Source of the DNA: a virus | Taxonomy: Duplodnaviria > Caudoviricetes | Length of the DNA: 64,000 nucleotides | IMG/VR virus record: IMGVR_UViG_3300033068_001747 | Reading direction: 5' to 3' (one strand) | Shown here: positions 1-64,000 of the stretch, piece by piece | Numbering within the stretch: the stretch's first letter is position 1 | Layout: the number at the start of each line of letters is the position of its first letter | The notes under the pieces: generated by a model | What the model was told of the DNA's origin: nothing | Seen by the model: only the letters and a program-made list of their open reading frames with translations | Database searches by the model: none | Translations under genes and position numbers: made by a program

Positions 1-798
1 GGTGTTTATTTTAAAACTCAAAAAGATGCAAATAAACTTATTGAAGAATATATGTTACTTGCAAATAGATTAGTTGCAAAACTTCTATCAGATGCTAGAT
101 ACCATAATGTTTATAGAGTACATAATAGTCCTAATCTTGAAAAGTTAGAATCACTTTCTTTAGTTTGTAAAAACTTTGGTTACAGTTTAGATTTATCAAC
201 AGATACATCTAATCTTAAAAAATCTATAAATCAGTTAGTTGCTGATATAAAAGATCAACCAGAGGAAAATATGATTGAAACTTTAATCACAAGATGTATG
301 TCTAAGGCAACTTATACAACAATAAATGCAGGACACTATGGATTAGGTTTTACACACTATTCTCACTTTACATCACCAATCAGAAGATACCCTGATTTAA
401 TAACTCACAGAATTCTATTTGACTTCTTAAATAAGAAACCTAATGGAAGTCCTCAAAAAATCGAAGGTATGGCAAAATGGTGTTCTGAAAGAGAAATACT
501 AGCAGCAAAAGCTCAAAGAGACTCAATTAAATATAAACAAATTGAATACTTAGAAGATAAAATTGGACAAGTATTTGACGGAATTGTATCAGGAGTAACA
601 GACTGGGGAATGTATGTTGAACTTATTGAAAGTAAATGTGAAGGTATGGTTAGATATAATGGTAATCATAGTGTTGATGCAGAAAACTATACCGTAAACT
701 TGAAGTCCGGTGGATCAATAAGATTAGGAGACGAGGTTAAAGTAACAGTTAAGTCAGTTGACCTAGACAGAAAACAAATTGACTTTGAATTATTCTAA
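1..798 (+). CDS. rnr: Ribonuclease R (RNB + S1 domains), 5'-truncated by the window edge
   Basis: Frame is open from base 1; RNB motifs IEEYMLLAN and HYGLG..YSHFTSPIRRYPDL; C-terminal S1 domain. Confidence 0.93.
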   Translation, partial: GVYFKTQKDANKLIEEYMLLANRLVAKLLSDARYHNVYRVHNSPNLEKLESLSLVCKNFGYSLDLSTDTSNLKKSINQLVADIKDQPEENMIETLITRCMSKATYTTINAGHYGLGFTHYSHFTSPIRRYPDLITHRILFDFLNKKPNGSPQKIEGMAKWCSEREILAAKAQRDSIKYKQIEYLEDKIGQVFDGIVSGVTDWGMYVELIESKCEGMVRYNGNHSVDAENYTVNLKSGGSIRLGDEVKVTVKSVDLDRKQIDFELF

Positions 799-1211
799 TG
801 GAACCAGATTTCTTTTTAGATGTAACATTAGACGATAATGTAAAATTAGAAGATTATGATCAAGCACTTTCAACTTACAATGAATGGAAGTCAGTATATC
901 GAGAAATAAAACTAAATCTTTTACTAGAACAAGGTAAACGTATAGAATTCGATATAAACAATATATCAAAGTTTATTATATTGGATGGTAATACAGAAGA
1001 TATAATACCTGTAAGAAGTATATGCTGTACCGTAAGTGGTATGACTTTTATTCTAAATGGCAGTAAAATTGAAAAACTTACACTAAAAGCACATTGTATT
1101 GAAAATCAAAACGGTGAAATAGTTAAAGCCATATTAAAAGATGGTTTAATTTTAAAAATAAAACAAATACTTAATAAAAATTATCTTTACTTTAATATTA
1201 CTACAAACTAA
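798..1211 (+). CDS. Hypothetical protein; degenerate prohead-protease-like C-terminal half preceded by a YREIKLNLL motif
   Basis: ICCTVSGM...KAHCIENQNGEIVKAILKDGL resembles gp21-type VSHxI...kiLdTPxGxIvkaLlxxG, without the catalytic His and SSRG. Confidence 0.45.
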   Translation: MEPDFFLDVTLDDNVKLEDYDQALSTYNEWKSVYREIKLNLLLEQGKRIEFDINNISKFIILDGNTEDIIPVRSICCTVSGMTFILNGSKIEKLTLKAHCIENQNGEIVKAILKDGLILKIKQILNKNYLYFNITTN

Positions 1212-1239
1212 AAATCCTTTCATTTGAAAGGATTTTTTT
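1210..1239. terminator. Bidirectional intrinsic terminator
   Basis: AAAATCCTTTCA-tt-TGAAAGGATTTT with A/T tails between convergent genes. Confidence 0.85.
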
Positions 1240-1301
1240 ATTATAGGACATTTTAATACATAAATACTATACATAAATGTTTTTATTTCTATATATTAAA
1301 A

Positions 1302-3080
1302 TTAAAACTCAAATTCAGAGTTCCCTCCAGCTTCTGGAGCAGGAGGTTCAGGAGCGGCCTGAGGAGCGGCTTGTGCACCACCACCTGTTTGTGCACCACC
1401 TTGTGCGGCAGGGGATTCACCACCCATTTCTGGCATTCCACCACCTTGTGCTTCACCACCACCCATTTCTGATGGCATTCCACCACCTCCACCACCTTCT
1501 GATGGCATACCTGGTTCACCAGTTGCGTTAGCAGCTGCATTCATTGCATCTTTATCCCAGTATTTTTGATTCTCTGCTTTTTCTTCTGGTGTAAGTTTAA
1601 AGATATTATCCATAATCCACTCAATATGGAAATAAGGTTTTTCACCATTCATTACACCAAGCATCGTACCAACAATACCAGCTTTCTTTTCTAAGTTATT
1701 TAATTTTTTCCACTCTTCAAATACTTGATTTGAGAAGAAATCTATATCAACACCATTTGTAAAGAACTCATCTTCTGTTAGTTCAGGGAATTCTATCAAC
1801 ATTTGTAGTCTTAATGGTTTAACAATCAATTCTTTAAAGTTTGCTCTTAATCTACTAATAAAGTTGTGAAACTTAATCTCATCTCTTGTCATCTCACCTG
1901 CATCAGTGATTAAATTACCACCACCATTCTCACCTTCAAATCTCGACATTGGAATCTTAGAAGCTCTTTTCAAAGCTTTGAAAAACCAATCTAACATTGA
2001 ATCATCATTTAAGTTATGTCCTTGTGGAGAAACTAATTCCATATTTGGAGTTCCACCATCTCCTTCAGGGAACCAAACTTGTTTATTATAAGGTAAATGT
2101 TTAGAACCATTGATTGTCATTGTTCCTAAAGATTCATCCCACTCTACCTCTTCCGAATAATCATGTATCAATTGACCGATTTGTTCCTCTGCTCTTTGAC
2201 GGGACATACCCTTAATTGGAATAGTAAACTTTTGATAAACAGTAGCATTGATAATGTTAAACATTATTCTTGTTTGTTGTAAGATTTTTAATTGATTATA
2301 TGGTTTAATTAAACCCTCAATATAAGATGTTTCAGAAAATTCATTTTGAGTCGAGTAAGAAATATAAACCAATTGAGAATCTAAAAATATTCTTCTTAAT
2401 TGTGGGTCTTCAGGAAACTGAATCCATAAGTGACCAATTGCAGGTTCATATGCAGGAACTACAGTTTCTGGTCTAATTCTATTAAACCCAATAATATTCT
2501 TCTTTTTATCATCATAAATAATTTCTAATGCCAAATATCCATCAATTAAGAAGTCTTTCATCATATTCCATGCAGTAATGTTATCAGCAAAACCAAACTT
2601 GTTATAAAGTTTCTCAAAATACTCTTGATACTTCTCTTGTATTTCTTGTGAATAAGACGTTGGTAGTGCCGTAGGAGAACAGAAGTCCTTCTCATCATTA
2701 TACACTATACATTCGTCAGCGATCGTGCTTATAAAGTCTCTAATTTCATCCTTTACAGAATATTCTCTTAAAATCCTTCTTTTGTCAGCATAAGCTTTAT
2801 CTAAATAAGGAATAGACTTTCTATTTAATACAGACGCAACCGCTCGTTGCGAGAAAAAATCATACATCGAATTTCCTTTAGCAGCATATGGATCTTCATT
2901 AATACCAATACCAACTTGATTTCTTACAATCATATCGTCGAAGTTCATACCATATGATGATAGGTTTCTCAAAATTCTACTAAATAAACCTTTGTTTTCA
3001 ACTCCTGAAGAGTTCATCATTGCAAAGTTTGATCCAATATTATTTTGATTTTCTTGATTAAAGTTATTATAAGAAGCCAT
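1302..3080 (-). CDS. gp20: T4-like portal protein with Gly/Ala/Pro-rich C-terminal tail
   Basis: IADECIVY, KPYNQLKILQQ, LKRASKIPMSRF and TRDEIKFHNFISRLR match T4 gp20 motifs. Confidence 0.93.
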   Translation of the reverse strand: MASYNNFNQENQNNIGSNFAMMNSSGVENKGLFSRILRNLSSYGMNFDDMIVRNQVGIGINEDPYAAKGNSMYDFFSQRAVASVLNRKSIPYLDKAYADKRRILREYSVKDEIRDFISTIADECIVYNDEKDFCSPTALPTSYSQEIQEKYQEYFEKLYNKFGFADNITAWNMMKDFLIDGYLALEIIYDDKKKNIIGFNRIRPETVVPAYEPAIGHLWIQFPEDPQLRRIFLDSQLVYISYSTQNEFSETSYIEGLIKPYNQLKILQQTRIMFNIINATVYQKFTIPIKGMSRQRAEEQIGQLIHDYSEEVEWDESLGTMTINGSKHLPYNKQVWFPEGDGGTPNMELVSPQGHNLNDDSMLDWFFKALKRASKIPMSRFEGENGGGNLITDAGEMTRDEIKFHNFISRLRANFKELIVKPLRLQMLIEFPELTEDEFFTNGVDIDFFSNQVFEEWKKLNNLEKKAGIVGTMLGVMNGEKPYFHIEWIMDNIFKLTPEEKAENQKYWDKDAMNAAANATGEPGMPSEGGGGGGMPSEMGGGEAQGGGMPEMGGESPAAQGGAQTGGGAQAAPQAAPEPPAPEAGGNSEFEF

Positions 3081-3105
3081 GTATTAAATTAATTTTAAAT
3101 TTATG

Positions 3106-3115
3106 TATATATTAA
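3106..3115 (-). promoter_or_regulatory. Putative late promoter TTAATATATA upstream of portal
   Basis: Same motif recurs upstream of more than 20 structural or cargo genes. Confidence 0.7.
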
Positions 3116-3133
3116 ATTTTACGTTTTCCTATT

Positions 3134-3829
3134 TTAGCTCTTTCCATACTTGTTAAGGCTTGTCTGTAGACGTTTTATATGATCTCTCATAACATTATAC
3201 TTATCTGAGATTTCATTATTTACATCATAAAATTCACTTATAATTGAAGAAATTATTTCTTTATGTCTTTGATTTCTACCCTCAAGTTTAGCCTGCCATA
3301 TCTCAACAAGTTTTTTTGGATCATATTTATTTATAGGGTGTTGAGAATAAAGGAATCTTGGTAACATTTCTAAACTAATTCTATGTACTAAAACTAATTG
3401 TGCAGCGTTAAACTCCATTAGGGAATACTCAAATCCAAATTTTAATAATTGTTTATACATTCCTTCATAATTAACTTTTAAAAAGGTATTTTTATCAAAG
3501 TCTTCTGGTAAAATAAAAGGATCGAAAATCTGTGTTCTTATCTCCATTGGTACAAAATTGAAGTTTACTGCAAATAGAATAACTTTATCTTCAAATTTTT
3601 TAAAATCAACTATGAATACAGGTGCATATTTCATCCAATTTGAATCATCCTTATAATGAAAGAAGTAAAATCCACCAGGATAAATATCTCTAATATTTAT
3701 AGATTCAACATCTTTATCAGATTTATTATATTTTTCATAAAAGAATAAAGAGTTGTTTTTAAAGTTTTCCACAATTCCATTTCCATTATAAAGTAAACTT
3801 AGTTTTACACGTTCTAATAACTCTGCCAT
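3134..3829 (-). CDS. T4 gp2-like DNA end protector
   Basis: PGGFYFFHY...YAPVF...AVNFNFVP..R pattern; divergent from the gp4-like gene. Confidence 0.6.
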   Translation of the reverse strand: MAELLERVKLSLLYNGNGIVENFKNNSLFFYEKYNKSDKDVESINIRDIYPGGFYFFHYKDDSNWMKYAPVFIVDFKKFEDKVILFAVNFNFVPMEIRTQIFDPFILPEDFDKNTFLKVNYEGMYKQLLKFGFEYSLMEFNAAQLVLVHRISLEMLPRFLYSQHPINKYDPKKLVEIWQAKLEGRNQRHKEIISSIISEFYDVNNEISDKYNVMRDHIKRLQTSLNKYGKS

Positions 3830-3845
3830 AAGAGAAATATTTTTA

Positions 3846-3859
3846 TTTTATATATAAAA
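3846..3859. promoter_or_regulatory. Palindromic TTTTATATATAAAA, putative bidirectional late promoter
   Basis: Perfect 14-bp palindrome in the 31-bp gap between divergent gp2-like and gp4-like genes. Confidence 0.55.
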
Positions 3860-3860
3860 T

Positions 3861-4388
3861 ATGATAAATTCAAAACCAAATAATAAAAACTATAATCAAG
3901 GGAACTATATCCCTGTGAACAAGGACAAAGTAATGAAACTTAATACCAATGGTGGTGTTTACTACAGAAGTTCTTGGGAGAAAAGAATAATGACTTGGTT
4001 AGATAATAAGTCAGATATTTTAATGTGGGGAGCAGAATGTTTAAAAATCCCATATCAAATGACACATTTTGATAATGGTGATATGAGAGTTAAAGAACAT
4101 TGTTATTATCCAGATTTCTATTATGAAATGCAACTTCCTGATGGAACTAGAAAAAGAGTTGTTGTAGAGGTTAAACCAATGAAAGAATATCAAATGGTAA
4201 TCGATTTAAAGGAAGGTAAAATGAATGTACCTACAAATGGGTTAAAGAAGTTAAAAAACTTCGAGTATGACCTTAAAATGGCTTATAAGAATAAGAATAA
4301 ATGGGAAACTATGATTGCTTGGTGTAACAAAAAAGGTTATGAGTTTATTATAATAACCGAACAACACCTAAAAAAGTTTGGAATATAA
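3861..4388 (+). CDS. gp4: Head completion nuclease (T4 gp4 / TnsA-N-like PD-(D/E)xK)
   Basis: YRSSWE, IPY, YYPDF, VEVKP, KW..A-like and F.IITE motifs. Confidence 0.88.
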   Translation: MINSKPNNKNYNQGNYIPVNKDKVMKLNTNGGVYYRSSWEKRIMTWLDNKSDILMWGAECLKIPYQMTHFDNGDMRVKEHCYYPDFYYEMQLPDGTRKRVVVEVKPMKEYQMVIDLKEGKMNVPTNGLKKLKNFEYDLKMAYKNKNKWETMIAWCNKKGYEFIIITEQHLKKFGI

Positions 4389-4704
4389 CTGATAGTAAAA
4401 CAATTATATTCATATAAGGATATAAATTAGAATAGATTTTATATATCTTCTTGTTTATATGATAAATTGGAAACTTGATTAAATATAGTCCAAATAATAT
4501 AATACAAGTAATATCACCAGTAAACGTACCTAGTAATATAAAAATATAAAAAAATAGGTTTATATAGTAATATAATAACTCAATAACCGTAACACTCAAA
4601 TTTTCTTTTTCAGAGTATTTTTTTTGTAATCTATCTTTATTTACAATAAAGTACAAAATATTTATTATAAATAATAATGGTGTTATTATTGTTAAAAGTT
4701 TCAT
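4348..4704 (-). CDS. Small multi-pass membrane protein
   Basis: 3-4 hydrophobic segments; translationally coupled to the upstream ORF. Confidence 0.6.
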   Translation of the reverse strand: MKLLTIITPLLFIINILYFIVNKDRLQKKYSEKENLSVTVIELLYYYINLFFYIFILLGTFTGDITCIILFGLYLIKFPIYHINKKIYKIYSNLYPYMNIIVLLSVIFQTFLGVVRLL

Positions 4705-4994
4705 TACACTAATATATCTTTTAATTGAATTAGATTATTAAATTCATTTTGTAATAATCTAATTGTTTTTTCTTTTTTAATCAATTCATATACATTATCA
4801 TTGACTAAAACTTCAACTGGTGAACCAACTGCAGAGTCATACTCATTTGGTATTTTCATATTCTCTCTGAATTCATATATAGATCTTAAATATTTCTTAT
4901 TTGACTCTAAATCTATATGTAAAGAACATCCATCAGGTCTAGTTCCTTGATTAATAATTGACTCTTCCCAGATTTGTAAATAAACTTTGTTCAT
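4704..4994 (-). CDS. Hypothetical protein
   Basis: 96-aa ORF with WEES..GTRPDGCSLH motif. Confidence 0.65.
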   Translation of the reverse strand: MNKVYLQIWEESIINQGTRPDGCSLHIDLESNKKYLRSIYEFRENMKIPNEYDSAVGSPVEVLVNDNVYELIKKEKTIRLLQNEFNNLIQLKDILV

Positions 4995-5020
4995 AATAAA
5001 TGTTTTAAAAGTATTCTATA

Positions 5021-5152
5021 CTAAAAATTAAATAAGTTTTTAATCTTTTTCTTTCTATATTGTTTTGGAAAAATTGAGATTGTAGTGGCCGAACTAAAGC
5101 CAGGATCAGAAACTATATCTAGACTATATAGAGTGTAATCCATTTCCATCAT
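5021..5152 (-). CDS. 43-aa ORF not in the track: prohead-protease-like peptide plus RKKKIKNL tag
   Basis: Manual translation MMEMDYTLYSLDIVSDPGFSSATTISIFPKQYRKKKIKNLFNF; overlaps the 3' end of the gp55-like gene. Confidence 0.55.
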   Translation of the reverse strand: MMEMDYTLYSLDIVSDPGFSSATTISIFPKQYRKKKIKNLFNF

Positions 5153-5489
5153 TTGCACTATTTATTGAAATAAGTTTAATTTGATGTTCATTATCACCTT
5201 TCTTTTTATAAAGATCATTCCAACCTCTTGCCAAACCTCTTTTGAAAATTTCTGTGAAGTAAGCAAACGCATTAATTGACTTATCTTCGTTGAAGTTATA
5301 CCAGTTTTGGAACATATCCAACAATCCGCTTTGGTAGCAGTCTAACTTATCATCATTAGACCAGTATCTCATTTTCTTTATTGTTTTTTTCGCTAGTAAT
5401 TCTAGCATTTTCTCCGCATTTCTCGTTAATCTTCCCTGTGCTTTACTTACGATTATCTCGATATAAAGTTCTTTATTATTTAAGTACAT
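5124..5489 (-). CDS. gp55: T4 gp55-like late-transcription sigma factor (very compact)
   Basis: YLNNKEL N-terminus and NFNEDKSINAFAYFTEI motif; alternative start at 5498. Confidence 0.8.
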   Translation of the reverse strand: MYLNNKELYIEIIVSKAQGRLTRNAEKMLELLAKKTIKKMRYWSNDDKLDCYQSGLLDMFQNWYNFNEDKSINAFAYFTEIFKRGLARGWNDLYKKKGDNEHQIKLISINSANDGNGLHSI

Positions 5490-5570
5490 ATATAGCATTT
5501 ATTTTTTTCAGAGTAAAACTCTGTAATGCTATTCATTCATGTTATATATATCTAGTTAAAAAAGTTTAAA

Positions 5571-5605
5571 AAAAAATACTCAAACTTTCATTTGAGTATT
5601 TTTTT
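5571..5605. terminator. Intrinsic terminator
   Basis: AAAAAATACTCAAA/TTTGAGTATTTTTT stem. Confidence 0.75.
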
Positions 5606-5621
5606 ATAATAGTTTTAAAGA

Positions 5622-6905
5622 TTATCCTTTAATTCTTTCTTTGTATTGTAATTCTTTAACTGCTTGTAATTCAGTGTTAAGATTAGAGCTTCTTTTCTCT
5701 AAATTTTTAAGAGCAGTTGTTAAAACTTCTGATTCACCAATCATTTTTAATGAACCTTTGATTTTTTCAATATTAAATTGAACATCTTCTAATTTAAGAG
5801 AGATTTCTCTTTCTTTATCTTCAAGTTTTCTCTTAACAATGATCTCTTTGTTTAATTTATTTTCAAAGAAATAAGTTAAGTCATAGTTTAATTCATTTCT
5901 TACTTCATTTACTAATTCTAAAGCAGATTCATATTTAAAGAATGAGTTACCATATCTTTCATCACATCTGTAAACAAATGTATTGTTTTTGTAATTGAAA
6001 GCAAATACTTCTAAATAAGGATTTACTAAGTTATTAACTCTTTTTACAACATCTAACTCAACAAATTTATCTAAGTTTTTAGAAGTTTCTAATAAAACTG
6101 GATAAAAGTTTTTGTTAACGATAGGAATAATTGGAGAGTTGAATAAACTTTCTAATGTAGTTTCTTCATTTAACTCATCGTCATTGATGTATAAACCACC
6201 TTTTTTACCAACTGCTAAACCAATTGTCAAGTATTCAGAAACTCTAAAGTTAATTCTACTTTCAGTAACTGTCGAATATTTCATAGCAGTTTCTAAAGTT
6301 CTTAAACTTTTTAAAGTTTCAGCATCTTTAACATGATTTTCTAATAAAGTTTTTTCAATTGTATTTTCAGTTAATAAGAACCAAGAATCTCTAACTAAAG
6401 CCACGTGACCTTCTTCAACTTGCTCAACTATTGTAAAAATAGATTCAGCACTTCCACCACTTAAAAGATTAGATCTTTTTTCTGGAGATTTTGTTAAATT
6501 GTGCACAAATACTTTAATTTCTGGAACCCAGTCATAAACAGCCAATTCATTAAGAATTTTTGACATTCTATCTTGATCTGTTTCAAGATTAATAGTTTGT
6601 AATAATACGTTTATAGGTTGTCTGTAAAGTTCTCCTTGATTTCTAGTATTAAGAACTCCATATAAATTTTTCAATTCATATAATAATTCAAAAGCAGCCA
6701 TGTCATCATTAAGACTCTCTAATAATAACTTCACACTCTTATCATAAGTATAAGGTTTTAATCTTTCATTAAGAGAAGTAATTATAGTTTTCTCTGAATG
6801 TTGATTACAAGCATTCATATGTCCTTCTACAATTGTAGATATTTCTTCTTGGTCAAGAGAAAGATCCTTTTTGAAGTTAAACAATTCAAGTTTAAGATTC
6901 TTCAT
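5622..6905 (-). CDS. Late protein with C-terminal coiled coil (possible head/core protein)
   Basis: 427-aa ORF behind an extended late-promoter motif; function not recognised. Confidence 0.6.
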   Translation of the reverse strand: MKNLKLELFNFKKDLSLDQEEISTIVEGHMNACNQHSEKTIITSLNERLKPYTYDKSVKLLLESLNDDMAAFELLYELKNLYGVLNTRNQGELYRQPINVLLQTINLETDQDRMSKILNELAVYDWVPEIKVFVHNLTKSPEKRSNLLSGGSAESIFTIVEQVEEGHVALVRDSWFLLTENTIEKTLLENHVKDAETLKSLRTLETAMKYSTVTESRINFRVSEYLTIGLAVGKKGGLYINDDELNEETTLESLFNSPIIPIVNKNFYPVLLETSKNLDKFVELDVVKRVNNLVNPYLEVFAFNYKNNTFVYRCDERYGNSFFKYESALELVNEVRNELNYDLTYFFENKLNKEIIVKRKLEDKEREISLKLEDVQFNIEKIKGSLKMIGESEVLTTALKNLEKRSSNLNTELQAVKELQYKERIKG

Positions 6906-6979
6906 ATTTCTAATTTATTATTTTTTTTATATAAACTATATATTAAGGTAAAAAAGCCATTTTTTTCCTTTTTTTGTTT

Positions 6980-7855
6980 TTATTTGTTTTTATTTGGTGA
7001 GTCACCATTAGGGTTATCATATCTCCTTGAACTTTGCTCTCTAGCTCTTAGAATATTGTTAAACCAACGAGTTCTTTTAGGAGTAACAAAGAAACCTTCA
7101 TTAGAGTTAGGTGGTTGACTAAAGAAGTCTGAATATCCACCCTGAATCGCAAATCCATTTAAGTCTGACATACCGGAATTTTCTTTAGTATAACCTGGAA
7201 AATCAGCTCTATCCTTTCTAAATGCAGGATAATATGTTTGAACTTCAAAAGAAACTGTCATTTTTATTGAATTATCCGCACTTAAATTTTTTTCTCTAGT
7301 CATCTCAATAGTATTTGAGTCTGGCATTAAAATAACTGCATCAATATTCATAAAATTATGTTCAAAATACATAAATTTATATAACCACAAAGTATCCATA
7401 ACTGCCTGACTACACTTAAAACTATCAATTTCACTTGAAAGTAATATAGTTAAATCATAACTAACTGTAACAGGTACTGCTCTAATTCTTCCTAAAACTT
7501 TTCTAATCTCTGTTTCATTCTCAACAACAGTTCTCAACCAAACATTTGGATTAGCAAACTCATCTGAACGAATTGCAAATGATTTCATTGTTAAATGTCC
7601 TCTAGGTATAATATCTGTATTTAATTCAACATATCTACCATTACCAGAAGAATCTCCTGAAACTATATCATCTGTAAAAGAATCTAATAAGAATCTCTCA
7701 TCTCCTGTCATAGAGTAATAAAAAGGTACTTCCACGAATTTATCACCAGAAGTGAATTTATTTACCCACTTTACCTGTCCTTCTAATGTATCTAACACAC
7801 ATACTGTTAAATCTCTGAAGAATACATCTTCAAAATTAAATCTATCTCCAATCAT
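6980..7855 (-). CDS. T4 gp15-like tail sheath stabiliser / tail terminator
   Basis: VEVPFYY, IIPR, AVPVTVSYDL and FEVQTY pattern. Confidence 0.65.
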   Translation of the reverse strand: MIGDRFNFEDVFFRDLTVCVLDTLEGQVKWVNKFTSGDKFVEVPFYYSMTGDERFLLDSFTDDIVSGDSSGNGRYVELNTDIIPRGHLTMKSFAIRSDEFANPNVWLRTVVENETEIRKVLGRIRAVPVTVSYDLTILLSSEIDSFKCSQAVMDTLWLYKFMYFEHNFMNIDAVILMPDSNTIEMTREKNLSADNSIKMTVSFEVQTYYPAFRKDRADFPGYTKENSGMSDLNGFAIQGGYSDFFSQPPNSNEGFFVTPKRTRWFNNILRAREQSSRRYDNPNGDSPNKNK

Positions 7856-7902
7856 AAGATATATATTAAAAAATATAACTCTCTAATTTAATATATAGAA
7901 TT

Positions 7903-8457
7903 ATGAATTATATTAAACTATTTGAAGACTTTACTTTTTCCGATTTATACGATAAGAATAAATGGGTTGAACTTACTATGGAAGATAGAAGCAAACTTAA
8001 AAAAGAAATATGGGAGATTGTCGACCTAGCTTATAAGCCACTTGGTGGACACGTTAGAATCTCATCACCAGATGCAGTTGTAAATGATCCTGATTTAACT
8101 TTTTGGACGGCAGTTGATATAGATAAAGATCCTAATGTAGATGTTGTAATATTTTCTAGAGAATCACACGGACATAAAATATCTGGTTGGGGACATGATG
8201 GTACTAAAGAAGCCAGAAAAGAACTAATGAAACAACTGATTTCTTTACTACATAGAGAAGGTTTTTGGATAGAAGTGTCTGGAAGACCTGCAGAAATACT
8301 AATAGGTGCAGATTGCAGATACTGTGATAAACAAATTGTAAGTAAAGTTTTTCCACACTCTGAAATAAACTGGATTGGAAATGGTGTTTATACAAGAACT
8401 TTACCGGATGATACAATAACTGAAGAAGAATACTTAATTGGACGTCCAAGAGTATAA
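7903..8457 (+). CDS. Hypothetical protein with N-terminal MNYIKLFEDF tag (putative head cargo)
   Basis: Shared N-terminal motif; late motif 5 nt upstream. Confidence 0.7.
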   Translation: MNYIKLFEDFTFSDLYDKNKWVELTMEDRSKLKKEIWEIVDLAYKPLGGHVRISSPDAVVNDPDLTFWTAVDIDKDPNVDVVIFSRESHGHKISGWGHDGTKEARKELMKQLISLLHREGFWIEVSGRPAEILIGADCRYCDKQIVSKVFPHSEINWIGNGVYTRTLPDDTITEEEYLIGRPRV

Positions 8458-8481
8458 ACTTTTTTGATAATTTTTGATATA
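8456..8481 (+). promoter_or_regulatory. Putative middle promoter AAAC-N18-TATA
   Basis: One of 11 sites with the same spacing, mostly before replication/metabolism genes. Confidence 0.55.
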
Positions 8482-8504
8482 CTCATGAATAAATGAGATA
8501 AAAT

Positions 8505-9476
8505 ATGTCAGTAAATAAATTATTATTATGGGAAAAATGGCGTCCGAAAACTATTGACGACATTATATTACTTCCAAGAATTAGAAAAGAATTAGAAAAT
8601 GGTGTAAATCAACACTATATATTCCACGGTCACTACGGTAGTGGTAAAACAAGTTTAGCAAGAATTTTAATTGGTAGATACTCAAAAGAAACTCCTTACT
8701 TGGAATTAAACTGTTCTATGGACACATCTATTGATGTACTTAGAACTGAAATTGATAACTTCTGTAAGTTTACTCCAATGATGGACACTAATTCAGATAT
8801 TAAATATGTTTTTTTAGATGAGTTTGAAAGAGTTTCTACAAACTTTCAAGACGCATTTAAAGCTTTCATAGAAAGATATAATAGAAATGTTCGATTTATC
8901 ATTACAACAAACCATATAAACAAAATATCTGACGGATTAAAATCAAGAATTAAACAAATAGGGTTTGATTGTCAAAATGTTGAAGAAGAAAAGTTTTTAA
9001 AACAGGAAATCTATAAAAAGATAATCAATGAAATTCTTCCTAAAGAAGATGCAGAAATACCAAAAGAAGATTTAATCAACATTATTACTAAAAAGTTTCC
9101 AGACTTTCGTTCTACATTAGTTGAAGTACAAAGTTATTTAGATACTGGTGCGATAAGTGATGGAACAGGAAATGTTTCTACAAAAGTGAAGTTAGAACTT
9201 TATAATACTTTATATGAAGATTTAGATTTTGAAAAAACTTATCACTTTTTAATGTCAAACTTTGGTGCAGAAAAAATTGATGTAATGATTAAATTACTAG
9301 GAAAACCCTTTATTGATTGGTGTATCACAGAGAAAAGAGAAAGTGTCAATAAACTATTTGAAACAGCTTATATAATTGCAGATTACTCTTCTAAATTAGA
9401 AGGTTCAACTGATCCACTTATATTAGGAATAACAATTATAGGAAAATTTAGAGATATATTAAAAAACCCAGTCTAA
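8505..9476 (+). CDS. gp44: Clamp loader AAA+ subunit (T4 gp44 / RFC small subunit)
   Basis: WEKWRPKTIDD, Walker A GHYGSGKT, Walker B LDEFE, FIITTN, LKSR, FPDFR. Confidence 0.92.
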   Translation: MSVNKLLLWEKWRPKTIDDIILLPRIRKELENGVNQHYIFHGHYGSGKTSLARILIGRYSKETPYLELNCSMDTSIDVLRTEIDNFCKFTPMMDTNSDIKYVFLDEFERVSTNFQDAFKAFIERYNRNVRFIITTNHINKISDGLKSRIKQIGFDCQNVEEEKFLKQEIYKKIINEILPKEDAEIPKEDLINIITKKFPDFRSTLVEVQSYLDTGAISDGTGNVSTKVKLELYNTLYEDLDFEKTYHFLMSNFGAEKIDVMIKLLGKPFIDWCITEKRESVNKLFETAYIIADYSSKLEGSTDPLILGITIIGKFRDILKNPV

Positions 9477-9485
9477 CTGGGTTTT
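9463..9485 (+). terminator. Intrinsic terminator
   Basis: AAAACCCAGT/ACTGGGTTTT stem followed by T-run. Confidence 0.75.
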
Positions 9486-9504
9486 ATTTTTTTATATATA
9501 GTTT

Positions 9505-9882
9505 ATGGCAAATTTTAACTTTATCGACTTTTATATCTGTTATCCAGGACACCCAATGTTTAGAAATGCTGAACTTATCGAGGATGATGTAGTAAAAGTT
9601 ATCGTTCAAAAATATGAAATGATTATCTTTACAAATAAAGGTGAAGTTTTAGGAGAACCTAATTTTGGTGCAGACCTAACTTTACTACTACACGAAACAA
9701 GATTATCAGCAGAATCAGTTGAAGGTGATATAAGAGCTCAAATAGCAGATTATATACCTGAAATAGATCAAATTGGTTATGAATTATCAGTAGAGTTTTT
9801 TGATGATCCTGAGAGACATCAAGAATATATGGTAATCAACTTTACAATTGCAGACTATGAAGTTTATGCAACCGTTAGCTAA
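9505..9882 (+). CDS. Baseplate wedge protein, gp25-like
   Basis: IFTNKGEVLGEPNFGADL..LL.E gp25-family signature. Confidence 0.82.
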   Translation: MANFNFIDFYICYPGHPMFRNAELIEDDVVKVIVQKYEMIIFTNKGEVLGEPNFGADLTLLLHETRLSAESVEGDIRAQIADYIPEIDQIGYELSVEFFDDPERHQEYMVINFTIADYEVYATVS

Positions 9883-10324
9883 GTCTATAAGAATTGTGTT
9901 GCCAATAGTTTTCACCATATTCAACAAATATCTCTTCACCTGCTTCTATATCTCTTGTTGCAACAAGAACAACGTCATCACCATCCATTGAGATTATACA
10001 GTTGTTTTTAAATCCAGTATCAGAACCTTCTGCATCATTAGCGTATTTGGCAAAACAATCAGTTTGTTTACAATCTAATATGTCACCATTTGGTAAATTC
10101 ATAAAGTAATCATCATCTCCTGATTCAGTTCTAGATTTAATTTCTTCATCAGAAATAATTTCTCCTTTAAATACAGATATAACTTCATCTTTCTCAATAT
10201 CAATTGCTGTAAATAAACCTCTACCAGAATTAGGTATCTGTGAAGTTTCTACATATAAGTAGTCTGACTCGTCAGAGTCAATTCTATCAAAATCAAAATT
10301 TTCAAAAGTTTTTAAATATCTCAT
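9875..10324 (-). CDS. SET-domain protein-lysine methyltransferase with MRYLKTFENF tag
   Basis: SGRGLFT, AKYAND, VATRDIEAGEEIFVEYG..YW. Confidence 0.88.
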   Translation of the reverse strand: MRYLKTFENFDFDRIDSDESDYLYVETSQIPNSGRGLFTAIDIEKDEVISVFKGEIISDEEIKSRTESGDDDYFMNLPNGDILDCKQTDCFAKYANDAEGSDTGFKNNCIISMDGDDVVLVATRDIEAGEEIFVEYGENYWQHNSYRLS

Positions 10325-10334
10325 TATAATTATT

Positions 10335-10952
10335 TTATTTTATAGGACAGTGATTTGCAGAATAAATATATTTGAAATCTCTTTTTATTTTAACACCAAA
10401 TGATTTAGCAGCAGTTTCAACATCTAAAAAACATTCTGAGTCAGAACCACCAACCATTACAACTTCTTGTCCTTTTAATTTAGTAAAAAGTTCTTGTAAT
10501 TTTTTTGGTAAATGATACCATTGATGATTATTCCCAATATAAACTATAAATGTACCTTCTTTAGTATTAAAAGTATCACCTCTTTTTAATTGTTTATTAG
10601 TTTCTTTTTGTTTTAAATCAGTATAAACTTCTTTAGATAGAATATTTTTATAAAAATCAACATCTACATCATAGTTATATCGTTTCTCTATCAAATCTTT
10701 TTGATTAGGGAAACGATATAAATCTTTATGTACTGGAATATCTGGATTCTCATCATATAGATAATCTTTGTCTACATGTTTCCCGTCAACGTGATTATCC
10801 CAAATTTGGTAAACTGATTCAAAATTTTTACAATACTTATTTAATTCATGTAAATACATCTCCGTAAAAAATTTACGGAAACTCTTTTGAACATCAACTA
10901 TTATCAATGTTTGTTTATTTTGAAAGTTATCGTATATTTTTAAATGTTTCAT
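10335..10952 (-). CDS. Isochorismatase / cysteine-hydrolase-fold protein with MKHLKIYDNF tag
   Basis: LIIVDVQKSF, EKRY and VVMVGGSDSEC give a D-K-C triad pattern. Confidence 0.7.
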   Translation of the reverse strand: MKHLKIYDNFQNKQTLIIVDVQKSFRKFFTEMYLHELNKYCKNFESVYQIWDNHVDGKHVDKDYLYDENPDIPVHKDLYRFPNQKDLIEKRYNYDVDVDFYKNILSKEVYTDLKQKETNKQLKRGDTFNTKEGTFIVYIGNNHQWYHLPKKLQELFTKLKGQEVVMVGGSDSECFLDVETAAKSFGVKIKRDFKYIYSANHCPIK

Positions 10953-12742
10953 TAGTCTTCGTCTTCTATTGCTAGTTGTCCTTGTTTTCTTTTTATAACG
11001 TTTATCATAACTGTGATACCGTTATTTATATTTCCAAAGTAGTTTCTCTTATCACTAAATGCCGAATATAAATAAACAGTATTATTATAATAACTACCTG
11101 GTCTCATTCTATCAAAGAAGTTACTTAAACTACCTAAACCGGTTCTCTCTGATCTAAACATCTGTCTTATTGAATTGATCTCTTGTTGTAAGAATTCAAC
11201 ATCTGATAATGTTTCAACAGTAATGGATGCAATATAACGACTAATTTCCAAAGATAATCTATCTAAATTATCTAGTATCTTAATCTCTTTATTTCTCCAT
11301 TCTTCAGTAGATTCATCTTCAATTTTATCTTTAAATTGTTTAAGAAGTTTATTAGTATGTTCGTTTGTTTTTATAGACCAATCTAATATACTTTTATACT
11401 TTTCATTGATATACTCAACATCATTTTTGAAATCATAATTGTTTTTCAATGCTTCTAATGCAGTAGGAGTAAGTCCTTGTTCTAATAACTTAGCATCTTC
11501 TCTTTCTGCAGTTTTAATCTTCTTAATAACTTTAAAAATATTTGTAGCTATATTTCCTAAACCACTACTGATCGTATCACTAGCAGATTGATTTAAGAAA
11601 TAAGCCGCATTTCTACCTAATAATCTAGCAGCCATTCTATTAAATTTAGAAATATCATCTAATTCACCTTTTAATTTGAAACCTAGTGCAATCTTATCAA
11701 AGTATCTTTTAATATTAGCTTTCTTAATATCTTCATCAGACATAAGTGCTAGAGCACCTGATTTCAACTCAGTTCTATCAGAAATAATCTCACTTTTCTT
11801 TTTCGCTGGTGCAAAATTCATTAGTTTATTAAAATCTAATATAATTGCAAAATTTGCGTCTTTCACAGAAGAGTTTATCTGAACTGGCCTAATACGGAAA
11901 TTATCTAAGTCAAATGAAGTATTATATCCATAAGGGTCTAAACCACCAACATTTGCTTTTGGTTTTAATAAATTTATATTATTAACTCTCGAAGGTATAA
12001 GTGTCCAGGAATTAGTACCAATCGATCTCCAATCACTAGTCCAAGGAGAAGGATATCTTCCACGTCTATTTTGAATAACAAACATTTTTGTCTCATTATA
12101 TCTAGTTTCTTTAAAAACATAACCTACCACACCAGATTCAATTGTATATGTTTCACCATTCCATCTTCTTTCAAGCATATCAAATGAGATTATATCACCA
12201 GTATCTAACACATTTTTTATTTGTGTCTTAGGAACTCTTCTAACTACATCATAATCATCAACATTTGGTGAAAATGCAGTAGTATTAGCAGCAGATGTTT
12301 CTCTATAAACACCATCTACCGCAGTGGTTGCAATAAATTTACCTTCTGAATCAAACCAAAATTTAATCATTGATAAACTAGACTTTTTAGGTTTGATTCC
12401 AGTACCTTTACAAGTACCACAATCAACAACTCTAAATCCTCTACCCCAAGGTCTTCTTACCTTACCTTTATCACATTTTTCACCAGCTATAAACTCACCA
12501 GTTGCATCACAAGGCTCATCTTCAACGACAACATTATTAAATCTTAATGCTCTATTAAATGGTAAGTATGTAAATAAATCATCACTTAGTTTAGATTCAG
12601 GTACATCAAACTTATTACATATCTTTTTTAAAGAGTTTAAAAAGTTACTTTTATCAGATTTTGATTTTATGTGGTTTAAAGTTGCATTTAATGTTCTTGC
12701 ATCAAATGCTTCAAATAATTTTATATATTTTAAATTTTTCAT
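10952..12742 (-). CDS. Large protein with DnaJ-like Zn finger and MKNLKYIKLFEAF tag
   Basis: CDATG...CDKG...CGTCKGTG; shared N-terminal motif. Confidence 0.7.
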   Translation of the reverse strand: MKNLKYIKLFEAFDARTLNATLNHIKSKSDKSNFLNSLKKICNKFDVPESKLSDDLFTYLPFNRALRFNNVVVEDEPCDATGEFIAGEKCDKGKVRRPWGRGFRVVDCGTCKGTGIKPKKSSLSMIKFWFDSEGKFIATTAVDGVYRETSAANTTAFSPNVDDYDVVRRVPKTQIKNVLDTGDIISFDMLERRWNGETYTIESGVVGYVFKETRYNETKMFVIQNRRGRYPSPWTSDWRSIGTNSWTLIPSRVNNINLLKPKANVGGLDPYGYNTSFDLDNFRIRPVQINSSVKDANFAIILDFNKLMNFAPAKKKSEIISDRTELKSGALALMSDEDIKKANIKRYFDKIALGFKLKGELDDISKFNRMAARLLGRNAAYFLNQSASDTISSGLGNIATNIFKVIKKIKTAEREDAKLLEQGLTPTALEALKNNYDFKNDVEYINEKYKSILDWSIKTNEHTNKLLKQFKDKIEDESTEEWRNKEIKILDNLDRLSLEISRYIASITVETLSDVEFLQQEINSIRQMFRSERTGLGSLSNFFDRMRPGSYYNNTVYLYSAFSDKRNYFGNINNGITVMINVIKRKQGQLAIEDED

Positions 12743-14442
12743 ATTACTGGTCCTACTATTTCTATTTTTACTCCTTTAGATCTTAATTCACCTAAGATTG
12801 ATTTAGATTCTTTTGTTGCTAAATCACCAGAGATTACTAATTTTTTCAAGTTCTCAGGTACAATTGTTTTTAAATCTTCTACAGAATCTAAAGTATATAT
12901 TACTTGAAGTTCTTCTAATGCTTTAAAATCAGAGAAGTCAAATGAACCAACATTATCACAACTAACAATTTGTAATTTTGTAATACCTGGGTTAGAAGCA
13001 TTTATATCTTGTAAAACGGTATTAGACAATCTACATTTATCAAATGCAATATTTGTTGTTTTGATTCTATCAAAATCCTTTAAAGTATGAATTTCAATAA
13101 ACTTAAATTTAATCCAATCTAAAGTAAGATTGATTGTCAATAATGATTCTGGAATCTCAGTTGTTTCAATTATCAACTCTTTAATTTTCGCATTTGGATC
13201 TACTCTAACATTTGTCCAGTTTCCAATTTGACTTAAATATAAAGTTTTTATATTTTTACCAATCATTCTTCCTGTAGTTAAAGATAATCTATCTTGATAT
13301 GGTGCATCTAAACTATCATTAAAGTCAATATCAGGAGTATATAAATATCTGTCATTTCTATCCGCATTAGAAGCATTACCACTATATTTAGTAACCATTT
13401 CTTGAATCTTATTCTGCATTCTATCTGGATAAGCTCTATCAAAATATAATTTTTTAGGTCCTGTTCCATCAAATGTCTCAATATTTCTAATAATCATTCT
13501 CGATAAAGGTAAATGTTCAGAAATCTTCTCATCTTCCCAGAAGATAGGAGTTTCAAAAATTAAGAAAGCAGGTATACTATTTGGATCAAATACATTACCT
13601 AAAACTTTACCACTATAACCACCACTATATAAATGTTGACATGAAGAGTAAAACTTAGAAATTGACATATTTAAAATATCTTGTGGATTGTGAGTAATCT
13701 TCAAGAAAATATCTTTATTGAAAATCTCAAAGTCTAATTTATATTGTGGATTCTCATTAGTAGATGCAAAGTTTATAAAATTTGATAAATTTCTATTATC
13801 AGAGAATAGTGTTGATGATGCAATTTTATCTGATTCAGACCAACCTTCTAAATTAGCGTCAGTACATTTATCAACTAAATCATTATAATCCGAAATAAAT
13901 GTGTTTATATTAATTAAGTTGTTACTAAATATCAAATCTCCAGCTTTCTTCTCTGTTCTAATCATATTACCTTGTTCATCTCTGATAGGTCTATTATTAG
14001 CATCCTTAGAAATAACTGAAGTTGCCATAGTATCCGGAATAGATAATTTTCTAAAAACTGAACTAAACATAGCCAATATTTGATCTAACTTAGGTTTTCT
14101 AATATCAAAACTTTCAAAAATTCTAGTATAAGTATCTTTATTCTCTCTAAAAAGTTCAACATTTATTGATTGATTTAAAACATTTCCAAATTGTTCTGGT
14201 AAACTAGAGAACAACTCAAATAACTCAACCATATTAGTTTGACAAAAAACACCAAGTACCTCATTCTTATCTTCTTCAGATAACTTCCAACTTCCTTGTA
14301 CAATTTTATCAGTTGGGGTAACCTCTTCATAGTCAAGGTATTTCTCGCCCCATTTACTTGTTACTGCCTTTGCTTGTCTAGGTAAGATAACATCACGTAG
14401 CTTTGCTTCTAAAAAAAGATTTCTTGTTTTAATCCATTTCAT
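12739..14442 (-). CDS. Large protein with LRR-like C-terminus and MKWIKTRNLFLEA tag
   Basis: Repeated (I/L)xxLxI/L segments (IKTLYL, IKELII, ITKLQI, LEELQV, LKKLVI). Confidence 0.65.
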   Translation of the reverse strand: MKWIKTRNLFLEAKLRDVILPRQAKAVTSKWGEKYLDYEEVTPTDKIVQGSWKLSEEDKNEVLGVFCQTNMVELFELFSSLPEQFGNVLNQSINVELFRENKDTYTRIFESFDIRKPKLDQILAMFSSVFRKLSIPDTMATSVISKDANNRPIRDEQGNMIRTEKKAGDLIFSNNLININTFISDYNDLVDKCTDANLEGWSESDKIASSTLFSDNRNLSNFINFASTNENPQYKLDFEIFNKDIFLKITHNPQDILNMSISKFYSSCQHLYSGGYSGKVLGNVFDPNSIPAFLIFETPIFWEDEKISEHLPLSRMIIRNIETFDGTGPKKLYFDRAYPDRMQNKIQEMVTKYSGNASNADRNDRYLYTPDIDFNDSLDAPYQDRLSLTTGRMIGKNIKTLYLSQIGNWTNVRVDPNAKIKELIIETTEIPESLLTINLTLDWIKFKFIEIHTLKDFDRIKTTNIAFDKCRLSNTVLQDINASNPGITKLQIVSCDNVGSFDFSDFKALEELQVIYTLDSVEDLKTIVPENLKKLVISGDLATKESKSILGELRSKGVKIEIVGPVI

Positions 14443-14509
14443 ATAATATATTATAATTTTATTTGTGATTTATATATTAAAAATAATATGTTAAAAATAT
14501 AATTTTTTG

Positions 14510-14517
14510 TATATTTG
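14510..14517 (+). promoter_or_regulatory. Bacteroidota-type -7 element TATATTTG (putative early promoter)
   Basis: Matches TAnnTTTG, upstream of the 14573 operon. Confidence 0.6.
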
Positions 14518-14572
14518 TATGATTAATAAACAAATTGACAAAAAAACTATATAGTTAAAAAAGAATTTTAAT

Positions 14573-14839
14573 ATGGCAAACGAAATTAGAACTTCATTTA
14601 ATGAATTTTCTTTCACTCACTTATGTAAAAGTGGTGTAATAACACATGGTACAGGATATACCAGAACAGATGTTTACTTTACTAAAGCAGATATGAAAAA
14701 ATTAGCATTAGGAGAAATTGTAACTAAACATGAAAATGACCAAACATTTCAATATGCATTACAAGATATTGGTTTCGAATTGACTAAGGAGATAATTAGA
14801 AGATCTCCAATTTATGGTGAAATGTATTACGAACTTTAA
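14573..14839 (+). CDS. Hypothetical early protein
   Basis: 88-aa ORF behind a host-type promoter. Confidence 0.65.
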   Translation: MANEIRTSFNEFSFTHLCKSGVITHGTGYTRTDVYFTKADMKKLALGEIVTKHENDQTFQYALQDIGFELTKEIIRRSPIYGEMYYEL

Positions 14840-14852
14840 TAATTAAAAATAT

Positions 14853-15362
14853 ATGTCAGGAATTTTAATGTTACAAATTGCAGTATTTGTACTATCAATC
14901 TGTCTTCTAGGATCTTTAATCGGAAATGTCACTCTTTACTCTAAATGTGAACAAATAAGAGAGGAAAAAGATAAGGTGTCAAAAGAAAAAGATAAGATTA
15001 AAAAAGAAAAAGAAAAAGCAGATGCTTTCAAAAAGGATTTGATTGCAATTGAACCTGGTCACAAAGTTATTTATCCAGATTATGGACTTACTTGGACCGA
15101 CACTGATAAAGATGGTAATAAATTGAAACCAGAAGCTTTTAAAGTAACTTATGAGTTAGAAGTATTAGAAGTTACTGAGACTAGAATTAAAGTTAAAGCA
15201 GTTGATTTTACATCAATGGACTCAATTGGAAGAGATACTTCAAAAAAATCAGGTATTATCTCATTTATGAAAGATAAATGGGTAGAGAAACATCAGGTAC
15301 AACTTATAGTTGATGATTCTGTTAAAAGAGACCTTAAACTAAGACAATTAGGAATAGAATAA
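14853..15362 (+). CDS. Membrane-anchored protein with coiled coil and C-terminal KRDLKLRQLGI tag
   Basis: N-terminal TM helix, K/E-rich coil, terminal motif. Confidence 0.65.
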   Translation: MSGILMLQIAVFVLSICLLGSLIGNVTLYSKCEQIREEKDKVSKEKDKIKKEKEKADAFKKDLIAIEPGHKVIYPDYGLTWTDTDKDGNKLKPEAFKVTYELEVLEVTETRIKVKAVDFTSMDSIGRDTSKKSGIISFMKDKWVEKHQVQLIVDDSVKRDLKLRQLGIE

Positions 15363-15390
15363 AAAAGTTGAGAATTATCTCGACTTTTTT
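15361..15390. terminator. Bidirectional terminator
   Basis: AAAAAAGTTGAGA/TCTCGACTTTTTT. Confidence 0.75.
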
Positions 15391-15898
15391 ATTTTAAATT
15401 TATTACTCTAATCTTAGACTTATCCAAATAAAACTCTTTTAGATTTCTATTTAAAATCAATTTAGATGATTTTTGACCAATTACAATTTTATTCTCAAAT
15501 TCATCCGATAAGTAAACATTGTACCCTAAATCTTTCATATGAGTATCATATATTTGATTAGAGGTGATTACCCAATTATCTGATGTAAGATTATGTATTT
15601 CTTTTTTTAGTTGTTTATTCGACTTTAAATTAAGTAATTTAGTAATTACATTTTTTGGATAAAAATCAATATCAATTGATTCACAATCTAAAGTTTGTTC
15701 AAATAAAAATTTGTTAGTATCCTGCAACGAGGTTACTAACAAATCCTGTAGGTGGAAGAATTCTTCTTTTGTAGAAACTTTAATTTTCCCATTTTCTTTA
15801 AAAGTCTCAGAAATAGTAAATTGAGCAGGATTTTCATCTACCCAAATTACTTCATTAAAGTAAGATAATAATAAATATTCTATCGAGTCTGTGTCCAT
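15389..15898 (-). CDS. Hypothetical protein; C-terminus weakly resembles major capsid (gp23) A-domain
   Basis: NWVITS...YNVYLSDEFENKIVIGQK versus gp23-type N(F/W)IxxS...yxVYxD....yxxvGyK. Confidence 0.4.
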   Translation of the reverse strand: MDTDSIEYLLLSYFNEVIWVDENPAQFTISETFKENGKIKVSTKEEFFHLQDLLVTSLQDTNKFLFEQTLDCESIDIDFYPKNVITKLLNLKSNKQLKKEIHNLTSDNWVITSNQIYDTHMKDLGYNVYLSDEFENKIVIGQKSSKLILNRNLKEFYLDKSKIRVINLK

Positions 15899-16467
15899 GT
15901 ATCCTTTTTTATATCTCTATTTATTTTACTACAGAGTGGTTGTAAGTTAGTATAATGTGTTAATTTCACTATATCTTCTTCTGTTTTAGCAGAAGATAAT
16001 GGTATTTTATGATCAATATCCCAACCATAATTAAATTCACCATTATACTTACCTTGGTTATTCCAATTCATCCAAGATTCAAATTTACTCTCTAAGTAAA
16101 CTTTTAATTCTTCAAAAGAACAACCTATTAGGTCCTTTGTTTTTGAGTTCTTCTTTATCTCTTTACTTAAAAAGATATTTTTAATAGAACTTCTACTTAA
16201 AATCTGTAACCTAAATAATATATCATCTTTATATCTTCTATTCAAATACTCCGTATGTTTTTTCATAAGATATTCTTTATTATTGATATAATAAATTTTC
16301 TTTACTTGTGTTTGTTTTTCTTTATTTTCTAATTTGTATTTTTTATTATAATCAAATCTTTTATTGTTATAACAAGTTTTACATTCATTTTTTAATCCAT
16401 CTTTATTTGTAGATTTATAAAAATTACTATAATCAAATTCTATGTTACAAACTTTACATATTTTCAT
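15880..16467 (-). CDS. HNH homing endonuclease with N-terminal Zn ribbon
   Basis: CKVC...CKTC; DIDHKIPLS...HYTNLQPL..KIN; alternative start at 16476. Confidence 0.85.
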   Translation of the reverse strand: MKICKVCNIEFDYSNFYKSTNKDGLKNECKTCYNNKRFDYNKKYKLENKEKQTQVKKIYYINNKEYLMKKHTEYLNRRYKDDILFRLQILSRSSIKNIFLSKEIKKNSKTKDLIGCSFEELKVYLESKFESWMNWNNQGKYNGEFNYGWDIDHKIPLSSAKTEEDIVKLTHYTNLQPLCSKINRDIKKDTWTQTR

Positions 16468-16506
16468 AAGAAACATTTTTATTTATATATATAAAAATGT
16501 TTCTTA
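16467..16506 (-). promoter_or_regulatory. 16-bp perfect hairpin covering the HNH translation start, with late-promoter motif in the loop
   Basis: TAAGAAACATTTTTAT-N8-ATAAAAATGTTTCTTA. Confidence 0.75.
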
Positions 16507-16509
16507 TTC

Positions 16510-16701
16510 CTAGTATATTTTTTTAATCAAATCATGTACGTCAATTGTTCCTTCTCTATGCGAGAATTCAAATAGTCTATTATCTGGAAACTTTTTATTT
16601 CTCCACTTAGATACAGTTGGTCTGTTTACAGAGAAATACTGTTCTAAACTCATATTATATTTCTTTTTAACAAAGAATTCTATAAAATATATATCTATCA
16701 T
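16510..16701 (-). CDS. Small HTH (Cro-like) DNA-binding protein
   Basis: LEQYFSVNRPTVSKWR HTH pattern. Confidence 0.6.
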   Translation of the reverse strand: MIDIYFIEFFVKKKYNMSLEQYFSVNRPTVSKWRNKKFPDNRLFEFSHREGTIDVHDLIKKIY

Positions 16702-16702
16702 A

Positions 16703-17215
16703 TTAAAACGTGCAGTCGAAATAATCTAAAATCATACCATTTCTATCATTGATAAAAAGTAATTCTGATCTTTTAACTAATTGATACTCATAATGACGAC
16801 CAACTTTAAATAAAGTTCTAACAAAAGGAATATCATCATTATAATTAACCATACCCTCATCCACCATTAAACAAAGAACTTTTTTATCATCTTCCGAGTT
16901 ATAGTTCACTATTTCCTCATCATAATCTTTTTGTAAACCAGTCTTACCATAGCAAATAAACTTAGTTGGTAATTTTTCATCTGACGGAGTCCAATGAATA
17001 GTAATATCATCACCAATTTCTAAATTTAGATTTTCTTCTTTTAAATAAAGTCTAATCCAAAAATAAACTTTTTGTTCTTCTATCTTTTGTTGTACCTTTT
17101 GTTCTTCTTCACTTATTTCATCAGATAACTCTTCTGTATCTAAAGATTTAACTTGTTCAACTAAATCTTCTATATATTGTGGTGAAAAATCGAAACCACT
17201 TGTTATATTACTCAT
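16703..17215 (-). CDS. Hypothetical acidic protein
   Basis: 170-aa ORF with its own upstream promoter motif. Confidence 0.65.
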   Translation of the reverse strand: MSNITSGFDFSPQYIEDLVEQVKSLDTEELSDEISEEEQKVQQKIEEQKVYFWIRLYLKEENLNLEIGDDITIHWTPSDEKLPTKFICYGKTGLQKDYDEEIVNYNSEDDKKVLCLMVDEGMVNYNDDIPFVRTLFKVGRHYEYQLVKRSELLFINDRNGMILDYFDCTF

Positions 17216-17259
17216 CTTAATAGTATATTTTTTTATTATATATCTTTTTTTGATTTAGT

Positions 17260-18090
17260 TTAGACTGCAATCTCCAATTCCGATTTTATCTTTTGAATTC
17301 CCTTTATATTTGATATTTTAAAATCTTCAAGTGTTATACTATAAAAGTCTAAACCAGATTTTAATTCTAATGTTGGTTGTTGTTGCAATGGTTCTCTTTC
17401 TAAAAGTTCTTTTGCAGCATCGATATGTCTATCATAAATATGTAGATTCTGAACATAGTGACAAAACTTACCAACTTTATAACCTAAATGTGATGCTATC
17501 ATCATCTGAAGTGCAACATACTGTATTTTATTTATATATCCAGCCATTATGTAATCATTACTTCTTTGATTTAAAGTCATATCTAAAAACATTTCACCTT
17601 TTACTTCTCTAACCGACCACATTGTTTCATATGCACAAGGGTATAACCCATTTGTTTGTTTTAAATCAGACTCTTGTAACATATTCATAATATGTCTTCT
17701 TGAAAAAGGATCATTCTTCAAACCATTTAAAAGATTATTTAACAAGTCCCATTTTCTAACAGTTGCACCATATCGTTGTCCAATTGTACCATTACCTATA
17801 TTCCAATCATCCCACCACATTATATCTCTTTTATGAGCAGTTGATAGGTTTGAATCTTGGTCTTGATAGATCCAAAGTATTTCATTGATACCAGTTTTAA
17901 TAGCAGTGTTTCTTAATGTAGTAACCGGAAACTCACCTTTAGATAAATCATATTCTTCAAATACTTGTGTTATGAAGAAACTATTTGCTTCTACACCGTC
18001 TTTGTATTTAGGTCTTGCATCTCTATCTTTATTGTTTTCTTCTAAAATTCTTTTTAAATTTTCTTTGTAATACTTATCCGCTTTAATCAT
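17260..18090 (-). CDS. thyA: Thymidylate synthase
   Basis: PVTTLR, EILWI, IGQRYG, SRRHI, LYPC, QRSND and NLHIYDRH motifs. Confidence 0.95.
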   Translation of the reverse strand: MIKADKYYKENLKRILEENNKDRDARPKYKDGVEANSFFITQVFEEYDLSKGEFPVTTLRNTAIKTGINEILWIYQDQDSNLSTAHKRDIMWWDDWNIGNGTIGQRYGATVRKWDLLNNLLNGLKNDPFSRRHIMNMLQESDLKQTNGLYPCAYETMWSVREVKGEMFLDMTLNQRSNDYIMAGYINKIQYVALQMMIASHLGYKVGKFCHYVQNLHIYDRHIDAAKELLEREPLQQQPTLELKSGLDFYSITLEDFKISNIKGIQKIKSELEIAV

Positions 18091-18156
18091 TTTAAAAAAT
18101 CTTTTTTTGTTATATCAAGAATATAAATACGAGTTTAAAAAATAATATATACATTT

Positions 18157-19158
18157 ATGAAATGGATTAAAACTTTTGAAGAACTAACACCACGTATTTA
18201 TAGAGATGCAGGGAGCAGACTTATGAACATACCTCATAAAAAAGCGAAAGGTAGAATATTAAAAGATTATGGCTCCGAAAAAGAATGGGGTGTTTATAAC
18301 ATAGAACTTGTAAAAGACTATGAAGATATAAGTAGAAAAGTTAAATTTACAAAACCTACTGCAAAATTTGTTCTAAATATGAAAATGCAAGATGGTCCAA
18401 ATACTATGAACACAAGATATGAAGATATATCAATAGAAGATATGCTTGATCTTTGGGGTACTGCAGATAGAGATTTATACTTCACAATACAATTTTATTT
18501 TGAACCATTAGAGGAATCAAAAGATACATACTTACCAACTTGGGGAGGTTTGCCACTATTCTCATTTAGAGTAGATTTATCAAATTGGAATGATGGATTA
18601 GAAAATTGGAATAATCCAGAGGATTGGGATGAGGATTATGATGAACCACCAAAACAATATACATTACAAGAACTTTATGATGAATGTAGTGATTTATCTA
18701 TAAATCTGGAACTTCCTCAAAATAATCCAAGAGGTGTATACCTGGGTCAAGGTGTAAATCGTGCTGTATATCATTATGGTATATTCTCAGATAGAAATAG
18801 TGCATTTAAGTTTAAGAAATTACTTCCAACTTTAATAAATGCAGAAATTGAAGCAAAAATATGGGAAGTATTCTCATTATTAGGAGATTCTAAAAACTTT
18901 CAAAGATGTATTCATGCATTAAAATATGGAGTAAGAGTAAACCATTTATATGATGATGTAAAAGCATTATCAAGTAGGTCAGATGCTAGAGACCCAAGTA
19001 GAATATGGTTTCGTAATAATATCGCAGATATTCCTAGAGAAGTATCTAAAAAGGAAGAGGTTAAAGAAGAACCAAAAGTACCACAAGAAGAACCAAAAGA
19101 GGTACAATCGAATAAAGAAGAAAACCCAAAATCAATGTGGTATCAATCAAGAACATAA
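18157..19158 (+). CDS. Hypothetical protein with MKWIKTFEEL tag
   Basis: Shared N-terminal motif; late motif 5 nt upstream. Confidence 0.7.
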   Translation: MKWIKTFEELTPRIYRDAGSRLMNIPHKKAKGRILKDYGSEKEWGVYNIELVKDYEDISRKVKFTKPTAKFVLNMKMQDGPNTMNTRYEDISIEDMLDLWGTADRDLYFTIQFYFEPLEESKDTYLPTWGGLPLFSFRVDLSNWNDGLENWNNPEDWDEDYDEPPKQYTLQELYDECSDLSINLELPQNNPRGVYLGQGVNRAVYHYGIFSDRNSAFKFKKLLPTLINAEIEAKIWEVFSLLGDSKNFQRCIHALKYGVRVNHLYDDVKALSSRSDARDPSRIWFRNNIADIPREVSKKEEVKEEPKVPQEEPKEVQSNKEENPKSMWYQSRT

Positions 19159-19187
19159 AAAAAGAGGACTTAGTCCTCTTTTTTTTT
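19157..19187. terminator. Bidirectional terminator
   Basis: AAAAAAGAGGACT/AGTCCTCTTTTTT. Confidence 0.85.
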
Positions 19188-19761
19188 ATTCAAACTCTAT
19201 TATCTCATGTTCACTTAAAGGTTTTCTAGGTTCATTTGATAGTAATTCATGTCTTTTACAACACTCAGTAATATACTTAGAATGCTCGACATAATCCTTT
19301 TTAACTTTCATAACGGAATTATTATTTCCTTCAACACCCTCAGGGTATCTTTGGTCAGCTCTTCCTAATGTTAAGTGCATTCCAAAATATGGCTCTCTAC
19401 TTAAACCCATTACTTCTCTGATGCTTTCTGCTTCTGGACAATGAACTCTTAACCACCAGTGTTCACCATTACTTCTTGGTTCAGTTTCAACATAGAATGT
19501 AATTTCTTTACCATCAAATAATTTAGCAAATTGCTCAAATACTTTAGCATCCATTCTATCATTGATAAATGTAACGTGAGTGCCTCTCAAGTTTGTGTTC
19601 AACTCTAAATTAAATCTTTTCTTTAAAAACCAAGCGTAATATCTATCTAAATCACATTTGGTACGGATCATAGCAACTCTCTTCCAAGAAGCTTGACTAG
19701 CATGCTTCTTAGTTTTGTCCTCTGGACTGAATTCTAATATACCTCTTACTTTAAATACCAT
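19186..19761 (-). CDS. 2H phosphoesterase family protein (Acb1/LigT-like candidate)
   Basis: Two HxT motifs (GTHVTF, GMHLTL) about 67 aa apart. Confidence 0.65.
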   Translation of the reverse strand: MVFKVRGILEFSPEDKTKKHASQASWKRVAMIRTKCDLDRYYAWFLKKRFNLELNTNLRGTHVTFINDRMDAKVFEQFAKLFDGKEITFYVETEPRSNGEHWWLRVHCPEAESIREVMGLSREPYFGMHLTLGRADQRYPEGVEGNNNSVMKVKKDYVEHSKYITECCKRHELLSNEPRKPLSEHEIIEFE

Positions 19762-19765
19762 GATG

Positions 19766-19773
19766 CAAAGATA
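19766..19773 (-). promoter_or_regulatory. Bacteroidota-type -7 element TATCTTTG
   Basis: 4 nt upstream of the 2H gene ATG. Confidence 0.6.
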
Positions 19774-19796
19774 GTAAAATTATATATAAAATAAAA

Positions 19797-19961
19797 ATGA
19801 AAGTTATGAAAACTAAAAAAACTAAACAAGAAGTTGCGATTTTGAGAGAAAAGTTCTTAGTTGAATACTGTAAAAAAATGGGTTGGAATCATAATGAGTT
19901 ATCAACCAATCAAATGTTATTCATTACACAACAAAAAGGATATATATCTCCTTTAAACTAA
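19797..19961 (+). CDS. 54-aa hypothetical protein (not in track)
   Basis: MKVMKTKKTKQEVAILREKFLVEYCKKMGWNHNELSTNQMLFITQQKGYISPLN; fills the gap behind a TATATA motif. Confidence 0.55.
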   Translation: MKVMKTKKTKQEVAILREKFLVEYCKKMGWNHNELSTNQMLFITQQKGYISPLN

Positions 19962-20002
19962 TCAATAAAATATAATATAATTAGAAAAATAATTATTTAT
20001 TA

Positions 20003-20761
20003 ATGAATACACATTCTTTTACCTATATCATTGGATATAGACACACTCCTGATAGATTTCACAATCTTAAAAAAGTTTTAGATTGGATTAATGGATTTAC
20101 AAATGTTGATGTTATACTTATAGAACAAGATACACACTCAAAAATATCTCATCTTCCTTTAAAAGCCAGACATATCTTCCTTAAATCTGATAAACCTTAT
20201 AATAAATCTTGGGCATTTAATATAGCTACTAAAGAAGCAAAATCAGATATTATAGTTTTTGCAGATTCAGATTTAATAATGAATCCTAATGAATTCATCG
20301 AAGCAGTTAAATTGCTTGAACAATACGAAATGGTTAACCCATATTGTTCAGTTGTTGATTTACAACCAAATGAGTCAAATTTACAATTAGATCAAATGTT
20401 ACTTATTGATAGACCAGGACGTGGAGAAACGGATCACCAAAAAGTTCCTTTATGTGGTGGAATCTGTATATTTAGAAAATCCGCTATACTAAGAATAGGT
20501 GGTTGGAATGAATCTTTTATGGGATGGGGTGCTGAAGATGACTTTCAATCTCATAAAGTTAAAAACTTTTTAAGTTGGACAGAGTGTAAAAACAAATGTT
20601 ATCATTTATACCATAGTAGAGAAACACCGAATATGTTATATTACCAAAGAAATCTTCAATTACTTAACCAATTAGTAGCATTATCAAAAGAAGACTTAGT
20701 TAAAACAGTAAATGCAAGTTTACAAAAAAATGGAATGAAAAATCTATATGACACTTTCTAA
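20003..20761 (+). CDS. Glycosyltransferase (GT2 / GT7-C galactosyltransferase-like)
   Basis: NKSWAFN, FADSD (DxD) and GGWNESFMGWGAEDD. Confidence 0.88.
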   Translation: MNTHSFTYIIGYRHTPDRFHNLKKVLDWINGFTNVDVILIEQDTHSKISHLPLKARHIFLKSDKPYNKSWAFNIATKEAKSDIIVFADSDLIMNPNEFIEAVKLLEQYEMVNPYCSVVDLQPNESNLQLDQMLLIDRPGRGETDHQKVPLCGGICIFRKSAILRIGGWNESFMGWGAEDDFQSHKVKNFLSWTECKNKCYHLYHSRETPNMLYYQRNLQLLNQLVALSKEDLVKTVNASLQKNGMKNLYDTF

Positions 20762-21503
20762 AAAAGACGAAATTAAATACTTATGTAATTTTTCAGAAAA
20801 ATCACATAACGGCTCAGTGGCAAGTATCAGTTACTTAGACTATTTAGAAGAAAATACACTTCAAGAACAACTAAAAGCTAAAGCGACAAATCGTGAATTA
20901 GCAATTGATATAGTTACTGGAGAAAAAGAAGAATCTGCCTGGGATAGTAGAGCAGATCTACCAAAAATTGATGAAACTACAATACCTGTTATGGGTTTAA
21001 AAATATTTTCTATGAATGTACAAGCAAAAACGTTTACTTCATACGAAGATTTACACACAGAGATAATAACATATATAGAAAACTTTACTCAGGGACAACC
21101 AGTTTTAAATAACGGAATAGCATCATTTGATTTAACACTAACAAATGATCCAAGTAAAACAGATAAAGAAAACTTTGACTATAATAATAGAAGAGTTATA
21201 TCAAAATTAGTTAGTTGTGGTAATTATATTGCAGTAACCAATAGACGTGGTCCAGGAACTACTGTATTAGTACATCCAGATACTTGTTTAAAATATGATA
21301 TTAGTGCAATTATAAATAATTCAAACTATACCTTAGTTAAATCGGATTTAATTACAAAAGACAAGTTTATTGTTTTAAGAGCAGATCTAAGTGGTACAAA
21401 TGAAGATGGACTCTTTGTCATAAAATCACTTGATGAAGACAAATACTTTATGAAAGAAACACCAAATTTAAAGAATAAAATTATGTGGTTCTATGTAAAA
21501 TAA
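20748..21503 (+). CDS. Protein containing a major-capsid (gp23)-like segment and an NRELAIDIV motif
   Basis: ISKLVSCGNYIAVTNRRGPGTTVLVHP resembles gp23-type ANxIAxxTRRGxGNxIIxS. Confidence 0.5.
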   Translation: MTLSKKDEIKYLCNFSEKSHNGSVASISYLDYLEENTLQEQLKAKATNRELAIDIVTGEKEESAWDSRADLPKIDETTIPVMGLKIFSMNVQAKTFTSYEDLHTEIITYIENFTQGQPVLNNGIASFDLTLTNDPSKTDKENFDYNNRRVISKLVSCGNYIAVTNRRGPGTTVLVHPDTCLKYDISAIINNSNYTLVKSDLITKDKFIVLRADLSGTNEDGLFVIKSLDEDKYFMKETPNLKNKIMWFYVK

Positions 21504-21504
21504 G

Positions 21505-21530
21505 AAAAACCTCTCAATGAGAGGTTTTTT
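21505..21530. terminator. Bidirectional terminator
   Basis: AAAAACCTCTCA/TGAGAGGTTTTT. Confidence 0.85.
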
Positions 21531-22068
21531 AGTTCATAGACTGAACTCTAACTTTATCATATTTTAAAAGTAATTTATACATTCTTTCCCATTCATCATT
21601 AGGATTCTCTACAACTCTTTCATTCCATTGATTATTGTTAAAATACTCTACAATCATACCAACTTTAAAATCATCTTTAGTTTTTGGTATCCAATATCTC
21701 TTAGACTCAACAAAAGAGAACGAAAGTCCTCTATATAAATATGATATATTTTCAGAGTCTGTATTAAACATATTTATTTCCAATAGTTTCTCTACACCTG
21801 TTTTATAAATTCTTCTTGGAGTTTTTTCACCTTTATACTTAATAATTGCGGATTCTTGATGAAAATGATTTAATAAAAAAATAACATCCTTTCGCAAAGT
21901 ATCATTATCTACATCGCTATAACCCATAGCGGAATTATCAAATGATTCCTTATAATAAGTCTGTAAAGGAAGTATCTGATAATCTTTAGCATAAAGAACA
22001 GATGTCATATCATCTAAACCGTCAGATGATAATATAAGATATGATATATTTGGATTTTCTAAATTCAC
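21529..22068 (-). CDS. Hypothetical protein
   Basis: 179-aa ORF, GTG start 4 nt from late motif. Confidence 0.65.
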   Translation of the reverse strand: MNLENPNISYLILSSDGLDDMTSVLYAKDYQILPLQTYYKESFDNSAMGYSDVDNDTLRKDVIFLLNHFHQESAIIKYKGEKTPRRIYKTGVEKLLEINMFNTDSENISYLYRGLSFSFVESKRYWIPKTKDDFKVGMIVEYFNNNQWNERVVENPNDEWERMYKLLLKYDKVRVQSMN

Positions 22069-22078
22069 AAATTATATA

Positions 22079-22237
22079 TTATTTTTCGGATTCTGTAATA
22101 AGAAATATACTTACTATATCTTTTTTTGGAAGTCTTTTAACTTCTGAAAAGTACTCAATTGCCTGTTCTATTGAATAACACTGAGTTTTAATGATAATCT
22201 CTTTAGATTTTTTTGTTCTTAGGTAAAATGTTTTCAT
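22079..22237 (-). CDS. 52-aa hypothetical protein (not in track)
   Basis: MKTFYLRTKKSKEIIIKTQCYSIEQAIEYFSEVKRLPKKDIVSIFLITESEK; late motif 4 nt upstream. Confidence 0.6.
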   Translation of the reverse strand: MKTFYLRTKKSKEIIIKTQCYSIEQAIEYFSEVKRLPKKDIVSIFLITESEK

Positions 22238-22253
22238 GTCTTATATATTATTT

Positions 22254-23480
22254 TTAGTTTATGTTAAATTCTCTTTTTAGTTCTATTTCAAAAATTTGAT
22301 TAACTTCATCACGATATTTTTTAGGAATAACAATACTATCGTGTATGGTTATCATTTTAATCTCTGGGTAAAATTTCATCACTTTCTTTATAACAGTATT
22401 GAAAATTAAATTTGACTCTGCTTTTTGTAAATCATATGCCAAAACTCGGTAATCTCCATTTTCTTTTTTATACGTTTTTATAAATTGATGTATTGTTGGA
22501 AATAACTTTTTAAATTGTTTATCTACTTTACTTGAACCAATATTTCTACCAAAAAGAACTTTATAAGTCATTTCTTTAACTTTCTTCTTATCATTTTCAC
22601 CAAGTTGACTCATAACATACTGATAGTAAGTACCTGTAGTTGTTAGATGTCTAAATAATTCAAACTCTTTTTGATCAACCATATTAGTATCTATTAGTTT
22701 AGTTAGGAAAAGAGGTTGACTATTTTGTATATCAATTTCACAAGTTTCCTCATTATCTATTAGTAAACAATTCTTTCTAATAAACGATTTCAGAATAGTA
22801 TAATTTGTATGCATTCTTCCGTAAGAATCAAAATGATAAAATATGTGTTTATCATTGATACAATCAACAGAGTAAATATTTCTGTTATAAATATCTATAT
22901 CTTGATGTTTTAAAGAGTCAAGGAAGAATATAGCTCTATCATATTCAATTTTAACACTAAATAAGTCAGAAACCAATTTCTCTTTTACTAAGGGGTCAAT
23001 TAAATTATGCTTAGAAGTATCATCAATATGAATCATATCAATAAACTTATGTTTATACTTCTTTAATAGAACTCTATCGAAGTTCTTATATCTTTTTATC
23101 TTCTCAATAAATATATTCTCATCCAACGCATAAATTCGTGATGTAACACCATTTTGATAATTTGTTTTAAGAACTAAAATACTATTACTCACTAGATAAT
23201 TAATATAATAGTTATAAAGATAACCATATTTATCTTTTAATACGGTTGCGTTTAAAGCAAATCTATTTTCTTTTTTAAAATAATATTTTAAAATAAGATT
23301 ATGAACTATATCAATTAGATAGTTTGTTTTAAGTTTAACACCGTTAAATTCCAATGTTTTTTGAGTTGATATTCCATACAAACATTCTGGTAGAAATTGA
23401 AGTGAAAATAATTTATCATCTATACGTTTGGCAACGTTTTCCGAAGTATCTAAGTTTATAATTGTGTTTTCGATATACAT
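22254..23480 (-). CDS. Minimal family-A-polymerase-like protein (palm motifs A/B/C, no exonuclease domains)
   Basis: YGRMHT, EIDIQNSQP (A), KKVKEMTYKVLFG (B), LQKAES, TIHDS (C). Confidence 0.65.
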   Translation of the reverse strand: MYIENTIINLDTSENVAKRIDDKLFSLQFLPECLYGISTQKTLEFNGVKLKTNYLIDIVHNLILKYYFKKENRFALNATVLKDKYGYLYNYYINYLVSNSILVLKTNYQNGVTSRIYALDENIFIEKIKRYKNFDRVLLKKYKHKFIDMIHIDDTSKHNLIDPLVKEKLVSDLFSVKIEYDRAIFFLDSLKHQDIDIYNRNIYSVDCINDKHIFYHFDSYGRMHTNYTILKSFIRKNCLLIDNEETCEIDIQNSQPLFLTKLIDTNMVDQKEFELFRHLTTTGTYYQYVMSQLGENDKKKVKEMTYKVLFGRNIGSSKVDKQFKKLFPTIHQFIKTYKKENGDYRVLAYDLQKAESNLIFNTVIKKVMKFYPEIKMITIHDSIVIPKKYRDEVNQIFEIELKREFNIN

Positions 23481-23496
23481 AGTTTTTATATCAAAA

Positions 23497-23690
23497 TTAG
23501 CAAGTATGTTTCGTTAAATTTTTAATTTTTTTCCTTCTATTCTCTCTTCTAATTTGAACTTTAAGTTCTCCCGCTAAAATCTTTTCCAATTCCGCTTCAA
23601 CATCAATACTATGAAATGAATTAAGACTTTAATAAGTTCTGTACTCCACTCAGCTTTGATGGTACGTGTTTCTGTTTTTATTTCTTTCAT
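23497..23690 (-). pseudogene. Frameshifted mini-gene encoding a major capsid (gp23) fragment plus RRKKIKNL tag
   Basis: Adding one base near 23626 gives MKEIKTETRTIKAEWSTELIKDLNSFHSIDVEAELEKILAGELKVQIRRENRRKKIKNLTKHTC. Confidence 0.7.
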
Positions 23691-23700
23691 ATCTTTTTAT

Positions 23701-23725
23701 AAAAAAACCTACTATTTAGTAGGTT
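23701..23725 (-). terminator. Intrinsic terminator
   Basis: AACCTACTA/TAGTAGGTT stem with T7 tail on the minus strand. Confidence 0.7.
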
Positions 23726-25037
23726 CTTGTTTTGAGGAAATTGGTTCAAAACCACCTTTTCCTTTTTTCTTTTTATCATTTGAAACTCCTTTTTCAAATT
23801 CAGAATAAACATCTGGATAAACTTGTCCTTCTCCATCAACATCATATTGAATATCAAAGAAATCACCAAAATCTAGTAATCCTGCTCTTGTTAGTTCAAT
23901 CTCACTAATTCGTTTTAAATAGGTTCCAATATGATCATCTATATCATCAATAAACTTGTTGAATAGTTTTACCGTATTATCAGTAAATATACCAATTGCT
24001 TTCTTTCTTTTCTTACTAAATGAACCTAAAATAACTTTAAAGATATATTCTAATTTTTCAGATTCTGATAAATATTCTTTAGTTACTTTATTTTTAATCA
24101 ATTCAGTATTGATTTTAAATTTATCTTTATCAAAGAAATCAGGTACTACAAAGTCAAAATCTAATAAATCTTGTTTTACCTCTCCAATATAAATATTATA
24201 AAGTTTACAAATTAGATAAATATAAATCTCATCTTTTGTTTGCCCCTTTAATTTTAGGTCAGTCAAATCAACTGATTGACAAAAGTTTAGAAAATTTATT
24301 AAAATTAAAGTATAGATTTCGACAAACTCAGTATCATTATTCTCACTTAATCTTGAGTATAATGGATTTAGTAACTCAAATGACATATCACTATCATTAC
24401 TTCTTATAATAAGTTTTTCAATATTTTTTTGGAAGTCTTCATCCATTAAAAATGAATTTTCAGAAAGTGGGTTTAAAATCTTATAAAAGAAGAATGTAAA
24501 TGATTTTTCACCAAAAATATATTCTAAATCTTCCTCACTTGTATTTAAAAAGTACTTGATTGCTTCAATCATTTTATCAGTTAGTTTACCCTGAAAAATA
24601 ACAGGTATAATCTCAACATCAAATAATCTTGCATATTCATCTAATTCTTCTAAAATAAACTCATACTTACCAGACTTATTTATCGCTGTTAAAACTAAGT
24701 TATTTTTAGGAACTCTGGAATATTGAATATTTGCAGGTTGTTCGTCTGGGAAATACTCAAAACAAAACCACCATTTTCTATTTAATAAACTTTTAACTCT
24801 ATTATCTAAAGAGTTAAAGTAATTAATTGCAGGATTATAATAATTCTGCATTGCCAAGTCAATAAGATTTATTGGCTCGCTTGAAATAGACTTTGTTTTA
24901 ATTGTGAATTCTTTACCATTCCAATTAACCCAAATCTTACTTCCTTGAATATCTTCTATAATAGATAATTCACTACTAAATAAAGAGTTTAATACTTCTT
25001 CATCGTTAATACCATTTAAGGTAACTAATCTACTCAT
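23712..25037 (-). CDS. Protein with degenerate RNA-ligase/nucleotidyltransferase-like N-terminal domain
   Basis: EDIQGS (cf. EKxDGS), FCFEY, IPVIFQG, IEKLIIR (cf. EGxVxR). Confidence 0.45.
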   Translation of the reverse strand: MSRLVTLNGINDEEVLNSLFSSELSIIEDIQGSKIWVNWNGKEFTIKTKSISSEPINLIDLAMQNYYNPAINYFNSLDNRVKSLLNRKWWFCFEYFPDEQPANIQYSRVPKNNLVLTAINKSGKYEFILEELDEYARLFDVEIIPVIFQGKLTDKMIEAIKYFLNTSEEDLEYIFGEKSFTFFFYKILNPLSENSFLMDEDFQKNIEKLIIRSNDSDMSFELLNPLYSRLSENNDTEFVEIYTLILINFLNFCQSVDLTDLKLKGQTKDEIYIYLICKLYNIYIGEVKQDLLDFDFVVPDFFDKDKFKINTELIKNKVTKEYLSESEKLEYIFKVILGSFSKKRKKAIGIFTDNTVKLFNKFIDDIDDHIGTYLKRISEIELTRAGLLDFGDFFDIQYDVDGEGQVYPDVYSEFEKGVSNDKKKKGKGGFEPISSKQEPTK

Positions 25038-25079
25038 AACTTGATTTCTGTTTTTTTATCAATTTATTATATATTGTAA

Positions 25080-25364
25080 TTATTGTTTCTCTTGTAAAAA
25101 AACAATCATTTTTTCTAGGTTTTCCTTATTAAATCCATTTAATGGACCACCACCCGACTTTAAATAATCTTGATACAATTGATTATATTCATCCATTGTA
25201 TAAAAGTTACCATCTAAATCACTATAAAGTACTGAAGTATCATCAGAACCGATTGTATTATTACCCAATTCTGTAGTACCAAACCCAGAACCCATTTCTT
25301 TACCTACTAATTCAGTACCACTTACTTCATTTATAAAGTCATAAAACTTTTTAATCATTACCAT
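25080..25364 (-). CDS. Small protein with MIKKFYDFINE tag
   Basis: Shared N-terminal motif followed by INE. Confidence 0.65.
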   Translation of the reverse strand: MVMIKKFYDFINEVSGTELVGKEMGSGFGTTELGNNTIGSDDTSVLYSDLDGNFYTMDEYNQLYQDYLKSGGGPLNGFNKENLEKMIVFLQEKQ

Positions 25365-25809
25365 GATTTATTTTTTCATAATATTCACCTTGTTCTTGAA
25401 GTGAATACTTATTTAACTTTTGAATATAAATTAAATTGTATAAAAATCTATCCTGTAATTTATATTTTTCATTACCTTTCATAAGTATAGTACAATCATC
25501 ATCAGTATGAGTATTATCTATATCTATAATTGGTAAACCAATTTTACCATCTCTATCATGTAAATCACATATTACAGACTTACCACTATCGATTAAGGTT
25601 TTAACTCTTTCACAAGTCGTATTTTTAGATAAATACATATGGTCTTTATTATCTTCAGTTTTGTGATTATACAATTCTAAAAATCTTTTCTCTCTATCAG
25701 AAAGTGACTTTTTTTTAGAAATTTTATCCAAAATACGATTGGCTTCTATTTCTTTTAAAGATTCACCGAGAATATAGTACTTTAAAGTCTTTTTTAGTCC
25801 CATTTCCAT
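25351..25809 (-). CDS. Hypothetical protein with DUF6576-like ILDKI..SL...EK.FL motif
   Basis: ANRILDKISKKKSLSDREKRFLELY. Confidence 0.6.
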   Translation of the reverse strand: MEMGLKKTLKYYILGESLKEIEANRILDKISKKKSLSDREKRFLELYNHKTEDNKDHMYLSKNTTCERVKTLIDSGKSVICDLHDRDGKIGLPIIDIDNTHTDDDCTILMKGNEKYKLQDRFLYNLIYIQKLNKYSLQEQGEYYEKINHGND

Positions 25810-25900
25810 ACGATTTATTTTATAAGTTATATATTATTTTTTATTATAGTAAAAAATAGATAAAATGTTAAAAGGATTAAGATTTTTAATATATAGTTTT

Positions 25901-28900
25901 ATGGATAAACAGTTATTAGATGCTTTAAATAATCTATCAGAATCACTTGAAATGATTGCAGATGCCCTAGATAAAAAGGGTACTAGTAATACTACTACTA
26001 CAAATGCTTTACAAAGTGGTGACTTTTCAAAACAACTAACCGAAATAAATGTTAGTTTAAAATCTATTAAAGCAGATACTACAAAGATTCTTGCTCAACA
26101 GAATACAATTCTTTCGATGCAAAAAAAGAAAGAAAATGATAAGAAAACTGGACTTTTTGAAGAATCAGGAGAAGATCCAAAAAAAGAAGGACAAATTAAA
26201 AAAGGTGTTACCACGATTCTATTAATCGCAGTAGCAGTATTAGCAATCGGTCTAGCATTTAAACTAGTTGGTAAGATAGACTTTTTATCGGTAGTTGGGT
26301 TAAGTTTGGCAGTTGTCTTAATGGCTATTGCATTTGAAAAAATAGCCAAACTAAAATTAGAACCTAAAGAAGCATTTAACGCATCACTAGTTATTGTTAT
26401 GATGGCAATCGCAATTACAATGGCTTCTTGGATAATGGCATTCATAGAACCTATTGGATTTACTCAACTTTTGACAGCTGTTTTAATTGCAGCAATGTTT
26501 GCAGTTTTATCCAATTATTTAGAAAATATATTCTTAGCATCAATTTTATTTAAAAGACTAGATGTTAGTCCAATTCAATTAGTTAAAACATTAGTTGCAA
26601 TATCAGCTGCAATTACTGCATCTTCCTGGGTCTTATCATTTATAAAACCGATGACTTTTGGACAAGCACTGACTGGTATACTGATAGCAGCAATGTTTGC
26701 AGTTATTTCATTTAACTTACATAAAATAGCACTAGGTGTTATTTTATTCCAAGATCTTAACATAAGTCCAATTGAATTAGTAAAAGTATTAGTCGGTATT
26801 GCAGCAGCAATTACTGCATCTTCTTGGATCTTATCATTTATAAAACCAATGACTTTTGGACAAGCACTAACTGGTATACTAATTGCAGCAATGTTTGCCG
26901 TTGTTGCATTTAATATGGATAAAATAGCAATTGGTGTTGTCGCATTTAAAAAGACCGGTGTTAAAGCAACAGATCTACTATTGGTTTTAGTTGGTATTGC
27001 AACTGCAATTACTGTATCATCTTGGATATTATCATTTGTACAACCTATTGGATTTTGGCAGTTTTTAACAGTATTAGGAATTGCATTAGTTTTTGCTTTA
27101 ATGTCTTATTTCATGACAGACTTGGCAATAGGTATAACAATAATTGAAAAATACTTAGGCCCAGGTAAAGTATATCTAATTCCATTAGTATTAGTTGCTT
27201 TGGCAACCGCAATCGCTCTTTCATCAGCAATACTACAAAATACTGTAGACTTACCATTTATGTTAATTCTTAAAATACTTTTACTTGGTGCAACTTTAGC
27301 AATTGTCACATTATTAATGACACCTGCAGTTATGTTGATGGGTAAAATGCCTATAGAAGATTTGGCACTAGGTGTAATAGGAGTTATTATGATAGCAGGT
27401 GCAATCGCTATATCATCTCAAATATTAGCATTAGGTGATTATAGTAAATACCCTGATTGGAAATGGTCTTTAGGTGTAGGACTATCTCTTATTGCGTTTG
27501 GTGGTGCTGCATTAGTGTTAGGAGCACTAATAATGGAAACATCTGGACTAGGATTGGCAGCACTCGCAATTGGTGCAGTGGCAGTAATGTTAGTCGCGGG
27601 CACAATTGTAGCAACATCTCATATTCTAGGATTAGGTAAATATGATAAGTTTCCTTCTTATGAATGGTCATTTAGTGTAGGTTTAAGTATGACTGCGTTT
27701 GGATTAGCAATGGGTGGACTTGGTACATTTATATTAGGAACACTTGGTTTAGGGATGGTCGCACTAGCGGCAGGTAGTGAAGCAGTTCTTATGATAGCAC
27801 AAACTATTGTTGATACTTCATTTATTTTAAGAAAAGGTAATTATACTGGAGGACCAACTAAAGCTTGGTCAGAAGGAATAGCACTAGCATTGGGTGCGTT
27901 CTCACCAGTATATGCAATGTTAGCAGCAAATAAAATAATGAGTTTATTTGGTGGAGGTGTTGGTCCTGAAGACTTTGCAAAAGCTATAAGAACCGTATCA
28001 AGAGGTATTGTAGATGCAGCAACTTACTTTGCGGGAGTAAAAGTTGCATTTAAAAATGGACCAACTAAAGAATGGGCAGAAGGTGTTGGTACCGCAATTA
28101 GTGCATTCTCACCAGTATATGCGGCACTTATGGACACAGGATTCTTTGGTTCTAATGTTTCTGCAGAAGACATGAAGAATGCAATATTGACAATATCAGA
28201 TGGGATAATTGCAGCAGCAGATAAATTTGGTACAAATATTGCAAAATTTGATATAACAAAGGTTCCTTCTAAAGAATGGGGTCAAAATGTTGGTGCTTCT
28301 TTACAAGCATTTGCACCTATATTTGAATTTATGAAAGGAAGTGGTTGGTGGAAATCCAATACCAGTGCAGTAAATGATATGGTTTATGGAATAGGTGCCA
28401 TATCACTTGCAATTGTTGGTGTTGCAGAACTATTTGCAATGGTTGATAAATCAGTTTGGAACTCATATCCAACTCAAAAATGGATTGATGGAGTTAACTC
28501 TTCAATAACTGGATTTATAGATATAACTAAAATTATTGCAGATGTAAAATTAAATCAAGTTGTAAAAACTAATATAGTTGCCTTATCAATGTTAGGTGTT
28601 GCAAAAACTTTAGCATCAGGTAGTAAATACTTCTCTAAAACTATTGATCCTAATTATATGAGTAATGTATCTAAAAATGTACTTGATTATGTAAAATTAG
28701 CAAATAGTATAACTGGAATGGGTATGTTAAGTGGTGTTAAGTCTTTATTCGGTATGGACCCTATTTCACAAGCGGCACACGGAATGATTAAAATAGCAGG
28801 TGCATATGATAAGTTAGCAACTGCATTGAAGAAATTTGGTGGTGCATTACAATCAATTGATGGCACTAAAGTTAATTTAATAAGAAGACTAACTGGTAAT

Positions 28901-29218
28901 TTAGCAGTTCTTGCAGCATTAAATCAAAATGCGTTTGAAGATATGATGCAAACACTTGAAAATAAAGCAAGTGTATTTAGTAAATTATTAGATGTCGATA
29001 ATGAGAAAACTAAGAGACCATCTGTTGGAGATAGAAAAGAAGGTGTTGTTGCTACAAAAGGTGTGGCTAAACCAAGATCAAAATATGGTGATACACATCA
29101 ACAACTTGATATGATTATAAGTTTATTATCTAATATAAATCAATCAACAAGTGGTATTGATGAATATATTGAATCTAAAGGTAGAACCTCAGCATCAGCA
29201 GATCAAAGCAGTCAATAA
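25901..29218 (+). CDS. Probable tape measure protein (hydrophobic Ala/Gly-rich repeats)
   Basis: About 1105 aa, helical repeats with periodic Trp; start moved to MDKQ because the late motif lies at 25886-25895. Confidence 0.65.
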   Translation: MDKQLLDALNNLSESLEMIADALDKKGTSNTTTTNALQSGDFSKQLTEINVSLKSIKADTTKILAQQNTILSMQKKKENDKKTGLFEESGEDPKKEGQIKKGVTTILLIAVAVLAIGLAFKLVGKIDFLSVVGLSLAVVLMAIAFEKIAKLKLEPKEAFNASLVIVMMAIAITMASWIMAFIEPIGFTQLLTAVLIAAMFAVLSNYLENIFLASILFKRLDVSPIQLVKTLVAISAAITASSWVLSFIKPMTFGQALTGILIAAMFAVISFNLHKIALGVILFQDLNISPIELVKVLVGIAAAITASSWILSFIKPMTFGQALTGILIAAMFAVVAFNMDKIAIGVVAFKKTGVKATDLLLVLVGIATAITVSSWILSFVQPIGFWQFLTVLGIALVFALMSYFMTDLAIGITIIEKYLGPGKVYLIPLVLVALATAIALSSAILQNTVDLPFMLILKILLLGATLAIVTLLMTPAVMLMGKMPIEDLALGVIGVIMIAGAIAISSQILALGDYSKYPDWKWSLGVGLSLIAFGGAALVLGALIMETSGLGLAALAIGAVAVMLVAGTIVATSHILGLGKYDKFPSYEWSFSVGLSMTAFGLAMGGLGTFILGTLGLGMVALAAGSEAVLMIAQTIVDTSFILRKGNYTGGPTKAWSEGIALALGAFSPVYAMLAANKIMSLFGGGVGPEDFAKAIRTVSRGIVDAATYFAGVKVAFKNGPTKEWAEGVGTAISAFSPVYAALMDTGFFGSNVSAEDMKNAILTISDGIIAAADKFGTNIAKFDITKVPSKEWGQNVGASLQAFAPIFEFMKGSGWWKSNTSAVNDMVYGIGAISLAIVGVAELFAMVDKSVWNSYPTQKWIDGVNSSITGFIDITKIIADVKLNQVVKTNIVALSMLGVAKTLASGSKYFSKTIDPNYMSNVSKNVLDYVKLANSITGMGMLSGVKSLFGMDPISQAAHGMIKIAGAYDKLATALKKFGGALQSIDGTKVNLIRRLTGNLAVLAALNQNAFEDMMQTLENKASVFSKLLDVDNEKTKRPSVGDRKEGVVATKGVAKPRSKYGDTHQQLDMIISLLSNINQSTSGIDEYIESKGRTSASADQSSQ
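26411..27100 (+). repeat. 198-nt (66-aa) tandem repeats inside the tape-measure-like gene
   Basis: AIT(M/A/V)(A/S)SW units begin at 26411, 26609, 26807 and 27005; units 2 and 3 are nearly identical in DNA. Confidence 0.85.
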
Positions 29219-29248
29219 ACTTTTTAAAAAAAAGTTATATAAATATTT

Positions 29249-29677
29249 ATGAATAGAATATCATTTTTTAAAAAACTACAACTATTTTTAAACTATAAAA
29301 AAATAGTTAAACAAAACAAGATAGAACTTGAAAGATCTTTAAATATCAGAGTTGATAATGCACAAAGATTATACACAGTTCTAAATGTTCCCGAAGAGTT
29401 GATTGGTGAAGCTTATTCACTAAAAAAATCTGATATTGATAGAATATCAGAAACTTATATTAGAGAGTATGTATATGAGGTTTCAAAACTTTTAAATTCA
29501 AAAGGTTTAATGGAACTTTTTAGAACTTATGAGGTTAAAAAAGTAGATAAATATTCTTACTTAATTGTAATTGGATTCTCACTAATTGAGACACCTAAGC
29601 TTTATAATAATCTTTATTATAAAATAATACCAAGTATAGTAATTCTAAGTACTATAGCTTATTTTTTATTCAGATAA
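29249..29677 (+). CDS. Hypothetical protein with C-terminal TM helix
   Basis: 142 aa; hydrophobic C-terminus. Confidence 0.65.
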   Translation: MNRISFFKKLQLFLNYKKIVKQNKIELERSLNIRVDNAQRLYTVLNVPEELIGEAYSLKKSDIDRISETYIREYVYEVSKLLNSKGLMELFRTYEVKKVDKYSYLIVIGFSLIETPKLYNNLYYKIIPSIVILSTIAYFLFR

Positions 29678-29728
29678 GTAAAACTTTTTTACATTTATTT
29701 TTTATAATATAAAAATATAAAATATAAT

Positions 29729-30154
29729 ATGGATAATTTTTATGAGCTATCGGAAGATACAATAAATGACTTTTTTGATGTTTTTAATAAAAAAACATTT
29801 CCTGTACAAATTGACTTCCAATTTATCGGAGTAAAGAAACAAAAACAACTTATTAAAATTTCTAAGATTGCAGATGATTACGCATTTGTTCTTAAAAAAG
29901 ATTTAAAAGTTACTATCAATGAAGATTTAATGGATGCGTTTGATGAAGAATCAAGAACAATTCTAATTGAGCAAGAAATTGATAAAATCAACATGAACTT
30001 AGAAAGTGGTAAAATTAAATTAGTAGGAACTGACTTTAATACATTCTCTTCTATCGTAGTAAAATACGGTGTGGAAAAAGTTAGTAGAGCTAATCAAGTT
30101 GAAGCACTTTTTGTTGAACAAAAAGAAGACCAAGATAACGATTTTATCGTATAA
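29729..30154 (+). CDS. Hypothetical protein (possible inactive phage metallopeptidase-like fold)
   Basis: ILIEQEIDKI sits where an LxxHELxH motif would be expected. Confidence 0.4.
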   Translation: MDNFYELSEDTINDFFDVFNKKTFPVQIDFQFIGVKKQKQLIKISKIADDYAFVLKKDLKVTINEDLMDAFDEESRTILIEQEIDKINMNLESGKIKLVGTDFNTFSSIVVKYGVEKVSRANQVEALFVEQKEDQDNDFIV

Positions 30155-30169
30155 AAATAATTAAAAAAT

Positions 30170-30832
30170 ATGTCAGATATACAAACAAATACAGTTAAAC
30201 CAAGTGTTATTTTCACAGAAAATAATATTGACTACAGAAATATCAATGAAGAGTTTGAAAATAATTTAGATGCTAAATATCAAGCAGTATTAGACTTTAC
30301 TAAAAACAATGATGGTAAAGGTAAAACAGACTTAGAAAAAGATAATCTTTATAAAGACGCACAACAACTTTGGGCAGATTATACAAATGCACTAAAATCT
30401 ACAAGATATAATTTCAACTTAAATAGAACACAGTGGAAATATTTAACTGATTTAATTCAAGGTAAATTAGAATATGATATTAATACAGTATTTATTGCAA
30501 TTGAACTAACAGAAGTATTAGGTACAATGAGAGAGGATAGTAAAGTTTTTAATAATGATACTGAATCATTTGCATTTTTAGTAAATGCAACAGAAATAAC
30601 TTATATCTATCACTTAATTGCAGAACATAAAGTAAAAGGTCTAACTAAAGATACTTATACTTTCTCTGAAATTCTTAAAAGAATTGGTGCAGTTAGTAAA
30701 GTTTTCAATTACTATGATACAATTGGTAAGAACTTAGCAGCAGATATTCAAGACTGGGTAGCTTGTTTTGATGAAAATGTTACCATAGAAGAACCTAGTC
30801 AATTAGAAATTGATTTTGAAGAAGTAAAATAA
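30170..30832 (+). CDS. Hypothetical protein
   Basis: 220-aa ORF. Confidence 0.7.
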   Translation: MSDIQTNTVKPSVIFTENNIDYRNINEEFENNLDAKYQAVLDFTKNNDGKGKTDLEKDNLYKDAQQLWADYTNALKSTRYNFNLNRTQWKYLTDLIQGKLEYDINTVFIAIELTEVLGTMREDSKVFNNDTESFAFLVNATEITYIYHLIAEHKVKGLTKDTYTFSEILKRIGAVSKVFNYYDTIGKNLAADIQDWVACFDENVTIEEPSQLEIDFEEVK

Positions 30833-30835
30833 AAC

Positions 30836-30865
30836 AAAAACCCTTAGATTTTCTAAGGGTTTTTT
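30836..30865. terminator. Bidirectional terminator
   Basis: AAAAACCCTTAGA/TCTAAGGGTTTTT. Confidence 0.85.
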
Positions 30866-30867
30866 AT

Positions 30868-33800
30868 TTAAGGCAATAGTTCAATTATTTCTGTTATCTC
30901 ATTAGTCAATAGACTCTTTGGTGGTCTAACAGGTGGTTGAACAGTATTCAATATAATCGGTTCAAATGGACCAACTGGTTCAATATCTTGATAAGGTAAA
31001 GTTAAATCTTTTAAACCTCTTATTTCATAGTTTTTCTTATCATTATAAACACAACCATATCCATTATCAGAAATAACTTCTACCGTTACAAATGGATCAA
31101 TATTTGAATCTAATGTAAAGTTAAATGGTAGTAAATTATCACCTGATCTAAATTCTGAAATAGTTTGAACCGGTGACCAATCAATTTCTTTCCATCTGTT
31201 AATTCTATCCCAATTTACCGTGTCTGCATAAGGAGTAACAGTTGATACGGTCGCCCCTTTAGTAAAGACATAAGTATCTCTATTATAAGTTACAAGACTT
31301 GTTAAGTCGTAAATATTTCCAGAAACCCAAGGAGTAACTAATTCATACTCTTTCGGAGAGAATACCTTATTATTATCTACAACAGACTCATATAATTTAC
31401 CATAATAAGTAACTCTATCACCAGTCATATAATTTGCAAATGGTGCCCATTCTTTATAAGTTTTATATGTTCTAATTTTAACAGTAAAGTAATCTGGTAA
31501 AACCAATGTTTTCCCATTAAACGGTTTTGGTGGTACAACTAATCCAGTTTTTGTTTTATCTGCACCAACATCTGGTATAATAGTATAAAAATCTAAAACA
31601 CAGTTATAAACAGTAGAACCACTATTTACTGGCATAAGATAAGCCTCATTCAATTTGAAGGTAATAGGTGTCATATTATCATAGATATTAACAATTCTTA
31701 AATCATGTAATCTATGTTGAATCTGGTTACCACCTACAAAATACGAGTTACCAGTTACATCAAGTATTTTATGTGTTAAAGGAATAATATTTTTCTTTAA
31801 CCAATACTTCAATCCTTGTAACTTTATAATAATCTCATCTAATGAGTAATTCAAAATATTATTTCCCTGTTTATCAGTAATAAAATAACTTAAATTAAAC
31901 AAATTAGTTTCCTCAAAGTTATCATTCGGCATTGTATGTTTAATAAAGTCGTTCTCAGTCCAACCCTCAACAGTATTATCAAAAATATCAGGTATCTCAA
32001 CCTTAAATAATTTTAAAAAGTTTGTAGCATTAGGGTCTATATTTCTATAATATTCGTTTAATTGTAAATCGTTATAACCAAAAAAGTTAATTGCATTTAT
32101 AATTGACTTATAAGATCCAATATAAGGATAGATTAGATGTTTCATCATCATCATTTCCTTTCTTTTCTTGTTAAGGTATAACCAATCTATACCACCTTCT
32201 TCTATATCATATTGTTTAAATATAAACACATCTTCTGGTGCAATTAGTTTACCAACATTACCCAATTCAATCTTAAATCTAATATCCTCTTCTTCTGTCT
32301 GACCATAAGTAAAGAATCTACCAATCTCTTTATCCACAACCTCAATACTAAAGTCTAAATAAGTCAAGTCACCACTTTTTGGATAATCTGTAATCACAGA
32401 ACTTTCGGTATCTATAAAGTCAGTAGAATTAAAGAAATCTACTACTATCTGACCAGTATAAACCTCCCTAATTTTGAATAATGATCCATTATTATCAGAA
32501 ATATATTGATTTCTCTGATTTTGATTATCTTTAAGATAAATTGCTATGTGTTGACCCGGTTTTAAACCTTTATCAACGAATGACTCTGTTGAATACTGCC
32601 CTAATGAAATTAAACCTCTTTTATCAGGACCATTTACATCTAATGTTTGTAAATAAACTTGATTAAACTCAGAAGATTTGATAGTAAAAGAAATATCTTC
32701 TTTCTTATATAATTGAAGTAATGAACGTAAAGCACCTTCATTATCAGATCTAAATCCTATAAATAGTTGTAAAGGTTCAACATCTGTTGAAATATCAAGT
32801 TGATCATCAATATAACTCAATGGATATTCGATTCTATCAAATATTGTTTGTTGATATTCAGGAAGTGCTACCTTACTAATATCTTTGTTTGGTTCTTTAT
32901 TTAAAACAACTGTAGGTAAAGGAGTTTGACCAATATAAGAATATGAACCAGTTGTTGTTCTTAACAATTGTTCACCAGAAAAATCATACATGAAGAATTG
33001 AGGTATATTATCCGAAAACCATTTAAAATAATATTTAACTGGAAAGTCAGTATTAAAATTCTCTCTTGGTCTTCTAAAGTAATCTCTGGTTTTTAACCAC
33101 ATATCATCTCTTTCTTTAAATGAAGGATGTAATGTTCCATACATATTATCTAATATAACTTCAGTTACAATTGTCTCAGTTGTTACCTCATTTTTTATCT
33201 CAACTAAAATCTCAACCAATTGGTTAAGTGAAGGTTGTAAAACCCAAATCGATTTTCTGTCAGGATTATAACATAATTTTGTAGTTGGTGCAACCAAACT
33301 ATTCATATAAACTAATTGATTAGTAATAGAATCAACAACAATAACTGAATTAGTATTTTGAGATGATAGATATATAGCACCATCATATTGATTTAATGCC
33401 ATATAACCATGATTTGCAATATTCACATCATTGATTACTGTCCCATCTAAACTCAATTTTTTAACTTTATTAGATGAATCTGAAATAGCCATATCACCAG
33501 TTAAATTATTAAAGATAATATCATTAAATGACTCTGTTGTAACAGATATAGTAGTAACTAAACCATTATCTATTTTATACAAGTTAGAAGAACCATAAAC
33601 GTATATAGACTCATTTACTGGTTCATATACAATAGTATCTATTGCACCGGAAACACTATAAGTTGTAAGTAAAGTTCTATTAGTTCCATCAATTCTTAAA
33701 ACATTATCAACAGTAACAACATACATATCTTGTTCAAACTCATTAAAAGTCATCTTACCGGTAGAACCATATATTGATGATATACTCTCATCCAAAACAC

Positions 33801-36672
33801 CATTAAATGTAGTAGAATAAAATATATGTACTTCAGATAAGTTACTATAAGTAATATAAACATCACCATTATTAGGATTTATCTGTAAGTCAACCGCATC
33901 TGAACTTAGAGAAAATGAAGTAAGTAAAAGATTTGTAGAAGGATCAACTATCCAAACAATATTTTTAGATAAACAATAAACATAATTGTTTACTGGGTTA
34001 TATTCCATCTTAATACTATCCGTATTACCTAATAATTCAATAGTAATAATATAATTTCCGGTATAAGAATCATGAACTACTAAATTATCACCATAAGATA
34101 AAATAGTATTAGATAATTGTATATACTTAATATCCACCAAATTAGTAGTAGAAGTATAATCTGTTATATTGTAAGTATTTGGATAAAAAAGTATATTAAA
34201 TTGAGTGTCATCAAATTGATATTGATTAAACTGACCACTAACACCAGTAGAACTAATTGCACCACAACCTGTTTGACCAAATCCTAAATTAAATGCAATA
34301 GTAACAAAAGGAGATTTGTCACATATTGTGTTATTATAATCCCAAAAAGGTCCCTCATAACTTAAATTAAGTACTAAAGGATCTAAATATTGAATATTAT
34401 ACTCAACATTCATCAATGGCCAATTCGTATTATTTATAGAGAATACCATACCAGTTGCAAATCCTTCTTGTTCAAATGAATATGATGATGTTGCTGAAAG
34501 TATAACTTCATTAGAAGTAACTAAACCACCAAGATTTCCTTTCATCTTTTTAGTTATAACATAATCAGACAACCCAGGTAAATTAACTTTACCAGTTGTT
34601 ATAGTATAATCAAATGCAACATCGGTTTGTTTAACATCAAATTTTAAAACACTATTTATATTTGTAACGATAAAACCATATTCTAATAAATCAGTTGCAT
34701 ATAAATCAACCCAAGATTGTAATGTCTTTGGTATATCTATGACAGAATAAGTTGATGTAGATAAAGTAGATGATGTTACACCAACTACAATATGATCTTT
34801 ATTATTGATATTTACATTTAATGTAGGACCCATATTATTAAAAAGAACTCTTGAGTGTTCAATAAAATAATTTGCAGTCGTACCAACTAAAACGTCACTT
34901 ATATCAACTGGAACATTAGGATATTCAGTTCTTACAACAATTGAATTGTAAAATAACGAATTGATAGGTAAACCTGAATTTGGCACATAAGTATATGCTA
35001 ATTCAACATCTAAACCTAACTTGTATAACGTAAGATAATTTCTTGTCAACCAATTTCTAAGAGTCTTATCAATTGTTCTAGGCATATCTAAACCAATTCC
35101 ACTATAAACATATGAAATTTCTTCCTCATAAACCTGATTATTTATAATCAACTTTAATCCATATTCATCTAAGTCAGTAAGTACTATACTGTATTTAAAG
35201 TTCTCTGAGTAATCATAATTAAATTCTGTAGTAAGTGTTTCATTTACTTCTAAAAGTCGCTCAAATGTTCTGTATTCAGTTCCCAAAGAGTTTGAAGCAT
35301 CAACTTGAGTATGATAAAAATTAACTTTAGCATATCTACTTGGATAAACTAAATCAGCTTTTAAATAACCTTTGTTATAATAAAGATCAATATTGAATAT
35401 ACTTAAATCAGTTCTATACTTTTCTGCAGCAGAAGCTAATGTAACCGAAGCCGATTGGGTATAACCAAATTCATAGTAATATTTTTCCTTTGTTAGATAT
35501 AATTGTGCAAAAAGTAAGGGCTCAACTGTTGTAGTTTCATTTACTTTTATATAAGTTGGATTAGACCAGTGTGTAGTATCTACTTTAGGAGTCAAATATT
35601 TAGTAGTATCATCAGTATAACTATGCGTATAAGCTAAAATACATTGATATAATCTACCTTGAAAGTATATTTGTTCATCTAACTCATAATGTTTAGTCGT
35701 ATAAATTGATTCAAAATCATAAATATCTGCAACGGTTAAAAAGTTTTCATTCAGAACTGAACCAACTATTTTAAATTCTTGTCCTGGTCTTAATAATCTT
35801 GGATAATGTAGATAATCACTTACCAATATTCTATTATCACCAGTTATATCCAAACCACCATCATACAATTTAGGTAAATCAGTACCTAAAACAACTTCTA
35901 TGATTAGATTAGAATCTACTGGTAAAACAGCTTGACTAACTGAATATTCAAAGTGCATAATATCAGTAATCTCTGGACCTTTAATAGTATAAGTACCATC
36001 ATTAGATTTACTATTTACAACATTTAGTTTTTTACCTTTGTAAACTTTGTCATAAAAATTAGGTTCACTCCAAGGTGATAAATTATTAACATAATTTGTA
36101 TCAATATAATTATAAACACCAATTGCATCAATACCAGAAATTGTTTTTCCAGAATATAAATTGTTGTCTGAATAATCATTAAAATATGTTGTTTCAAATG
36201 TCGAGTTATCTACCGTAGAAATAATTAAAATAGCATTCTTTTTAGTTCCAACAACAACAAACGTTTGATTTATATTAGTAAACTCTAACAAACTTTGATT
36301 AAATACAATTAAAGTTCCAACTGGAAATTTAGCCTCAAAGTGTTCACCATAAATCCATTTAGAATAAAAATCAGGATCGTTATTTACTGGTTCTATTTTT
36401 GTTATTTGTTGTGGAGATGAATTTACACATCCATAGTAGTGTAATCCATACTCATTAAATAACTGAAACTTATTAGTTCCTAAATCACCAGGTGATTCAA
36501 ATTCAAATTCAGGCATTCTCTCTAATGTATAAAGAGCAAATGTTTTAAAAGTATCATTTGAGTTTTCATCAAATAGAATATCCCCTTGAAATAGTTGAGT
36601 TGTTTCATCATATCTAAAGTTTAAGGAGTCCCCTTGTTTGTTAAAGAAATATAAATTTTCGTGACTAGACAT
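30868..36672 (-). CDS. Large baseplate/tail-associated structural protein with beta-propeller and carbohydrate-binding-like modules
   Basis: 1934 aa; YNPxNxxxY propeller repeats; YIGSYKSIINAINFFGY wedge-like motif; W...Y..GDRVTY.G..Y modules; late promoter. Confidence 0.65.
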   Translation of the reverse strand: MSSHENLYFFNKQGDSLNFRYDETTQLFQGDILFDENSNDTFKTFALYTLERMPEFEFESPGDLGTNKFQLFNEYGLHYYGCVNSSPQQITKIEPVNNDPDFYSKWIYGEHFEAKFPVGTLIVFNQSLLEFTNINQTFVVVGTKKNAILIISTVDNSTFETTYFNDYSDNNLYSGKTISGIDAIGVYNYIDTNYVNNLSPWSEPNFYDKVYKGKKLNVVNSKSNDGTYTIKGPEITDIMHFEYSVSQAVLPVDSNLIIEVVLGTDLPKLYDGGLDITGDNRILVSDYLHYPRLLRPGQEFKIVGSVLNENFLTVADIYDFESIYTTKHYELDEQIYFQGRLYQCILAYTHSYTDDTTKYLTPKVDTTHWSNPTYIKVNETTTVEPLLFAQLYLTKEKYYYEFGYTQSASVTLASAAEKYRTDLSIFNIDLYYNKGYLKADLVYPSRYAKVNFYHTQVDASNSLGTEYRTFERLLEVNETLTTEFNYDYSENFKYSIVLTDLDEYGLKLIINNQVYEEEISYVYSGIGLDMPRTIDKTLRNWLTRNYLTLYKLGLDVELAYTYVPNSGLPINSLFYNSIVVRTEYPNVPVDISDVLVGTTANYFIEHSRVLFNNMGPTLNVNINNKDHIVVGVTSSTLSTSTYSVIDIPKTLQSWVDLYATDLLEYGFIVTNINSVLKFDVKQTDVAFDYTITTGKVNLPGLSDYVITKKMKGNLGGLVTSNEVILSATSSYSFEQEGFATGMVFSINNTNWPLMNVEYNIQYLDPLVLNLSYEGPFWDYNNTICDKSPFVTIAFNLGFGQTGCGAISSTGVSGQFNQYQFDDTQFNILFYPNTYNITDYTSTTNLVDIKYIQLSNTILSYGDNLVVHDSYTGNYIITIELLGNTDSIKMEYNPVNNYVYCLSKNIVWIVDPSTNLLLTSFSLSSDAVDLQINPNNGDVYITYSNLSEVHIFYSTTFNGVLDESISSIYGSTGKMTFNEFEQDMYVVTVDNVLRIDGTNRTLLTTYSVSGAIDTIVYEPVNESIYVYGSSNLYKIDNGLVTTISVTTESFNDIIFNNLTGDMAISDSSNKVKKLSLDGTVINDVNIANHGYMALNQYDGAIYLSSQNTNSVIVVDSITNQLVYMNSLVAPTTKLCYNPDRKSIWVLQPSLNQLVEILVEIKNEVTTETIVTEVILDNMYGTLHPSFKERDDMWLKTRDYFRRPRENFNTDFPVKYYFKWFSDNIPQFFMYDFSGEQLLRTTTGSYSYIGQTPLPTVVLNKEPNKDISKVALPEYQQTIFDRIEYPLSYIDDQLDISTDVEPLQLFIGFRSDNEGALRSLLQLYKKEDISFTIKSSEFNQVYLQTLDVNGPDKRGLISLGQYSTESFVDKGLKPGQHIAIYLKDNQNQRNQYISDNNGSLFKIREVYTGQIVVDFFNSTDFIDTESSVITDYPKSGDLTYLDFSIEVVDKEIGRFFTYGQTEEEDIRFKIELGNVGKLIAPEDVFIFKQYDIEEGGIDWLYLNKKRKEMMMMKHLIYPYIGSYKSIINAINFFGYNDLQLNEYYRNIDPNATNFLKLFKVEIPDIFDNTVEGWTENDFIKHTMPNDNFEETNLFNLSYFITDKQGNNILNYSLDEIIIKLQGLKYWLKKNIIPLTHKILDVTGNSYFVGGNQIQHRLHDLRIVNIYDNMTPITFKLNEAYLMPVNSGSTVYNCVLDFYTIIPDVGADKTKTGLVVPPKPFNGKTLVLPDYFTVKIRTYKTYKEWAPFANYMTGDRVTYYGKLYESVVDNNKVFSPKEYELVTPWVSGNIYDLTSLVTYNRDTYVFTKGATVSTVTPYADTVNWDRINRWKEIDWSPVQTISEFRSGDNLLPFNFTLDSNIDPFVTVEVISDNGYGCVYNDKKNYEIRGLKDLTLPYQDIEPVGPFEPIILNTVQPPVRPPKSLLTNEITEIIELLP

Positions 36673-36753
36673 TTAATTTTATTAAGTTTTGATTATATAT
36701 TAAATTTTGAGTTCTTGATATTAATATATAACTAAAATTGATTTTTATAAAAT

Positions 36754-37347
36754 ATGAAATACTTAAAATTATTTGAAAGATTCTCAACATTTGAACATGA
36801 TTTTGGACAATTCAAAATTAAAGTGATTGAAGCAAGTCCCAATAATTATGATGGTGGAATACAAGTAGATTCTGCAACTATTGCTTGTGGTGATAGTGAA
36901 TACTACTTTGAATTACATACACCAGTAGGTGGTGAAGGAGAAGTACATGTAAAATACTTGGCATGTGAAAATGGTAATTCTGAATTTATTAACCAATTTG
37001 GTTTAGAAGAAGATTCATTTCTTAATGAAAATGAATTAAGTGAGTTTCTACAAGTAAATTCACCTGATTGTGTTGGATATGATACTGAAATTGATGGTTA
37101 TGAATTAGAAATTACTGATTTTAATCATGATGGTGGAATGGAATTAGGTACTATAGAAACTATTATAAATGGTGAAGAAATTCAATTTGAAATGATACAA
37201 GATGCTACTACAGGTTTTGGATTTGGAGTTGAATTTGATAGTGATAGAGATGAGAAAAAAGCAAGAGAAATAGGTTTTGAACTCACTGATGAAATAAGAG
37301 AGTACTTATTCAATGAATATGATAGAATATGTGCAGAAAAAAGATAA
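36754..37347 (+). CDS. Acidic protein with MKYLKLFERF tag
   Basis: Shared N-terminal motif; two similar internal halves. Confidence 0.7.
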   Translation: MKYLKLFERFSTFEHDFGQFKIKVIEASPNNYDGGIQVDSATIACGDSEYYFELHTPVGGEGEVHVKYLACENGNSEFINQFGLEEDSFLNENELSEFLQVNSPDCVGYDTEIDGYELEITDFNHDGGMELGTIETIINGEEIQFEMIQDATTGFGFGVEFDSDRDEKKAREIGFELTDEIREYLFNEYDRICAEKR

Positions 37348-37353
37348 ATAAAT

Positions 37354-37932
37354 ATGAAATACTTAAAACTATTTGAAAACTTCTCTGGTAAAATATCTGA
37401 GAACTTACAATACCACATAGATAACAACAAACCAATTGTGGAAAATGTATTTAGACCAGGATCAAATAAATACCTTGACCTAATCAAAGAAGCAAGACAA
37501 TTATTTGATAATAATCAAATTGAATTATCAGAATTAGACACTGAATTATATGAATCAACTGATATAGGAAGATTTGCAGAATATGAAGGTCAGATAGTTG
37601 CACTTGATTTACCAATGGAAACTATTGAAGAGTTAAATGAAGCAGAATACAAAGGTAGAGAAGTAAAGTTAAACTATCCGATGAGAGGTGGTACTAAGAA
37701 ATATCATGTTTTTGTTAAAAATCCTAAAACAGGTAAAGTTAAGAAAATTGCATTTGGTGATGTACACGGTGGTTTAACTGCTAAAGTAAGTGATCCTAAA
37801 GCAAGAAAAGCTTTTGCAGCAAGACATAATTGTGATATGAAGAAAGATAAAACTAAAGCAGGTTATTGGGCTTGTAGAGTAAATAAATATGGACACCTTT
37901 GGGGTGGAAAAACTTATCCTGGTTATTGGTAA
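37354..37932 (+). CDS. Viral protein with MKYLKLFENF tag and basic C-terminal domain
   Basis: Acidic N-half, LNEAE, then KKYHVFVKNP..G.VKKI.FG...RKAFAARHNC...GYWAC. Confidence 0.7.
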   Translation: MKYLKLFENFSGKISENLQYHIDNNKPIVENVFRPGSNKYLDLIKEARQLFDNNQIELSELDTELYESTDIGRFAEYEGQIVALDLPMETIEELNEAEYKGREVKLNYPMRGGTKKYHVFVKNPKTGKVKKIAFGDVHGGLTAKVSDPKARKAFAARHNCDMKKDKTKAGYWACRVNKYGHLWGGKTYPGYW

Positions 37933-37933
37933 T

Positions 37934-38320
37934 ATGAAATATATAAAATTATTTGAAGAACATAGTGATAAACAATCAGTAGTATCATTCTTACTAGACT
38001 TTGGTATGTTTATAACTTTGAATTTATCTAAAGTAGAGAATGAATCCATAGATGAACAATCTAAATCCGAATTATCAAAAATGTTATCAGAGTTAAGAAA
38101 GCCTCTAATAAATGGGAAAACATTCAGTGAACTAACACTAGATATAAACTCAATAGTAAACAATCCAAAGATTTTATCAGGACTATTCTCTCAAGTAAGA
38201 ACTCTATTGATTTATATAGAACCTAGGATTCAAAAATTTGTAAAAGACAGTGATAAGAAAAATATATGGTTAGATAAAATCAATAACTTTAAAGAAAGAT
38301 ATAAAAATATAGTAAACTAA
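37934..38320 (+). CDS. Hypothetical protein with MKYIKLFEEH tag
   Basis: Start moved from 37889 to the tag ATG at 37934. Confidence 0.7.
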   Translation: MKYIKLFEEHSDKQSVVSFLLDFGMFITLNLSKVENESIDEQSKSELSKMLSELRKPLINGKTFSELTLDINSIVNNPKILSGLFSQVRTLLIYIEPRIQKFVKDSDKKNIWLDKINNFKERYKNIVN

Positions 38321-38589
38321 TGTTACCATTTAAAGAGGAAGTAATATCAACTAATGTATTCATTAGAGAGTTTAGTCAAGACACTGACTCTGGAGAGTTT
38401 ATGTGGCATCGTGATAGGGAAGATAGAATAATTGAATCTATTAGTGATACAGATTGGCAAGTACAATTAGACAATGAACTACCTAAAATTATTAAAGGTG
38501 AAGTATTTATACCAATGGGTGTTTACCACAGAGTTATAAAAGGAACTGGAGATTTAAAAATAAAACTAATAAAAAACCCTATTATCTAA
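38320..38589 (+). CDS. Small cupin-fold protein
   Basis: WHRD.EDR and FIPMGVYHRVIKG. Confidence 0.7.
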   Translation: MLPFKEEVISTNVFIREFSQDTDSGEFMWHRDREDRIIESISDTDWQVQLDNELPKIIKGEVFIPMGVYHRVIKGTGDLKIKLIKNPII

Positions 38590-38599
38590 TAGGGTTTTT
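38571..38599. terminator. Bidirectional terminator
   Basis: AAAAACCCTATTA/TAATAGGGTTTTT. Confidence 0.8.
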
Positions 38600-38782
38600 A
38601 TAATTTAGTTCGTGACTAAATCTCTTACTTATAAAATCATTAAGTTTTATACACTTCTCAAATTGCTCTTGCGATTCAAGTTCTTTTACAATTCCTTGTA
38701 AGTATTCTTTAGTATAAACTTTTAAATTACGATTGTATAGTATTCCATTTGTAATTCTCTCAAATACGTTTTCTGCTCTCAT
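38582..38782 (-). CDS. Small protein with UVR-like helical hairpin
   Basis: ELESQEQFEKCIKLNDFI; start MRAEN just after the gp47 stop. Confidence 0.5.
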   Translation of the reverse strand: MRAENVFERITNGILYNRNLKVYTKEYLQGIVKELESQEQFEKCIKLNDFISKRFSHELNYKNPIR

Positions 38783-38783
38783 A

Positions 38784-39911
38784 TTATTCTTTTTTAGAAC
38801 TATAGTTCTCGTTATAAATTCTAATAACCTCATCATACTCAGTTACTACTCCTTCTCTAAAAGTATCATTTTCATACTTTTGTTTGTTTATATACTCTTT
38901 TATATAATCAGCATAGTCAAGTTGTATAGAAATGTCTAATTTTTCTTCATCAAAATTTTCATCAGGTGTAGTATCAACCGCTTCATCAACTTTAGTAACT
39001 ATATCATCAATATAATCAACTGATGCGAATCCACTATTTTCTAATAAAACTTCTAATTTTCTTCTTAGTTTTCTATTACTAATAAGCAAATTGTTTGAAA
39101 TAGATAAATCAATATAATCCTTTGAATTTCTTAAACTATCTAGCCTCTCAACATCATTCTCATCAATAACATTGAATTTCTTAAATACTGGAGATACTTT
39201 ATTTTCTATAAATTCTTCTTCTTCGTTTTCAACATCTATTACGAATATTCCTTTTTGATCATTATAATCATTTCTATCCATTTGAAATATAGAACCAACA
39301 AATGTAAAATTTTGTTCACGTTGAACTATATGATAATGACCAGAATAAACTTTTCTAAAGCCTTTAAAGTCCTCAATATCAATCTTATCTGCGTTTCTAT
39401 GACCGGCCGATGTAAGATGTAATTTTGCACCATTTAAGTCAGAATGACAAAATAAATATTCACAATCTTTATTATTATTAATAATAGAAATTTGTTCCTT
39501 TCGATTGTCAATATACGGAACCATTAGTATATTAATTCCTTCAAATTGAATTTTAGTTGGAGTATCATAAATAAATATATTATCAATATGTTTAAATGGT
39601 CTAACAGAGTTTATTTCACCGGTACTTTTTGAATAAAGATCATGATTACCAATAATTATATGAAAAGGTGCAATTTTACTAATTTCCTCAACAATATCTA
39701 ATGTATAATTCATTAAATTTATAGGAATAACATTTCTATTGTCAAATAAATCACCTAAGTGTACTATAATATCACCTGGTTGCACTCTACTTTTAAGTAA
39801 TGGTATTAAAAAATCACTAAAATATTCTCTATGTACTTTAAACCATTTATCTGCATTATTGGGGTAACCTAACCCAATATGGGTGTCACCAATTAAAAAA
39901 ATTTTACTCAT
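38784..39911 (-). CDS. gp47: Recombination nuclease, T4 gp47 / SbcD-Mre11 family
   Basis: GDTHIG, LGDLFDNR, IGNHD, SGHYH metallophosphoesterase motifs. Confidence 0.9.
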   Translation of the reverse strand: MSKIFLIGDTHIGLGYPNNADKWFKVHREYFSDFLIPLLKSRVQPGDIIVHLGDLFDNRNVIPINLMNYTLDIVEEISKIAPFHIIIGNHDLYSKSTGEINSVRPFKHIDNIFIYDTPTKIQFEGINILMVPYIDNRKEQISIINNNKDCEYLFCHSDLNGAKLHLTSAGHRNADKIDIEDFKGFRKVYSGHYHIVQREQNFTFVGSIFQMDRNDYNDQKGIFVIDVENEEEEFIENKVSPVFKKFNVIDENDVERLDSLRNSKDYIDLSISNNLLISNRKLRRKLEVLLENSGFASVDYIDDIVTKVDEAVDTTPDENFDEEKLDISIQLDYADYIKEYINKQKYENDTFREGVVTEYDEVIRIYNENYSSKKE

Positions 39912-39996
39912 ATGTATAAGGACACTATATAATTTTTATATATAGTATAAATATTATAGTTAAAAAAAAATAAATGTTTATGATAAAATATGATAA

Positions 39997-40158
39997 AAAC
40001 TTTGTGTACTATCTATAGAAGAATTGACTAATAAAATTGATTCTGGATTAAATATATTAGAGGTTGCAGAAATATTTGAGTGTCATTGGAGAAAGATATA
40101 TAATTGTTGTAAAAAGAATAGTATTCAATATAAAAAGGGATTTTTCAAAGGAGTATAA
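39997..40158 (+). pseudogene. HTH-coding remnant with no in-frame ATG
   Basis: IEELTNKIDSGLNILEVAEIFECHWRKIYNCCKKNSI; only a TTG start is possible. Confidence 0.4.
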
Positions 40159-40273
40159 TATAGAAAAAAATCATTTTTTTATTATAATATATAGATATAG
40201 AGAATACAGAAAAATAAATATATAATTTAATAATTTGTTATTCAAGTTAAACAAAAAATAATGAAAAAAAGAC

Positions 40274-40897
40274 ATGCCATTACCTCACTTTACCCAGTTA
40301 CAAGGAGTAGGTTCACCTGGGGGACCGGGTACACTACCAGATGAAGTAGTATACTTAAACCTATTTGAGATAACATTTATATTACCTGTTATCTTACAAG
40401 CACAAGGTAGAGACCCAATCTTGTTGTTACAAAATGCAACTAAAATTTCTTTAAACTTAACAGAGTTTGAAGGTGTTGGTACTAAACAACAAAGATTCAA
40501 ATACTCTACAAGAGAGTTTGTTACAACTCCTACCAAAACTTCTGGTACGATTGCAATTCCTATTCAAGTAAATGTTAATCAACAAGGATCTATGGAGAAT
40601 TGGAATACTATGAAAGCTTGGTATGATTTAGTATTTAACTCACAAAATGGTGCTCTTCACTATAAAAGTGATATTATTGGTACTATTATTGTTAATCAAC
40701 ACGATAAAAAAGGTGTTGTTTTAAGAAGAGTAACATTCCAAAACTGTCAAATAACTAAATTACAAGGTTATGATCTAGACTGGTCAGCAAATAACATCAT
40801 TGAAACTGTGTTAGCAGATTTCACATATGATTACTTCATTGACGAGTACATTGATAATAACTTTACAATCAACCCACCGTTGGTTTCAGGTTACTAA
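40274..40897 (+). CDS. gp19: Tail tube protein, gp19-like
   Basis: NLFEITF, MKAWYDLVFN..NG, YK, LDW, FTYDYF; near the sheath gene. Confidence 0.8.
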   Translation: MPLPHFTQLQGVGSPGGPGTLPDEVVYLNLFEITFILPVILQAQGRDPILLLQNATKISLNLTEFEGVGTKQQRFKYSTREFVTTPTKTSGTIAIPIQVNVNQQGSMENWNTMKAWYDLVFNSQNGALHYKSDIIGTIIVNQHDKKGVVLRRVTFQNCQITKLQGYDLDWSANNIIETVLADFTYDYFIDEYIDNNFTINPPLVSGY

Positions 40898-40915
40898 TAA
40901 CAACTATACAAAAAC

Positions 40916-40944
40916 AAAAAACTCATCTTTCGATGAGTTTTTTT
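40916..40944. terminator. Bidirectional terminator
   Basis: AAAAACTCATC-tttc-GATGAGTTTTT. Confidence 0.85.
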
Positions 40945-41037
40945 ATTTAAAGTAACAATGAGTGGAAACCCTCATCTGAACAACTACTAGTCTTGGTAAG
41001 CTGTTACCTCACCAACTAACTAATAACTGGTTTTACT

Positions 41038-41292
41038 TTAGAATTTTGGCATTTGCATATTGTTTGTCATATTTTGTGCATTTCGCATCATTGAACTTGT
41101 ATCCGGCATTGAACCTCTCTGAGATTCTTCTTCTTTCTTCTTATTACTATCTTCTTCTTCAAGAATTTCATTAACTAATTTAATATTTTCTTCAAGCATC
41201 CAAAATGGCCATAAATCCATTGCAGCTTCTTGTGTATGGAAGTGTTTCTGAAGTAATAATTTATTCTTTAATATATGCTTCAAAGGCATCAT
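41038..41292 (-). CDS. Small baseplate-hub/tail assembly protein (gp51-like)
   Basis: LQKHFH...MDLWPFWMLEENIKL..E pattern directly after the gp26-like gene; start uncertain. Confidence 0.5.
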   Translation of the reverse strand: MMPLKHILKNKLLLQKHFHTQEAAMDLWPFWMLEENIKLVNEILEEEDSNKKKEEESQRGSMPDTSSMMRNAQNMTNNMQMPKF

Positions 41293-42205
41293 GAATAACG
41301 AAAATACCTGACGTTCCGTTGGGAAATTGCATGTCTGTGGTAACCTCCTCACCACAACTACAAACTTTACCTAATTTTTCAATTCCGAATGTCATTTTAC
41401 CAATCGCAGCGTTTAAGAACTGGAATGAAATATCATCCATTTGTTCAAACTCTGTAAGTTTAGCTTTAATACCATCCATTGTAATAGATGTTCTTCCATT
41501 TAACATAAAAGGAATAATCTTTAAGAATGATAAGTTAGGAGCTTTCTTTTCATTATTTTCTTTAATGATATAATCAGTAAATGCTTTTTGTAATCCAATA
41601 TTTGGTGGTGTAACTTCAAATTGATGACCATTGATAGTCTTAAACGAGAATGAATTTGATGCAGGAGAATAAAATCTGTCTAACTTCTCATCTATTTTAT
41701 GAAATCTAAAGTTCTCTCTTTTTAGTTCAATTGCAACATCTTGACCACAAGTACATTTTGCATTAGCAGATAATGAATTACCTTGTTGGAATGTCAATTC
41801 TCTAATTAAGAAAATTAAATAGATTCTATCTTGGTCTTTTACTTCTAAGAAGGATCCTACTCTACCATCAGTATATTTAATTCTAACACATGCTTGTAAC
41901 ATATCATTCATTTTCTCAACAACATCATAAAAGTTATTATCATCAACCATTGAATAAGCTTGAATTTCTCTAACTTGTGCCGCTCTAACCATAAACATAG
42001 TTCCAACAGGATAGAATTTCCCACAAGGAAAGTCTCTAACATCAAAAGTTAAATACTGTAGATCACTTGTTCGATTACTTTCAATAACAGGTTCTACCAC
42101 GTTATCAGTAAATGTATTTTGAGTATTTTTTTTACCAGCTTCTAAATCACCTAAGTGTCTCATTAAGTAATCTTCTTCACTCATATCTTTATTTTTATCC
42201 GACAT
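41261..42205 (-). CDS. Baseplate hub / tail assembly protein, gp26-like
   Basis: PCGKFYP, DRIYLIFLIRELTF, CTCG and CSCG; downstream of sheath. Confidence 0.6.
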   Translation of the reverse strand: MSDKNKDMSEEDYLMRHLGDLEAGKKNTQNTFTDNVVEPVIESNRTSDLQYLTFDVRDFPCGKFYPVGTMFMVRAAQVREIQAYSMVDDNNFYDVVEKMNDMLQACVRIKYTDGRVGSFLEVKDQDRIYLIFLIRELTFQQGNSLSANAKCTCGQDVAIELKRENFRFHKIDEKLDRFYSPASNSFSFKTINGHQFEVTPPNIGLQKAFTDYIIKENNEKKAPNLSFLKIIPFMLNGRTSITMDGIKAKLTEFEQMDDISFQFLNAAIGKMTFGIEKLGKVCSCGEEVTTDMQFPNGTSGIFVIHDAFEAYIKE

Positions 42206-42286
42206 AATTTAATTATTATTTTTTATTATATATTGACATAATCAATGTCTCTATTATATTAAATAATAACAATTTGGTTTAAAATA

Positions 42287-42317
42287 AAAAAAACCCTATA
42301 TTTCTATAGGGTTTTTA
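42287..42317 (-). terminator. Intrinsic terminator after tail sheath
   Basis: AAAAACCCTATA/TATAGGGTTTTT. Confidence 0.8.
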
Positions 42318-42333
42318 TTATTTATTTAAGTGA

Positions 42334-45300
42334 TTATGCGTTGATGAAACCACCAGCAGCAATAGCACCAGTTCTTAAAATTGTAACATTATTTACAATG
42401 ATACCCATACCTTTGATTGGCTCTACATAAGTATCAAGAACTCCAATTTGACTATCGATAATATCAACAGTATTATTCTCATCATCCATTTTGTTGAAGT
42501 AGTTATATAAACCATTTTTGTTTACATAAGTTTCACAAATAACGTCAGCTCTTAATTTAATTTCAGCTCTAACATCAGGAGTATTGAATTTCCATTGGTA
42601 ATCAAGTAACATAGCAGCAAGTTCTCTTTCTAACTCAACTAATACTTCTCTCACGTGGATTAAAGATAATGCTGATTTATAGATAGTCAATGCAGTGTTT
42701 TCAGTCTCAATTACATATCCTCTGTTTCTTTTCAATACAATTGGATTCATTTGTGCACCATTTAAGAATTCAATATCAGTTGGATTGAAATCGTGTTCAA
42801 CACCAGCAATATTAGTAACTCTACCATTTGTAACACCAGCAGCAATTGTCCAAGGTGTAACAGAACTCACAATAGAAGTATGTTTTCTCATATAAGTTGT
42901 CGCAACATATGCAGCAGGTGGGAAATCTAATGGTCTACCATTATCATTTACTGTTACATAAGGAGTGAAATAACCTACTGATGATACTCCATTTCCATCA
43001 CCGAATGAGTAAAGGAATGCAGGATTACTTTCTGGATCACCACCTTTAGCAATAAATTCAGCTTGTAATACACCCTCAGAGTTTACGAAACTTGGAGAAG
43101 ATGAATTCTTGAATGATTTTAATGATGGCATATTGATGAAACCAAATACATTTAATCTCTCACCACAAATATCTACTAATTGTTGTTTTGATCTTTCTGT
43201 TAAACCTAAACCAAATCCGTCAACTAAATATCTAAAGTCAAATGCTTCTTTATTGACTAAAGATTTGAACAATGGTGTTCCTTTTGCAACCAAGTTTAAG
43301 ATTTGATTTTGTTTAGTTTCTGTACCATCAGGTAAAGAAGCTTGTCTAATTCTAAATCCTTTTAATGCAATACCTTTATAAGTAGTTGCATACTGATCAA
43401 CTGATGAATATCTTGTTGTTTGATAATCTAAGGCACCTGTTTCAGTATTAGTGTAAGGTGTTTTTAAGATTTTAGCATCACAAGTAATTTCAGCTAAACT
43501 TGTATCACCAGCATATTGTCTCTTGCTTAAGATTCTTGTATAATTTCTCATAAATGTTTGTCCTGGAGAAGCAGTAAAATCACTATTATCTGCCAATAAG
43601 AAATCACCAACTTTTACTTCAGTATATCTTGAACCATTTACTAAAATTTTATTAGGTACTTCAGTATATCCAGAAGGTCTTTCAATTTCAACTGTTTGTT
43701 TTAAATTAGCCAATTGAGATTGGACATTTAATTTATAGTTAGCAATTGTCTGAATTTCATTAGTCGAAACTAATTCAGAGTCTTTAAAACCAACTTCTAA
43801 ATTACCATCTAAATCTATAAACATTTGTAAGTAAGATTTCATTGCAGCATTTTCTAATGTATTGTACATAACTGTCACATTAGATAATTGCTCATAAGTA
43901 ACATTTTGAGAAACTGGATAAGCAAAACAGAATCCATTATCAAATCCTAAAGCATCAGCCAATTCAGCAGGACTTAGTGCAGGGTTTGGAGTATCTTGAC
44001 TTACTGTTAAAGCAGTAGTATTATTTACTGATTCAGGAAATAATATTTGATCTAAATCTTGTAAGTCTAAACTTGTCGAAGCAGTGTCTGCATCAATACT
44101 AGGTGTTTCAAACACAACATAATTATATCCAGCGTAAGGACTATTAAGATTGACTATTGTAGGATCAGGAGTAGCTTCACCATTTACAAATGTAACATTT
44201 ATAGTAGTCGTAGTACCAGTCTGAGCATCATAAAAATCATTTAAAGTATCGTTAGCAGCAGTAGTGTATAATCTATTTGAATAGAAATAATCACCATCAT
44301 TGATTAAACCATTATAGTATTTTTGGTAGAATGTTGAATATTTACCAACTACACCATCACTACTATTAGCTACACCATCTTGAGTAAATAACTTCTCACT
44401 ACCAAGGATAAACTCATTATCTACTTGATAGATTTTTAAAACACCACCATTTGGTCCAGAGATATAAGAAACGTCAGATAATCCAGTTTTTAATACTAAA
44501 GATTTATTTTGTGTTGCAGAAGTTACTACTTCAGTAACTGTCATAGTAGACAAGCTTTTCTTAGTACCAACACCATCAATAATCATTGTTCCTTGATCCT
44601 TATAAACTCCTAAGAATTCTTTAATCTTATTAAACATTTTGATTTTTCTCCATTGTTGATAGTTCTTAACATCAGAACCCGCAGTTCCCCAGAATGTCAA
44701 TCTAACATCACCTTGAGAATAACCAACAGTATTACTTAAATCCTCTACATAATAATCATGCACTAATGAATTAGTACCATAAGTAAAATCTAGATACGGA
44801 TGAACACCTTCTATATAAACACCATCAACATAACCAGAATCAACATATTCAATTAAATCTTCGTCTGGACTTATACAAACTCCGGTAAATGATGCAGTAC
44901 CAAAGAATGCTTGTTCTAGAACATTATATGTAATATAACCTAATACTAAATCAGATGATGCTACAGTAGGTAAAACATTATTTGCATAACTTGTAACACT
45001 TGAGATAACACCACTAGTATTTACTGTAAAAACAGTTGAATAAGTTGCCACTGAAGTTAAATATTTAAAATCAATTGATTTTACATTAAATGAATAAGTA
45101 CCTGCTGTTATAGGAACATATTGTCCACCAATAACCGCATAAGGATCAAAACTATCTATTGTACCTGCAAAATATTTAACATTCAATATAGACTGAGTAC
45201 CAGAACCTGTTATTGTATGATTATTATTCCCATGAATATCAGCAGTTTCACCAGTAGCAGTTTTAACATTTAGCAAAGCACCTTCAGTAAACCAAGCTGT

Positions 45301-46452
45301 TCTATATTGAGGTAATGAAACAATACCTGAAGTTTTTGGAGAACCAAATGCGTGACCATCTTGCTCAGCCAATCCATTAGTATCATTTGATGCAGTACCA
45401 AATAATGCCACAACATTTCCTGGTAAATCCAAAGGAGTTGCAGTAAACGGTACAGATTCAACAATAGTTTCTTTATATGATAAGAAATCAATTTCTTTTT
45501 GTTCAGAATCAACTAAAGTACCACCAATAAGGTCAACTAAACCAGTGTAGTAATCTTCTTCTACTAAGTCTGCATTAAATGCACAGTATAAACCAGTTGT
45601 ATCAGTACCTCTGTTTATTGTTGTTTCAATGAATATATTTCTTCCTTCTAAATCTCTAAAGTAAGGAATTAATGATAATCCTTCGTAGTATGCTAACAAA
45701 GTAACATTTCTGTCATTTGCAAAATTTCTCAATTGCTCTTTAATTAAACCATCAGAATTAAAATATTGACCCCATCTGTTATCAACCGCCAAGTTTTTGT
45801 AATCTGACCAGTCACCTGCGATCACAACAACATCAACCATATAATCAGATGCGTAATCTGATGCGTTAACGTAAGGTGGCATTTTTTCAACAGAACCATA
45901 CCATTCAAGTAATGTTCTATCAAATCCAGTAACTTGTGTTTTAATTGCAAATACTGTAATGTATCTGTCTGACAAGTTAGTAAAGCTTAAAGCTCTTTCT
46001 GAATAACCAGCGTTATTTTTTGTTAGATTAATGAAAGCCTCAGTATCTCTCTTCCAGAAACCAGTTGTATCAAAGAATCTTCTGTAAGGACCTTCTCTCT
46101 TAATATCATTAAGATTGTGTGCAGAAGAAGATAATGATTTATACTCAATAACATCTAATGTATCATCTGTCAACAATAAATTCATTGCATAAACAGGAGA
46201 TGATTCTAACATTTTTGAAACAGTTCTGTGGAAAAAAGATCCTTTTCTTTCCAAGTTTCTATCTAATTGACCATAAACCGTTTCTAAATCATTAACAGTT
46301 GTTAATCTAATCGGTGTATTAACAGGTCCTTTTTTAGAAACTCCTATTACAAGGTTAGTTATTCCTTCTACAGTAGGTGTGCTGAATACTGACTTGTCAA
46401 TTTCTTCGATGAAGATACCAGGTCTTTTGTATTTTCCAATTTGAATTGCCAT
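42334..46452 (-). CDS. gp18: Contractile tail sheath protein with large internal insertion
   Basis: RPGIFIEEID, GVSKKGPVNTP, PPAAYVA, PWTIAAG..NG, IHVRE.L and FN...R motifs. Confidence 0.92.
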   Translation of the reverse strand: MAIQIGKYKRPGIFIEEIDKSVFSTPTVEGITNLVIGVSKKGPVNTPIRLTTVNDLETVYGQLDRNLERKGSFFHRTVSKMLESSPVYAMNLLLTDDTLDVIEYKSLSSSAHNLNDIKREGPYRRFFDTTGFWKRDTEAFINLTKNNAGYSERALSFTNLSDRYITVFAIKTQVTGFDRTLLEWYGSVEKMPPYVNASDYASDYMVDVVVIAGDWSDYKNLAVDNRWGQYFNSDGLIKEQLRNFANDRNVTLLAYYEGLSLIPYFRDLEGRNIFIETTINRGTDTTGLYCAFNADLVEEDYYTGLVDLIGGTLVDSEQKEIDFLSYKETIVESVPFTATPLDLPGNVVALFGTASNDTNGLAEQDGHAFGSPKTSGIVSLPQYRTAWFTEGALLNVKTATGETADIHGNNNHTITGSGTQSILNVKYFAGTIDSFDPYAVIGGQYVPITAGTYSFNVKSIDFKYLTSVATYSTVFTVNTSGVISSVTSYANNVLPTVASSDLVLGYITYNVLEQAFFGTASFTGVCISPDEDLIEYVDSGYVDGVYIEGVHPYLDFTYGTNSLVHDYYVEDLSNTVGYSQGDVRLTFWGTAGSDVKNYQQWRKIKMFNKIKEFLGVYKDQGTMIIDGVGTKKSLSTMTVTEVVTSATQNKSLVLKTGLSDVSYISGPNGGVLKIYQVDNEFILGSEKLFTQDGVANSSDGVVGKYSTFYQKYYNGLINDGDYFYSNRLYTTAANDTLNDFYDAQTGTTTTINVTFVNGEATPDPTIVNLNSPYAGYNYVVFETPSIDADTASTSLDLQDLDQILFPESVNNTTALTVSQDTPNPALSPAELADALGFDNGFCFAYPVSQNVTYEQLSNVTVMYNTLENAAMKSYLQMFIDLDGNLEVGFKDSELVSTNEIQTIANYKLNVQSQLANLKQTVEIERPSGYTEVPNKILVNGSRYTEVKVGDFLLADNSDFTASPGQTFMRNYTRILSKRQYAGDTSLAEITCDAKILKTPYTNTETGALDYQTTRYSSVDQYATTYKGIALKGFRIRQASLPDGTETKQNQILNLVAKGTPLFKSLVNKEAFDFRYLVDGFGLGLTERSKQQLVDICGERLNVFGFINMPSLKSFKNSSSPSFVNSEGVLQAEFIAKGGDPESNPAFLYSFGDGNGVSSVGYFTPYVTVNDNGRPLDFPPAAYVATTYMRKHTSIVSSVTPWTIAAGVTNGRVTNIAGVEHDFNPTDIEFLNGAQMNPIVLKRNRGYVIETENTALTIYKSALSLIHVREVLVELERELAAMLLDYQWKFNTPDVRAEIKLRADVICETYVNKNGLYNYFNKMDDENNTVDIIDSQIGVLDTYVEPIKGMGIIVNNVTILRTGAIAAGGFINA

Positions 46453-46481
46453 ATTTTTTATTTTAATTTTTTAGTTTAATG

Positions 46482-46491
46482 TATATATTAA
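46482..46491 (-). promoter_or_regulatory. Putative late promoter TTAATATATA upstream of sheath
   Basis: Recurrent motif. Confidence 0.7.
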
Positions 46492-46512
46492 AAGAAAAAA
46501 ATCATATTTTCT

Positions 46513-47043
46513 CTATTTTTGATTAACATTAGATATTTTTGTGATATTTTCCTTCATATCCTTTTCTATTCTCGCCAAATTATCTTTGTGTTTCTTCTCT
46601 GCAAATGTAAAATCAGTTTGTGTTTTAGTAACTTTCTTCAATAACTCTTGAATTTTCACATTGACTGCTTGTTTCGTAGTAGCATCTGTAGATAACTTTA
46701 ATTCCTCTTGATAATTTTTATTTTCTTGATCCATTTTTAACAAATCACTTTGCATTCTAGCCAAAGTTGAATATTCCACAAGAAATGGATTTCGATCTGG
46801 TCCGTTTTGAACTGCTTGATCTCCTAATATTCTAACTAATTCTCTTTCAAGTTGAACAGAATCTTTAATATTCTTATAAGCATTATCAATCTGAGGTCGT
46901 TTAGTTTTATAATCAGCTAGTTGTTTACTAAGATTTTCCATACTTTGTTTATTCATCTTAATATCAACTGGATCAGTTTCTTCAACCGGTATAGCAATAC
47001 CATCTGCTTCTAAAAATAATTTATAATTTTTTAAATGTTTCAT
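46513..47043 (-). CDS. Coiled-coil protein with MKHLKNYKLFLEA tag
   Basis: Shared N-terminal motif. Confidence 0.7.
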   Translation of the reverse strand: MKHLKNYKLFLEADGIAIPVEETDPVDIKMNKQSMENLSKQLADYKTKRPQIDNAYKNIKDSVQLERELVRILGDQAVQNGPDRNPFLVEYSTLARMQSDLLKMDQENKNYQEELKLSTDATTKQAVNVKIQELLKKVTKTQTDFTFAEKKHKDNLARIEKDMKENITKISNVNQK

Positions 47044-49679
47044 TATTGTTTTTTAATTTGGATTCCTGTTTTAGATCTTACCTGTGTTTTTGCAGGTTTA
47101 TTACCTGCTTGTAAAATAACAGCATCTAATTTTGGTTCAGTAGTATTATCAATAGTATAAACTTTTTTATCTTTACTATAAACTAACCAATAAATGTCAG
47201 AAATGTCTTTAAATATAGGTTCAGTTACTTTACCATCATTATCAACAGAAGAAACTTTTATTGTATTATTTAACTTGAAAATATCATTAAACTCATTTAC
47301 TTTAATCATAGTATATTTAGGAGGTAAAGTACCATCTATAGCCAATCCCATTTCAAATGTACCCTTAGCTATATCTTTTTGAGTACCATTCATCTTATTC
47401 AAGTATTTATTTCTATAATAAGGAATTAAAGTATATGACATATAGATTTCACCATTTGAAACCTCATGAATTAAAAATGTTCTTTGTCTTCTCTTACCTT
47501 CCTCATTTGTATAAGCAATTGTAAAAAATGTATTAGGTTTTAAATCAACTCCTTTAATAGGAGGAGCAACTTTACCTAATTCTAACTCTAATTTCTGTTT
47601 AGAACTCTCTAATGTTGCAGCATCTGCTAAATCTTTCTCATCTAATACTGCCATTGCAGTTTGATTATTAGTTCCTGCACCATCACCGAAATATGAATCA
47701 ACAAAGCCAGCAACTTTACCTCTCTCATTACCAGATTTATACAGTTTCTCACCATCTAATATATCATTTATAAATTTATTAAATTGAAGACCTGCGTTAG
47801 GTCTGATTTCCCAATCTCCAGGATTAGAATAATCAGGATTAGTTACCTTTGGTAATCTTAGATTAGCATTCTTAGTAAACAATACCTGATATTTACGATT
47901 CTTTCTTATATCATTAACTGCTTCTTCCCAAGCATCAAACAATTTATTATTTCTATAAGGACCATTTCTACCACTATCACCATCAGAACCACCACCAAAT
48001 GAAGTATATTCAGATAATGTATTTGTATCAACCTTCTCACTTCTTTTAGTAATTGTTTGAACAGTATATAACTTATAAGCTTTTATGAAAAGATTCATTA
48101 TTTCAATGATAGGGTCTAAACTCATAGTTATACCCTCAGGATTTTCCTTTTTCTTAGCTTCTAATTCATCTCTTAACTTAGTAGTTTCCTCTTCTGAGAT
48201 AGTAAATGCTCTAACCTCTTTACAATTTTCATTAAAGAAGTCTAATATTTTCTTAGTAGAATCGGTACTATCACCTTGTACTTCTTGCTCATCATTTGTA
48301 GTTTGATTCTCAACTGGCTTCTCATCAGGTTTACCGGAAGGTAAAATATTTTGTGCTTCTAAAAACGTAAAATAAGAAAGTACCGACTCTTTTTTAACAG
48401 TAACAATAGGCACTTTATTTATCTCTTTTAAAGTAGATACAAATGTTTGTAAAGGAACTTTTAAATCTCCTAAACCACCATATAAGTTCTCTTTTTCAAA
48501 TTGAGATGCTCTTTTAGAAAATCTCGCAATTTTCTCAGCAATAATAACTACTTTATTTCTATCTGATAAAACCTCAATACCTTCATTATAAAGTCTATCC
48601 TTTTCTTGTATTGTTGCCTTTTTATCACCAACCAAATATCTATTTATCTCATTATAAAGATTTTTTATAAGTTCTTTATTTTTACTATCGTTAGAATTTG
48701 TTGCAATATCATTAATTAAATTATAATCAACTGAAATACCTTTTTCCTTAGGTGAAATTAATACTTCAATATCTTTTCTCAATTTATTAAAAGCTTGTGT
48801 TAAGTGATCTTCACCAACAACTGTTTTACCTCTATCTGCAGCACCACCAGTACCAAATGAGTCAGCACCTTCCATAAGAAGAACCATTCCTGAAGGAAGT
48901 GATTGATCATTATTGGTAAATTTAGCTAACTTAGTATTTTTGGTTCTTATTGTGTCAATATCTAATCGATTAGGGTTTTTAGTATTATCACTTTGAATTA
49001 AACTTAATTTATCACCATTCACGGTAGTATATGTTTTCTTTGTTTTACCGTTAGCACCTGTTGATGAACCAGTACTAACTTTCTTATAATTTGCTAATAC
49101 CAAAGCAAGTGCTTTTAGATTTTTAACCATTAAACCATACGAATTAATGTTACCATCTGTACCTTTTTCTTCAGTAGTTTCTGTAGAATTTTGATCTTTA
49201 AATTGGTTTAAGAAATCTCTAAACTTTTTAAGTTCCTCTAGTAAAATCTCTTTTTTATCTAGATTTTTCACATCATTAACTGCTTTAATTGCACCATCTG
49301 TTAATCCTATCAACTCAGATACAGGATGACCATTTTCCACCGCAAATATCAACTCCTTAAAGAAAGAGGATAAAGTTATTCTAAGTAATAATAACTGTTG
49401 ATCACCATCTAGAGAGAATACAACAGATTGGTCTAAAAGATAATCAAATTGCTCTCTTAACCTTTCTGTCAATTTTTTAATTTGCCCAACTTTTCTAGCA
49501 ATTCTTGCTTTTCTAATGATATGATTGATTAGACGTCCTAATAAAGAGTCATTCCAACCAACATCATTTGCAAATGGACCACTATTAAATTCAGCTTCTT
49601 CGTTTATTGACTTGATTTTATTTATAGAGTTAGAGTTTTTCTCTCTAAGAAAATCCTCTCTTTTATTCAAATATCTCAT
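47043..49679 (-). CDS. Large protein with LysM-like module and MRYLNKREDFLRE tag
   Basis: YTTVNGDKLSLI...IRTKN...LPSGMVL at about 48875-49040. Confidence 0.65.
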   Translation of the reverse strand: MRYLNKREDFLREKNSNSINKIKSINEEAEFNSGPFANDVGWNDSLLGRLINHIIRKARIARKVGQIKKLTERLREQFDYLLDQSVVFSLDGDQQLLLLRITLSSFFKELIFAVENGHPVSELIGLTDGAIKAVNDVKNLDKKEILLEELKKFRDFLNQFKDQNSTETTEEKGTDGNINSYGLMVKNLKALALVLANYKKVSTGSSTGANGKTKKTYTTVNGDKLSLIQSDNTKNPNRLDIDTIRTKNTKLAKFTNNDQSLPSGMVLLMEGADSFGTGGAADRGKTVVGEDHLTQAFNKLRKDIEVLISPKEKGISVDYNLINDIATNSNDSKNKELIKNLYNEINRYLVGDKKATIQEKDRLYNEGIEVLSDRNKVVIIAEKIARFSKRASQFEKENLYGGLGDLKVPLQTFVSTLKEINKVPIVTVKKESVLSYFTFLEAQNILPSGKPDEKPVENQTTNDEQEVQGDSTDSTKKILDFFNENCKEVRAFTISEEETTKLRDELEAKKKENPEGITMSLDPIIEIMNLFIKAYKLYTVQTITKRSEKVDTNTLSEYTSFGGGSDGDSGRNGPYRNNKLFDAWEEAVNDIRKNRKYQVLFTKNANLRLPKVTNPDYSNPGDWEIRPNAGLQFNKFINDILDGEKLYKSGNERGKVAGFVDSYFGDGAGTNNQTAMAVLDEKDLADAATLESSKQKLELELGKVAPPIKGVDLKPNTFFTIAYTNEEGKRRQRTFLIHEVSNGEIYMSYTLIPYYRNKYLNKMNGTQKDIAKGTFEMGLAIDGTLPPKYTMIKVNEFNDIFKLNNTIKVSSVDNDGKVTEPIFKDISDIYWLVYSKDKKVYTIDNTTEPKLDAVILQAGNKPAKTQVRSKTGIQIKKQ

Positions 49680-49728
49680 TATGATATAAAAAATTTTTTA
49701 GTATATATATAAAATAATAAGTATCATT

Positions 49729-49759
49729 TTTGTTATTTCAAAAATTATAAGTATATTTG
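49729..49759 (+). promoter_or_regulatory. Complete Bacteroidota primary-sigma promoter TTTG-N19-TATATTTG
   Basis: -33 TTTG at 49729-49732 and -7 TATATTTG at 49752-49759. Confidence 0.75.
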
Positions 49760-49775
49760 TAAAAAGAAATAAAGT

Positions 49776-50348
49776 ATGAGTTTATTCAATATCAATAAAG
49801 TAATATGTCTTAATCTAAAATCAATGGATCAAAGACAACTGTTTATTGCATCAAGATCGTTTTCAATCGATTTTGAAGCTCTTTTGACTTACAAGAAACA
49901 AAGATGTTTAAAATTGTGGATTTGTCAAGAGATTGGAATGACTATTGCTGTTGAACAACAAGATGTAAATAAGTTTACAGGTGAGTTACTTGAAAAAGAG
50001 TTCTACTTCTTTCCAGAAGTTTGTCCTGTAACAAAAAAAGAATGGGATAGAGTATTTAAAATGAAACCTATGGTACCTACTAAGATTTCTAGAGATATAG
50101 ATACTTTAAATTTTTATCTACACTACCTTGAACAAGGATACGATATTAGAATGCCTTCTTTAGATAGAAAAATAGAACATATAAGAAATAATCAAGAAGA
50201 AACCAAAGAAGATAAGGTTAAATCAAAAAGTAAAAAAGAAATTACTTTAGAAATCGATAAAATCTTAGATAAAGTAAATGAAAGTGGTTTAAACTCTTTA
50301 ACAAAAGAGGAAAAGAATTTTCTAGACGATGTATCAAAAACCAGGTAA
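49776..50348 (+). CDS. Early protein with C-terminal DUF6576-like motif
   Basis: IDKILDKVNESGLNSLTKEEKNFLD. Confidence 0.65.
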   Translation: MSLFNINKVICLNLKSMDQRQLFIASRSFSIDFEALLTYKKQRCLKLWICQEIGMTIAVEQQDVNKFTGELLEKEFYFFPEVCPVTKKEWDRVFKMKPMVPTKISRDIDTLNFYLHYLEQGYDIRMPSLDRKIEHIRNNQEETKEDKVKSKSKKEITLEIDKILDKVNESGLNSLTKEEKNFLDDVSKTR

Positions 50349-50365
50349 ATCACCTGGTTTTTTTT
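50336..50365 (+). terminator. Intrinsic terminator
   Basis: AAAAACCAGGT/ACCTGGTTTTT. Confidence 0.8.
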
Positions 50366-50377
50366 ATATATACTCAT

Positions 50378-50875
50378 ATGAAAAACTTAAAATTATATGA
50401 GAATTTTTCCGGTAAAATAAAATATACTAAACCCGAAGATCTTGATACACAAGAAGTTGTTGAGTTAGTTGGAATTTTATTTGAATTAAAACCTACTCTA
50501 CCAGATGAATTTCCTAACAAAGATTTATCACCTTTAATCAAAAATGAGGTATCTTATCTATCTGATGATGATAGATTTAATATCGTAGTTGGGTTCAGTG
50601 AAAATGATGTTTATGTAAACAAGGAAGGTGAACTGGTCTCTGGTAAATATAAAACAATATTTAAGGTAAATATCAGTAGAACCGAAAAAGAAAGTTTTAA
50701 ATTATCAGAAGTTAAAGAATACATTCTTTTAACATCACAATTAGTTGAAAAAACTTATGATAAAGTTAAAATGTTAGTTAAGATAAATGAAGAGAAGTTA
50801 TCGATGGAAGATTTTGAGAAATTATCAGATAATGATGAAATAGAAGAAATAACATTTCTTATAAAAATATACTAG
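50378..50875 (+). CDS. Hypothetical protein with MKNLKLYENF tag
   Basis: Shared N-terminal motif. Confidence 0.7.
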   Translation: MKNLKLYENFSGKIKYTKPEDLDTQEVVELVGILFELKPTLPDEFPNKDLSPLIKNEVSYLSDDDRFNIVVGFSENDVYVNKEGELVSGKYKTIFKVNISRTEKESFKLSEVKEYILLTSQLVEKTYDKVKMLVKINEEKLSMEDFEKLSDNDEIEEITFLIKIY

Positions 50876-50878
50876 TTT

Positions 50879-51457
50879 ATGAAGTATTTACAAACACATG
50901 AGGGGTTTATCAATAAAGTTAAAACATTTATTAAAGATAAACTTAAAGAACAAGAACCAAATACAGAAAATAATATAACTGGTTCTAATGAAAAAAAAGA
51001 TAAATTTAGAGAATTTGTAATGGATTGTATTACTTATCTACAAGATGATTTTAATATAGATATTAAATTTGTTGAAAATTCAGTTGAAAGAGGATATAAA
51101 GGTGAAACAATATTTGGTGAATTAAAAACCGAATCCAGAGTTAAAATACTAAAACAAGTTAGACAAGGTGACCAGAATAAAATAGAGGAAAATCAATTCA
51201 TTATTGATGATGTTAGAGATCAACTTTTATCTATGGTAGAACTGGCTTTAAGACATTATAATATATTAGATGTTTATTTTGTTTACAGAGGTGAATTAGA
51301 AACAATTGAAAATGATAACCCATTTACTGTAGCCACAGGTATTGCATTAGATATGCTTAAACCGGGAGAACCTCAAAAAGTAAATAAAAAAGATTTTGAA
51401 AAATTACCTTATGATACAATAACTTCCGAAGTAAATGTCATATTCAAACTATTATAA
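50879..51457 (+). CDS. Hypothetical protein with MKYLQTHEGF tag; possible paralog of the preceding gene
   Basis: Tag variant; similar F.I..V..../I.E(I/V)..I.K endings. Confidence 0.65.
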   Translation: MKYLQTHEGFINKVKTFIKDKLKEQEPNTENNITGSNEKKDKFREFVMDCITYLQDDFNIDIKFVENSVERGYKGETIFGELKTESRVKILKQVRQGDQNKIEENQFIIDDVRDQLLSMVELALRHYNILDVYFVYRGELETIENDNPFTVATGIALDMLKPGEPQKVNKKDFEKLPYDTITSEVNVIFKLL

Positions 51458-51484
51458 AAAACCGAGATTTATCTTGGTTTTTTT
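51456..51484 (+). terminator. Intrinsic terminator
   Basis: AAAAACCGAGAT/ATCTTGGTTTTT. Confidence 0.75.
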
Positions 51485-51598
51485 ATTTATTTTCATTTTT
51501 TTAAAATCATAATCTCTATTTTTTTAGAAAAATTAAAGAAAAAGAAAAACAATGTCAGAAGCTAAAAAATATATATACTCGTAAAAAGATCATTCAAA

Positions 51599-51889
51599 AT
51601 GGGAATTAAAGAATTAAAGTATAACGATAAATCTATCACAACAAAATCAGAAATTTTAAAGAAGTTAAAAGAGTTTGGATTCAATTGGCTAATTGATTCT
51701 GAAGTTGAAGATGCTATTGTAGAAATTAAGAAAGATACTTTAATTTGGCATGAAGGTATTTATAAATTCGGAAATTGGCACTACGGCATATTTAAAAATG
51801 GAGGATTCTATGGAACGTGGGAAAATGGTATTTGGGAGAAAGGAGTCTTTAAGGGAACTTGGAAGAGCGGTTTGAACAAACCTATCTAG
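51599..51889 (+). CDS. Small protein with (W/F)xxG pentapeptide-like repeats
   Basis: WHEGIYKFGNWHYGIFKNGGFYGTWENGIWEKG. Confidence 0.65.
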   Translation: MGIKELKYNDKSITTKSEILKKLKEFGFNWLIDSEVEDAIVEIKKDTLIWHEGIYKFGNWHYGIFKNGGFYGTWENGIWEKGVFKGTWKSGLNKPI

Positions 51890-51909
51890 ATAAAAATAAT
51901 TACTTAACT

Positions 51910-52365
51910 ATGAAAAGAAAAAAAACTTTACTGAAAGAAATTGGAACTAAAATTATTTATGACAACAATACAATTATAATTAGCAGAGAAGGAAATGAAT
52001 GGTTCTTTGAAATAGGAAAAGAGTTAACGACAGATTTAGGAGAGGCAGTTTCATTATTATTAAGAAATTGTGATGCAAATGACCCAATTTGGCAACTTGA
52101 AATTAGAGATATAGATACTAGTAATTTATCACCAGAAAAAAGTTTATATTGGCTAACAGGTGGTGAAAGAGAATGGAAAACTTTAGAACATTATAATAAA
52201 CCTTGGTGTGATTGTTATTTAGATTTTCAAGAAGAATTTGGATTTTTAATAGTAAGTATTATAAATAAATCCAGAACTTTAGAAGAAATGAGAAAACACT
52301 TTATAGAATACTTAAATCTACCAGTACTATATGATTTTGCACTCAGTAAAAAGTTATTAAGATAA
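51910..52365 (+). CDS. Hypothetical protein
   Basis: Start moved to MKRKK at 51910. Confidence 0.65.
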   Translation: MKRKKTLLKEIGTKIIYDNNTIIISREGNEWFFEIGKELTTDLGEAVSLLLRNCDANDPIWQLEIRDIDTSNLSPEKSLYWLTGGEREWKTLEHYNKPWCDCYLDFQEEFGFLIVSIINKSRTLEEMRKHFIEYLNLPVLYDFALSKKLLR

Positions 52366-52370
52366 AAATT

Positions 52371-52401
52371 AAAAACCTATCATAAAAGATAGGTTTTTTT
52401 T
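52371..52401 (+). terminator. Intrinsic terminator
   Basis: AAAAACCTATC/GATAGGTTTTT. Confidence 0.8.
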
Positions 52402-52417
52402 ATTTATATATAGTACT

Positions 52418-53272
52418 ATGAGAGCACATTTCTTTGACCTTAACAGTTTAATTACTATGAATAGTAAAGTTTGGATAGTTAGTAAACTAGATCCTAATAA
52501 ACCCTTACTAAGAATATCTAAATCAGAATTTAACCTTTTAAGAAAAGGTGTTTATAGAAAAGATAATATCAAATTTGATATGGCTGGTGAATCTTATTGG
52601 TTCAGTGAAGAACTTTTAAATAGAATTAAAATCAAAGCAAAAAATGCTAATGTAGATGTATCTCAATTGGCATTCTCAATGCAAGAATTTATGAGTAAAG
52701 ATATTATTGATAATAATGACTTCACAATTCACTTAGAAAATATAAGACATCTTAAAAATAGTCAAGACGATATATATGTTATTTGTTCCAAAAACTCTAA
52801 AAGAAGTTATGAGTCACTAATTGAAAAATTAGAGGAAAAACTATTAGAGTTTGGTTTAAAAATTAAAAACTTCTATTACATATCAGAAACATTCTATAAC
52901 AGAGATAGAGACGATATAATAAACAAAAAAGTAAAATTAGTACTCCAACACATAATTGGTTTAAAAACCGATAATATGAAGTTCACAGAAGAAGAAATAA
53001 CTAAATATGATGAAGTTTCTTTATACGATGATGATACTAACACAATTAAATTAGCAAAAGGTGTAAATGATATACTCCAATTCTTAGTAAAAAATAGTGA
53101 AGATAGTGTTAAAGACAAGGTAAAAGAAATCCTTAAACAAAATGAGTGTGAACTAATCATAAATCAGGTTACCTTTAATAAAGTAAATACATTTATAAAA
53201 ACAAAAATAGAGTTAAGTCTTTCTAAAATTATCAAAACATTTGAAAGTTTCAATTACAAAAATAATATATAA
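52418..53272 (+). CDS. Degenerate HAD-fold protein with C-terminal IKTFESF motif
   Basis: AHFFDLNSLI (cf. FDxDxTL), ICSK and LYDDD. Confidence 0.55.
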   Translation: MRAHFFDLNSLITMNSKVWIVSKLDPNKPLLRISKSEFNLLRKGVYRKDNIKFDMAGESYWFSEELLNRIKIKAKNANVDVSQLAFSMQEFMSKDIIDNNDFTIHLENIRHLKNSQDDIYVICSKNSKRSYESLIEKLEEKLLEFGLKIKNFYYISETFYNRDRDDIINKKVKLVLQHIIGLKTDNMKFTEEEITKYDEVSLYDDDTNTIKLAKGVNDILQFLVKNSEDSVKDKVKEILKQNECELIINQVTFNKVNTFIKTKIELSLSKIIKTFESFNYKNNI

Positions 53273-53275
53273 TAT

Positions 53276-53863
53276 ATGAAAAATATTAAAACATTTGAAT
53301 CATTCTCCGAAGGAGAAGAAATAAACGAATCTTTAGGAGGAATAATAAAATCAGTAATAACATTTCCATTTACAGTAATTGCCCTACTAGGAATGCAATT
53401 TGTAAATGGTAGAACAATATCAAAAGTAATTAGAGAAAGACTTTTAGATATTTATGCAAATATTGATACACTAATAGCAACTTTAGAAAATATTCTAAGA
53501 AAAACTGATATTACTGATGTTGAAAAACGAAAAGTTCTTTCTAAATTAAAAGACTTAAAGAAAGTTAAAGAGAAATACCCAACTTTACAAAGTTACAAAC
53601 AAGAGGTAAGTAAAAAAGTAATTTTTTATAACTTTAAAAATAGAGATTATTTGAGAAATCAAATTTGGGAATATGAACCTAGACAAATGAGTGCAATGCA
53701 AGTAGCAGCAGAACTAACAAAAGTTTATAAACTTATAGAAAGAGGTGATGTAACTGGAGAGGTTGCTGCACGTGAACCTATTAGAAATAGATTTCAAGAA
53801 CGTTTAAATGGTCTGATAGGGGGAAATGCACCCGAAGAACAAAATCCAGACGGACAAAGATAA
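53276..53863 (+). CDS. Protein with MKNIKTFESF tag and a hydrophobic segment
   Basis: Tag, INES, then a hydrophobic helix. Confidence 0.7.
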   Translation: MKNIKTFESFSEGEEINESLGGIIKSVITFPFTVIALLGMQFVNGRTISKVIRERLLDIYANIDTLIATLENILRKTDITDVEKRKVLSKLKDLKKVKEKYPTLQSYKQEVSKKVIFYNFKNRDYLRNQIWEYEPRQMSAMQVAAELTKVYKLIERGDVTGEVAAREPIRNRFQERLNGLIGGNAPEEQNPDGQR

Positions 53864-53893
53864 AAAAAAGACTAACAAATGTTAGTCTTTTTT
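53862..53893. terminator. Bidirectional terminator
   Basis: AAAAAAGACTAACA/TGTTAGTCTTTTTT. Confidence 0.85.
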
Positions 53894-54519
53894 TATTTTT
53901 CATCTTTCCTACTCATCGCATTCTTAATCAATTCGTTTAGATCTCGATTGTTTGTAACTAAACCATCTGAAGATGTATTATCAACTTGACTCTCTGCTTC
54001 AGCTTGTTTAACTTCAGGATTTTCAATTTCATTATACCCTAAATCCTTTCTTAATGTTTTATAGAATTTCTCTAATTCAGTTCTTTGATTTGATAAAAAT
54101 TTACCATTCTCTCTAATCTGACCAATTGTTTGATTGACAACTTCATGCATTCTTGCTGCATTATCACCATTATCAACTTGTCTTAATTGAGATAAGAAGT
54201 TTTTTCTAGTCATCTTTGATAAGAAAATTGCTTCTGCATAAACCATAGCATCTTCTCTCATCTTATTTCTAATATAAGAATGTTCTTTTAATTTTGGTAT
54301 ATCACTTAGATATAAATCAACCAAAGACTCTAATACATCCATTGATTGTTGTGTAGCAACAGTTAAGTCAGCATCATAATCATATATCTCGATTTCACCT
54401 AAATCAGGTAAATCTTCTGGCTTTGCTAAGTGTAGAGAAATGTCAAATTCCGAGTTTTCTGACTGGATTTGATCGAATTCATCTTGTAGTCTAATTCTTT
54501 GTTCTTCACTTTTTGACAT
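53893..54519 (-). CDS. Helical protein, candidate terminase small subunit
   Basis: Divergent from terL across a shared TATATA motif; ARMHEVV.Q and terminal NNRDL..LI resemble gp16-type features; start moved to MSKSEEQ. Confidence 0.45.
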   Translation of the reverse strand: MSKSEEQRIRLQDEFDQIQSENSEFDISLHLAKPEDLPDLGEIEIYDYDADLTVATQQSMDVLESLVDLYLSDIPKLKEHSYIRNKMREDAMVYAEAIFLSKMTRKNFLSQLRQVDNGDNAARMHEVVNQTIGQIRENGKFLSNQRTELEKFYKTLRKDLGYNEIENPEVKQAEAESQVDNTSSDGLVTNNRDLNELIKNAMSRKDEK

Positions 54520-54570
54520 AAGTAAACGGTTTTTTACAATATATATAAAAAAAGTAAAGTCCAATTTATC

Positions 54571-56715
54571 ATGGCAAAAGAAATATTAGAAAAACAGATG
54601 ATATTTACCACTAGATTGGTAGATGAAGCATCAGATAAATTAAATGATGGTATCGTTATAAAGAGATTCCAGAACCCTTGGTTAAAATCTGAAGTAGGTC
54701 TAAGAAGAGCAGGGGTTTCATTTAGAATGTCTCCTGAAGAACAGGAAGAATATATTAAATGTGCACTTGACATTGATTACTTTGTTGAAAAATATTGTAG
54801 AGTGAAGAGAGAAGACGGTTCAATTGGTGAAATATTTCTTAGAGACTACCAAAAAGAAATACTACACAATTTTATCAATAGTAGATTTAATATCTTAATG
54901 GCATCTCGTCAGGTTGGTAAAACAATCTCTGCATCAATTTTCATGTTGCATACTATTCTATTTAGCAATGACAAAAATATAATGATTGTTGCAAATAAAG
55001 GTGATACTGCAGTTGAGATTGTAGATAAAATCAAATCTATTTACACATTATTACCATTCTTCTTAAAACCAGGTATTAAAACTTGGAATCAAAAATCACT
55101 AACATTTGAAAATGGTTGTAGAATAAAAACATCTGCAAGATCTAAAACGCCTGCAATCGGTTTTACCATTGACGTACTTTATCTTGATGAGTTTGCACAT
55201 ATCCCTTCAAATATTATAGAACCTTACTATACTGCTGCTTATCCAACAACCGCCGCTGTACAAAACTCAAAAATCATTATTACATCAACACCAAATGGTA
55301 TGAATCTATTTCATAAGTTACTAACTGATGCAGAAAGACCAGAAGGAGACCCACTTAAAAATAACTATAAAGCAATGAGGGTTTACTGGCATCAAGTACC
55401 AGGTAGATTTGTTACTTATCTAAGATTAAACAATCATAGATTATATGATCATGGAGTGACTAAAGAACAAATATTTGAACAAATTAGAAGTATATTCCCA
55501 GAAGAAGTAACAAAATCAAAAATGTATTGGAACATCGACTTTCAAAAAGATATTATTGAGGTTTATAATAATGAAAGATGTACTGATGAAGATGTTAAAA
55601 ATCTAACCTTTATTGATTCCAAAGGGTTTGAAGTTCCTTTAAGAGCAGTTGGTGAGATGACAACTTGGAAAGAAGAAGCAGTAAAAGATATTGGTGGAGA
55701 AGATGCATTCAACCAAGAATATGGTTTAAGATTTATCAACTCAAGTAAATCGTTATTAAATGAAGCAATTATCGATAATCTTTTGAACAATAAAAAGAAT
55801 TATAAATTTGAAGAAATATTTGAGTTTGAATCAAAACTTAGATTTAGTTATAAAGATTTAAGATGGGTTGACGATGATGACGTATTTATACCAATCAATA
55901 GAAAAGATGATAAAATTGTTATATCAGTCGATATATCAGAAGGTTTAGGACAAGATTATTCTATTATGAACATATTTAAAATCGCTAAAAAAGATATGGA
56001 TTTAATCGAAGCACAAAAAGCTAGTTATAAATCTGTTACAGATTTTATCAGATTAGAACAAATTGGTTTATTTAGAAGTAATCTAATTTCAGTTAAACAA
56101 TTGGCAGAAATACTTTATATACTAGCATTTGAATATTTTAATCCAGATAATGTTAAGATTGTTTTAGAGTTAAATAACTACGGAAATACTTTACTAGCAG
56201 AATTACCACATGTTTTTGATGGGAATAATCAGTATGGATCATCTATATTCTTTAGATACAAACATAGAGCAGATGCAACTGAAGAAAAAGTAGGTTTAAA
56301 GGTTGGTGAGAATAAAAATATGATGGTTAAAGATTATCAGGATTTAATGATTTCTAAAGGTTTCACAATCAATAATGAGGAGACTGTTAGAGAAATAACA
56401 ACATTTGTTAAACACACTACAACATCAGGAAATACAAGATATGCTGCAGACGTTGGACATGACGACTGTGTAATGACTATTGTAAATGCAAGTAGTGTTT
56501 TTACAAAAAATGATTTTAAAGAAATGGTTGAAGACACTATACAAAAAGATCCTACATTTAAAAATTATGTTGAGGATTGTTTAAAAAACTTAGAATATAC
56601 AGAAACAGTTGATTATTCTCAATTATTAAGTGTTAGAAGAAAAATTCTAAATAGAAATAAAATAGTTAGTGATAGTAATACAACCGGTGTAAATTGGTTT
56701 AATGCACCAAAATAA
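54571..56715 (+). CDS. gp17: Terminase large subunit (T4 gp17-like)
   Basis: LRDYQ, ASRQVGKT, LYLDEFAHI, ITSTPNG, VDISEGLGQDYS, HDDCVM. Confidence 0.95.
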   Translation: MAKEILEKQMIFTTRLVDEASDKLNDGIVIKRFQNPWLKSEVGLRRAGVSFRMSPEEQEEYIKCALDIDYFVEKYCRVKREDGSIGEIFLRDYQKEILHNFINSRFNILMASRQVGKTISASIFMLHTILFSNDKNIMIVANKGDTAVEIVDKIKSIYTLLPFFLKPGIKTWNQKSLTFENGCRIKTSARSKTPAIGFTIDVLYLDEFAHIPSNIIEPYYTAAYPTTAAVQNSKIIITSTPNGMNLFHKLLTDAERPEGDPLKNNYKAMRVYWHQVPGRFVTYLRLNNHRLYDHGVTKEQIFEQIRSIFPEEVTKSKMYWNIDFQKDIIEVYNNERCTDEDVKNLTFIDSKGFEVPLRAVGEMTTWKEEAVKDIGGEDAFNQEYGLRFINSSKSLLNEAIIDNLLNNKKNYKFEEIFEFESKLRFSYKDLRWVDDDDVFIPINRKDDKIVISVDISEGLGQDYSIMNIFKIAKKDMDLIEAQKASYKSVTDFIRLEQIGLFRSNLISVKQLAEILYILAFEYFNPDNVKIVLELNNYGNTLLAELPHVFDGNNQYGSSIFFRYKHRADATEEKVGLKVGENKNMMVKDYQDLMISKGFTINNEETVREITTFVKHTTTSGNTRYAADVGHDDCVMTIVNASSVFTKNDFKEMVEDTIQKDPTFKNYVEDCLKNLEYTETVDYSQLLSVRRKILNRNKIVSDSNTTGVNWFNAPK

Positions 56716-56724
56716 AAATATATT

Positions 56725-56750
56725 TTTTTATTCTTAATATATAAATCATA
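56725..56750 (+). repeat. 26-bp exact repeat of late promoter plus leader (second copy 58773-58798)
   Basis: TTTTTATTCTTAATATATAAATCATA at both sites. Confidence 0.85.
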
Positions 56751-56764
56751 AAAAAATATAAACA

Positions 56765-56902
56765 ATGGAACATCCAACTTTTAAAACTAAAAGTAGTACT
56801 GATGGTGTAAATTATATTTTAATGAAAATGATTGAAGATCATTATGCAGAAAGAGGATTTAGAACTAGTAAATCATATGATGGAAGAGTATTGCAAACAT
56901 GA
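56765..56902 (+). CDS. 45-aa hypothetical protein (not in track)
   Basis: MEHPTFKTKSSTDGVNYILMKMIEDHYAERGFRTSKSYDGRVLQT; own late promoter and terminator. Confidence 0.55.
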   Translation: MEHPTFKTKSSTDGVNYILMKMIEDHYAERGFRTSKSYDGRVLQT

Positions 56903-56928
56903 TTGGTTTAGAATAATCGTAGACTAAT

Positions 56929-56962
56929 AAAAAAAAAAGACATCTTTAAGATGTCTTTTTTT
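56929..56962. terminator. Bidirectional terminator
   Basis: AAAAAAAGACATCTT/AAGATGTCTTTTTTT. Confidence 0.85.
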
Positions 56963-57247
56963 TTATTCATTCACTTCCATAGTGACTGAGAGTCCCGCCG
57001 ATTTTAGTAAATTCTTCATTTCTGAAATGGTTTCTAAATCACCATACTTAACATCACATTTACCATTATTATGAACAATATGAGCACATTGTGTTGCTTG
57101 TTCGTATTCATGTTTACAAACTTTCATAAGACATTCAATAACCCAATCAAATGAGTTATAATCGTCATTATGAAGTATTAGTTTGTAAGGTTTAGATAAA
57201 ATCTCCTGTACTTTAGACTGTGTTTTCTTCTTAGTAATAGTTGGCAT
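56963..57247 (-). CDS. clpS: ATP-dependent Clp protease adaptor ClpS (Bacteroidota type)
   Basis: LILHNDDYNSFDWVIECL...EQATQCAHIVHNNGKCDVK.G. Confidence 0.9.
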   Translation of the reverse strand: MPTITKKKTQSKVQEILSKPYKLILHNDDYNSFDWVIECLMKVCKHEYEQATQCAHIVHNNGKCDVKYGDLETISEMKNLLKSAGLSVTMEVNE

Positions 57248-57250
57248 ATC

Positions 57251-57763
57251 TTATTTGAATATTTTTGTTGTTTTGTTCTTTACGTCTATTATAGTAATTC
57301 GACAGTCAATTGTTTTAGCCCATTTTTCAAATTCTTCTAAATGTTCATATCTATCATCATACATAATAAACTCTTGAGGATCAATTTTTGAAATCAATTT
57401 CTCAAATAATCTTCTTTTAAATGTAAAAGTATCACCACCAGTGTTTAAATAAACTGCATCAAATGCCAAGTTTAAATCATCTAAAATAACTTCTACTTCA
57501 GGTCTCAACTTTTCAACACGACCGGTTGCCAAAATAACATAGTTATCTGGATCAGAAACTACTTTTAAATATTCTTGATAAACATAAGGGTTTACTGTAA
57601 CTGGGAAAATATCCATATCTAAACTTTCTGGTTTAGACCACCAACCTCTATGTGGATACTCTACACCAAACTTCTCTCTCCATATAATTTTTCCGTCTTC
57701 ATGTTTTACTGTGTTACATAAAGTATCATCAAAGTCAAAACATACTAATTTCTTTATTCCCAT
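57251..57763 (-). CDS. HAD phosphatase, Swiss-Army-knife RNA-repair-like family
   Basis: FDFDDTL, GWW, LATGR, FK and YDDR motifs. Confidence 0.8.
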   Translation of the reverse strand: MGIKKLVCFDFDDTLCNTVKHEDGKIIWREKFGVEYPHRGWWSKPESLDMDIFPVTVNPYVYQEYLKVVSDPDNYVILATGRVEKLRPEVEVILDDLNLAFDAVYLNTGGDTFTFKRRLFEKLISKIDPQEFIMYDDRYEHLEEFEKWAKTIDCRITIIDVKNKTTKIFK

Positions 57764-57780
57764 ACTTGTATTTATTTTTA

Positions 57781-57788
57781 CAAAGATA
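57781..57788 (-). promoter_or_regulatory. Bacteroidota-type -7 element TATCTTTG
   Basis: Upstream of the HAD-clpS operon. Confidence 0.6.
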
Positions 57789-57828
57789 TATATAATTTTT
57801 TAATATATAATAAAAAATAAATAAAAAT

Positions 57829-58242
57829 ATGAAAATTGATTTTAGAAAAATTGCTATTTTATTTTTACTAATATCTTCTACCGGATTTGGACTTACCTGG
57901 TATCTAGGTGGTTATGATTCATCTAAACAAAAAGTTAAGCAACTTGAAGAAGAATATAAAAAATTAGAGCGAGAAAAAGCCGCAGCGGATGCTAAGGTAG
58001 CAGCTTGGAAAGAAATATACGAACAAAAAGATGCTAAAGATAAAAAATTAGCAATTGAAGTAGGTAATGCAAAAGCAGCCGCTAGAATAGCCAAAGAAAA
58101 TGCAGAGAAAGCTAAACAAGATCTATCTAAACTTCAAGGTGGTATGGAACAAACTAGAAAAGAAATTGAAGAACTAAAAAATAATCCAAAGGTTCTAACT
58201 GATGATGAACTTTTAGAAGAACTAATAAAAAATACAAAATAA
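57829..58242 (+). CDS. N-terminal TM plus coiled-coil protein (i-spanin-like candidate)
   Basis: One TM helix then a long coiled coil; late promoter. Confidence 0.5.
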   Translation: MKIDFRKIAILFLLISSTGFGLTWYLGGYDSSKQKVKQLEEEYKKLEREKAAADAKVAAWKEIYEQKDAKDKKLAIEVGNAKAAARIAKENAEKAKQDLSKLQGGMEQTRKEIEELKNNPKVLTDDELLEELIKNTK

Positions 58243-58245
58243 GAT

Positions 58246-58755
58246 ATGAGAAAATTATTCACAATATTACTAACATTGATTTCTATGACAATGTTTTCAC
58301 AGCTTACACAACCAATTAAATATCCAAGATTTGAAATAGATTCACTTGGACAAAAAGTTGTAACAATGACTATACCACAAGCAATGAAACTTAATAATAA
58401 CTCAAACATACTAGAGAAGTTTGAGAAGTTACAAGCCGAAATGAAGGATTATGAAGATATTTGTATAAAAGTAATCAATGATAAAGAACAAGTAATTGCA
58501 AAATTAGATGTTGTTATTACTAAACAAGATGGTCAGTTAGTTGCAAAAGATGAAAAGATTAAAGCCTTACAAGGAGAAATACTTGCATGGATGGAAAAAA
58601 ATCATGTTTTGGAAACACAATTAGCCAATAGACAACAAGTAATTGATGAAAAAGATAAACAACTAAAAAGACTTAAAACTAAGATGGTTATCACTGGAGT
58701 AGGTGGTTCAGTAGTAATAGTTGGATTATTATTAGGAGTTTTAGGAGTTTTTTAA
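58246..58755 (+). CDS. Exported coiled-coil protein with C-terminal hydrophobic anchor (lysis/spanin partner candidate)
   Basis: Signal peptide ending MFS-Q, coiled coil, Gly-rich hydrophobic C-terminus. Confidence 0.5.
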   Translation: MRKLFTILLTLISMTMFSQLTQPIKYPRFEIDSLGQKVVTMTIPQAMKLNNNSNILEKFEKLQAEMKDYEDICIKVINDKEQVIAKLDVVITKQDGQLVAKDEKIKALQGEILAWMEKNHVLETQLANRQQVIDEKDKQLKRLKTKMVITGVGGSVVIVGLLLGVLGVF

Positions 58756-58816
58756 AAAAGTAAAAAAATGGCTTTTTATTCTTAATATATAAATCATATA
58801 AAAAATAAATATAAAC

Positions 58817-59347
58817 ATGAAACACGTTAAAGCATTTGAAAGATTTCGTATTCAAAAAAATAGAGAAGAGATTATTAAAGAGTCTGTTTTCCAAGTTAAC
58901 GATCTTTATAAAGTAAAAACTATGATTGATTTACCTCAGTCTTTAATCAACGCTTATGTTAAAAAAGTAAAAGATACTACAGGTAAAAATTTACGTCAAT
59001 TCTTTGGAGACGTGGATATTGCAGAAGAAATCATTAAATATGTAACTACAACATTTTTAGATGTAGATAAAATCCCTGGTGGTGCAATAATGGGTGGACA
59101 AACTCAAGCACAAACTCAAGGTCAAGGACAAGTTCAAGTTCAAACTGAACCTCAAGGACAACCTCAGGCACAAACTGAACCTCAGGCACAAGCTCAAGTA
59201 CCTGCACAAGGTGAAGTTCAACCACAAGGACAACCAGAAGGAGAATTTGAAGAGCCACAAGCACAAACTCCAGTTCAAGGTCAAGCACAAGCTCCTGCAC
59301 AAGGTGAAGAGGGAGAAAATGAAGAAGAAGAGGAATTACCACTTTAA
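58817..59347 (+). CDS. Protein with MKHVKAFERF tag and Gln/Pro-rich disordered tail
   Basis: Shared N-terminal motif; QTEPQ repeats; acidic end. Confidence 0.75.
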   Translation: MKHVKAFERFRIQKNREEIIKESVFQVNDLYKVKTMIDLPQSLINAYVKKVKDTTGKNLRQFFGDVDIAEEIIKYVTTTFLDVDKIPGGAIMGGQTQAQTQGQGQVQVQTEPQGQPQAQTEPQAQAQVPAQGEVQPQGQPEGEFEEPQAQTPVQGQAQAPAQGEEGENEEEEELPL

Positions 59348-59355
59348 TCATAATT

Positions 59356-59383
59356 AAAAAACCACTCAAATGAGTGGTTTTTT
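59356..59383. terminator. Bidirectional terminator
   Basis: AAAAAACCACTCA/TGAGTGGTTTTTT. Confidence 0.85.
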
Positions 59384-59724
59384 TATTTTACATACTTTGT
59401 AAGTATAAAGTCTCTTCGTATTGTCATTAGTAAATTAAACATATCTTCATCATCAGTTTTATAATACTTAATATGTTTATTGATAATATCTAAAGTTAAA
59501 TCATGCTTGTTATAATTTATCCAATCTTCTTTTATATAAAGTGGCATATTAGAAATATCACTAATCTTTTCTTTTTCTTCCTGAATGAAATAATAAAATT
59601 CGTCCTTTTCTAATATAATAGAGGTTAAACCCAAAATCCAATGATTTCCATAATCACTTAAAATAGATATGATTTTAAAATCACCAAAATTTGAACTAAA
59701 AGAATTTAATTCTAAATTATTCAT
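59383..59724 (-). CDS. Hypothetical protein
   Basis: 113-aa ORF ending IRRDFILTKYVK. Confidence 0.6.
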   Translation of the reverse strand: MNNLELNSFSSNFGDFKIISILSDYGNHWILGLTSIILEKDEFYYFIQEEKEKISDISNMPLYIKEDWINYNKHDLTLDIINKHIKYYKTDDEDMFNLLMTIRRDFILTKYVK

Positions 59725-60334
59725 TATTATAATTATCTAAAAATTTTCTTTCCTCTGGTGTAAGATTTTCAATCCCAACAGAACTAATTCTATCTAAAAT
59801 TTCATCAATATTGAATTTAACCGAATTTCTTTTCTTAATCTTTTCAATATCAGACATTTCTTCTTTCAATCCACCAAAATTACCTTTCTTTAGATCTTCT
59901 ACTTTAAGACCAAATTTTTTCTCAAACTCTTCACGAGAAAAAATCATACCCATTACATTCACAACATCATTTATTTCATGTTTATAGAAAATCTCTACAC
60001 CCATAATAATATCCTCAATCAATGTCTTCTCAGCAGAATCTGATGTATAAATACACTTATCACCTTTAAATACGGCAATATCCTTTCTATCCATCAAATA
60101 AACAATATTTATCGAACCAAGATTATCTAATTCAGTCATAACACTAACAGTGTTATTGATACGACTATTAAAACTAGTCTTATGTGTATAAATATTATCC
60201 AATATTCCTTGGAAAATATCATTTATTTCCTTTTTGTAATTTTTTTCTTGATAAATATCTAGAACCTTTCTTACTAAATTATTAAGAATATAACCTAAAC
60301 AAATACCACCAAGTAATATCATACTATATACCAT
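59717..60334 (-). CDS. Membrane-anchored protein with C-terminal DUF6576-like motif
   Basis: N-terminal TM; IDEILDRISSVGIENLTPEERKFLD. Confidence 0.65.
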   Translation of the reverse strand: MVYSMILLGGICLGYILNNLVRKVLDIYQEKNYKKEINDIFQGILDNIYTHKTSFNSRINNTVSVMTELDNLGSINIVYLMDRKDIAVFKGDKCIYTSDSAEKTLIEDIIMGVEIFYKHEINDVVNVMGMIFSREEFEKKFGLKVEDLKKGNFGGLKEEMSDIEKIKKRNSVKFNIDEILDRISSVGIENLTPEERKFLDNYNNE

Positions 60335-61478
60335 AAACTGATTTTCTAATTTTTACTAATAAACTATTTATAAACTTTTCATCTACCTTTTCTGGTAAAT
60401 TTGAAGCTTTAAACAAAGCATCTACTTCTTTAATTTCTTTCTCAACGTGATCGATCAAGGTTTGTAAATCTACTTCACCTCTTCTAATTGCAAGAAGTTC
60501 TTGTGCATTTGGTCTTTTAACTATAATACCTTTACCCTCTGCAATTTCTCGTGCCATATCCATCAATCTTCGACAATGTAACATGTTTTTACCATCAATT
60601 TGTTGACCGTGTGATTTAACATCAACCCATCTTTGAAGATTTCTCTTTTCTAACCATTCTTCATACTCTCTGTAGTCTTTACAGTGTTCAGAGTAACCAT
60701 CTTTGTTATAAACAATATTACACAATGATACTTCTCCTTTTGGAATTGAGGACAATCTTAATTGATTTGATATACCATAATTAGGAGTTTCTAAACCTTC
60801 ATCACCTACCTTAACTAAACCTTTGTAAAATCCTGGTTTATCATTGTAATAAAGTGCATAAACATCTTTGGCATGTGGAACATTGGCTAAACCAAACATC
60901 CTAACATCATATTTGATACCAAATAATTTATATAAAAATCCACCTTTATATTCAGAACCATATTTTGACTTCTTAAAAGGAATTGTTTTTTCACCGTCAA
61001 TAACATAACAGAAATCAAGTAAATCTTTACGAGTTACTTTATCTCTCTCCCAGTTTTGTTTTTTATTCTGACCTTTGGCTTTACCAATTTGAGCTCTAGC
61101 ATATCCACCAAATGAATTTGCACAGATTTTAGTAATAAACTTATCTTTATTCTCTAAGATTAAATCAAAGATAGGATCTTTATAAATAATACAATCTTCT
61201 GGAGTATTAAGTAATTCTAAAACTGTTGGATTATTACTAGCCAATAATTCTAAAAACCTACGTATCTCATAGATAACAATATCATTATTATCATCATTTA
61301 TTTGTTGTTTGTATTTAAAACCTAAAATATCATCCATTGGTTGTATAAATACACCAGCAAAGTCAGTATCGGATGTCTCTATATTAGTTCCATAAGCATG
61401 TGAACCCCTAATCACTAAGAAAAGTGGTATCGCACCTGGAGACCGTTCATTTATAAGTTGTAGTAATTGTTCTTTCAT
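60324..61478 (-). CDS. Pol-beta-fold nucleotidyltransferase (RlaP / T4 NrdC.11-like)
   Basis: GSHAYGT...SDTD.AGVF, NNPTVLELL, KNMLHCRRL, LLAIRRG. Confidence 0.85.
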   Translation of the reverse strand: MKEQLLQLINERSPGAIPLFLVIRGSHAYGTNIETSDTDFAGVFIQPMDDILGFKYKQQINDDNNDIVIYEIRRFLELLASNNPTVLELLNTPEDCIIYKDPIFDLILENKDKFITKICANSFGGYARAQIGKAKGQNKKQNWERDKVTRKDLLDFCYVIDGEKTIPFKKSKYGSEYKGGFLYKLFGIKYDVRMFGLANVPHAKDVYALYYNDKPGFYKGLVKVGDEGLETPNYGISNQLRLSSIPKGEVSLCNIVYNKDGYSEHCKDYREYEEWLEKRNLQRWVDVKSHGQQIDGKNMLHCRRLMDMAREIAEGKGIIVKRPNAQELLAIRRGEVDLQTLIDHVEKEIKEVDALFKASNLPEKVDEKFINSLLVKIRKSVYGI

Positions 61479-61499
61479 CTTTATTATATAATTTTTTTA

Positions 61500-61529
61500 C
61501 AAATATAGTGAAAAAAACCAAATGTTCAA
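61500..61529 (-). promoter_or_regulatory. Bacteroidota-type promoter TTG-N19-TATATTTG
   Basis: CAAATATA at 61500-61507 and CAA at 61527-61529 on the + strand. Confidence 0.65.
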
Positions 61530-62873
61530 CTATTTAAACTTCTTTTTTAATTCACTTAAATCTAATAGATACATATCCTTTGGATCAGTATCTTCTAATA
61601 TTTTAATTTCTTCTTTTTTAGCAGTGAAGTCTTGCTTCATTTTTTCAAATAATTCTTTTGTTAAAGAATAAATTGGCATTCTTAATAAATAATCAAATGA
61701 GTCATCTATTTTTTCTAACCCTAAATTTTCAATACCAACAACAATTTCTGTTTTAGATACATTATTTATCTTTAACTTCTCATCAAGAATCGCTTTAATA
61801 AATCTACCTCTATTACTTAGTATCTTTAAGTCTTTATTAAGTTTATCTAATGTATGTTGCTTTCTCACATTGTAATAAGCTAGTCTAAACTTAGTAAAAT
61901 ATTCAATAATCTCTTCGGATGTTTCAAATATCTTCAATTTACCATACTCATCAAGTGTTGTAAATATCTCAGTTGATGATTCTTCTAGTTTTAAAAGCTT
62001 TATTAAAGCAGTATCATCTAAACTTTCTAACGAAGCTCTATTAAACTTTATTGTATAGTCAACATTATCTTTACAATTATCATCATAAGAAACAATATCC
62101 TTATTATCAACTAGTTTATCCAATATTTCTTCATACTTTTCATATGTCATAGAAGGTGGTAATTCACTTATCTTAACAGTTGAAGTATTTACTTTTTGAA
62201 ATCTACCTCTTATAATCCATCTTTTAGGATTTTCTTTATCTTGTATGAATTCACCTGTAAACTCATTTAGAGAAGGTTTAATACTAGATAATTTTTTTCC
62301 CTCAATAACTCTCACACAACTATCAATAATGCTTTTAATGTCTCTATTTAACACATTAGAAGCAAATCCAACCGCAATTCCTGAGGAACCATTTAATAAT
62401 ACCGTTGGAATAATTGGTAAAAAGTATTTTGGTTCTATTGATTCACCTTCTTCTTCCTTATAATCAAGTAAGTCAAAATCTTTGTAAATCAATCTAAAGT
62501 TCTCACTTAATTTTGTCCCAATATATCTTGCCGCACCAGGTTGTGGAGAACGCAATGAACCAAATTGTCCGTCTTCTTCTAAAAGTGGTGCATTATTCTT
62601 AAATTTTTGTGCCATTGTAACAATAGCATTTTCTAATGAAGTATTACCGTGATGATAAAAAGCATCAGATGCAACTTTACCCGCTAACTGGAATACTTTT
62701 ATATTTTTCTCAGTACCATTTCTCCAAATTTGATTAGAGATATGAATGATTTTTCTCTGTGTTGGTTTGAATCCATCAACAACAGATGGTATTGCTCTTC
62801 CTTCAATTGAGTACATTGCGAACTCTTTATACTCATTTGATAAGAAATCGGAAATCGTTTTTTCTGTCATCAT
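61530..62873 (-). CDS. gp52: Type II DNA topoisomerase, breakage-reunion subunit (T4 gp52 / GyrA-like)
   Basis: RAIPSVVDGFKPTQRK, YHHG, GQFGS, AARYI (catalytic Tyr), LLNGSSGIAVG; start moved to MMTEK. Confidence 0.93.
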   Translation of the reverse strand: MMTEKTISDFLSNEYKEFAMYSIEGRAIPSVVDGFKPTQRKIIHISNQIWRNGTEKNIKVFQLAGKVASDAFYHHGNTSLENAIVTMAQKFKNNAPLLEEDGQFGSLRSPQPGAARYIGTKLSENFRLIYKDFDLLDYKEEEGESIEPKYFLPIIPTVLLNGSSGIAVGFASNVLNRDIKSIIDSCVRVIEGKKLSSIKPSLNEFTGEFIQDKENPKRWIIRGRFQKVNTSTVKISELPPSMTYEKYEEILDKLVDNKDIVSYDDNCKDNVDYTIKFNRASLESLDDTALIKLLKLEESSTEIFTTLDEYGKLKIFETSEEIIEYFTKFRLAYYNVRKQHTLDKLNKDLKILSNRGRFIKAILDEKLKINNVSKTEIVVGIENLGLEKIDDSFDYLLRMPIYSLTKELFEKMKQDFTAKKEEIKILEDTDPKDMYLLDLSELKKKFK

Positions 62874-62914
62874 AATTTTATATATAGTAAAAAATAATCT
62901 TTGTTTTTTCCACA

Positions 62915-63586
62915 ATGAATAAACTTAAAAAATATAATGACTTTCTAATCTTAGAAAAATATGATAAAAACATCACAAACTATCTAAAAAGTATTGGTGT
63001 AACAGATAAAGAAGAACTTAAAAAACAAGTTTCTTTATCTAAACAAGGTCACTTAGGTACTTACCTACACTCTAAAGGTGATAAATTTACTTTTGGTATA
63101 CTTAAAGCTATCTTTAAAGATGCAATAGATGCAAAAAAGAAAACCGCATTAAAGAAAAATATCTTTAATTTATTACCTGTTGCAATTCCTTTATCGTTAG
63201 CACCATATTTCCCTATTTTAGCACTTGTTGGTACAGTATTTGGTTCATCTAGATTTGTACATAAGATATTTGATACAATATTTGATTATTTAGAACCACA
63301 ATCTAAATATGTAGATTTCCTAAAGAAAACTATCGATACTTATATGATGTTACCAGAAGGTAATGTCCCTTTAAAAGATAGATTCTCTAGAGCATTTGTA
63401 GTATCAGATAGATTGATTGAAGCACTTAAACCTGAAGTAGTAAATTCATTTACAACTTTTATAAGTGAGAAGATGGATAAAGAGGATGATGATAAACTAG
63501 TACCCGATCACTATATTGAAAACGAACTAAAGATGTATCTTAATGATAACTTTGATATAGATCCGGAAATACCTTTAAAGAAATAG
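62915..63586 (+). CDS. Protein with MNKLKKYNDFLILE tag and a hydrophobic hairpin
   Basis: Tag variant; central hydrophobic segment. Confidence 0.65.
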   Translation: MNKLKKYNDFLILEKYDKNITNYLKSIGVTDKEELKKQVSLSKQGHLGTYLHSKGDKFTFGILKAIFKDAIDAKKKTALKKNIFNLLPVAIPLSLAPYFPILALVGTVFGSSRFVHKIFDTIFDYLEPQSKYVDFLKKTIDTYMMLPEGNVPLKDRFSRAFVVSDRLIEALKPEVVNSFTTFISEKMDKEDDDKLVPDHYIENELKMYLNDNFDIDPEIPLKK

Positions 63587-63595
63587 AAATAAATT

Positions 63596-63766
63596 ATGGA
63601 ATTATTATTAAAAAAACTAGGAATTGAAAAAGTCAAAGTTATAGATAATAGTTTTGACGAAATCTACGAGAAATATACCCAGAAAGCAAAAGAGCAAGGG
63701 TTTTATGGCGAACTTAAATTCATTAAAGAACACTCAAAGGTTATGATCTACGTAGTTGTTAGTTAG
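63596..63766 (+). CDS. 56-aa hypothetical protein (not in track)
   Basis: MELLLKKLGIEKVKVIDNSFDEIYEKYTQKAKEQGFYGELKFIKEHSKVMIYVVVS. Confidence 0.5.
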   Translation: MELLLKKLGIEKVKVIDNSFDEIYEKYTQKAKEQGFYGELKFIKEHSKVMIYVVVS

Positions 63767-63914
63767 ATTTTTTAACACATAAAATAAAAATACCTGTTAA
63801 AAATATTATAAACGAACTAAATACAGTAAGCTGTACTTCCTCAAAATAATTCATATCAACCAATACACCTATTAGTAAAGAAACCACCATTAAAATATAA
63901 CCAAATACCTTCAT
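63759..63914 (-). CDS. 51-aa two-TM membrane protein (not in track)
   Basis: MKVFGYILMVVSLLIGVLVDMNYFEEVQLTVFSSFIIFLTGIFILCVKKSN; TATATA motif just upstream. Confidence 0.5.
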   Translation of the reverse strand: MKVFGYILMVVSLLIGVLVDMNYFEEVQLTVFSSFIIFLTGIFILCVKKSN

Positions 63915-64000
63915 ACTTTTATATATTAAGTTTAATATATAACTAAGTTAAAAAAATATTAAACCAATGAAGAAACTATTATCATTTTTTTTATTTATGA

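Follow-up and report, generated by a model that had tools for sequence, protein, structure and literature searches.

Tagged mini-genes derived from capsid and protease segments in an uncultured giant T4-like phage

Small genes that join a short copy of a hallmark protein segment to a shared C-terminal peptide tag were found in an uncultured giant T4-like phage (Caudoviricetes record IMGVR_UViG_3300033068_001747). The stretch of DNA analysed, hereafter the window, is 64,000 nt long and belongs to a 132-kb parent contig. Five ORFs in this window had been grouped by a first-pass annotation into one dispersed set of truncated or degenerate copies of head proteins. We found that four of the five derive, in the case of 798-1211 probably, from head proteins and that these four are of two different kinds. 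Two ORFs (23497-23690 and 5021-5152) are members of a conserved, lineage-wide family of 35-90 aa mini-genes, in each of which a 15-45 aa copy of a hallmark protein's most conserved segment (hereafter the bait) is combined with a basic, aromatic C-terminal tag. The other two (798-1211 and 20748-21503) are larger paralogues that lack the C-terminal tag, and the fifth (15389-15898) shows no similarity to the capsid protein, such that the five cannot be regarded as a single system. The proposal of non-canonical copies of capsid protein and protease parts stands, and these copies are under selection, except that not all five are small or degenerate, 20748-21503 being neither. These ORFs had also been placed away from any capsid operon, which does not agree with the portal gene located in the window (Table 1) or with the protease-scaffold and capsid genes that, in relatives, map just beyond the left end of the window's contig. 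Pfam and PHROG searches with all five ORFs gave no significant match, and an alternative genetic code was rejected because table 11 already yields near-complete coding. In literature searches, no published description of the tag or of the mini-genes was found.

Table 1. Coordinates of the features discussed (positions are those of the window unless stated otherwise).
Position	Strand	Feature	Remarks
798..1211	+	Conserved 137-aa protein, gp21/assemblin-like predicted fold	No catalytic residues
1302..3080	-	T4-type portal protein gp20	PF07230, E = 2.6e-59
3861-4388		TnsA-like nuclease gene	
5021..5152	-	Protease-derived mini-gene, 43 aa	D-I-V-S-D-P-G-F motif and tag Y-R-K-K-K-I-K-N-L-F-N-F
5124..5498	-	gp55-like late sigma factor gene	phrog_234, E = 7e-8
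8505-9476		gp44-like clamp loader	
14853..15362	+	169-aa ORF ending K-R-D-L-K-L-R-Q-L-G-I-E	Example of the general (acidic) motif form
15389..15898	-	Conserved 169-aa protein, not part of the phenomenon	No capsid similarity
15880-16476		HNH nuclease gene	
20003..20761	+	GT2 glycosyltransferase	End overlapped by start of 20748-21503
20748..21503	+	Conserved 251-aa protein	C-terminal part (residues 139-225) homologous to capsid residues 412-517
22254..23480	-	408-aa conserved gene	Downstream neighbour of capsid mini-gene
23497..23690	-	Capsid-derived mini-gene	gp23 E-loop return strand and spine helix, then tag ending R-R-K-K-I-K-N-L
23712..25037	-	441-aa conserved gene	Upstream neighbour of capsid mini-gene
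72093-72335		Third mini-gene, PolB motif A	Same contig, outside the window
83154-83393		PolB motif A mini-gene	In a relative

The resemblance of 23497-23690 to a gp23 segment, as first proposed, was confirmed. Read through its frameshift with an X at the break, this ORF matches residues 259-305 of T4 gp23 in the PDB (E = 4e-5), and all of the 28 aligned intact orthologues match the Pfam family Gp23, PF07068 (best E = 2.9e-15 and 51.7 bits, for a cut-off of 24.4 bits). The family profile also matches T4 gp23 with E = 7e-8. These capsid mini-genes (58-76 aa) cover solely positions 131-183 of the 376 in the PF07068 HMM and do not contain the complete HK97 fold with its N-arm, E-loop, P and A domains. 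Against T4 gp23, the capsid bait reaches 36 bits, compared with 11.9 bits against the resident capsid protein, which has diverged in the segment copied by the mini-gene. Its best matches among cultured phages are the capsid proteins of Flavobacterium and Microcystis T4-like phages.

Among 80 syntenic related loci, intact orthologues of the capsid mini-gene were found in 57, which is all but one of the 58 loci that have the gene, and the gene is absent in 22. Its dN/dS is 0.15-0.54, with typical values of about 0.2-0.3, compared with 0.02-0.16 for the flanking gene, such that the suggested check on conservation and selection gave a positive outcome with values well below 1. Synteny is kept even where the homologue of the neighbouring 20748-21503 has diverged to about 34% identity, and in most relatives its start overlaps the stop codon of the upstream gene (the 23712-25037 homologue). 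The window's own copy carries a 1-nt deletion between 23627 and 23626 that causes a frameshift and, compared with its closest relatives, lacks 27 nt at the N-terminal end; its tag codons lie at about 23515-23538. The frameshift indicates that the mini-gene is dispensable here, unless it is an assembly error. A split or intron-interrupted capsid gene was rejected, given that the capsid gene of the relatives is uninterrupted and encodes 567-572 aa.

The protease-like nature of 5021-5152 also held up. Its sequence match to the protease is a 15-aa local alignment only, in which 10 of 15 residues are identical to the invariant stretch that closes the protease domain in relatives; of the protease, it keeps just the D-I-V-x-D-P-G-F stretch and none of the catalytic His/Ser/His residues. 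An IMG/VR search with the tag pattern returned six matches (four distinct sequences) that are intact orthologues of this mini-gene and keep both D-[IL]-V-x-D-P-G-F and the tag. Across five orthologues, these two elements are invariant and the other positions show 62-90% identity, while dN/dS is 0.18-0.97 versus 0.01-0.04 for the adjacent gp55-like gene. The protease bait is under selection by these comparisons. The mini-gene and the 3′ end of the gp55-like sigma gene overlap, and the two genes appear to be translationally coupled. A fusion of the two products by frameshifting was not supported, as all relatives retain a stop codon and a conserved C-terminus for the gp55-like protein itself. 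Complex prediction for the protease domain with the protease-derived mini-protein gave a score of 0.01, which speaks neither for nor against an interaction.

The segments copied in the window are the capsid E-loop strand with the spine helix and the protease motif D-I-V-x-D-P-G-F. Tagged copies in relatives also include DNA polymerase B (PolB) motifs A and B, a scaffold repeat (E = 9e-15), the capsid C-terminus (E = 3e-5), and a tail-fibre-like motif. Because the PolB, scaffold, and tail-fibre copies share the tag, the mini-gene family is not head-specific. In a 635-kb relative, 15 tiny ORFs with the tag are present, and at least seven can be recognised as copies. Both the bait and the tag modules are under purifying selection. 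Non-synonymous change in the mini-genes is several- to about 20-fold faster than in their neighbours, and the mini-genes are gained and lost. Every copy starts at a codon of its own, and coupling to the gene upstream is frequent. Among the baits, those from scaffold, protease, and PolB-A are closest to the phage's own proteins, and therefore self or kin targets fit these baits better than distant competitors do.

The consensus of the tag is hydrophobic-R-[KR]-x-K-I-x-[NK]-[IL]-[FYW], or in short R-K-x-K-I-x-N-[IL]-F. Across all six reading frames of the 132-kb contig, R[RK]KKIKNL has just two occurrences, one at the end of each mini-ORF. The shared peptide is thus real for these two smallest ORFs, although the handle described on four of the five was not found as a C-terminal tag on 798-1211 or 20748-21503. 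It belongs, as a subclass, to a C-terminal helix motif, hydrophobic-R-[DE]-x-K-[IL]-x-x-[IL]-[LG]. The wider motif is strongly C-terminal, both in the contig (14 C-terminal versus 2 internal matches, P = 2e-14) and in the 635-kb relative (83 versus 13, P = 1e-77), and is often located 5-10 residues short of the C-terminus and sometimes internally. It is present on 8-13% of all phage ORFs, including about 100 proteins in the 635-kb relative, and is accordingly a general rather than a private address. The basic, aromatic subclass is limited to ORFs of 35-83 aa. The tag codons vary synonymously (AGA, AGG, CGG, CGA, and CGT for Arg; ATT, ATA, and ATC for Ile) and no similarity between copies is seen downstream of the tag; as such, the tag is a peptide signal rather than a DNA signal. 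A shared mobile element behind the tags was rejected because the copies share nothing past about 22 nt of tag codons. A derivation of the tag from the scaffold or capsid C-terminus was not seen, and a Pfam search of ten proteins with the general tag found no family that spans the motif.

The larger ORF 20748-21503 had been described as a gp23-like fragment. The likeness is confirmed by hhalign, in which a 76-sequence profile of this protein matches the lineage capsid protein (probability 98.3%, E = 2.6e-14) with residues 139-225 aligned to capsid residues 412-517. The truncation or degeneracy is not, as the conserved family of this protein (250 aa) comprises 120 clusters at 50% identity. The capsid homology probably runs from residue 139 to the protein end and would correspond to an A-domain/P-domain part of the capsid protein; the N-terminal half is unrelated to it. 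Only capsid residues 412-517 align, which is short of a full HK97 fold, and neither this protein nor the capsid mini-gene is a capsid protein proper. The capsid link comes via profile-profile comparison only, with no capsid match in PDB profile searches, and the AF2 model built with 24 close homologues has a pLDDT of 37. The ESM Atlas returned nothing for this protein. Its pairing with the GT2 glycosyltransferase recurs in one more distant relative.

For 798-1211, a protease fold without catalytic residues had been suggested. The AF2 model (pLDDT 87), searched against 48,161 chains, has T4 gp21 protease as its top match (5jbl_A, Z 6.4, rmsd 3.3 Å, 109 of 137 residues), a Z that stays under 8 and is too low to rule out a shared arrangement. 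The herpesvirus proteases of VZV, HCMV, and KSHV gave Z 4.2, 2.9, and 2.8, respectively, and Foldseek gave a probability of 0.6 (E = 0.15). At the sequence level, no match to PF03420 or to the lineage protease was seen, with no Pfam or PHROG match and an hhalign value of 2.8%. The predicted fold is thus moderately supported, and the absence of catalytic residues is borne out by 27 orthologues, in which no His or Ser is invariant and the catalytic His/Ser/His is missing. This protein has an internal, invariant tag core, Y-R-E-I-K-L-N-L-L-L, and its gene is flanked on one side by the portal gene and on the other, in relatives, by the protease-scaffold gene. ORF 20748-21503 is a diverged paralogue outside the tagged set, as is, judging from its structural model, 798-1211, and both probably serve head assembly or decoration. 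Their best analogies may be T4 gp24, the vertex paralogue of gp23, and gp68 or gp67, the small prohead-core proteins beside gp21. However, gp24 is a full-length HK97-fold paralogue of 427 aa whereas 20748-21503 matches capsid residues 412-517 only, and 798-1211 is likened to gp68 by position only. The remaining ORF, 15389-15898, was considered weakly gp23 A-domain-like, which hhalign against the capsid protein (probability 1.8%) does not support.

The role that we favour for the mini-genes is that of tag-addressed competitive mimics, either in conflict or in regulation, and we tentatively propose that they are bait-plus-address mimics used in interference. The bait would mimic its parent segment and thereby occupy the normal site of that segment on partners or on folding or assembling subunits, and the tag would dock the mini-protein on one common reader. 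The likeliest use would be the poisoning of hallmark proteins of co-infecting related phages; this use is favoured because the capsid bait is far closer to canonical T4-type gp23 than the resident capsid protein is. Host-sensor decoying or self-regulation are possible alternative uses. It is quite improbable that the mini-proteins are adaptors, in which the bait would co-fold or co-assemble with a target hallmark protein, either a rival's or the phage's own, and the tag would pass the complex to one hub, e.g., the phage's ClpC-like unfoldase. A role in the phage's own virion, as assembly factors or internal peptides, is doubtful. In that case, the tag would provide another signal for targeting to the capsid or core and the baits would let the small proteins co-assemble with core or shell, comparable to T4 gp67, gp68, and the internal proteins. 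The T4 prohead core holds several small proteins (PMC9026906). Head-derived baits are the most numerous class, and 798-1211, with its internal tag core, sits at the gp67/gp68 position. However, baits from PolB motifs A and B do not belong in a head, and other proteins of the genome already carry a separate CTS-like N-terminal tag (M-K-[YHW]-[IL]-K-x-F-E-x-F). Furthermore, the C-terminal tag has no conserved L/I-x-E cleavage site next to it, and the mini-genes are dispensable and fast-evolving, with absence from 22 of 80 loci.

Fast but constrained evolution and patchy presence fit conflict, and this pattern is expected of inter-phage interference as well as of host-sensor decoys. As immune decoys, the baits would copy sensor epitopes of capsid, protease, polymerase, and terminase and titrate or jam the sensors, with the tag as a common platform. 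Lit and CapRel sense capsid, and Avs senses terminase and portal; the baits are the most conserved segments of protein classes sensed by known defence systems. This reading is nonetheless unlikely. Given the divergence of the resident capsid protein in the copied segment, a sensor that recognises the canonical segment would detect the decoy and miss the capsid; furthermore, a scaffold repeat is an unlikely sensor target, and peptides of 15-45 aa are unlikely to recreate the folded surfaces read by Avs-type sensors. We also assign little probability to a reading in which the baits matter little and the tag governs timing or turnover, e.g., as a degron read by the phage's ClpC-like unfoldase, or binds a hub, e.g., as a sliding-clamp-binding tail. 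T4 clamp-binding tails and MuA-type ClpX signals have the same pattern as the tag, with a near-C-terminal hydrophobic-x-x-hydrophobic-hydrophobic after basic residues, and the PolB of a relative ends R-R-L-S-V-V-M-D-I-F-G-G-F-K, akin to R-K-K-S-I-N-K-I-F. One mini-gene is coupled to the gp55-like gene, and a Clp-type ATPase is encoded in a relative and in the window's contig. Yet Pfam searches of the contig and of two full relatives found no sliding clamp (gp45, PCNA, or beta clamp; PF02916, PF09116, PF02768, and PF00705), the ORF at the gp45 position (7903-8457) has no PDB match, and a motif set back from the C-terminus would be atypical of a degron. Conservation in the baits falls at the very residues conserved in the parent families, and therefore the baits are not irrelevant. 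Very improbable is neutrally decaying, non-functional debris from partial duplications or from homing-endonuclease or intron remnants. Hallmark-gene motifs are classic intron and intein sites, and TnsA-like and HNH nuclease genes are located nearby; the window's capsid copy is both frameshifted and shortened. For the family as a whole, this reading is largely refuted by the intact capsid mini-genes in nearly all loci possessing them, dN/dS well below 1, the long-range synteny, the lack of shared DNA past the tag, and the separate start codons that are often coupled to upstream genes. It is possible only for the window's own broken capsid copy.

Several known systems resemble the tagged mini-genes in part. 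As in the capsid-targeting sequence (CTS) of T4 IPI-III and Alt, a short peptide common to unrelated phage proteins would serve as an address for one partner. However, the T4 CTS sits at the N-terminus, spans about 10 aa, is cut after L/I-x-E, and is head-specific, whereas the tag is C-terminal or sometimes internal, lacks the cleavage motif, and in its wider form marks 8-13% of ORFs, including DNA polymerase fragments. T4 Srd and Srh are small early proteins that resemble segments of host sigma-70 and sigma-32 and are presumed mimics. Phenotypes of Srd and Srh have been mentioned (PMC6070864). The mini-proteins are similarly small phage proteins that resemble a piece of a larger protein, but Srd and Srh copy host proteins, are untagged, and are single cases, whereas the mini-gene family has a common tag and draws its copies from hallmark proteins of the phage itself. 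The clamp-binding tails of T4/RB69 gp43, gp33, and gp55 are also like the tag in being a C-terminal hydrophobic-x-x-hydrophobic-aromatic peptide that follows basic residues on several proteins, which in T4/RB69 dock on a single hub. In contrast to such clamp clients, the roughly 100 tagged proteins of the 635-kb relative are far above any known client set, and no clamp gene was found by Pfam.

If the mini-genes act by mimicry, giant phages would have modular and specific protein-level inhibitors or decoys, each built from 20-40 conserved residues and a standard address. Such devices for conflict or regulation would form a new class in phages and would serve as a template for designing peptides that inhibit phage assembly and replication. 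If the adaptor reading is true, the mini-genes would provide programmable, peptide-guided removal or sequestration of proteins that is retargeted by swapping a snippet of 20-40 aa. A major hub for sorting or docking in these phages is implied by the proteome-wide C-terminal motif. Under even the least exciting interpretation, these results provide leads for three recurrent hypothetical families of megaphages, namely, the capsid-like protein paired with a glycosyltransferase, the pseudo-protease of the head module, and the Gp23-fragment mini-gene.

The analyzed DNA encodes a selected, modular family of mini-genes, in which a snippet of a hallmark protein (the bait) is joined to a C-terminal tag (the address), plus two larger ORFs, one a paralogue of the capsid protein and the other a putative paralogue of the head protease. 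The first-pass annotation had placed five small ORFs, each resembling part of a head protein, away from any capsid operon. This placement is not upheld, as the portal gene lies in the window, and both nearest relatives in the annotated collection, the uncultured huge phages LR745206.1 (634,780 bp) and LR756502.1 (642,428 bp; both with ~78% nucleotide identity in the portal region), encode a protease-scaffold fusion (699-727 aa) and a full capsid protein (567-572 aa; Pfam Gp23, E 1e-26 to 1e-28) directly past the point matching the contig start. The finding therefore sits next to the head module. The window comprises the first 64 kb of an IMG/VR contig of 132,473 bp; its G+C content is ~28%, and it is well read with the standard code. 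The record is labeled "provirus" and ~60% complete; gene content and relatives show that the contig is a fragment, about one-fifth of a megaphage of ~0.6 Mb. Two nuclease genes among the core genes are probably mobile, and the exoribonuclease gene abutting the pseudo-protease gene on its upstream side is paired likewise in LR745206.1.

Coordinates of the features discussed (positions in the window unless stated)
Feature	Coordinates	Remark
RNase II/R-type exoribonuclease	1-798	RNB + S1 domains
Putative pseudo-protease	798-1211	
T4-type portal	1302-3080	PF07230, E 2.6e-59
TnsA-like PD-(D/E)XK endonuclease	3861-4388	probably mobile
Protease-derived mini-gene	5021-5152 (-)	
gp55-like late sigma factor	5124-5498	
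SET-domain protein	9875-10324	
Conserved protein	15389-15898	169 aa
HNH/endonuclease VII-like gene	15880-16476	probably mobile
Capsid-like protein	20748-21503	
Capsid mini-gene	23497-23690 (-)	
gp44-like clamp loader		
gp15-like protein		weak
Thymidylate synthase		
Starts of ORFs with the N-terminal motif	6905-, 7903+, 10324-, 10952-, 12742-, 19158 region	
TTAATATATA	3115, 6946, 7869, 7888, 14480, 1299	
Third tagged member	72093-72335	PolB motif A; contig, outside window
LR745206.1, protease-derived mini-ORF	189488-189649	tag variant with final Leu
LR745206.1, two PolB genes	232803-234344, 130568-131992	
LR745206.1, mini palm-like ORF	597241-597891	

The capsid mini-gene is read in the window as two short ORFs in different frames, which become a single reading when one base is restored. 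The 64-aa product (X at the break) matches T4 gp23 residues 259-305 (E 4e-5) in an alignment that crosses the break; by analogy with HK97, the copied segment would be the E-loop return strand and spine helix. Among 80 syntenic IMG/VR loci, fetched with the upstream neighbor (23712-25037) as anchor, 57 have an intact mini-ORF of 58-76 aa at the equivalent place, with an ATG that usually overlaps the stop codon of this neighbor. The gene is absent in 22 more distant loci, and one locus is truncated. The two-frame split is confined to the window copy. Against its closest relatives, one A is missing there between 23627 and 23626 (GAT to G-T), as are 27 nt at the 5' end; either this copy became a pseudogene recently or the assembly is in error here. 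All 28 aligned orthologues match Pfam Gp23 (best E 2.9e-15, 51.7 bits, cut-off 24.4; HMM positions 131-183 of 376), and the family profile detects T4 gp23 (E 7e-8) and gp24 (E 0.02), which confirms the gp23 likeness noted at first pass. Pairwise dN/dS is 0.15-0.54, compared with 0.02-0.16 for the flanking gene. Scored with this profile, T4 gp23 reaches 36 bits and the resident-type capsid protein, i.e., that of this phage lineage, only 11.9 bits (hhalign 23%). In cultured phages, it best matches the capsid proteins of T4-like phages of Flavobacterium and Microcystis. The bait is thus closer to the canonical form than the capsid protein of the phage itself. In LR745206.1, a PPK2-like (polyphosphate kinase 2) protein (143761-145014) has an N-terminal extension that weakly fits this profile (15 bits) and may be a fused mini-gene copy.

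The protease-derived mini-gene (43 aa) overlaps the 3' end of the gp55-like gene. Its protease likeness was also borne out: in the stretch Y-S-L-D-I-V-S-D-P-G-F-S-S-A-T, 10 of 15 residues are common to T-Y-D-I-V-A-D-P-G-F-A-S-A, an invariant segment that closes the protease domain of the lineage's protease-scaffold protein. Searching IMG/VR with a degenerate DNA pattern for the tag gave eight sites: six in orthologues of this mini-gene, each next to a gp55-like gene, one in a tail-fibre-like mini-ORF, and one apparently due to chance. The orthologues are invariant in the D-[IL]-V-x-D-P-G-F motif and the R-K-K-K-I-K-N-L-F-N-F tag and variable elsewhere (62-90% identity, dN/dS 0.18-0.97), compared with 95-99% identity and dN/dS of 0.01-0.04 in the adjacent gp55-like gene.

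These two mini-genes account for both occurrences of R[RK]KKIKNL in a six-frame translation of the entire contig, and in each the sequence is C-terminal. In LR745206.1, the same basic, aromatic tag closes 15 tiny ORFs (35-83 aa). Among the segments copied in them are PolB motifs A and B, a tail-fibre-like motif, and the scaffold repeat, present three to four times (E 9e-15); from the capsid protein, they include the C-terminal strands (match to this protein, E 3e-5) and two distinct halves of the spine region. Mini-gene copies have no DNA in common past ~22 nt of tag codons, and the codons for Arg, Ile, Lys, and Asn vary between copies, which indicates that constraint acts on the tag peptide. 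The peptide regarded at first pass as common to four of the five small ORFs is indeed a C-terminal tag on these two, yet it belongs, as a subclass, to a more general C-terminal motif, hydrophobic-R-[DENK]-x-[KRQ]-[IL]-x-x-[ILV]-hydrophobic. In ten proteins with the general tag, this motif falls within no Pfam family. Of 201 ORFs, 26 have its loose form within their last 22 residues, compared with 0.4% of internal windows. In the contig, the strict form matches 14 times at the C-terminus and twice internally (P 2e-14), one internal match being an invariant helix of the pseudo-protease; in LR745206.1, the counts are 83 and 13 (P 1e-77). P0070, an orthologue of the pseudo-protease, gained a C-terminal extension ending H-R-D-K-Q-L-E-K-I-I-P-K-K, an instance of the general tag being added onto an existing protein. 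The family-B DNA polymerase of LR745206.1 is split into two genes ~100 kb apart, one with the exonuclease and motif A, the second with motifs B and C. The general tag also closes a separate 216-aa mini palm-like ORF whose motifs are degenerate.

The remaining ORFs are larger. The capsid-like protein was correctly annotated as gp23-like but is neither small nor degenerate: it is conserved (67 close homologues), and its family forms 120 clusters at 50% identity, nearly all of 230-270 aa. With a shallow profile, the capsid protein was matched weakly and collinearly (hhalign 56%, E 1e-4), and a 76-sequence profile aligned residues 139-225 with capsid residues 412-517 (98.3%, E 2.6e-14). The family consensus R-K-I-I-x-K-I-x-x-x-S-N-x-I-A-x-x-G-R-x-G-P-A parallels capsid R-K-L-I-T-K-I-A-H-A-S-N-Y-I-A-T-E-G-R-V-G-P-A; no relative of the N-terminal half was detected. 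At its start, the gene overlaps the stop of a gene for a GT2 glycosyltransferase, and this pairing and the gene order, including the capsid mini-gene, are kept in one relative (~34% identical). The pseudo-protease (91 homologues; predicted fold, pLDDT 87) had been proposed as a protease fold without catalytic residues. Compared with 48,161 chains, the model is most similar to T4 gp21 protease (Z 6.4, rmsd 3.3 Å, 109 of 137 residues), followed by three herpesvirus assemblins, and no His or Ser is invariant among 27 orthologues. Foldseek also ranks gp21 top by probability (0.6), yet with E 0.15, and Pfam, PHROG, and hhalign found no sequence-level link to proteases. The gene is flanked by the portal gene and, in relatives, by the protease-scaffold gene; in T4, this place is occupied by gp67 and gp68 (PMC9026906), and the likeness is one of gene position alone. 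For the conserved protein at 15389-15898, the suggested resemblance to the gp23 A-domain was not recovered (hhalign to capsid protein, 1.8%).

Two other signals were observed. At least seven ORFs within 5622-19158, including the SET-domain protein, start with M-K/N-[YHWN]-[IL]-K-x-[FY]-[ED]-x-F, a motif similar to the capsid-targeting sequence of T4; none ends in the C-terminal motif. Also, TTAATATATA (25 copies in the contig) precedes the portal gene, 5622-6905, the gp15-like gene, 7903-8457, and the 12739-14442 operon by 20-40 nt and is a candidate late promoter in place of TATAAATA, the late promoter of T4.

Literature searches found no published description of the tag or mini-genes. The baits may act by mimicry, and the tag would dock on a common reader, i.e., a partner protein; a sliding clamp, as candidate reader, was not detectable with Pfam in the contig or in two full relatives. 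A conflict role of the mini-genes is favored by their faster but constrained evolution, their patchy presence among relatives, and the canonical character of the capsid bait. Targets in self or kin are suggested by the scaffold, protease, and PolB baits, which are of the phage's own type.

What the first reader, a model, noticed from the sequence alone, without database searches (positions are those of the whole stretch)
7903..63586. About 17 unrelated proteins share an N-terminal MK(Y/H)LKxFExF peptide: candidate capsid-targeting signal for a large injected cargo set
Seen: MNYIKLFEDF (7903), MRYLKTFENF (10324), MKHLKIYDNF (10952), MKNLKYIKLFEAF (12742), MKWIKTRNLFLEA (14442), MKWIKTFEEL (18157), MIKKFYDFINE (25358), MKYLKLFERF (36754), MKYLKLFENF (37354), MKYIKLFEEH (37934), MKHLKNYKLFLEA (47043), MRYLNKREDFLRE (49679), MKNLKLYENF (50378), MKYLQTHEGF (50879), MKNIKTFESF (53276), MKHVKAFERF (58817), MNKLKKYNDFLILE (62915). 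The downstream domains are unrelated. The genes lie behind the late motif or in its operons, and core replication and structural genes lack the tag. Many have (I/L/F)xE sites just after it. Established: T4 internal proteins are packaged via a 10-aa N-terminal CTS (MKTYQEFIAE) removed by gp21 after Glu. Inference: a greatly expanded, portable packaging tag that loads many enzymes and effectors into the head for delivery at infection, in effect a phage protein-secretion signal.
Basis: partly seen in the sequence, partly recalled or inferred. Interest (0 to 1): 0.92.

Follow-up and report, generated by a model that had tools for sequence, protein, structure and literature searches.

The report
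Shared start peptide on megaphage late proteins
About one in ten proteins of this huge T4-related phage of Bacteroidetes, and of its relatives, begins with the same ten-residue peptide; it most likely acts like phage T4's capsid-targeting signal and loads many unrelated late proteins into the head, but packaging itself has not been shown.

Summary
All 17 listed N-termini are present. The window is the first 64 kb of a 132-kb fragment of a 'Mahaphage'-type huge phage; its portal is 84% identical to that of the 634,780-bp genome LR745206.

The consensus M-[KR]-[YH]-[LI]-[KR]-x-[FY]-[EN]-[ESN]-[FSY] starts 21 of 182 ORFs here and 88 of 942 in LR745206. It occurs about 1,000 times less often per position inside proteins. 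It is absent from an equally AT-rich T4-like Tenacibaculum phage and almost absent from 185,579 bacterial genomes.

The tag is selected at protein level. It sits on unrelated proteins, is disordered in a model, and is missing from the Flavobacterium homologues of the tagged SET enzyme. It is tied to an oriented TAATATATA promoter-like element that the virion genes share.

Relatives carry a T4-type major capsid protein and a protease-scaffold fusion with 9-13 Y-[LI]-A-E repeats. A second tag class (MIKKYxxFIxE) resembles the T4 signal MKTYQEFIAE.

Encapsidation, cleavage and injection remain inferred (confidence 0.5). A second, mutually exclusive C-terminal tag on about 12% of the non-late proteins keeps other sorting models open. 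Another first-stage note on the same genome had also seen both tags.

The parts
7903..8457 (+). Tagged gene, 184 aa, MNYIKLFEDF; TTAATATATA at 7888-7897, ending 5 nt before the ATG
   Evidence: homologue in LR745206 is also tagged (MKHLKAFEEY)
9875..10324 (-). Tagged SET-domain methyltransferase, 149 aa, MRYLKTFENF
   Evidence: Pfam SET 2.6e-14. Phage orthologues are tagged; Flavobacterium chromosomal homologues are untagged. In the AlphaFold2 model the tag has pLDDT 44 and the domain 84-95
10335..10952 (-). Tagged gene, 205 aa, MKHLKIYDNF, inside an operon
   Evidence: orthologue in LR745206 starts MKYIRTYESY; no Pfam family
10952..12742 (-). Tagged gene, 596 aa, MKNLKYIKLFEAF (tag with a 3-residue insertion)
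   Evidence: orthologue starts MKDLKHIKLFEA
12739..14442 (-). First gene of a four-gene tagged operon, 567 aa, MKWIKTRNLFLEA; late motif 36 nt upstream
18157..19158 (+). Tagged gene, 333 aa, MKWIKTFEEL; late motif at -13
25080..25358 (-). Small protein with the T4-CTS-like class-2 tag MIKKFYDFINE, conserved beside a conserved 441-aa late protein
36754..37347 (+). Tagged gene, 197 aa, MKYLKLFERF; late motif at -31; first of three tagged genes in a row
37354..37932 (+). Tagged gene, 192 aa, MKYLKLFENF
   Evidence: phrog_7595, unknown function
37934..38320 (+). Tagged gene, 128 aa, MKYIKLFEEH
46513..47043 (-). Tagged gene, 176 aa, MKHLKNYKLFLEA, directly upstream of the sheath gene; its position is conserved
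   Evidence: orthologue starts MKYLKKYKIFLE
47043..49679 (-). Weakly tagged gene, 878 aa, MRYLNKREDFLRE
   Evidence: matrix score 7.2; no family or solved relative
50378..50875 (+). Tagged gene, 165 aa, MKNLKLYENF
   Evidence: paralogue of the next gene
50879..51457 (+). Tagged gene, 192 aa, MKYLQTHEGF
53276..53863 (+). Tagged gene, 195 aa, MKNIKTFESF, followed by a hydrophobic segment; late motif at -12
58817..59347 (+). Tagged gene, 176 aa, MKHVKAFERF; late motif at -33
   Evidence: orthologue starts MKHIRTYENY
62915..63586 (+). Tagged gene, 223 aa, MNKLKKYNDFLILE (long form)
5124..5498 (-). gp55-like late sigma factor, the likely reader of the TAATATATA element
   Evidence: phrog_234, 7e-8; BLASTP 9e-9 to a PTm1 ORF that I did not look up in that record's annotation
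7888..7897 (+). Example of the late promoter-like element TTAATATATA
   Evidence: 31 of 46 copies in the contig lie 9-50 nt upstream of a start in sense orientation, against 10 in antisense. The element also precedes the portal, sheath, tube and other virion genes

Best explanation
The peptide M-[KR]-[YH]-[LI]-[KR]-x-[FY]-[EN]-[ESN]-[FSY], together with its relatives MKYLKKYK[IL]FE and MIKKYxxFIxE, is a portable N-terminal sorting peptide of a clade of T4-related huge phages.

The most likely mechanism is that of the T4 capsid-targeting sequence:
1. The genes are transcribed late from a gp55-type TAATATATA promoter.
2. The flexible, partly hydrophobic N-terminal peptide docks the protein onto the protease-scaffold core while the prohead assembles.
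3. The gp21-like protease removes the peptide after the Glu at position 8-12.
4. The protein stays in the head and enters the next cell with the DNA.

Shown here: the tag exists, it is clade-wide, it is selected at protein level, it is modular, it lies outside the folded domain, it is linked to the late promoter element, and the relatives have T4-type head machinery.

Inferred: binding to the core, cleavage, encapsidation and ejection.
For: 1. Enrichment and specificity.
2. Synonymous codon usage inside the tags equals genome-wide usage, and tags inside operons are as good as promoter-proximal ones. Selection therefore acts on the peptide, not on the DNA or RNA.
3. The protein bodies are unrelated. 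No column is conserved after position 10. Residues 11-40 are richer in acidic residues, 21.7% against 13.8%.
4. Modularity. All phage SET orthologues are tagged. Flavobacterium chromosomal homologues at about 60% identity start where the tag ends. The tag is unstructured in the AlphaFold2 model. The ClpB-like protein is tagged here but not in LR745206.
5. Late class. The oriented TAATATATA element precedes the portal, sheath, tube and other virion genes and is enriched at tagged genes: odds ratio 6.3 (p = 3e-4) here, 3.5 (p = 1e-7) in LR745206. A gp55-like sigma is present.
6. T4-type head machinery in close relatives. The portal matches phrog_213 and 2,365 mostly T4-like records. The capsid protein matches Pfam Gp23 at 1.8e-26. 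The protease-scaffold fusion matches the PTm1 protease at 1e-20 and carries 9-13 tandem NIAYSEY[LI]AENLDK repeats in 78 relatives, each a T4-type (L/I)xE site.
7. T4 head-internal proteins read from the T4 record all begin with a 6-10-residue peptide ending in hydrophobic-x-E: MKTYQEFIAE in ipII and ipIII, MLKEQLIAE in gp22, MELITELFDE in Alt, MIDKDYIAE in Inh, MAKINELLRE in gp24. The class-2 tags (MIKKFYDFINE, MLKKYIDFITE; 18 in LR745206 where 2.5 are expected) match this closely. In orthologues of the gene next to the capsid gene the tag classes replace one another.
8. In 91 of 109 tags the first Glu is at position 8 or 9, with a hydrophobic P3 residue in about 70% and a small or polar P1' residue.
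9. The few tagged proteins with a known family are of the counter-defence or take-over kind (NUDIX, RNA ligase 1, 2H/Acb1-like, RNase T-like, DHH, SET, ClpB-like), yet they sit behind late promoters. This is the pattern of T4 Alt and IPI.
10. Established knowledge: the T4 CTS is the only conserved part of otherwise diverse internal proteins and directs them into the scaffolding core (PMC3012670, PMC5694885).
Against: There are no virion proteomics for any member of this uncultured clade.

The number of tagged proteins (about 9-11% of all ORFs) is far beyond any known set of packaged proteins.

In the commonest form (K-x-F-E-x-F) the P3 residue is variable (T in 18 of 109), and only 39% of tags hold the strict [IL]xE site.

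The protease domain reaches only E = 0.005 against Pfam Peptidase_S77. Neither the protease nor the capsid gene lies on this contig, which ends just short of them.

A 682-aa ClpB-like ATPase and an 878-aa protein are tagged.

Two tagged genes sit directly upstream of the sheath gene and could be neck or tail proteins.

A second, C-terminal tag on 12% of the proteins shows a broader use of terminal peptides.

Tagged genes are not clearly more variable than the others: 10 of 23 against 84 of 159 have a homologue in LR745206.
Confidence: 0.5

Rival explanations
1. The tag is a docking or regulatory peptide for a shared partner other than the prohead core. Candidates are a phage chaperone or AAA+ unfoldase, a Clp-type protease used for timed turnover or activation, a sliding clamp, or an assembly site or compartment in the infected cell. 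Together with the C-terminal tag on non-late proteins it would form a two-signal sorting or turnover code.
For: A second terminal peptide, R-[DEN]-x-K-[IL]-x-x-[IL]-[LG], ends 17 of 182 ORFs here and 114 of 942 in LR745206, where 0.7 are expected. It never occurs together with the N-tag. It is depleted behind the late motif: 3-6% against 24-31% for untagged genes. The phage encodes a ClpS adaptor (Pfam 5e-20) and a ClpB/ClpA-like ATPase. The large number of tagged proteins and the cytoplasmic-type enzymes among them fit a cytoplasmic role as well as a capsid role. From memory only: F-[DE]-x-F-[DT]-F in some tags resembles the C-terminal clamp-binding peptide of T4-type polymerases.
Against: No partner has been identified. 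The N-terminal Met-Lys is not a ClpS N-degron. The restriction of the tag to late genes, its resemblance to the N-termini of T4 head-core proteins, and its presence on genes beside the capsid gene point to the head. Mutual exclusion of the two tags follows simply from late against non-late gene classes.
Confidence: 0.28
2. The conserved start reflects translation initiation. Many of these mRNAs would be leaderless or nearly so, and Bacteroidetes lack Shine-Dalgarno pairing, so an A/U-rich, unstructured set of first codons (AUG AAA UAU UUA AAA ...) is selected for efficient expression of late proteins.
For: In the commonest arrangement the promoter-like element ends 4-5 nt before the ATG (offsets -12 and -13). 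That would place the transcript start at or next to the AUG. All preferred tag codons are A/U-rich.
Against: Codon choice inside the tags matches genome-wide synonymous usage; Tyr even shows more TAC than the genome average. Across relatives every synonymous variant is seen, so it is the peptide that is conserved. Tagged genes inside operons, which have no promoter of their own, carry equally good tags. About half of the genes with the -12 arrangement have no tag. PTm1, which is equally AT-rich and infects a flavobacterium, has none. The pattern is almost absent from 185,579 bacterial genomes. A periodic pattern of aromatic, acidic and basic residues is not explained by base composition.
Confidence: 0.07
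3. The shared start is a by-product of gene-cassette shuffling or of hidden paralogy. A promoter plus first-codons module would be copied by recombination in front of new genes and have no function of its own.
For: The promoter element and the tag often travel together. Tagged genes occur in runs (9875-14442, 36754-38320, 50378-51457). Arrays of up to ten are seen in LR745206.
Against: The tags differ widely at DNA level but are conserved as peptide. The tag has been maintained across lineages whose portals are only 35-52% identical, and a derived variant (MIK[KTS]FKLFE) exists in the 735-kb phage. In SET orthologues from 98% down to about 62% identity the tag is kept. Sequence similarity stops at residue 10.
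Confidence: 0.03

Closest known systems
Capsid-targeting sequence (CTS) of phage T4 internal proteins IPI-III, and the short N-terminal propeptides of Alt, gp24, gp22, gp67, gp68 and Inh
   Same: An N-terminal peptide of about 10 residues, the only conserved part of otherwise unrelated proteins. It ends in hydrophobic-x-Glu. The genes are late. The phage has a gp20/gp21/gp22/gp23-type head pathway. The class-2 tags (Y-x-[DEQ]-F-I-x-E) nearly reproduce MKTYQEFIAE (PMC3012670; PMC5694885).
   Different: About 100 tagged genes per genome instead of a handful. The dominant consensus MK[YH]LKx[FY]E is a different sequence, and many copies lack L or I at P3. The scaffold is fused to the protease and built of 14-residue repeats. 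Packaging and cleavage are untested.
Long N-terminal propeptides of head and ejection proteins of phiKZ-like giant phages (SPN3US, 201phi2-1, phiKZ)
   Same: Many internal head proteins (dozens) are processed by a T4-related prohead protease after Glu. The propeptides are thought to target proteins into the prohead (PMC5694885, PMC7411985).
   Different: Those propeptides are 80-160 residues long and are not a shared decapeptide. Their cleavage motif is (A/S/G)-x-E. They were demonstrated by mass spectrometry.
Cargo-loading peptides of encapsulins
   Same: A short terminal peptide on unrelated cargo enzymes binds the inner face of an HK97-fold shell.
   Different: They are usually C-terminal, are not cleaved, belong to bacterial nanocompartments and involve one or a few cargo types. 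This comparison rests on my own knowledge and was not tested here.
Dar anti-restriction proteins of phage P1
   Same: Several unrelated anti-defence proteins are packaged into the head and injected (PMC9024508, PMC12810830).
   Different: Their incorporation is hierarchical and depends on DarA and Hdf. No common decapeptide is known.

Membership tests
T4-type capsid-targeting sequence / prohead-protease propeptide | Short peptide (about 10-20 aa) at the extreme N-terminus | tested here: met
   The conserved block is residues 1-10, or 1-13 in the long forms; there is no conservation after it
T4-type capsid-targeting sequence / prohead-protease propeptide | Shared by proteins that are otherwise unrelated; transferable | tested here: met
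   100 unlinked groups among 118 proteins. The tag is an add-on in the phage SET enzyme and is absent from the cellular homologues. It is gained or lost in the ClpB-like orthologues
T4-type capsid-targeting sequence / prohead-protease propeptide | Ends in the gp21 cleavage motif (L/I)-x-E followed by a small residue | tested here: inconclusive
   The first Glu is at position 8 or 9 in 91 of 109 tags. P3 is F, L, I, Y or V in about 70% but T in 18. Strict [IL]xE occurs in 39% against 24% of untagged proteins. P1' is mostly S, N, E, D, G or A. Class-2 tags meet the motif fully
T4-type capsid-targeting sequence / prohead-protease propeptide | The phage encodes a gp21-type prohead protease, a scaffolding core and a gp23-type capsid protein | tested here: met
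   Met in the close relative LR745206 and in 78 IMG/VR relatives. These genes are not on this contig, which ends just before them. The Pfam S77 match is weak (E = 0.005)
T4-type capsid-targeting sequence / prohead-protease propeptide | Late expression together with the head genes | tested here: met
   Judged by promoter class only. The oriented TAATATATA element is shared with the virion genes and enriched at tagged genes. No time-resolved RNA data exist
T4-type capsid-targeting sequence / prohead-protease propeptide | Tagged proteins are present inside the head and N-terminally processed | not testable with these tools
   The clade is uncultured and no particle proteome was found
T4-type capsid-targeting sequence / prohead-protease propeptide | The tag is sufficient to encapsidate a foreign protein | not testable with these tools
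   This needs an experiment
gp55-dependent late promoter (T4: TATAAATA) | Single A/T-rich -10-like element, oriented, upstream of virion genes, with a gp55 homologue present | tested here: met
   67-72% of TAATATATA copies lie 9-50 nt upstream of starts in sense orientation, against 22% in antisense. The element precedes the portal, sheath, tube and other virion genes. phrog_234 late sigma, 7e-8. Transcript starts were not mapped

The most novel reading that the evidence does not exclude
Huge T4-related phages of Bacteroidetes mark about a fifth of their proteome with one of two mutually exclusive terminal peptides. The N-terminal tag loads roughly a hundred different late-made proteins into the head as a ready-made take-over and counter-defence kit that is injected with the DNA. 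The C-terminal tag marks a separate fate for early proteins. Together they would form a simple, readable viral protein-sorting code, and the N-tag could serve as a portable packaging signal.
Probability: 0.35. Interest if true: 0.88.

Novelty: new variant of a known kind. Interest (0 to 1): 0.74.

Why it matters
If the tag is a capsid-targeting signal, the internal (injected) proteome of an uncultured clade of the largest known phages can be read directly from sequence. It would be several times larger than in any studied phage. That would change how the first minutes of a megaphage infection are pictured, with dozens of enzymes arriving together with the DNA.

It would also give a list of about 100 candidate counter-defence or take-over proteins per genome, most of them without any known family, and a short portable peptide for loading foreign proteins into large capsids.

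Even if the target is not the capsid, a decapeptide shared by a tenth of a viral proteome, paired with a second tag on another eighth, is a sorting system that can be tested directly.

Tried and rejected
1. Complex prediction of a 45-residue tag alignment against the protease-scaffold alignment gave no answer (score 0.00, controls not run). It counts neither for nor against binding.

2. I tested whether the tags mimic one scaffold repeat. A matrix built from the NIAYSEY[LI]AEN repeats put 7 of its top 40 hits in LR745206 at N-termini, but it put 5 of 40 there in the untagged control PTm1. This is not evidence.

3. Pfam Peptidase_S77 and Gp23 searches of the window's own contig found nothing. 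The reason is that the contig ends before these genes.

4. The 441-aa late protein (23712-25037), which the first stage suspected to be capsid-like, shows no sequence similarity to the capsid protein of LR745206 or to any solved structure.

5. Searches against solved structures with the 878-, 596- and 567-aa tagged proteins gave nothing usable.

6. Public RNA runs: one metatranscriptome holds exact contigs of the sheath gene. Contigs cannot give transcript starts or timing, and cover over the tagged genes was patchy, so this is uninformative.

7. Tagged genes are not clearly more variable than the others: 10 of 23 against 84 of 159 have a homologue in LR745206.

8. The tag-like KIIKTFESF at the end of gene 52418-53272 is not a recombination scar, because it is conserved in the orthologue.

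9. Literature searches for Mahaphage, for capsid targeting in huge phages and for the T4 CTS sequence found no report of this motif. The library does not cover all journals.

Full report
**What the window is**

The window is the first 64 kb of a 132,473-bp IMG/VR viral contig with 28.6% G+C.
- Its portal (1302-3080, minus strand) is of the T4 gp20 type (phrog_213, 1.4e-62). It is 84% identical to the portal of LR745206.1, a 634,780-bp 'uncultured phage' of the huge-phage set, and 32% identical to Lak phage portals.
- The window also holds a gp55-like late sigma (5124-5498), a gp4-like head-closure protein, a tail sheath (42334-46452), a tail tube, a T4-type large terminase, a gp44-like clamp loader, a topoisomerase subunit and a ClpS adaptor.
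- Gene order is collinear with LR745206. There the protease-scaffold gene (198546-200669) and the gp23-type capsid gene (200752-202434; Pfam Gp23, 1.8e-26) lie just beyond the point where our contig starts.
- The object is therefore a fragment of a T4-related megaphage. CheckV's 60% completeness is probably an overestimate.
- Its host is probably a flavobacterium. The tagged SET gene is about 60% identical to chromosomal Flavobacterium genes.

**The observation**

All 17 listed N-termini are there. With a crude gene call (longest ORFs of at least 50 aa), a weight matrix of positions 2-10 finds 19-21 tagged ORFs among the 182 of the contig, against 10 hits in 38,970 internal positions. Because the matrix was trained on these same sequences, the fair test is the sister genome. 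I fetched LR745206 whole. It has 88 tagged ORFs of 942, against 24 hits in 161,374 internal positions.

The strict DNA pattern for M-K-[YH]-x-K-x-[FY] gives these counts:

| Record | Matches | Reversed-pattern control |
|---|---|---|
| LR756502 (642 kb) | 57 | 1 |
| LR756504 (636 kb) | 33 | 2 |
| LR756500 (462 kb) | 13 | 0 |
| LR756501 (735 kb) | 0 | 1 |
| Lak-A1 | 0 | 0 |

- The 735-kb phage has a derived form instead, MIK[KTS]FKLFE, on roughly 25 of 546 ORFs.
- Tenacibaculum phage PTm1 is T4-like, has 29.7% G+C and infects a flavobacterium. It has no tag.
- The motif is therefore real, specific to viruses and specific to this clade.

**Nature of the conserved element**

The consensus from 109 tags is M1, K/R2, Y/H3, L/I4, K/R5, x6, F/Y7, E/N8, E/S/N9, F/S/Y10. 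An acid-rich stretch follows it.
- Selection acts on the peptide. Synonymous codon frequencies for K, Y, L, F, E, H, N and I inside the tags equal the genome-wide ones. The relatives show every synonymous variant.
- Nothing is conserved after residue 10. With the first 14 residues removed, 118 tagged proteins form 100 BLASTP-unlinked groups.
- The tag is an add-on. Phage SET methyltransferases from 98% down to about 62% identity all start M[KR]YLKxFE.F. Homologues in Flavobacterium chromosomes, flanked by ordinary cellular genes, start exactly where the tag ends.
- In an AlphaFold2 model the SET domain is confident (pLDDT 84-95), and residues 1-10 are unstructured (pLDDT 44).
- The ClpB-like ATPase is tagged in this contig but not in LR745206.

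**Link to late expression**

TAATATATA is an oriented element.
- In this contig 31 of 46 copies lie 9-50 nt upstream of a start in sense orientation, against 10 in antisense. In LR745206 the figures are 137 of 191 against 42.
- It precedes the portal, sheath, tube and several other conserved large genes. It also precedes the first gene of almost every tagged gene or operon.
- Tagged genes carry it far more often than untagged ones: 15 of 21 against 46 of 161 (p = 3e-4) here, and 43 of 88 against 184 of 854 (p = 1e-7) in LR745206.
- Two spacings occur. One ends 4-5 nt before the ATG, which would give nearly leaderless mRNAs. The other lies 25-39 nt upstream.
- With a gp55 homologue present, I read this as the counterpart of the T4 late promoter. 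That reading is an inference.
- The host-type element TAnnTTTG is not enriched at tagged genes.

**Comparison with T4**

I read the following from the T4 record itself:
- ipII and ipIII begin MKTYQEFIAE.
- The other head-core proteins begin MLKEQLIAE (gp22), MEGLIE (gp67), MLLIPE (gp68), MNEPQLLIE (gp21), MAKINELLRE (gp24), MELITELFDE (Alt) and MIDKDYIAE (Inh).

The literature states that these short propeptides target proteins to the scaffolding core and are removed by gp21. It also states that the CTS is the only conserved part of the diverse internal proteins (PMC3012670, PMC5694885).

In the present clade:
- The protease is fused to a scaffold that contains 9-13 tandem repeats NIAYSEY[LI]AENLDK in 78 relatives. 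Each repeat holds an invariant Glu in a (L/I)-x-E context.
- The capsid protein has a conserved S-I-N-E-N in its N-terminal region.
- A second tag class, M-I-K-K-Y-x-x-F-I-x-E, is found 4 times here and 18 times in LR745206, where 0.3 and 2.5 are expected. It is nearly the T4 CTS.
- Intermediate forms (MKYLKKYKIFLE) connect it with the main class.
- Orthologues of the gene next to the capsid gene carry one class or the other.

This is the main positive argument for the capsid-targeting reading.

**What the tagged proteins are**

Of 133 tagged proteins, fewer than 15 match a Pfam family: NUDIX (2), DUF6576 (2), a ClpB-like AAA+ ATPase, RNA ligase 1, SET, a 2H/Acb1-like phosphoesterase, an RNase T-type exonuclease, DHH and a winged helix.
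- Functions of this kind are useful at the very start of an infection, yet these genes sit behind late promoters. T4 Alt and the internal proteins show the same pattern.
- Some tagged proteins have a hydrophobic segment after the tag (53276, 62915), as ejection proteins of other phages do.
- A rough estimate of my own: about 100 proteins at tens of copies each would amount to 5-20% of the DNA mass, which is similar to T4.

**Weak points**

- No particle proteome exists for this clade.
- Strict [IL]xE occurs in only 39% of tags.
- The Pfam match of the protease is weak.
- The set of tagged proteins is unprecedented in size.
- Two tagged genes next to the sheath gene might be neck or tail parts.
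- The complex prediction gave no answer.

Following a lead from another first-stage note, I also confirmed a second tag. This is a C-terminal R-[DEN]-x-K-[IL]-x-x-[IL]-[LG] on 17 of 182 ORFs here and 114 of 942 in LR745206, where 0.7 are expected. It never occurs together with the N-tag, it is almost absent behind the late motif, and it is absent from PTm1 and from the 735-kb phage. It strengthens the link between the N-tag and late genes. It also shows that this phage uses terminal peptides as general handles, so a target other than the capsid remains possible.

**Verdict**

I give 0.5 to a T4-like capsid-targeting propeptide, 0.28 to another shared partner or a two-signal sorting or turnover system, 0.07 to a translation-initiation effect and 0.03 to a shuffling by-product.
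- It is a new variant of a known kind. I found no report of it in the searchable literature.

Noticed in passing
whole contig, e.g. window 14853-15362 (+); L052-L055; LR745206: A second terminal tag, C-terminal R-[DEN]-x-K-[IL]-x-x-[IL]-[LG] (for example RDKKINDLLK), ends 17 of 182 ORFs here and 114 of 942 in LR745206, where 0.15 and 0.74 are expected. It never occurs with the N-tag. The late motif is present upstream in only 3-6% of these genes. Median protein length is 110-121 aa. It is absent from PTm1 and from the 735-kb phage. Its function is unknown; a degron or docking helix for early proteins is possible.
   Followed up: partly
window 52418-53272 (+): This untagged, conserved 284-aa protein carries a tag-like KIIKTFESF 8-16 residues from its C-terminus. 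The LR745206 orthologue has HLKKTFESF at the same place.
   Followed up: partly
window 56963-57247 (-): A phage-encoded ClpS adaptor (Pfam 5e-20), conserved in LR745206 (77% identity). A ClpB/ClpA-like ATPase without an N-domain lies at contig position 100747-102795 and carries the N-tag.
   Followed up: partly
window and contig, many gene starts: Both promoter-like elements (TAATATATA and the host-type TAnnTTTG) often end 4-5 nt before the ATG (offset -12 or -13). This suggests many leaderless mRNAs.
   Followed up: partly
L001:25393-27516 (LR745206) and L056-L135: The prohead protease is fused to a scaffold with 9-13 tandem 14-residue repeats NIAYSEY[LI]AENLDK followed by an acidic tract. 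This is conserved in 78 IMG/VR relatives and in the 735-kb phage.
   Followed up: yes
LR756501 (L137-L156): The 735-kb phage holds extra short ORFs similar to parts of the protease, the capsid protein and the portal, besides the full genes. This echoes a first-stage note about dispersed fragments of head genes.
   Followed up: no
window 1-798 and contig start: The contig starts inside a nuclease gene that lies between the portal and the protease-scaffold gene in LR745206. There the head module is interrupted by nuclease and HNH-like genes. The contig therefore lacks the protease and capsid genes only because it is cut.
   Followed up: yes
window 5622-6905 (-): A conserved 427-aa late protein (82% identical in LR745206) starts MKNLKLELFNF. 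This is tag-like but scores below the cut-off. It has no family.
   Followed up: no
window 36500-46400: Near-identical DNA occurs in wastewater, freshwater, groundwater, biogas and bioleaching metagenomes of about 17 studies. One freshwater metatranscriptome has exact contigs of the sheath gene.
   Followed up: partly
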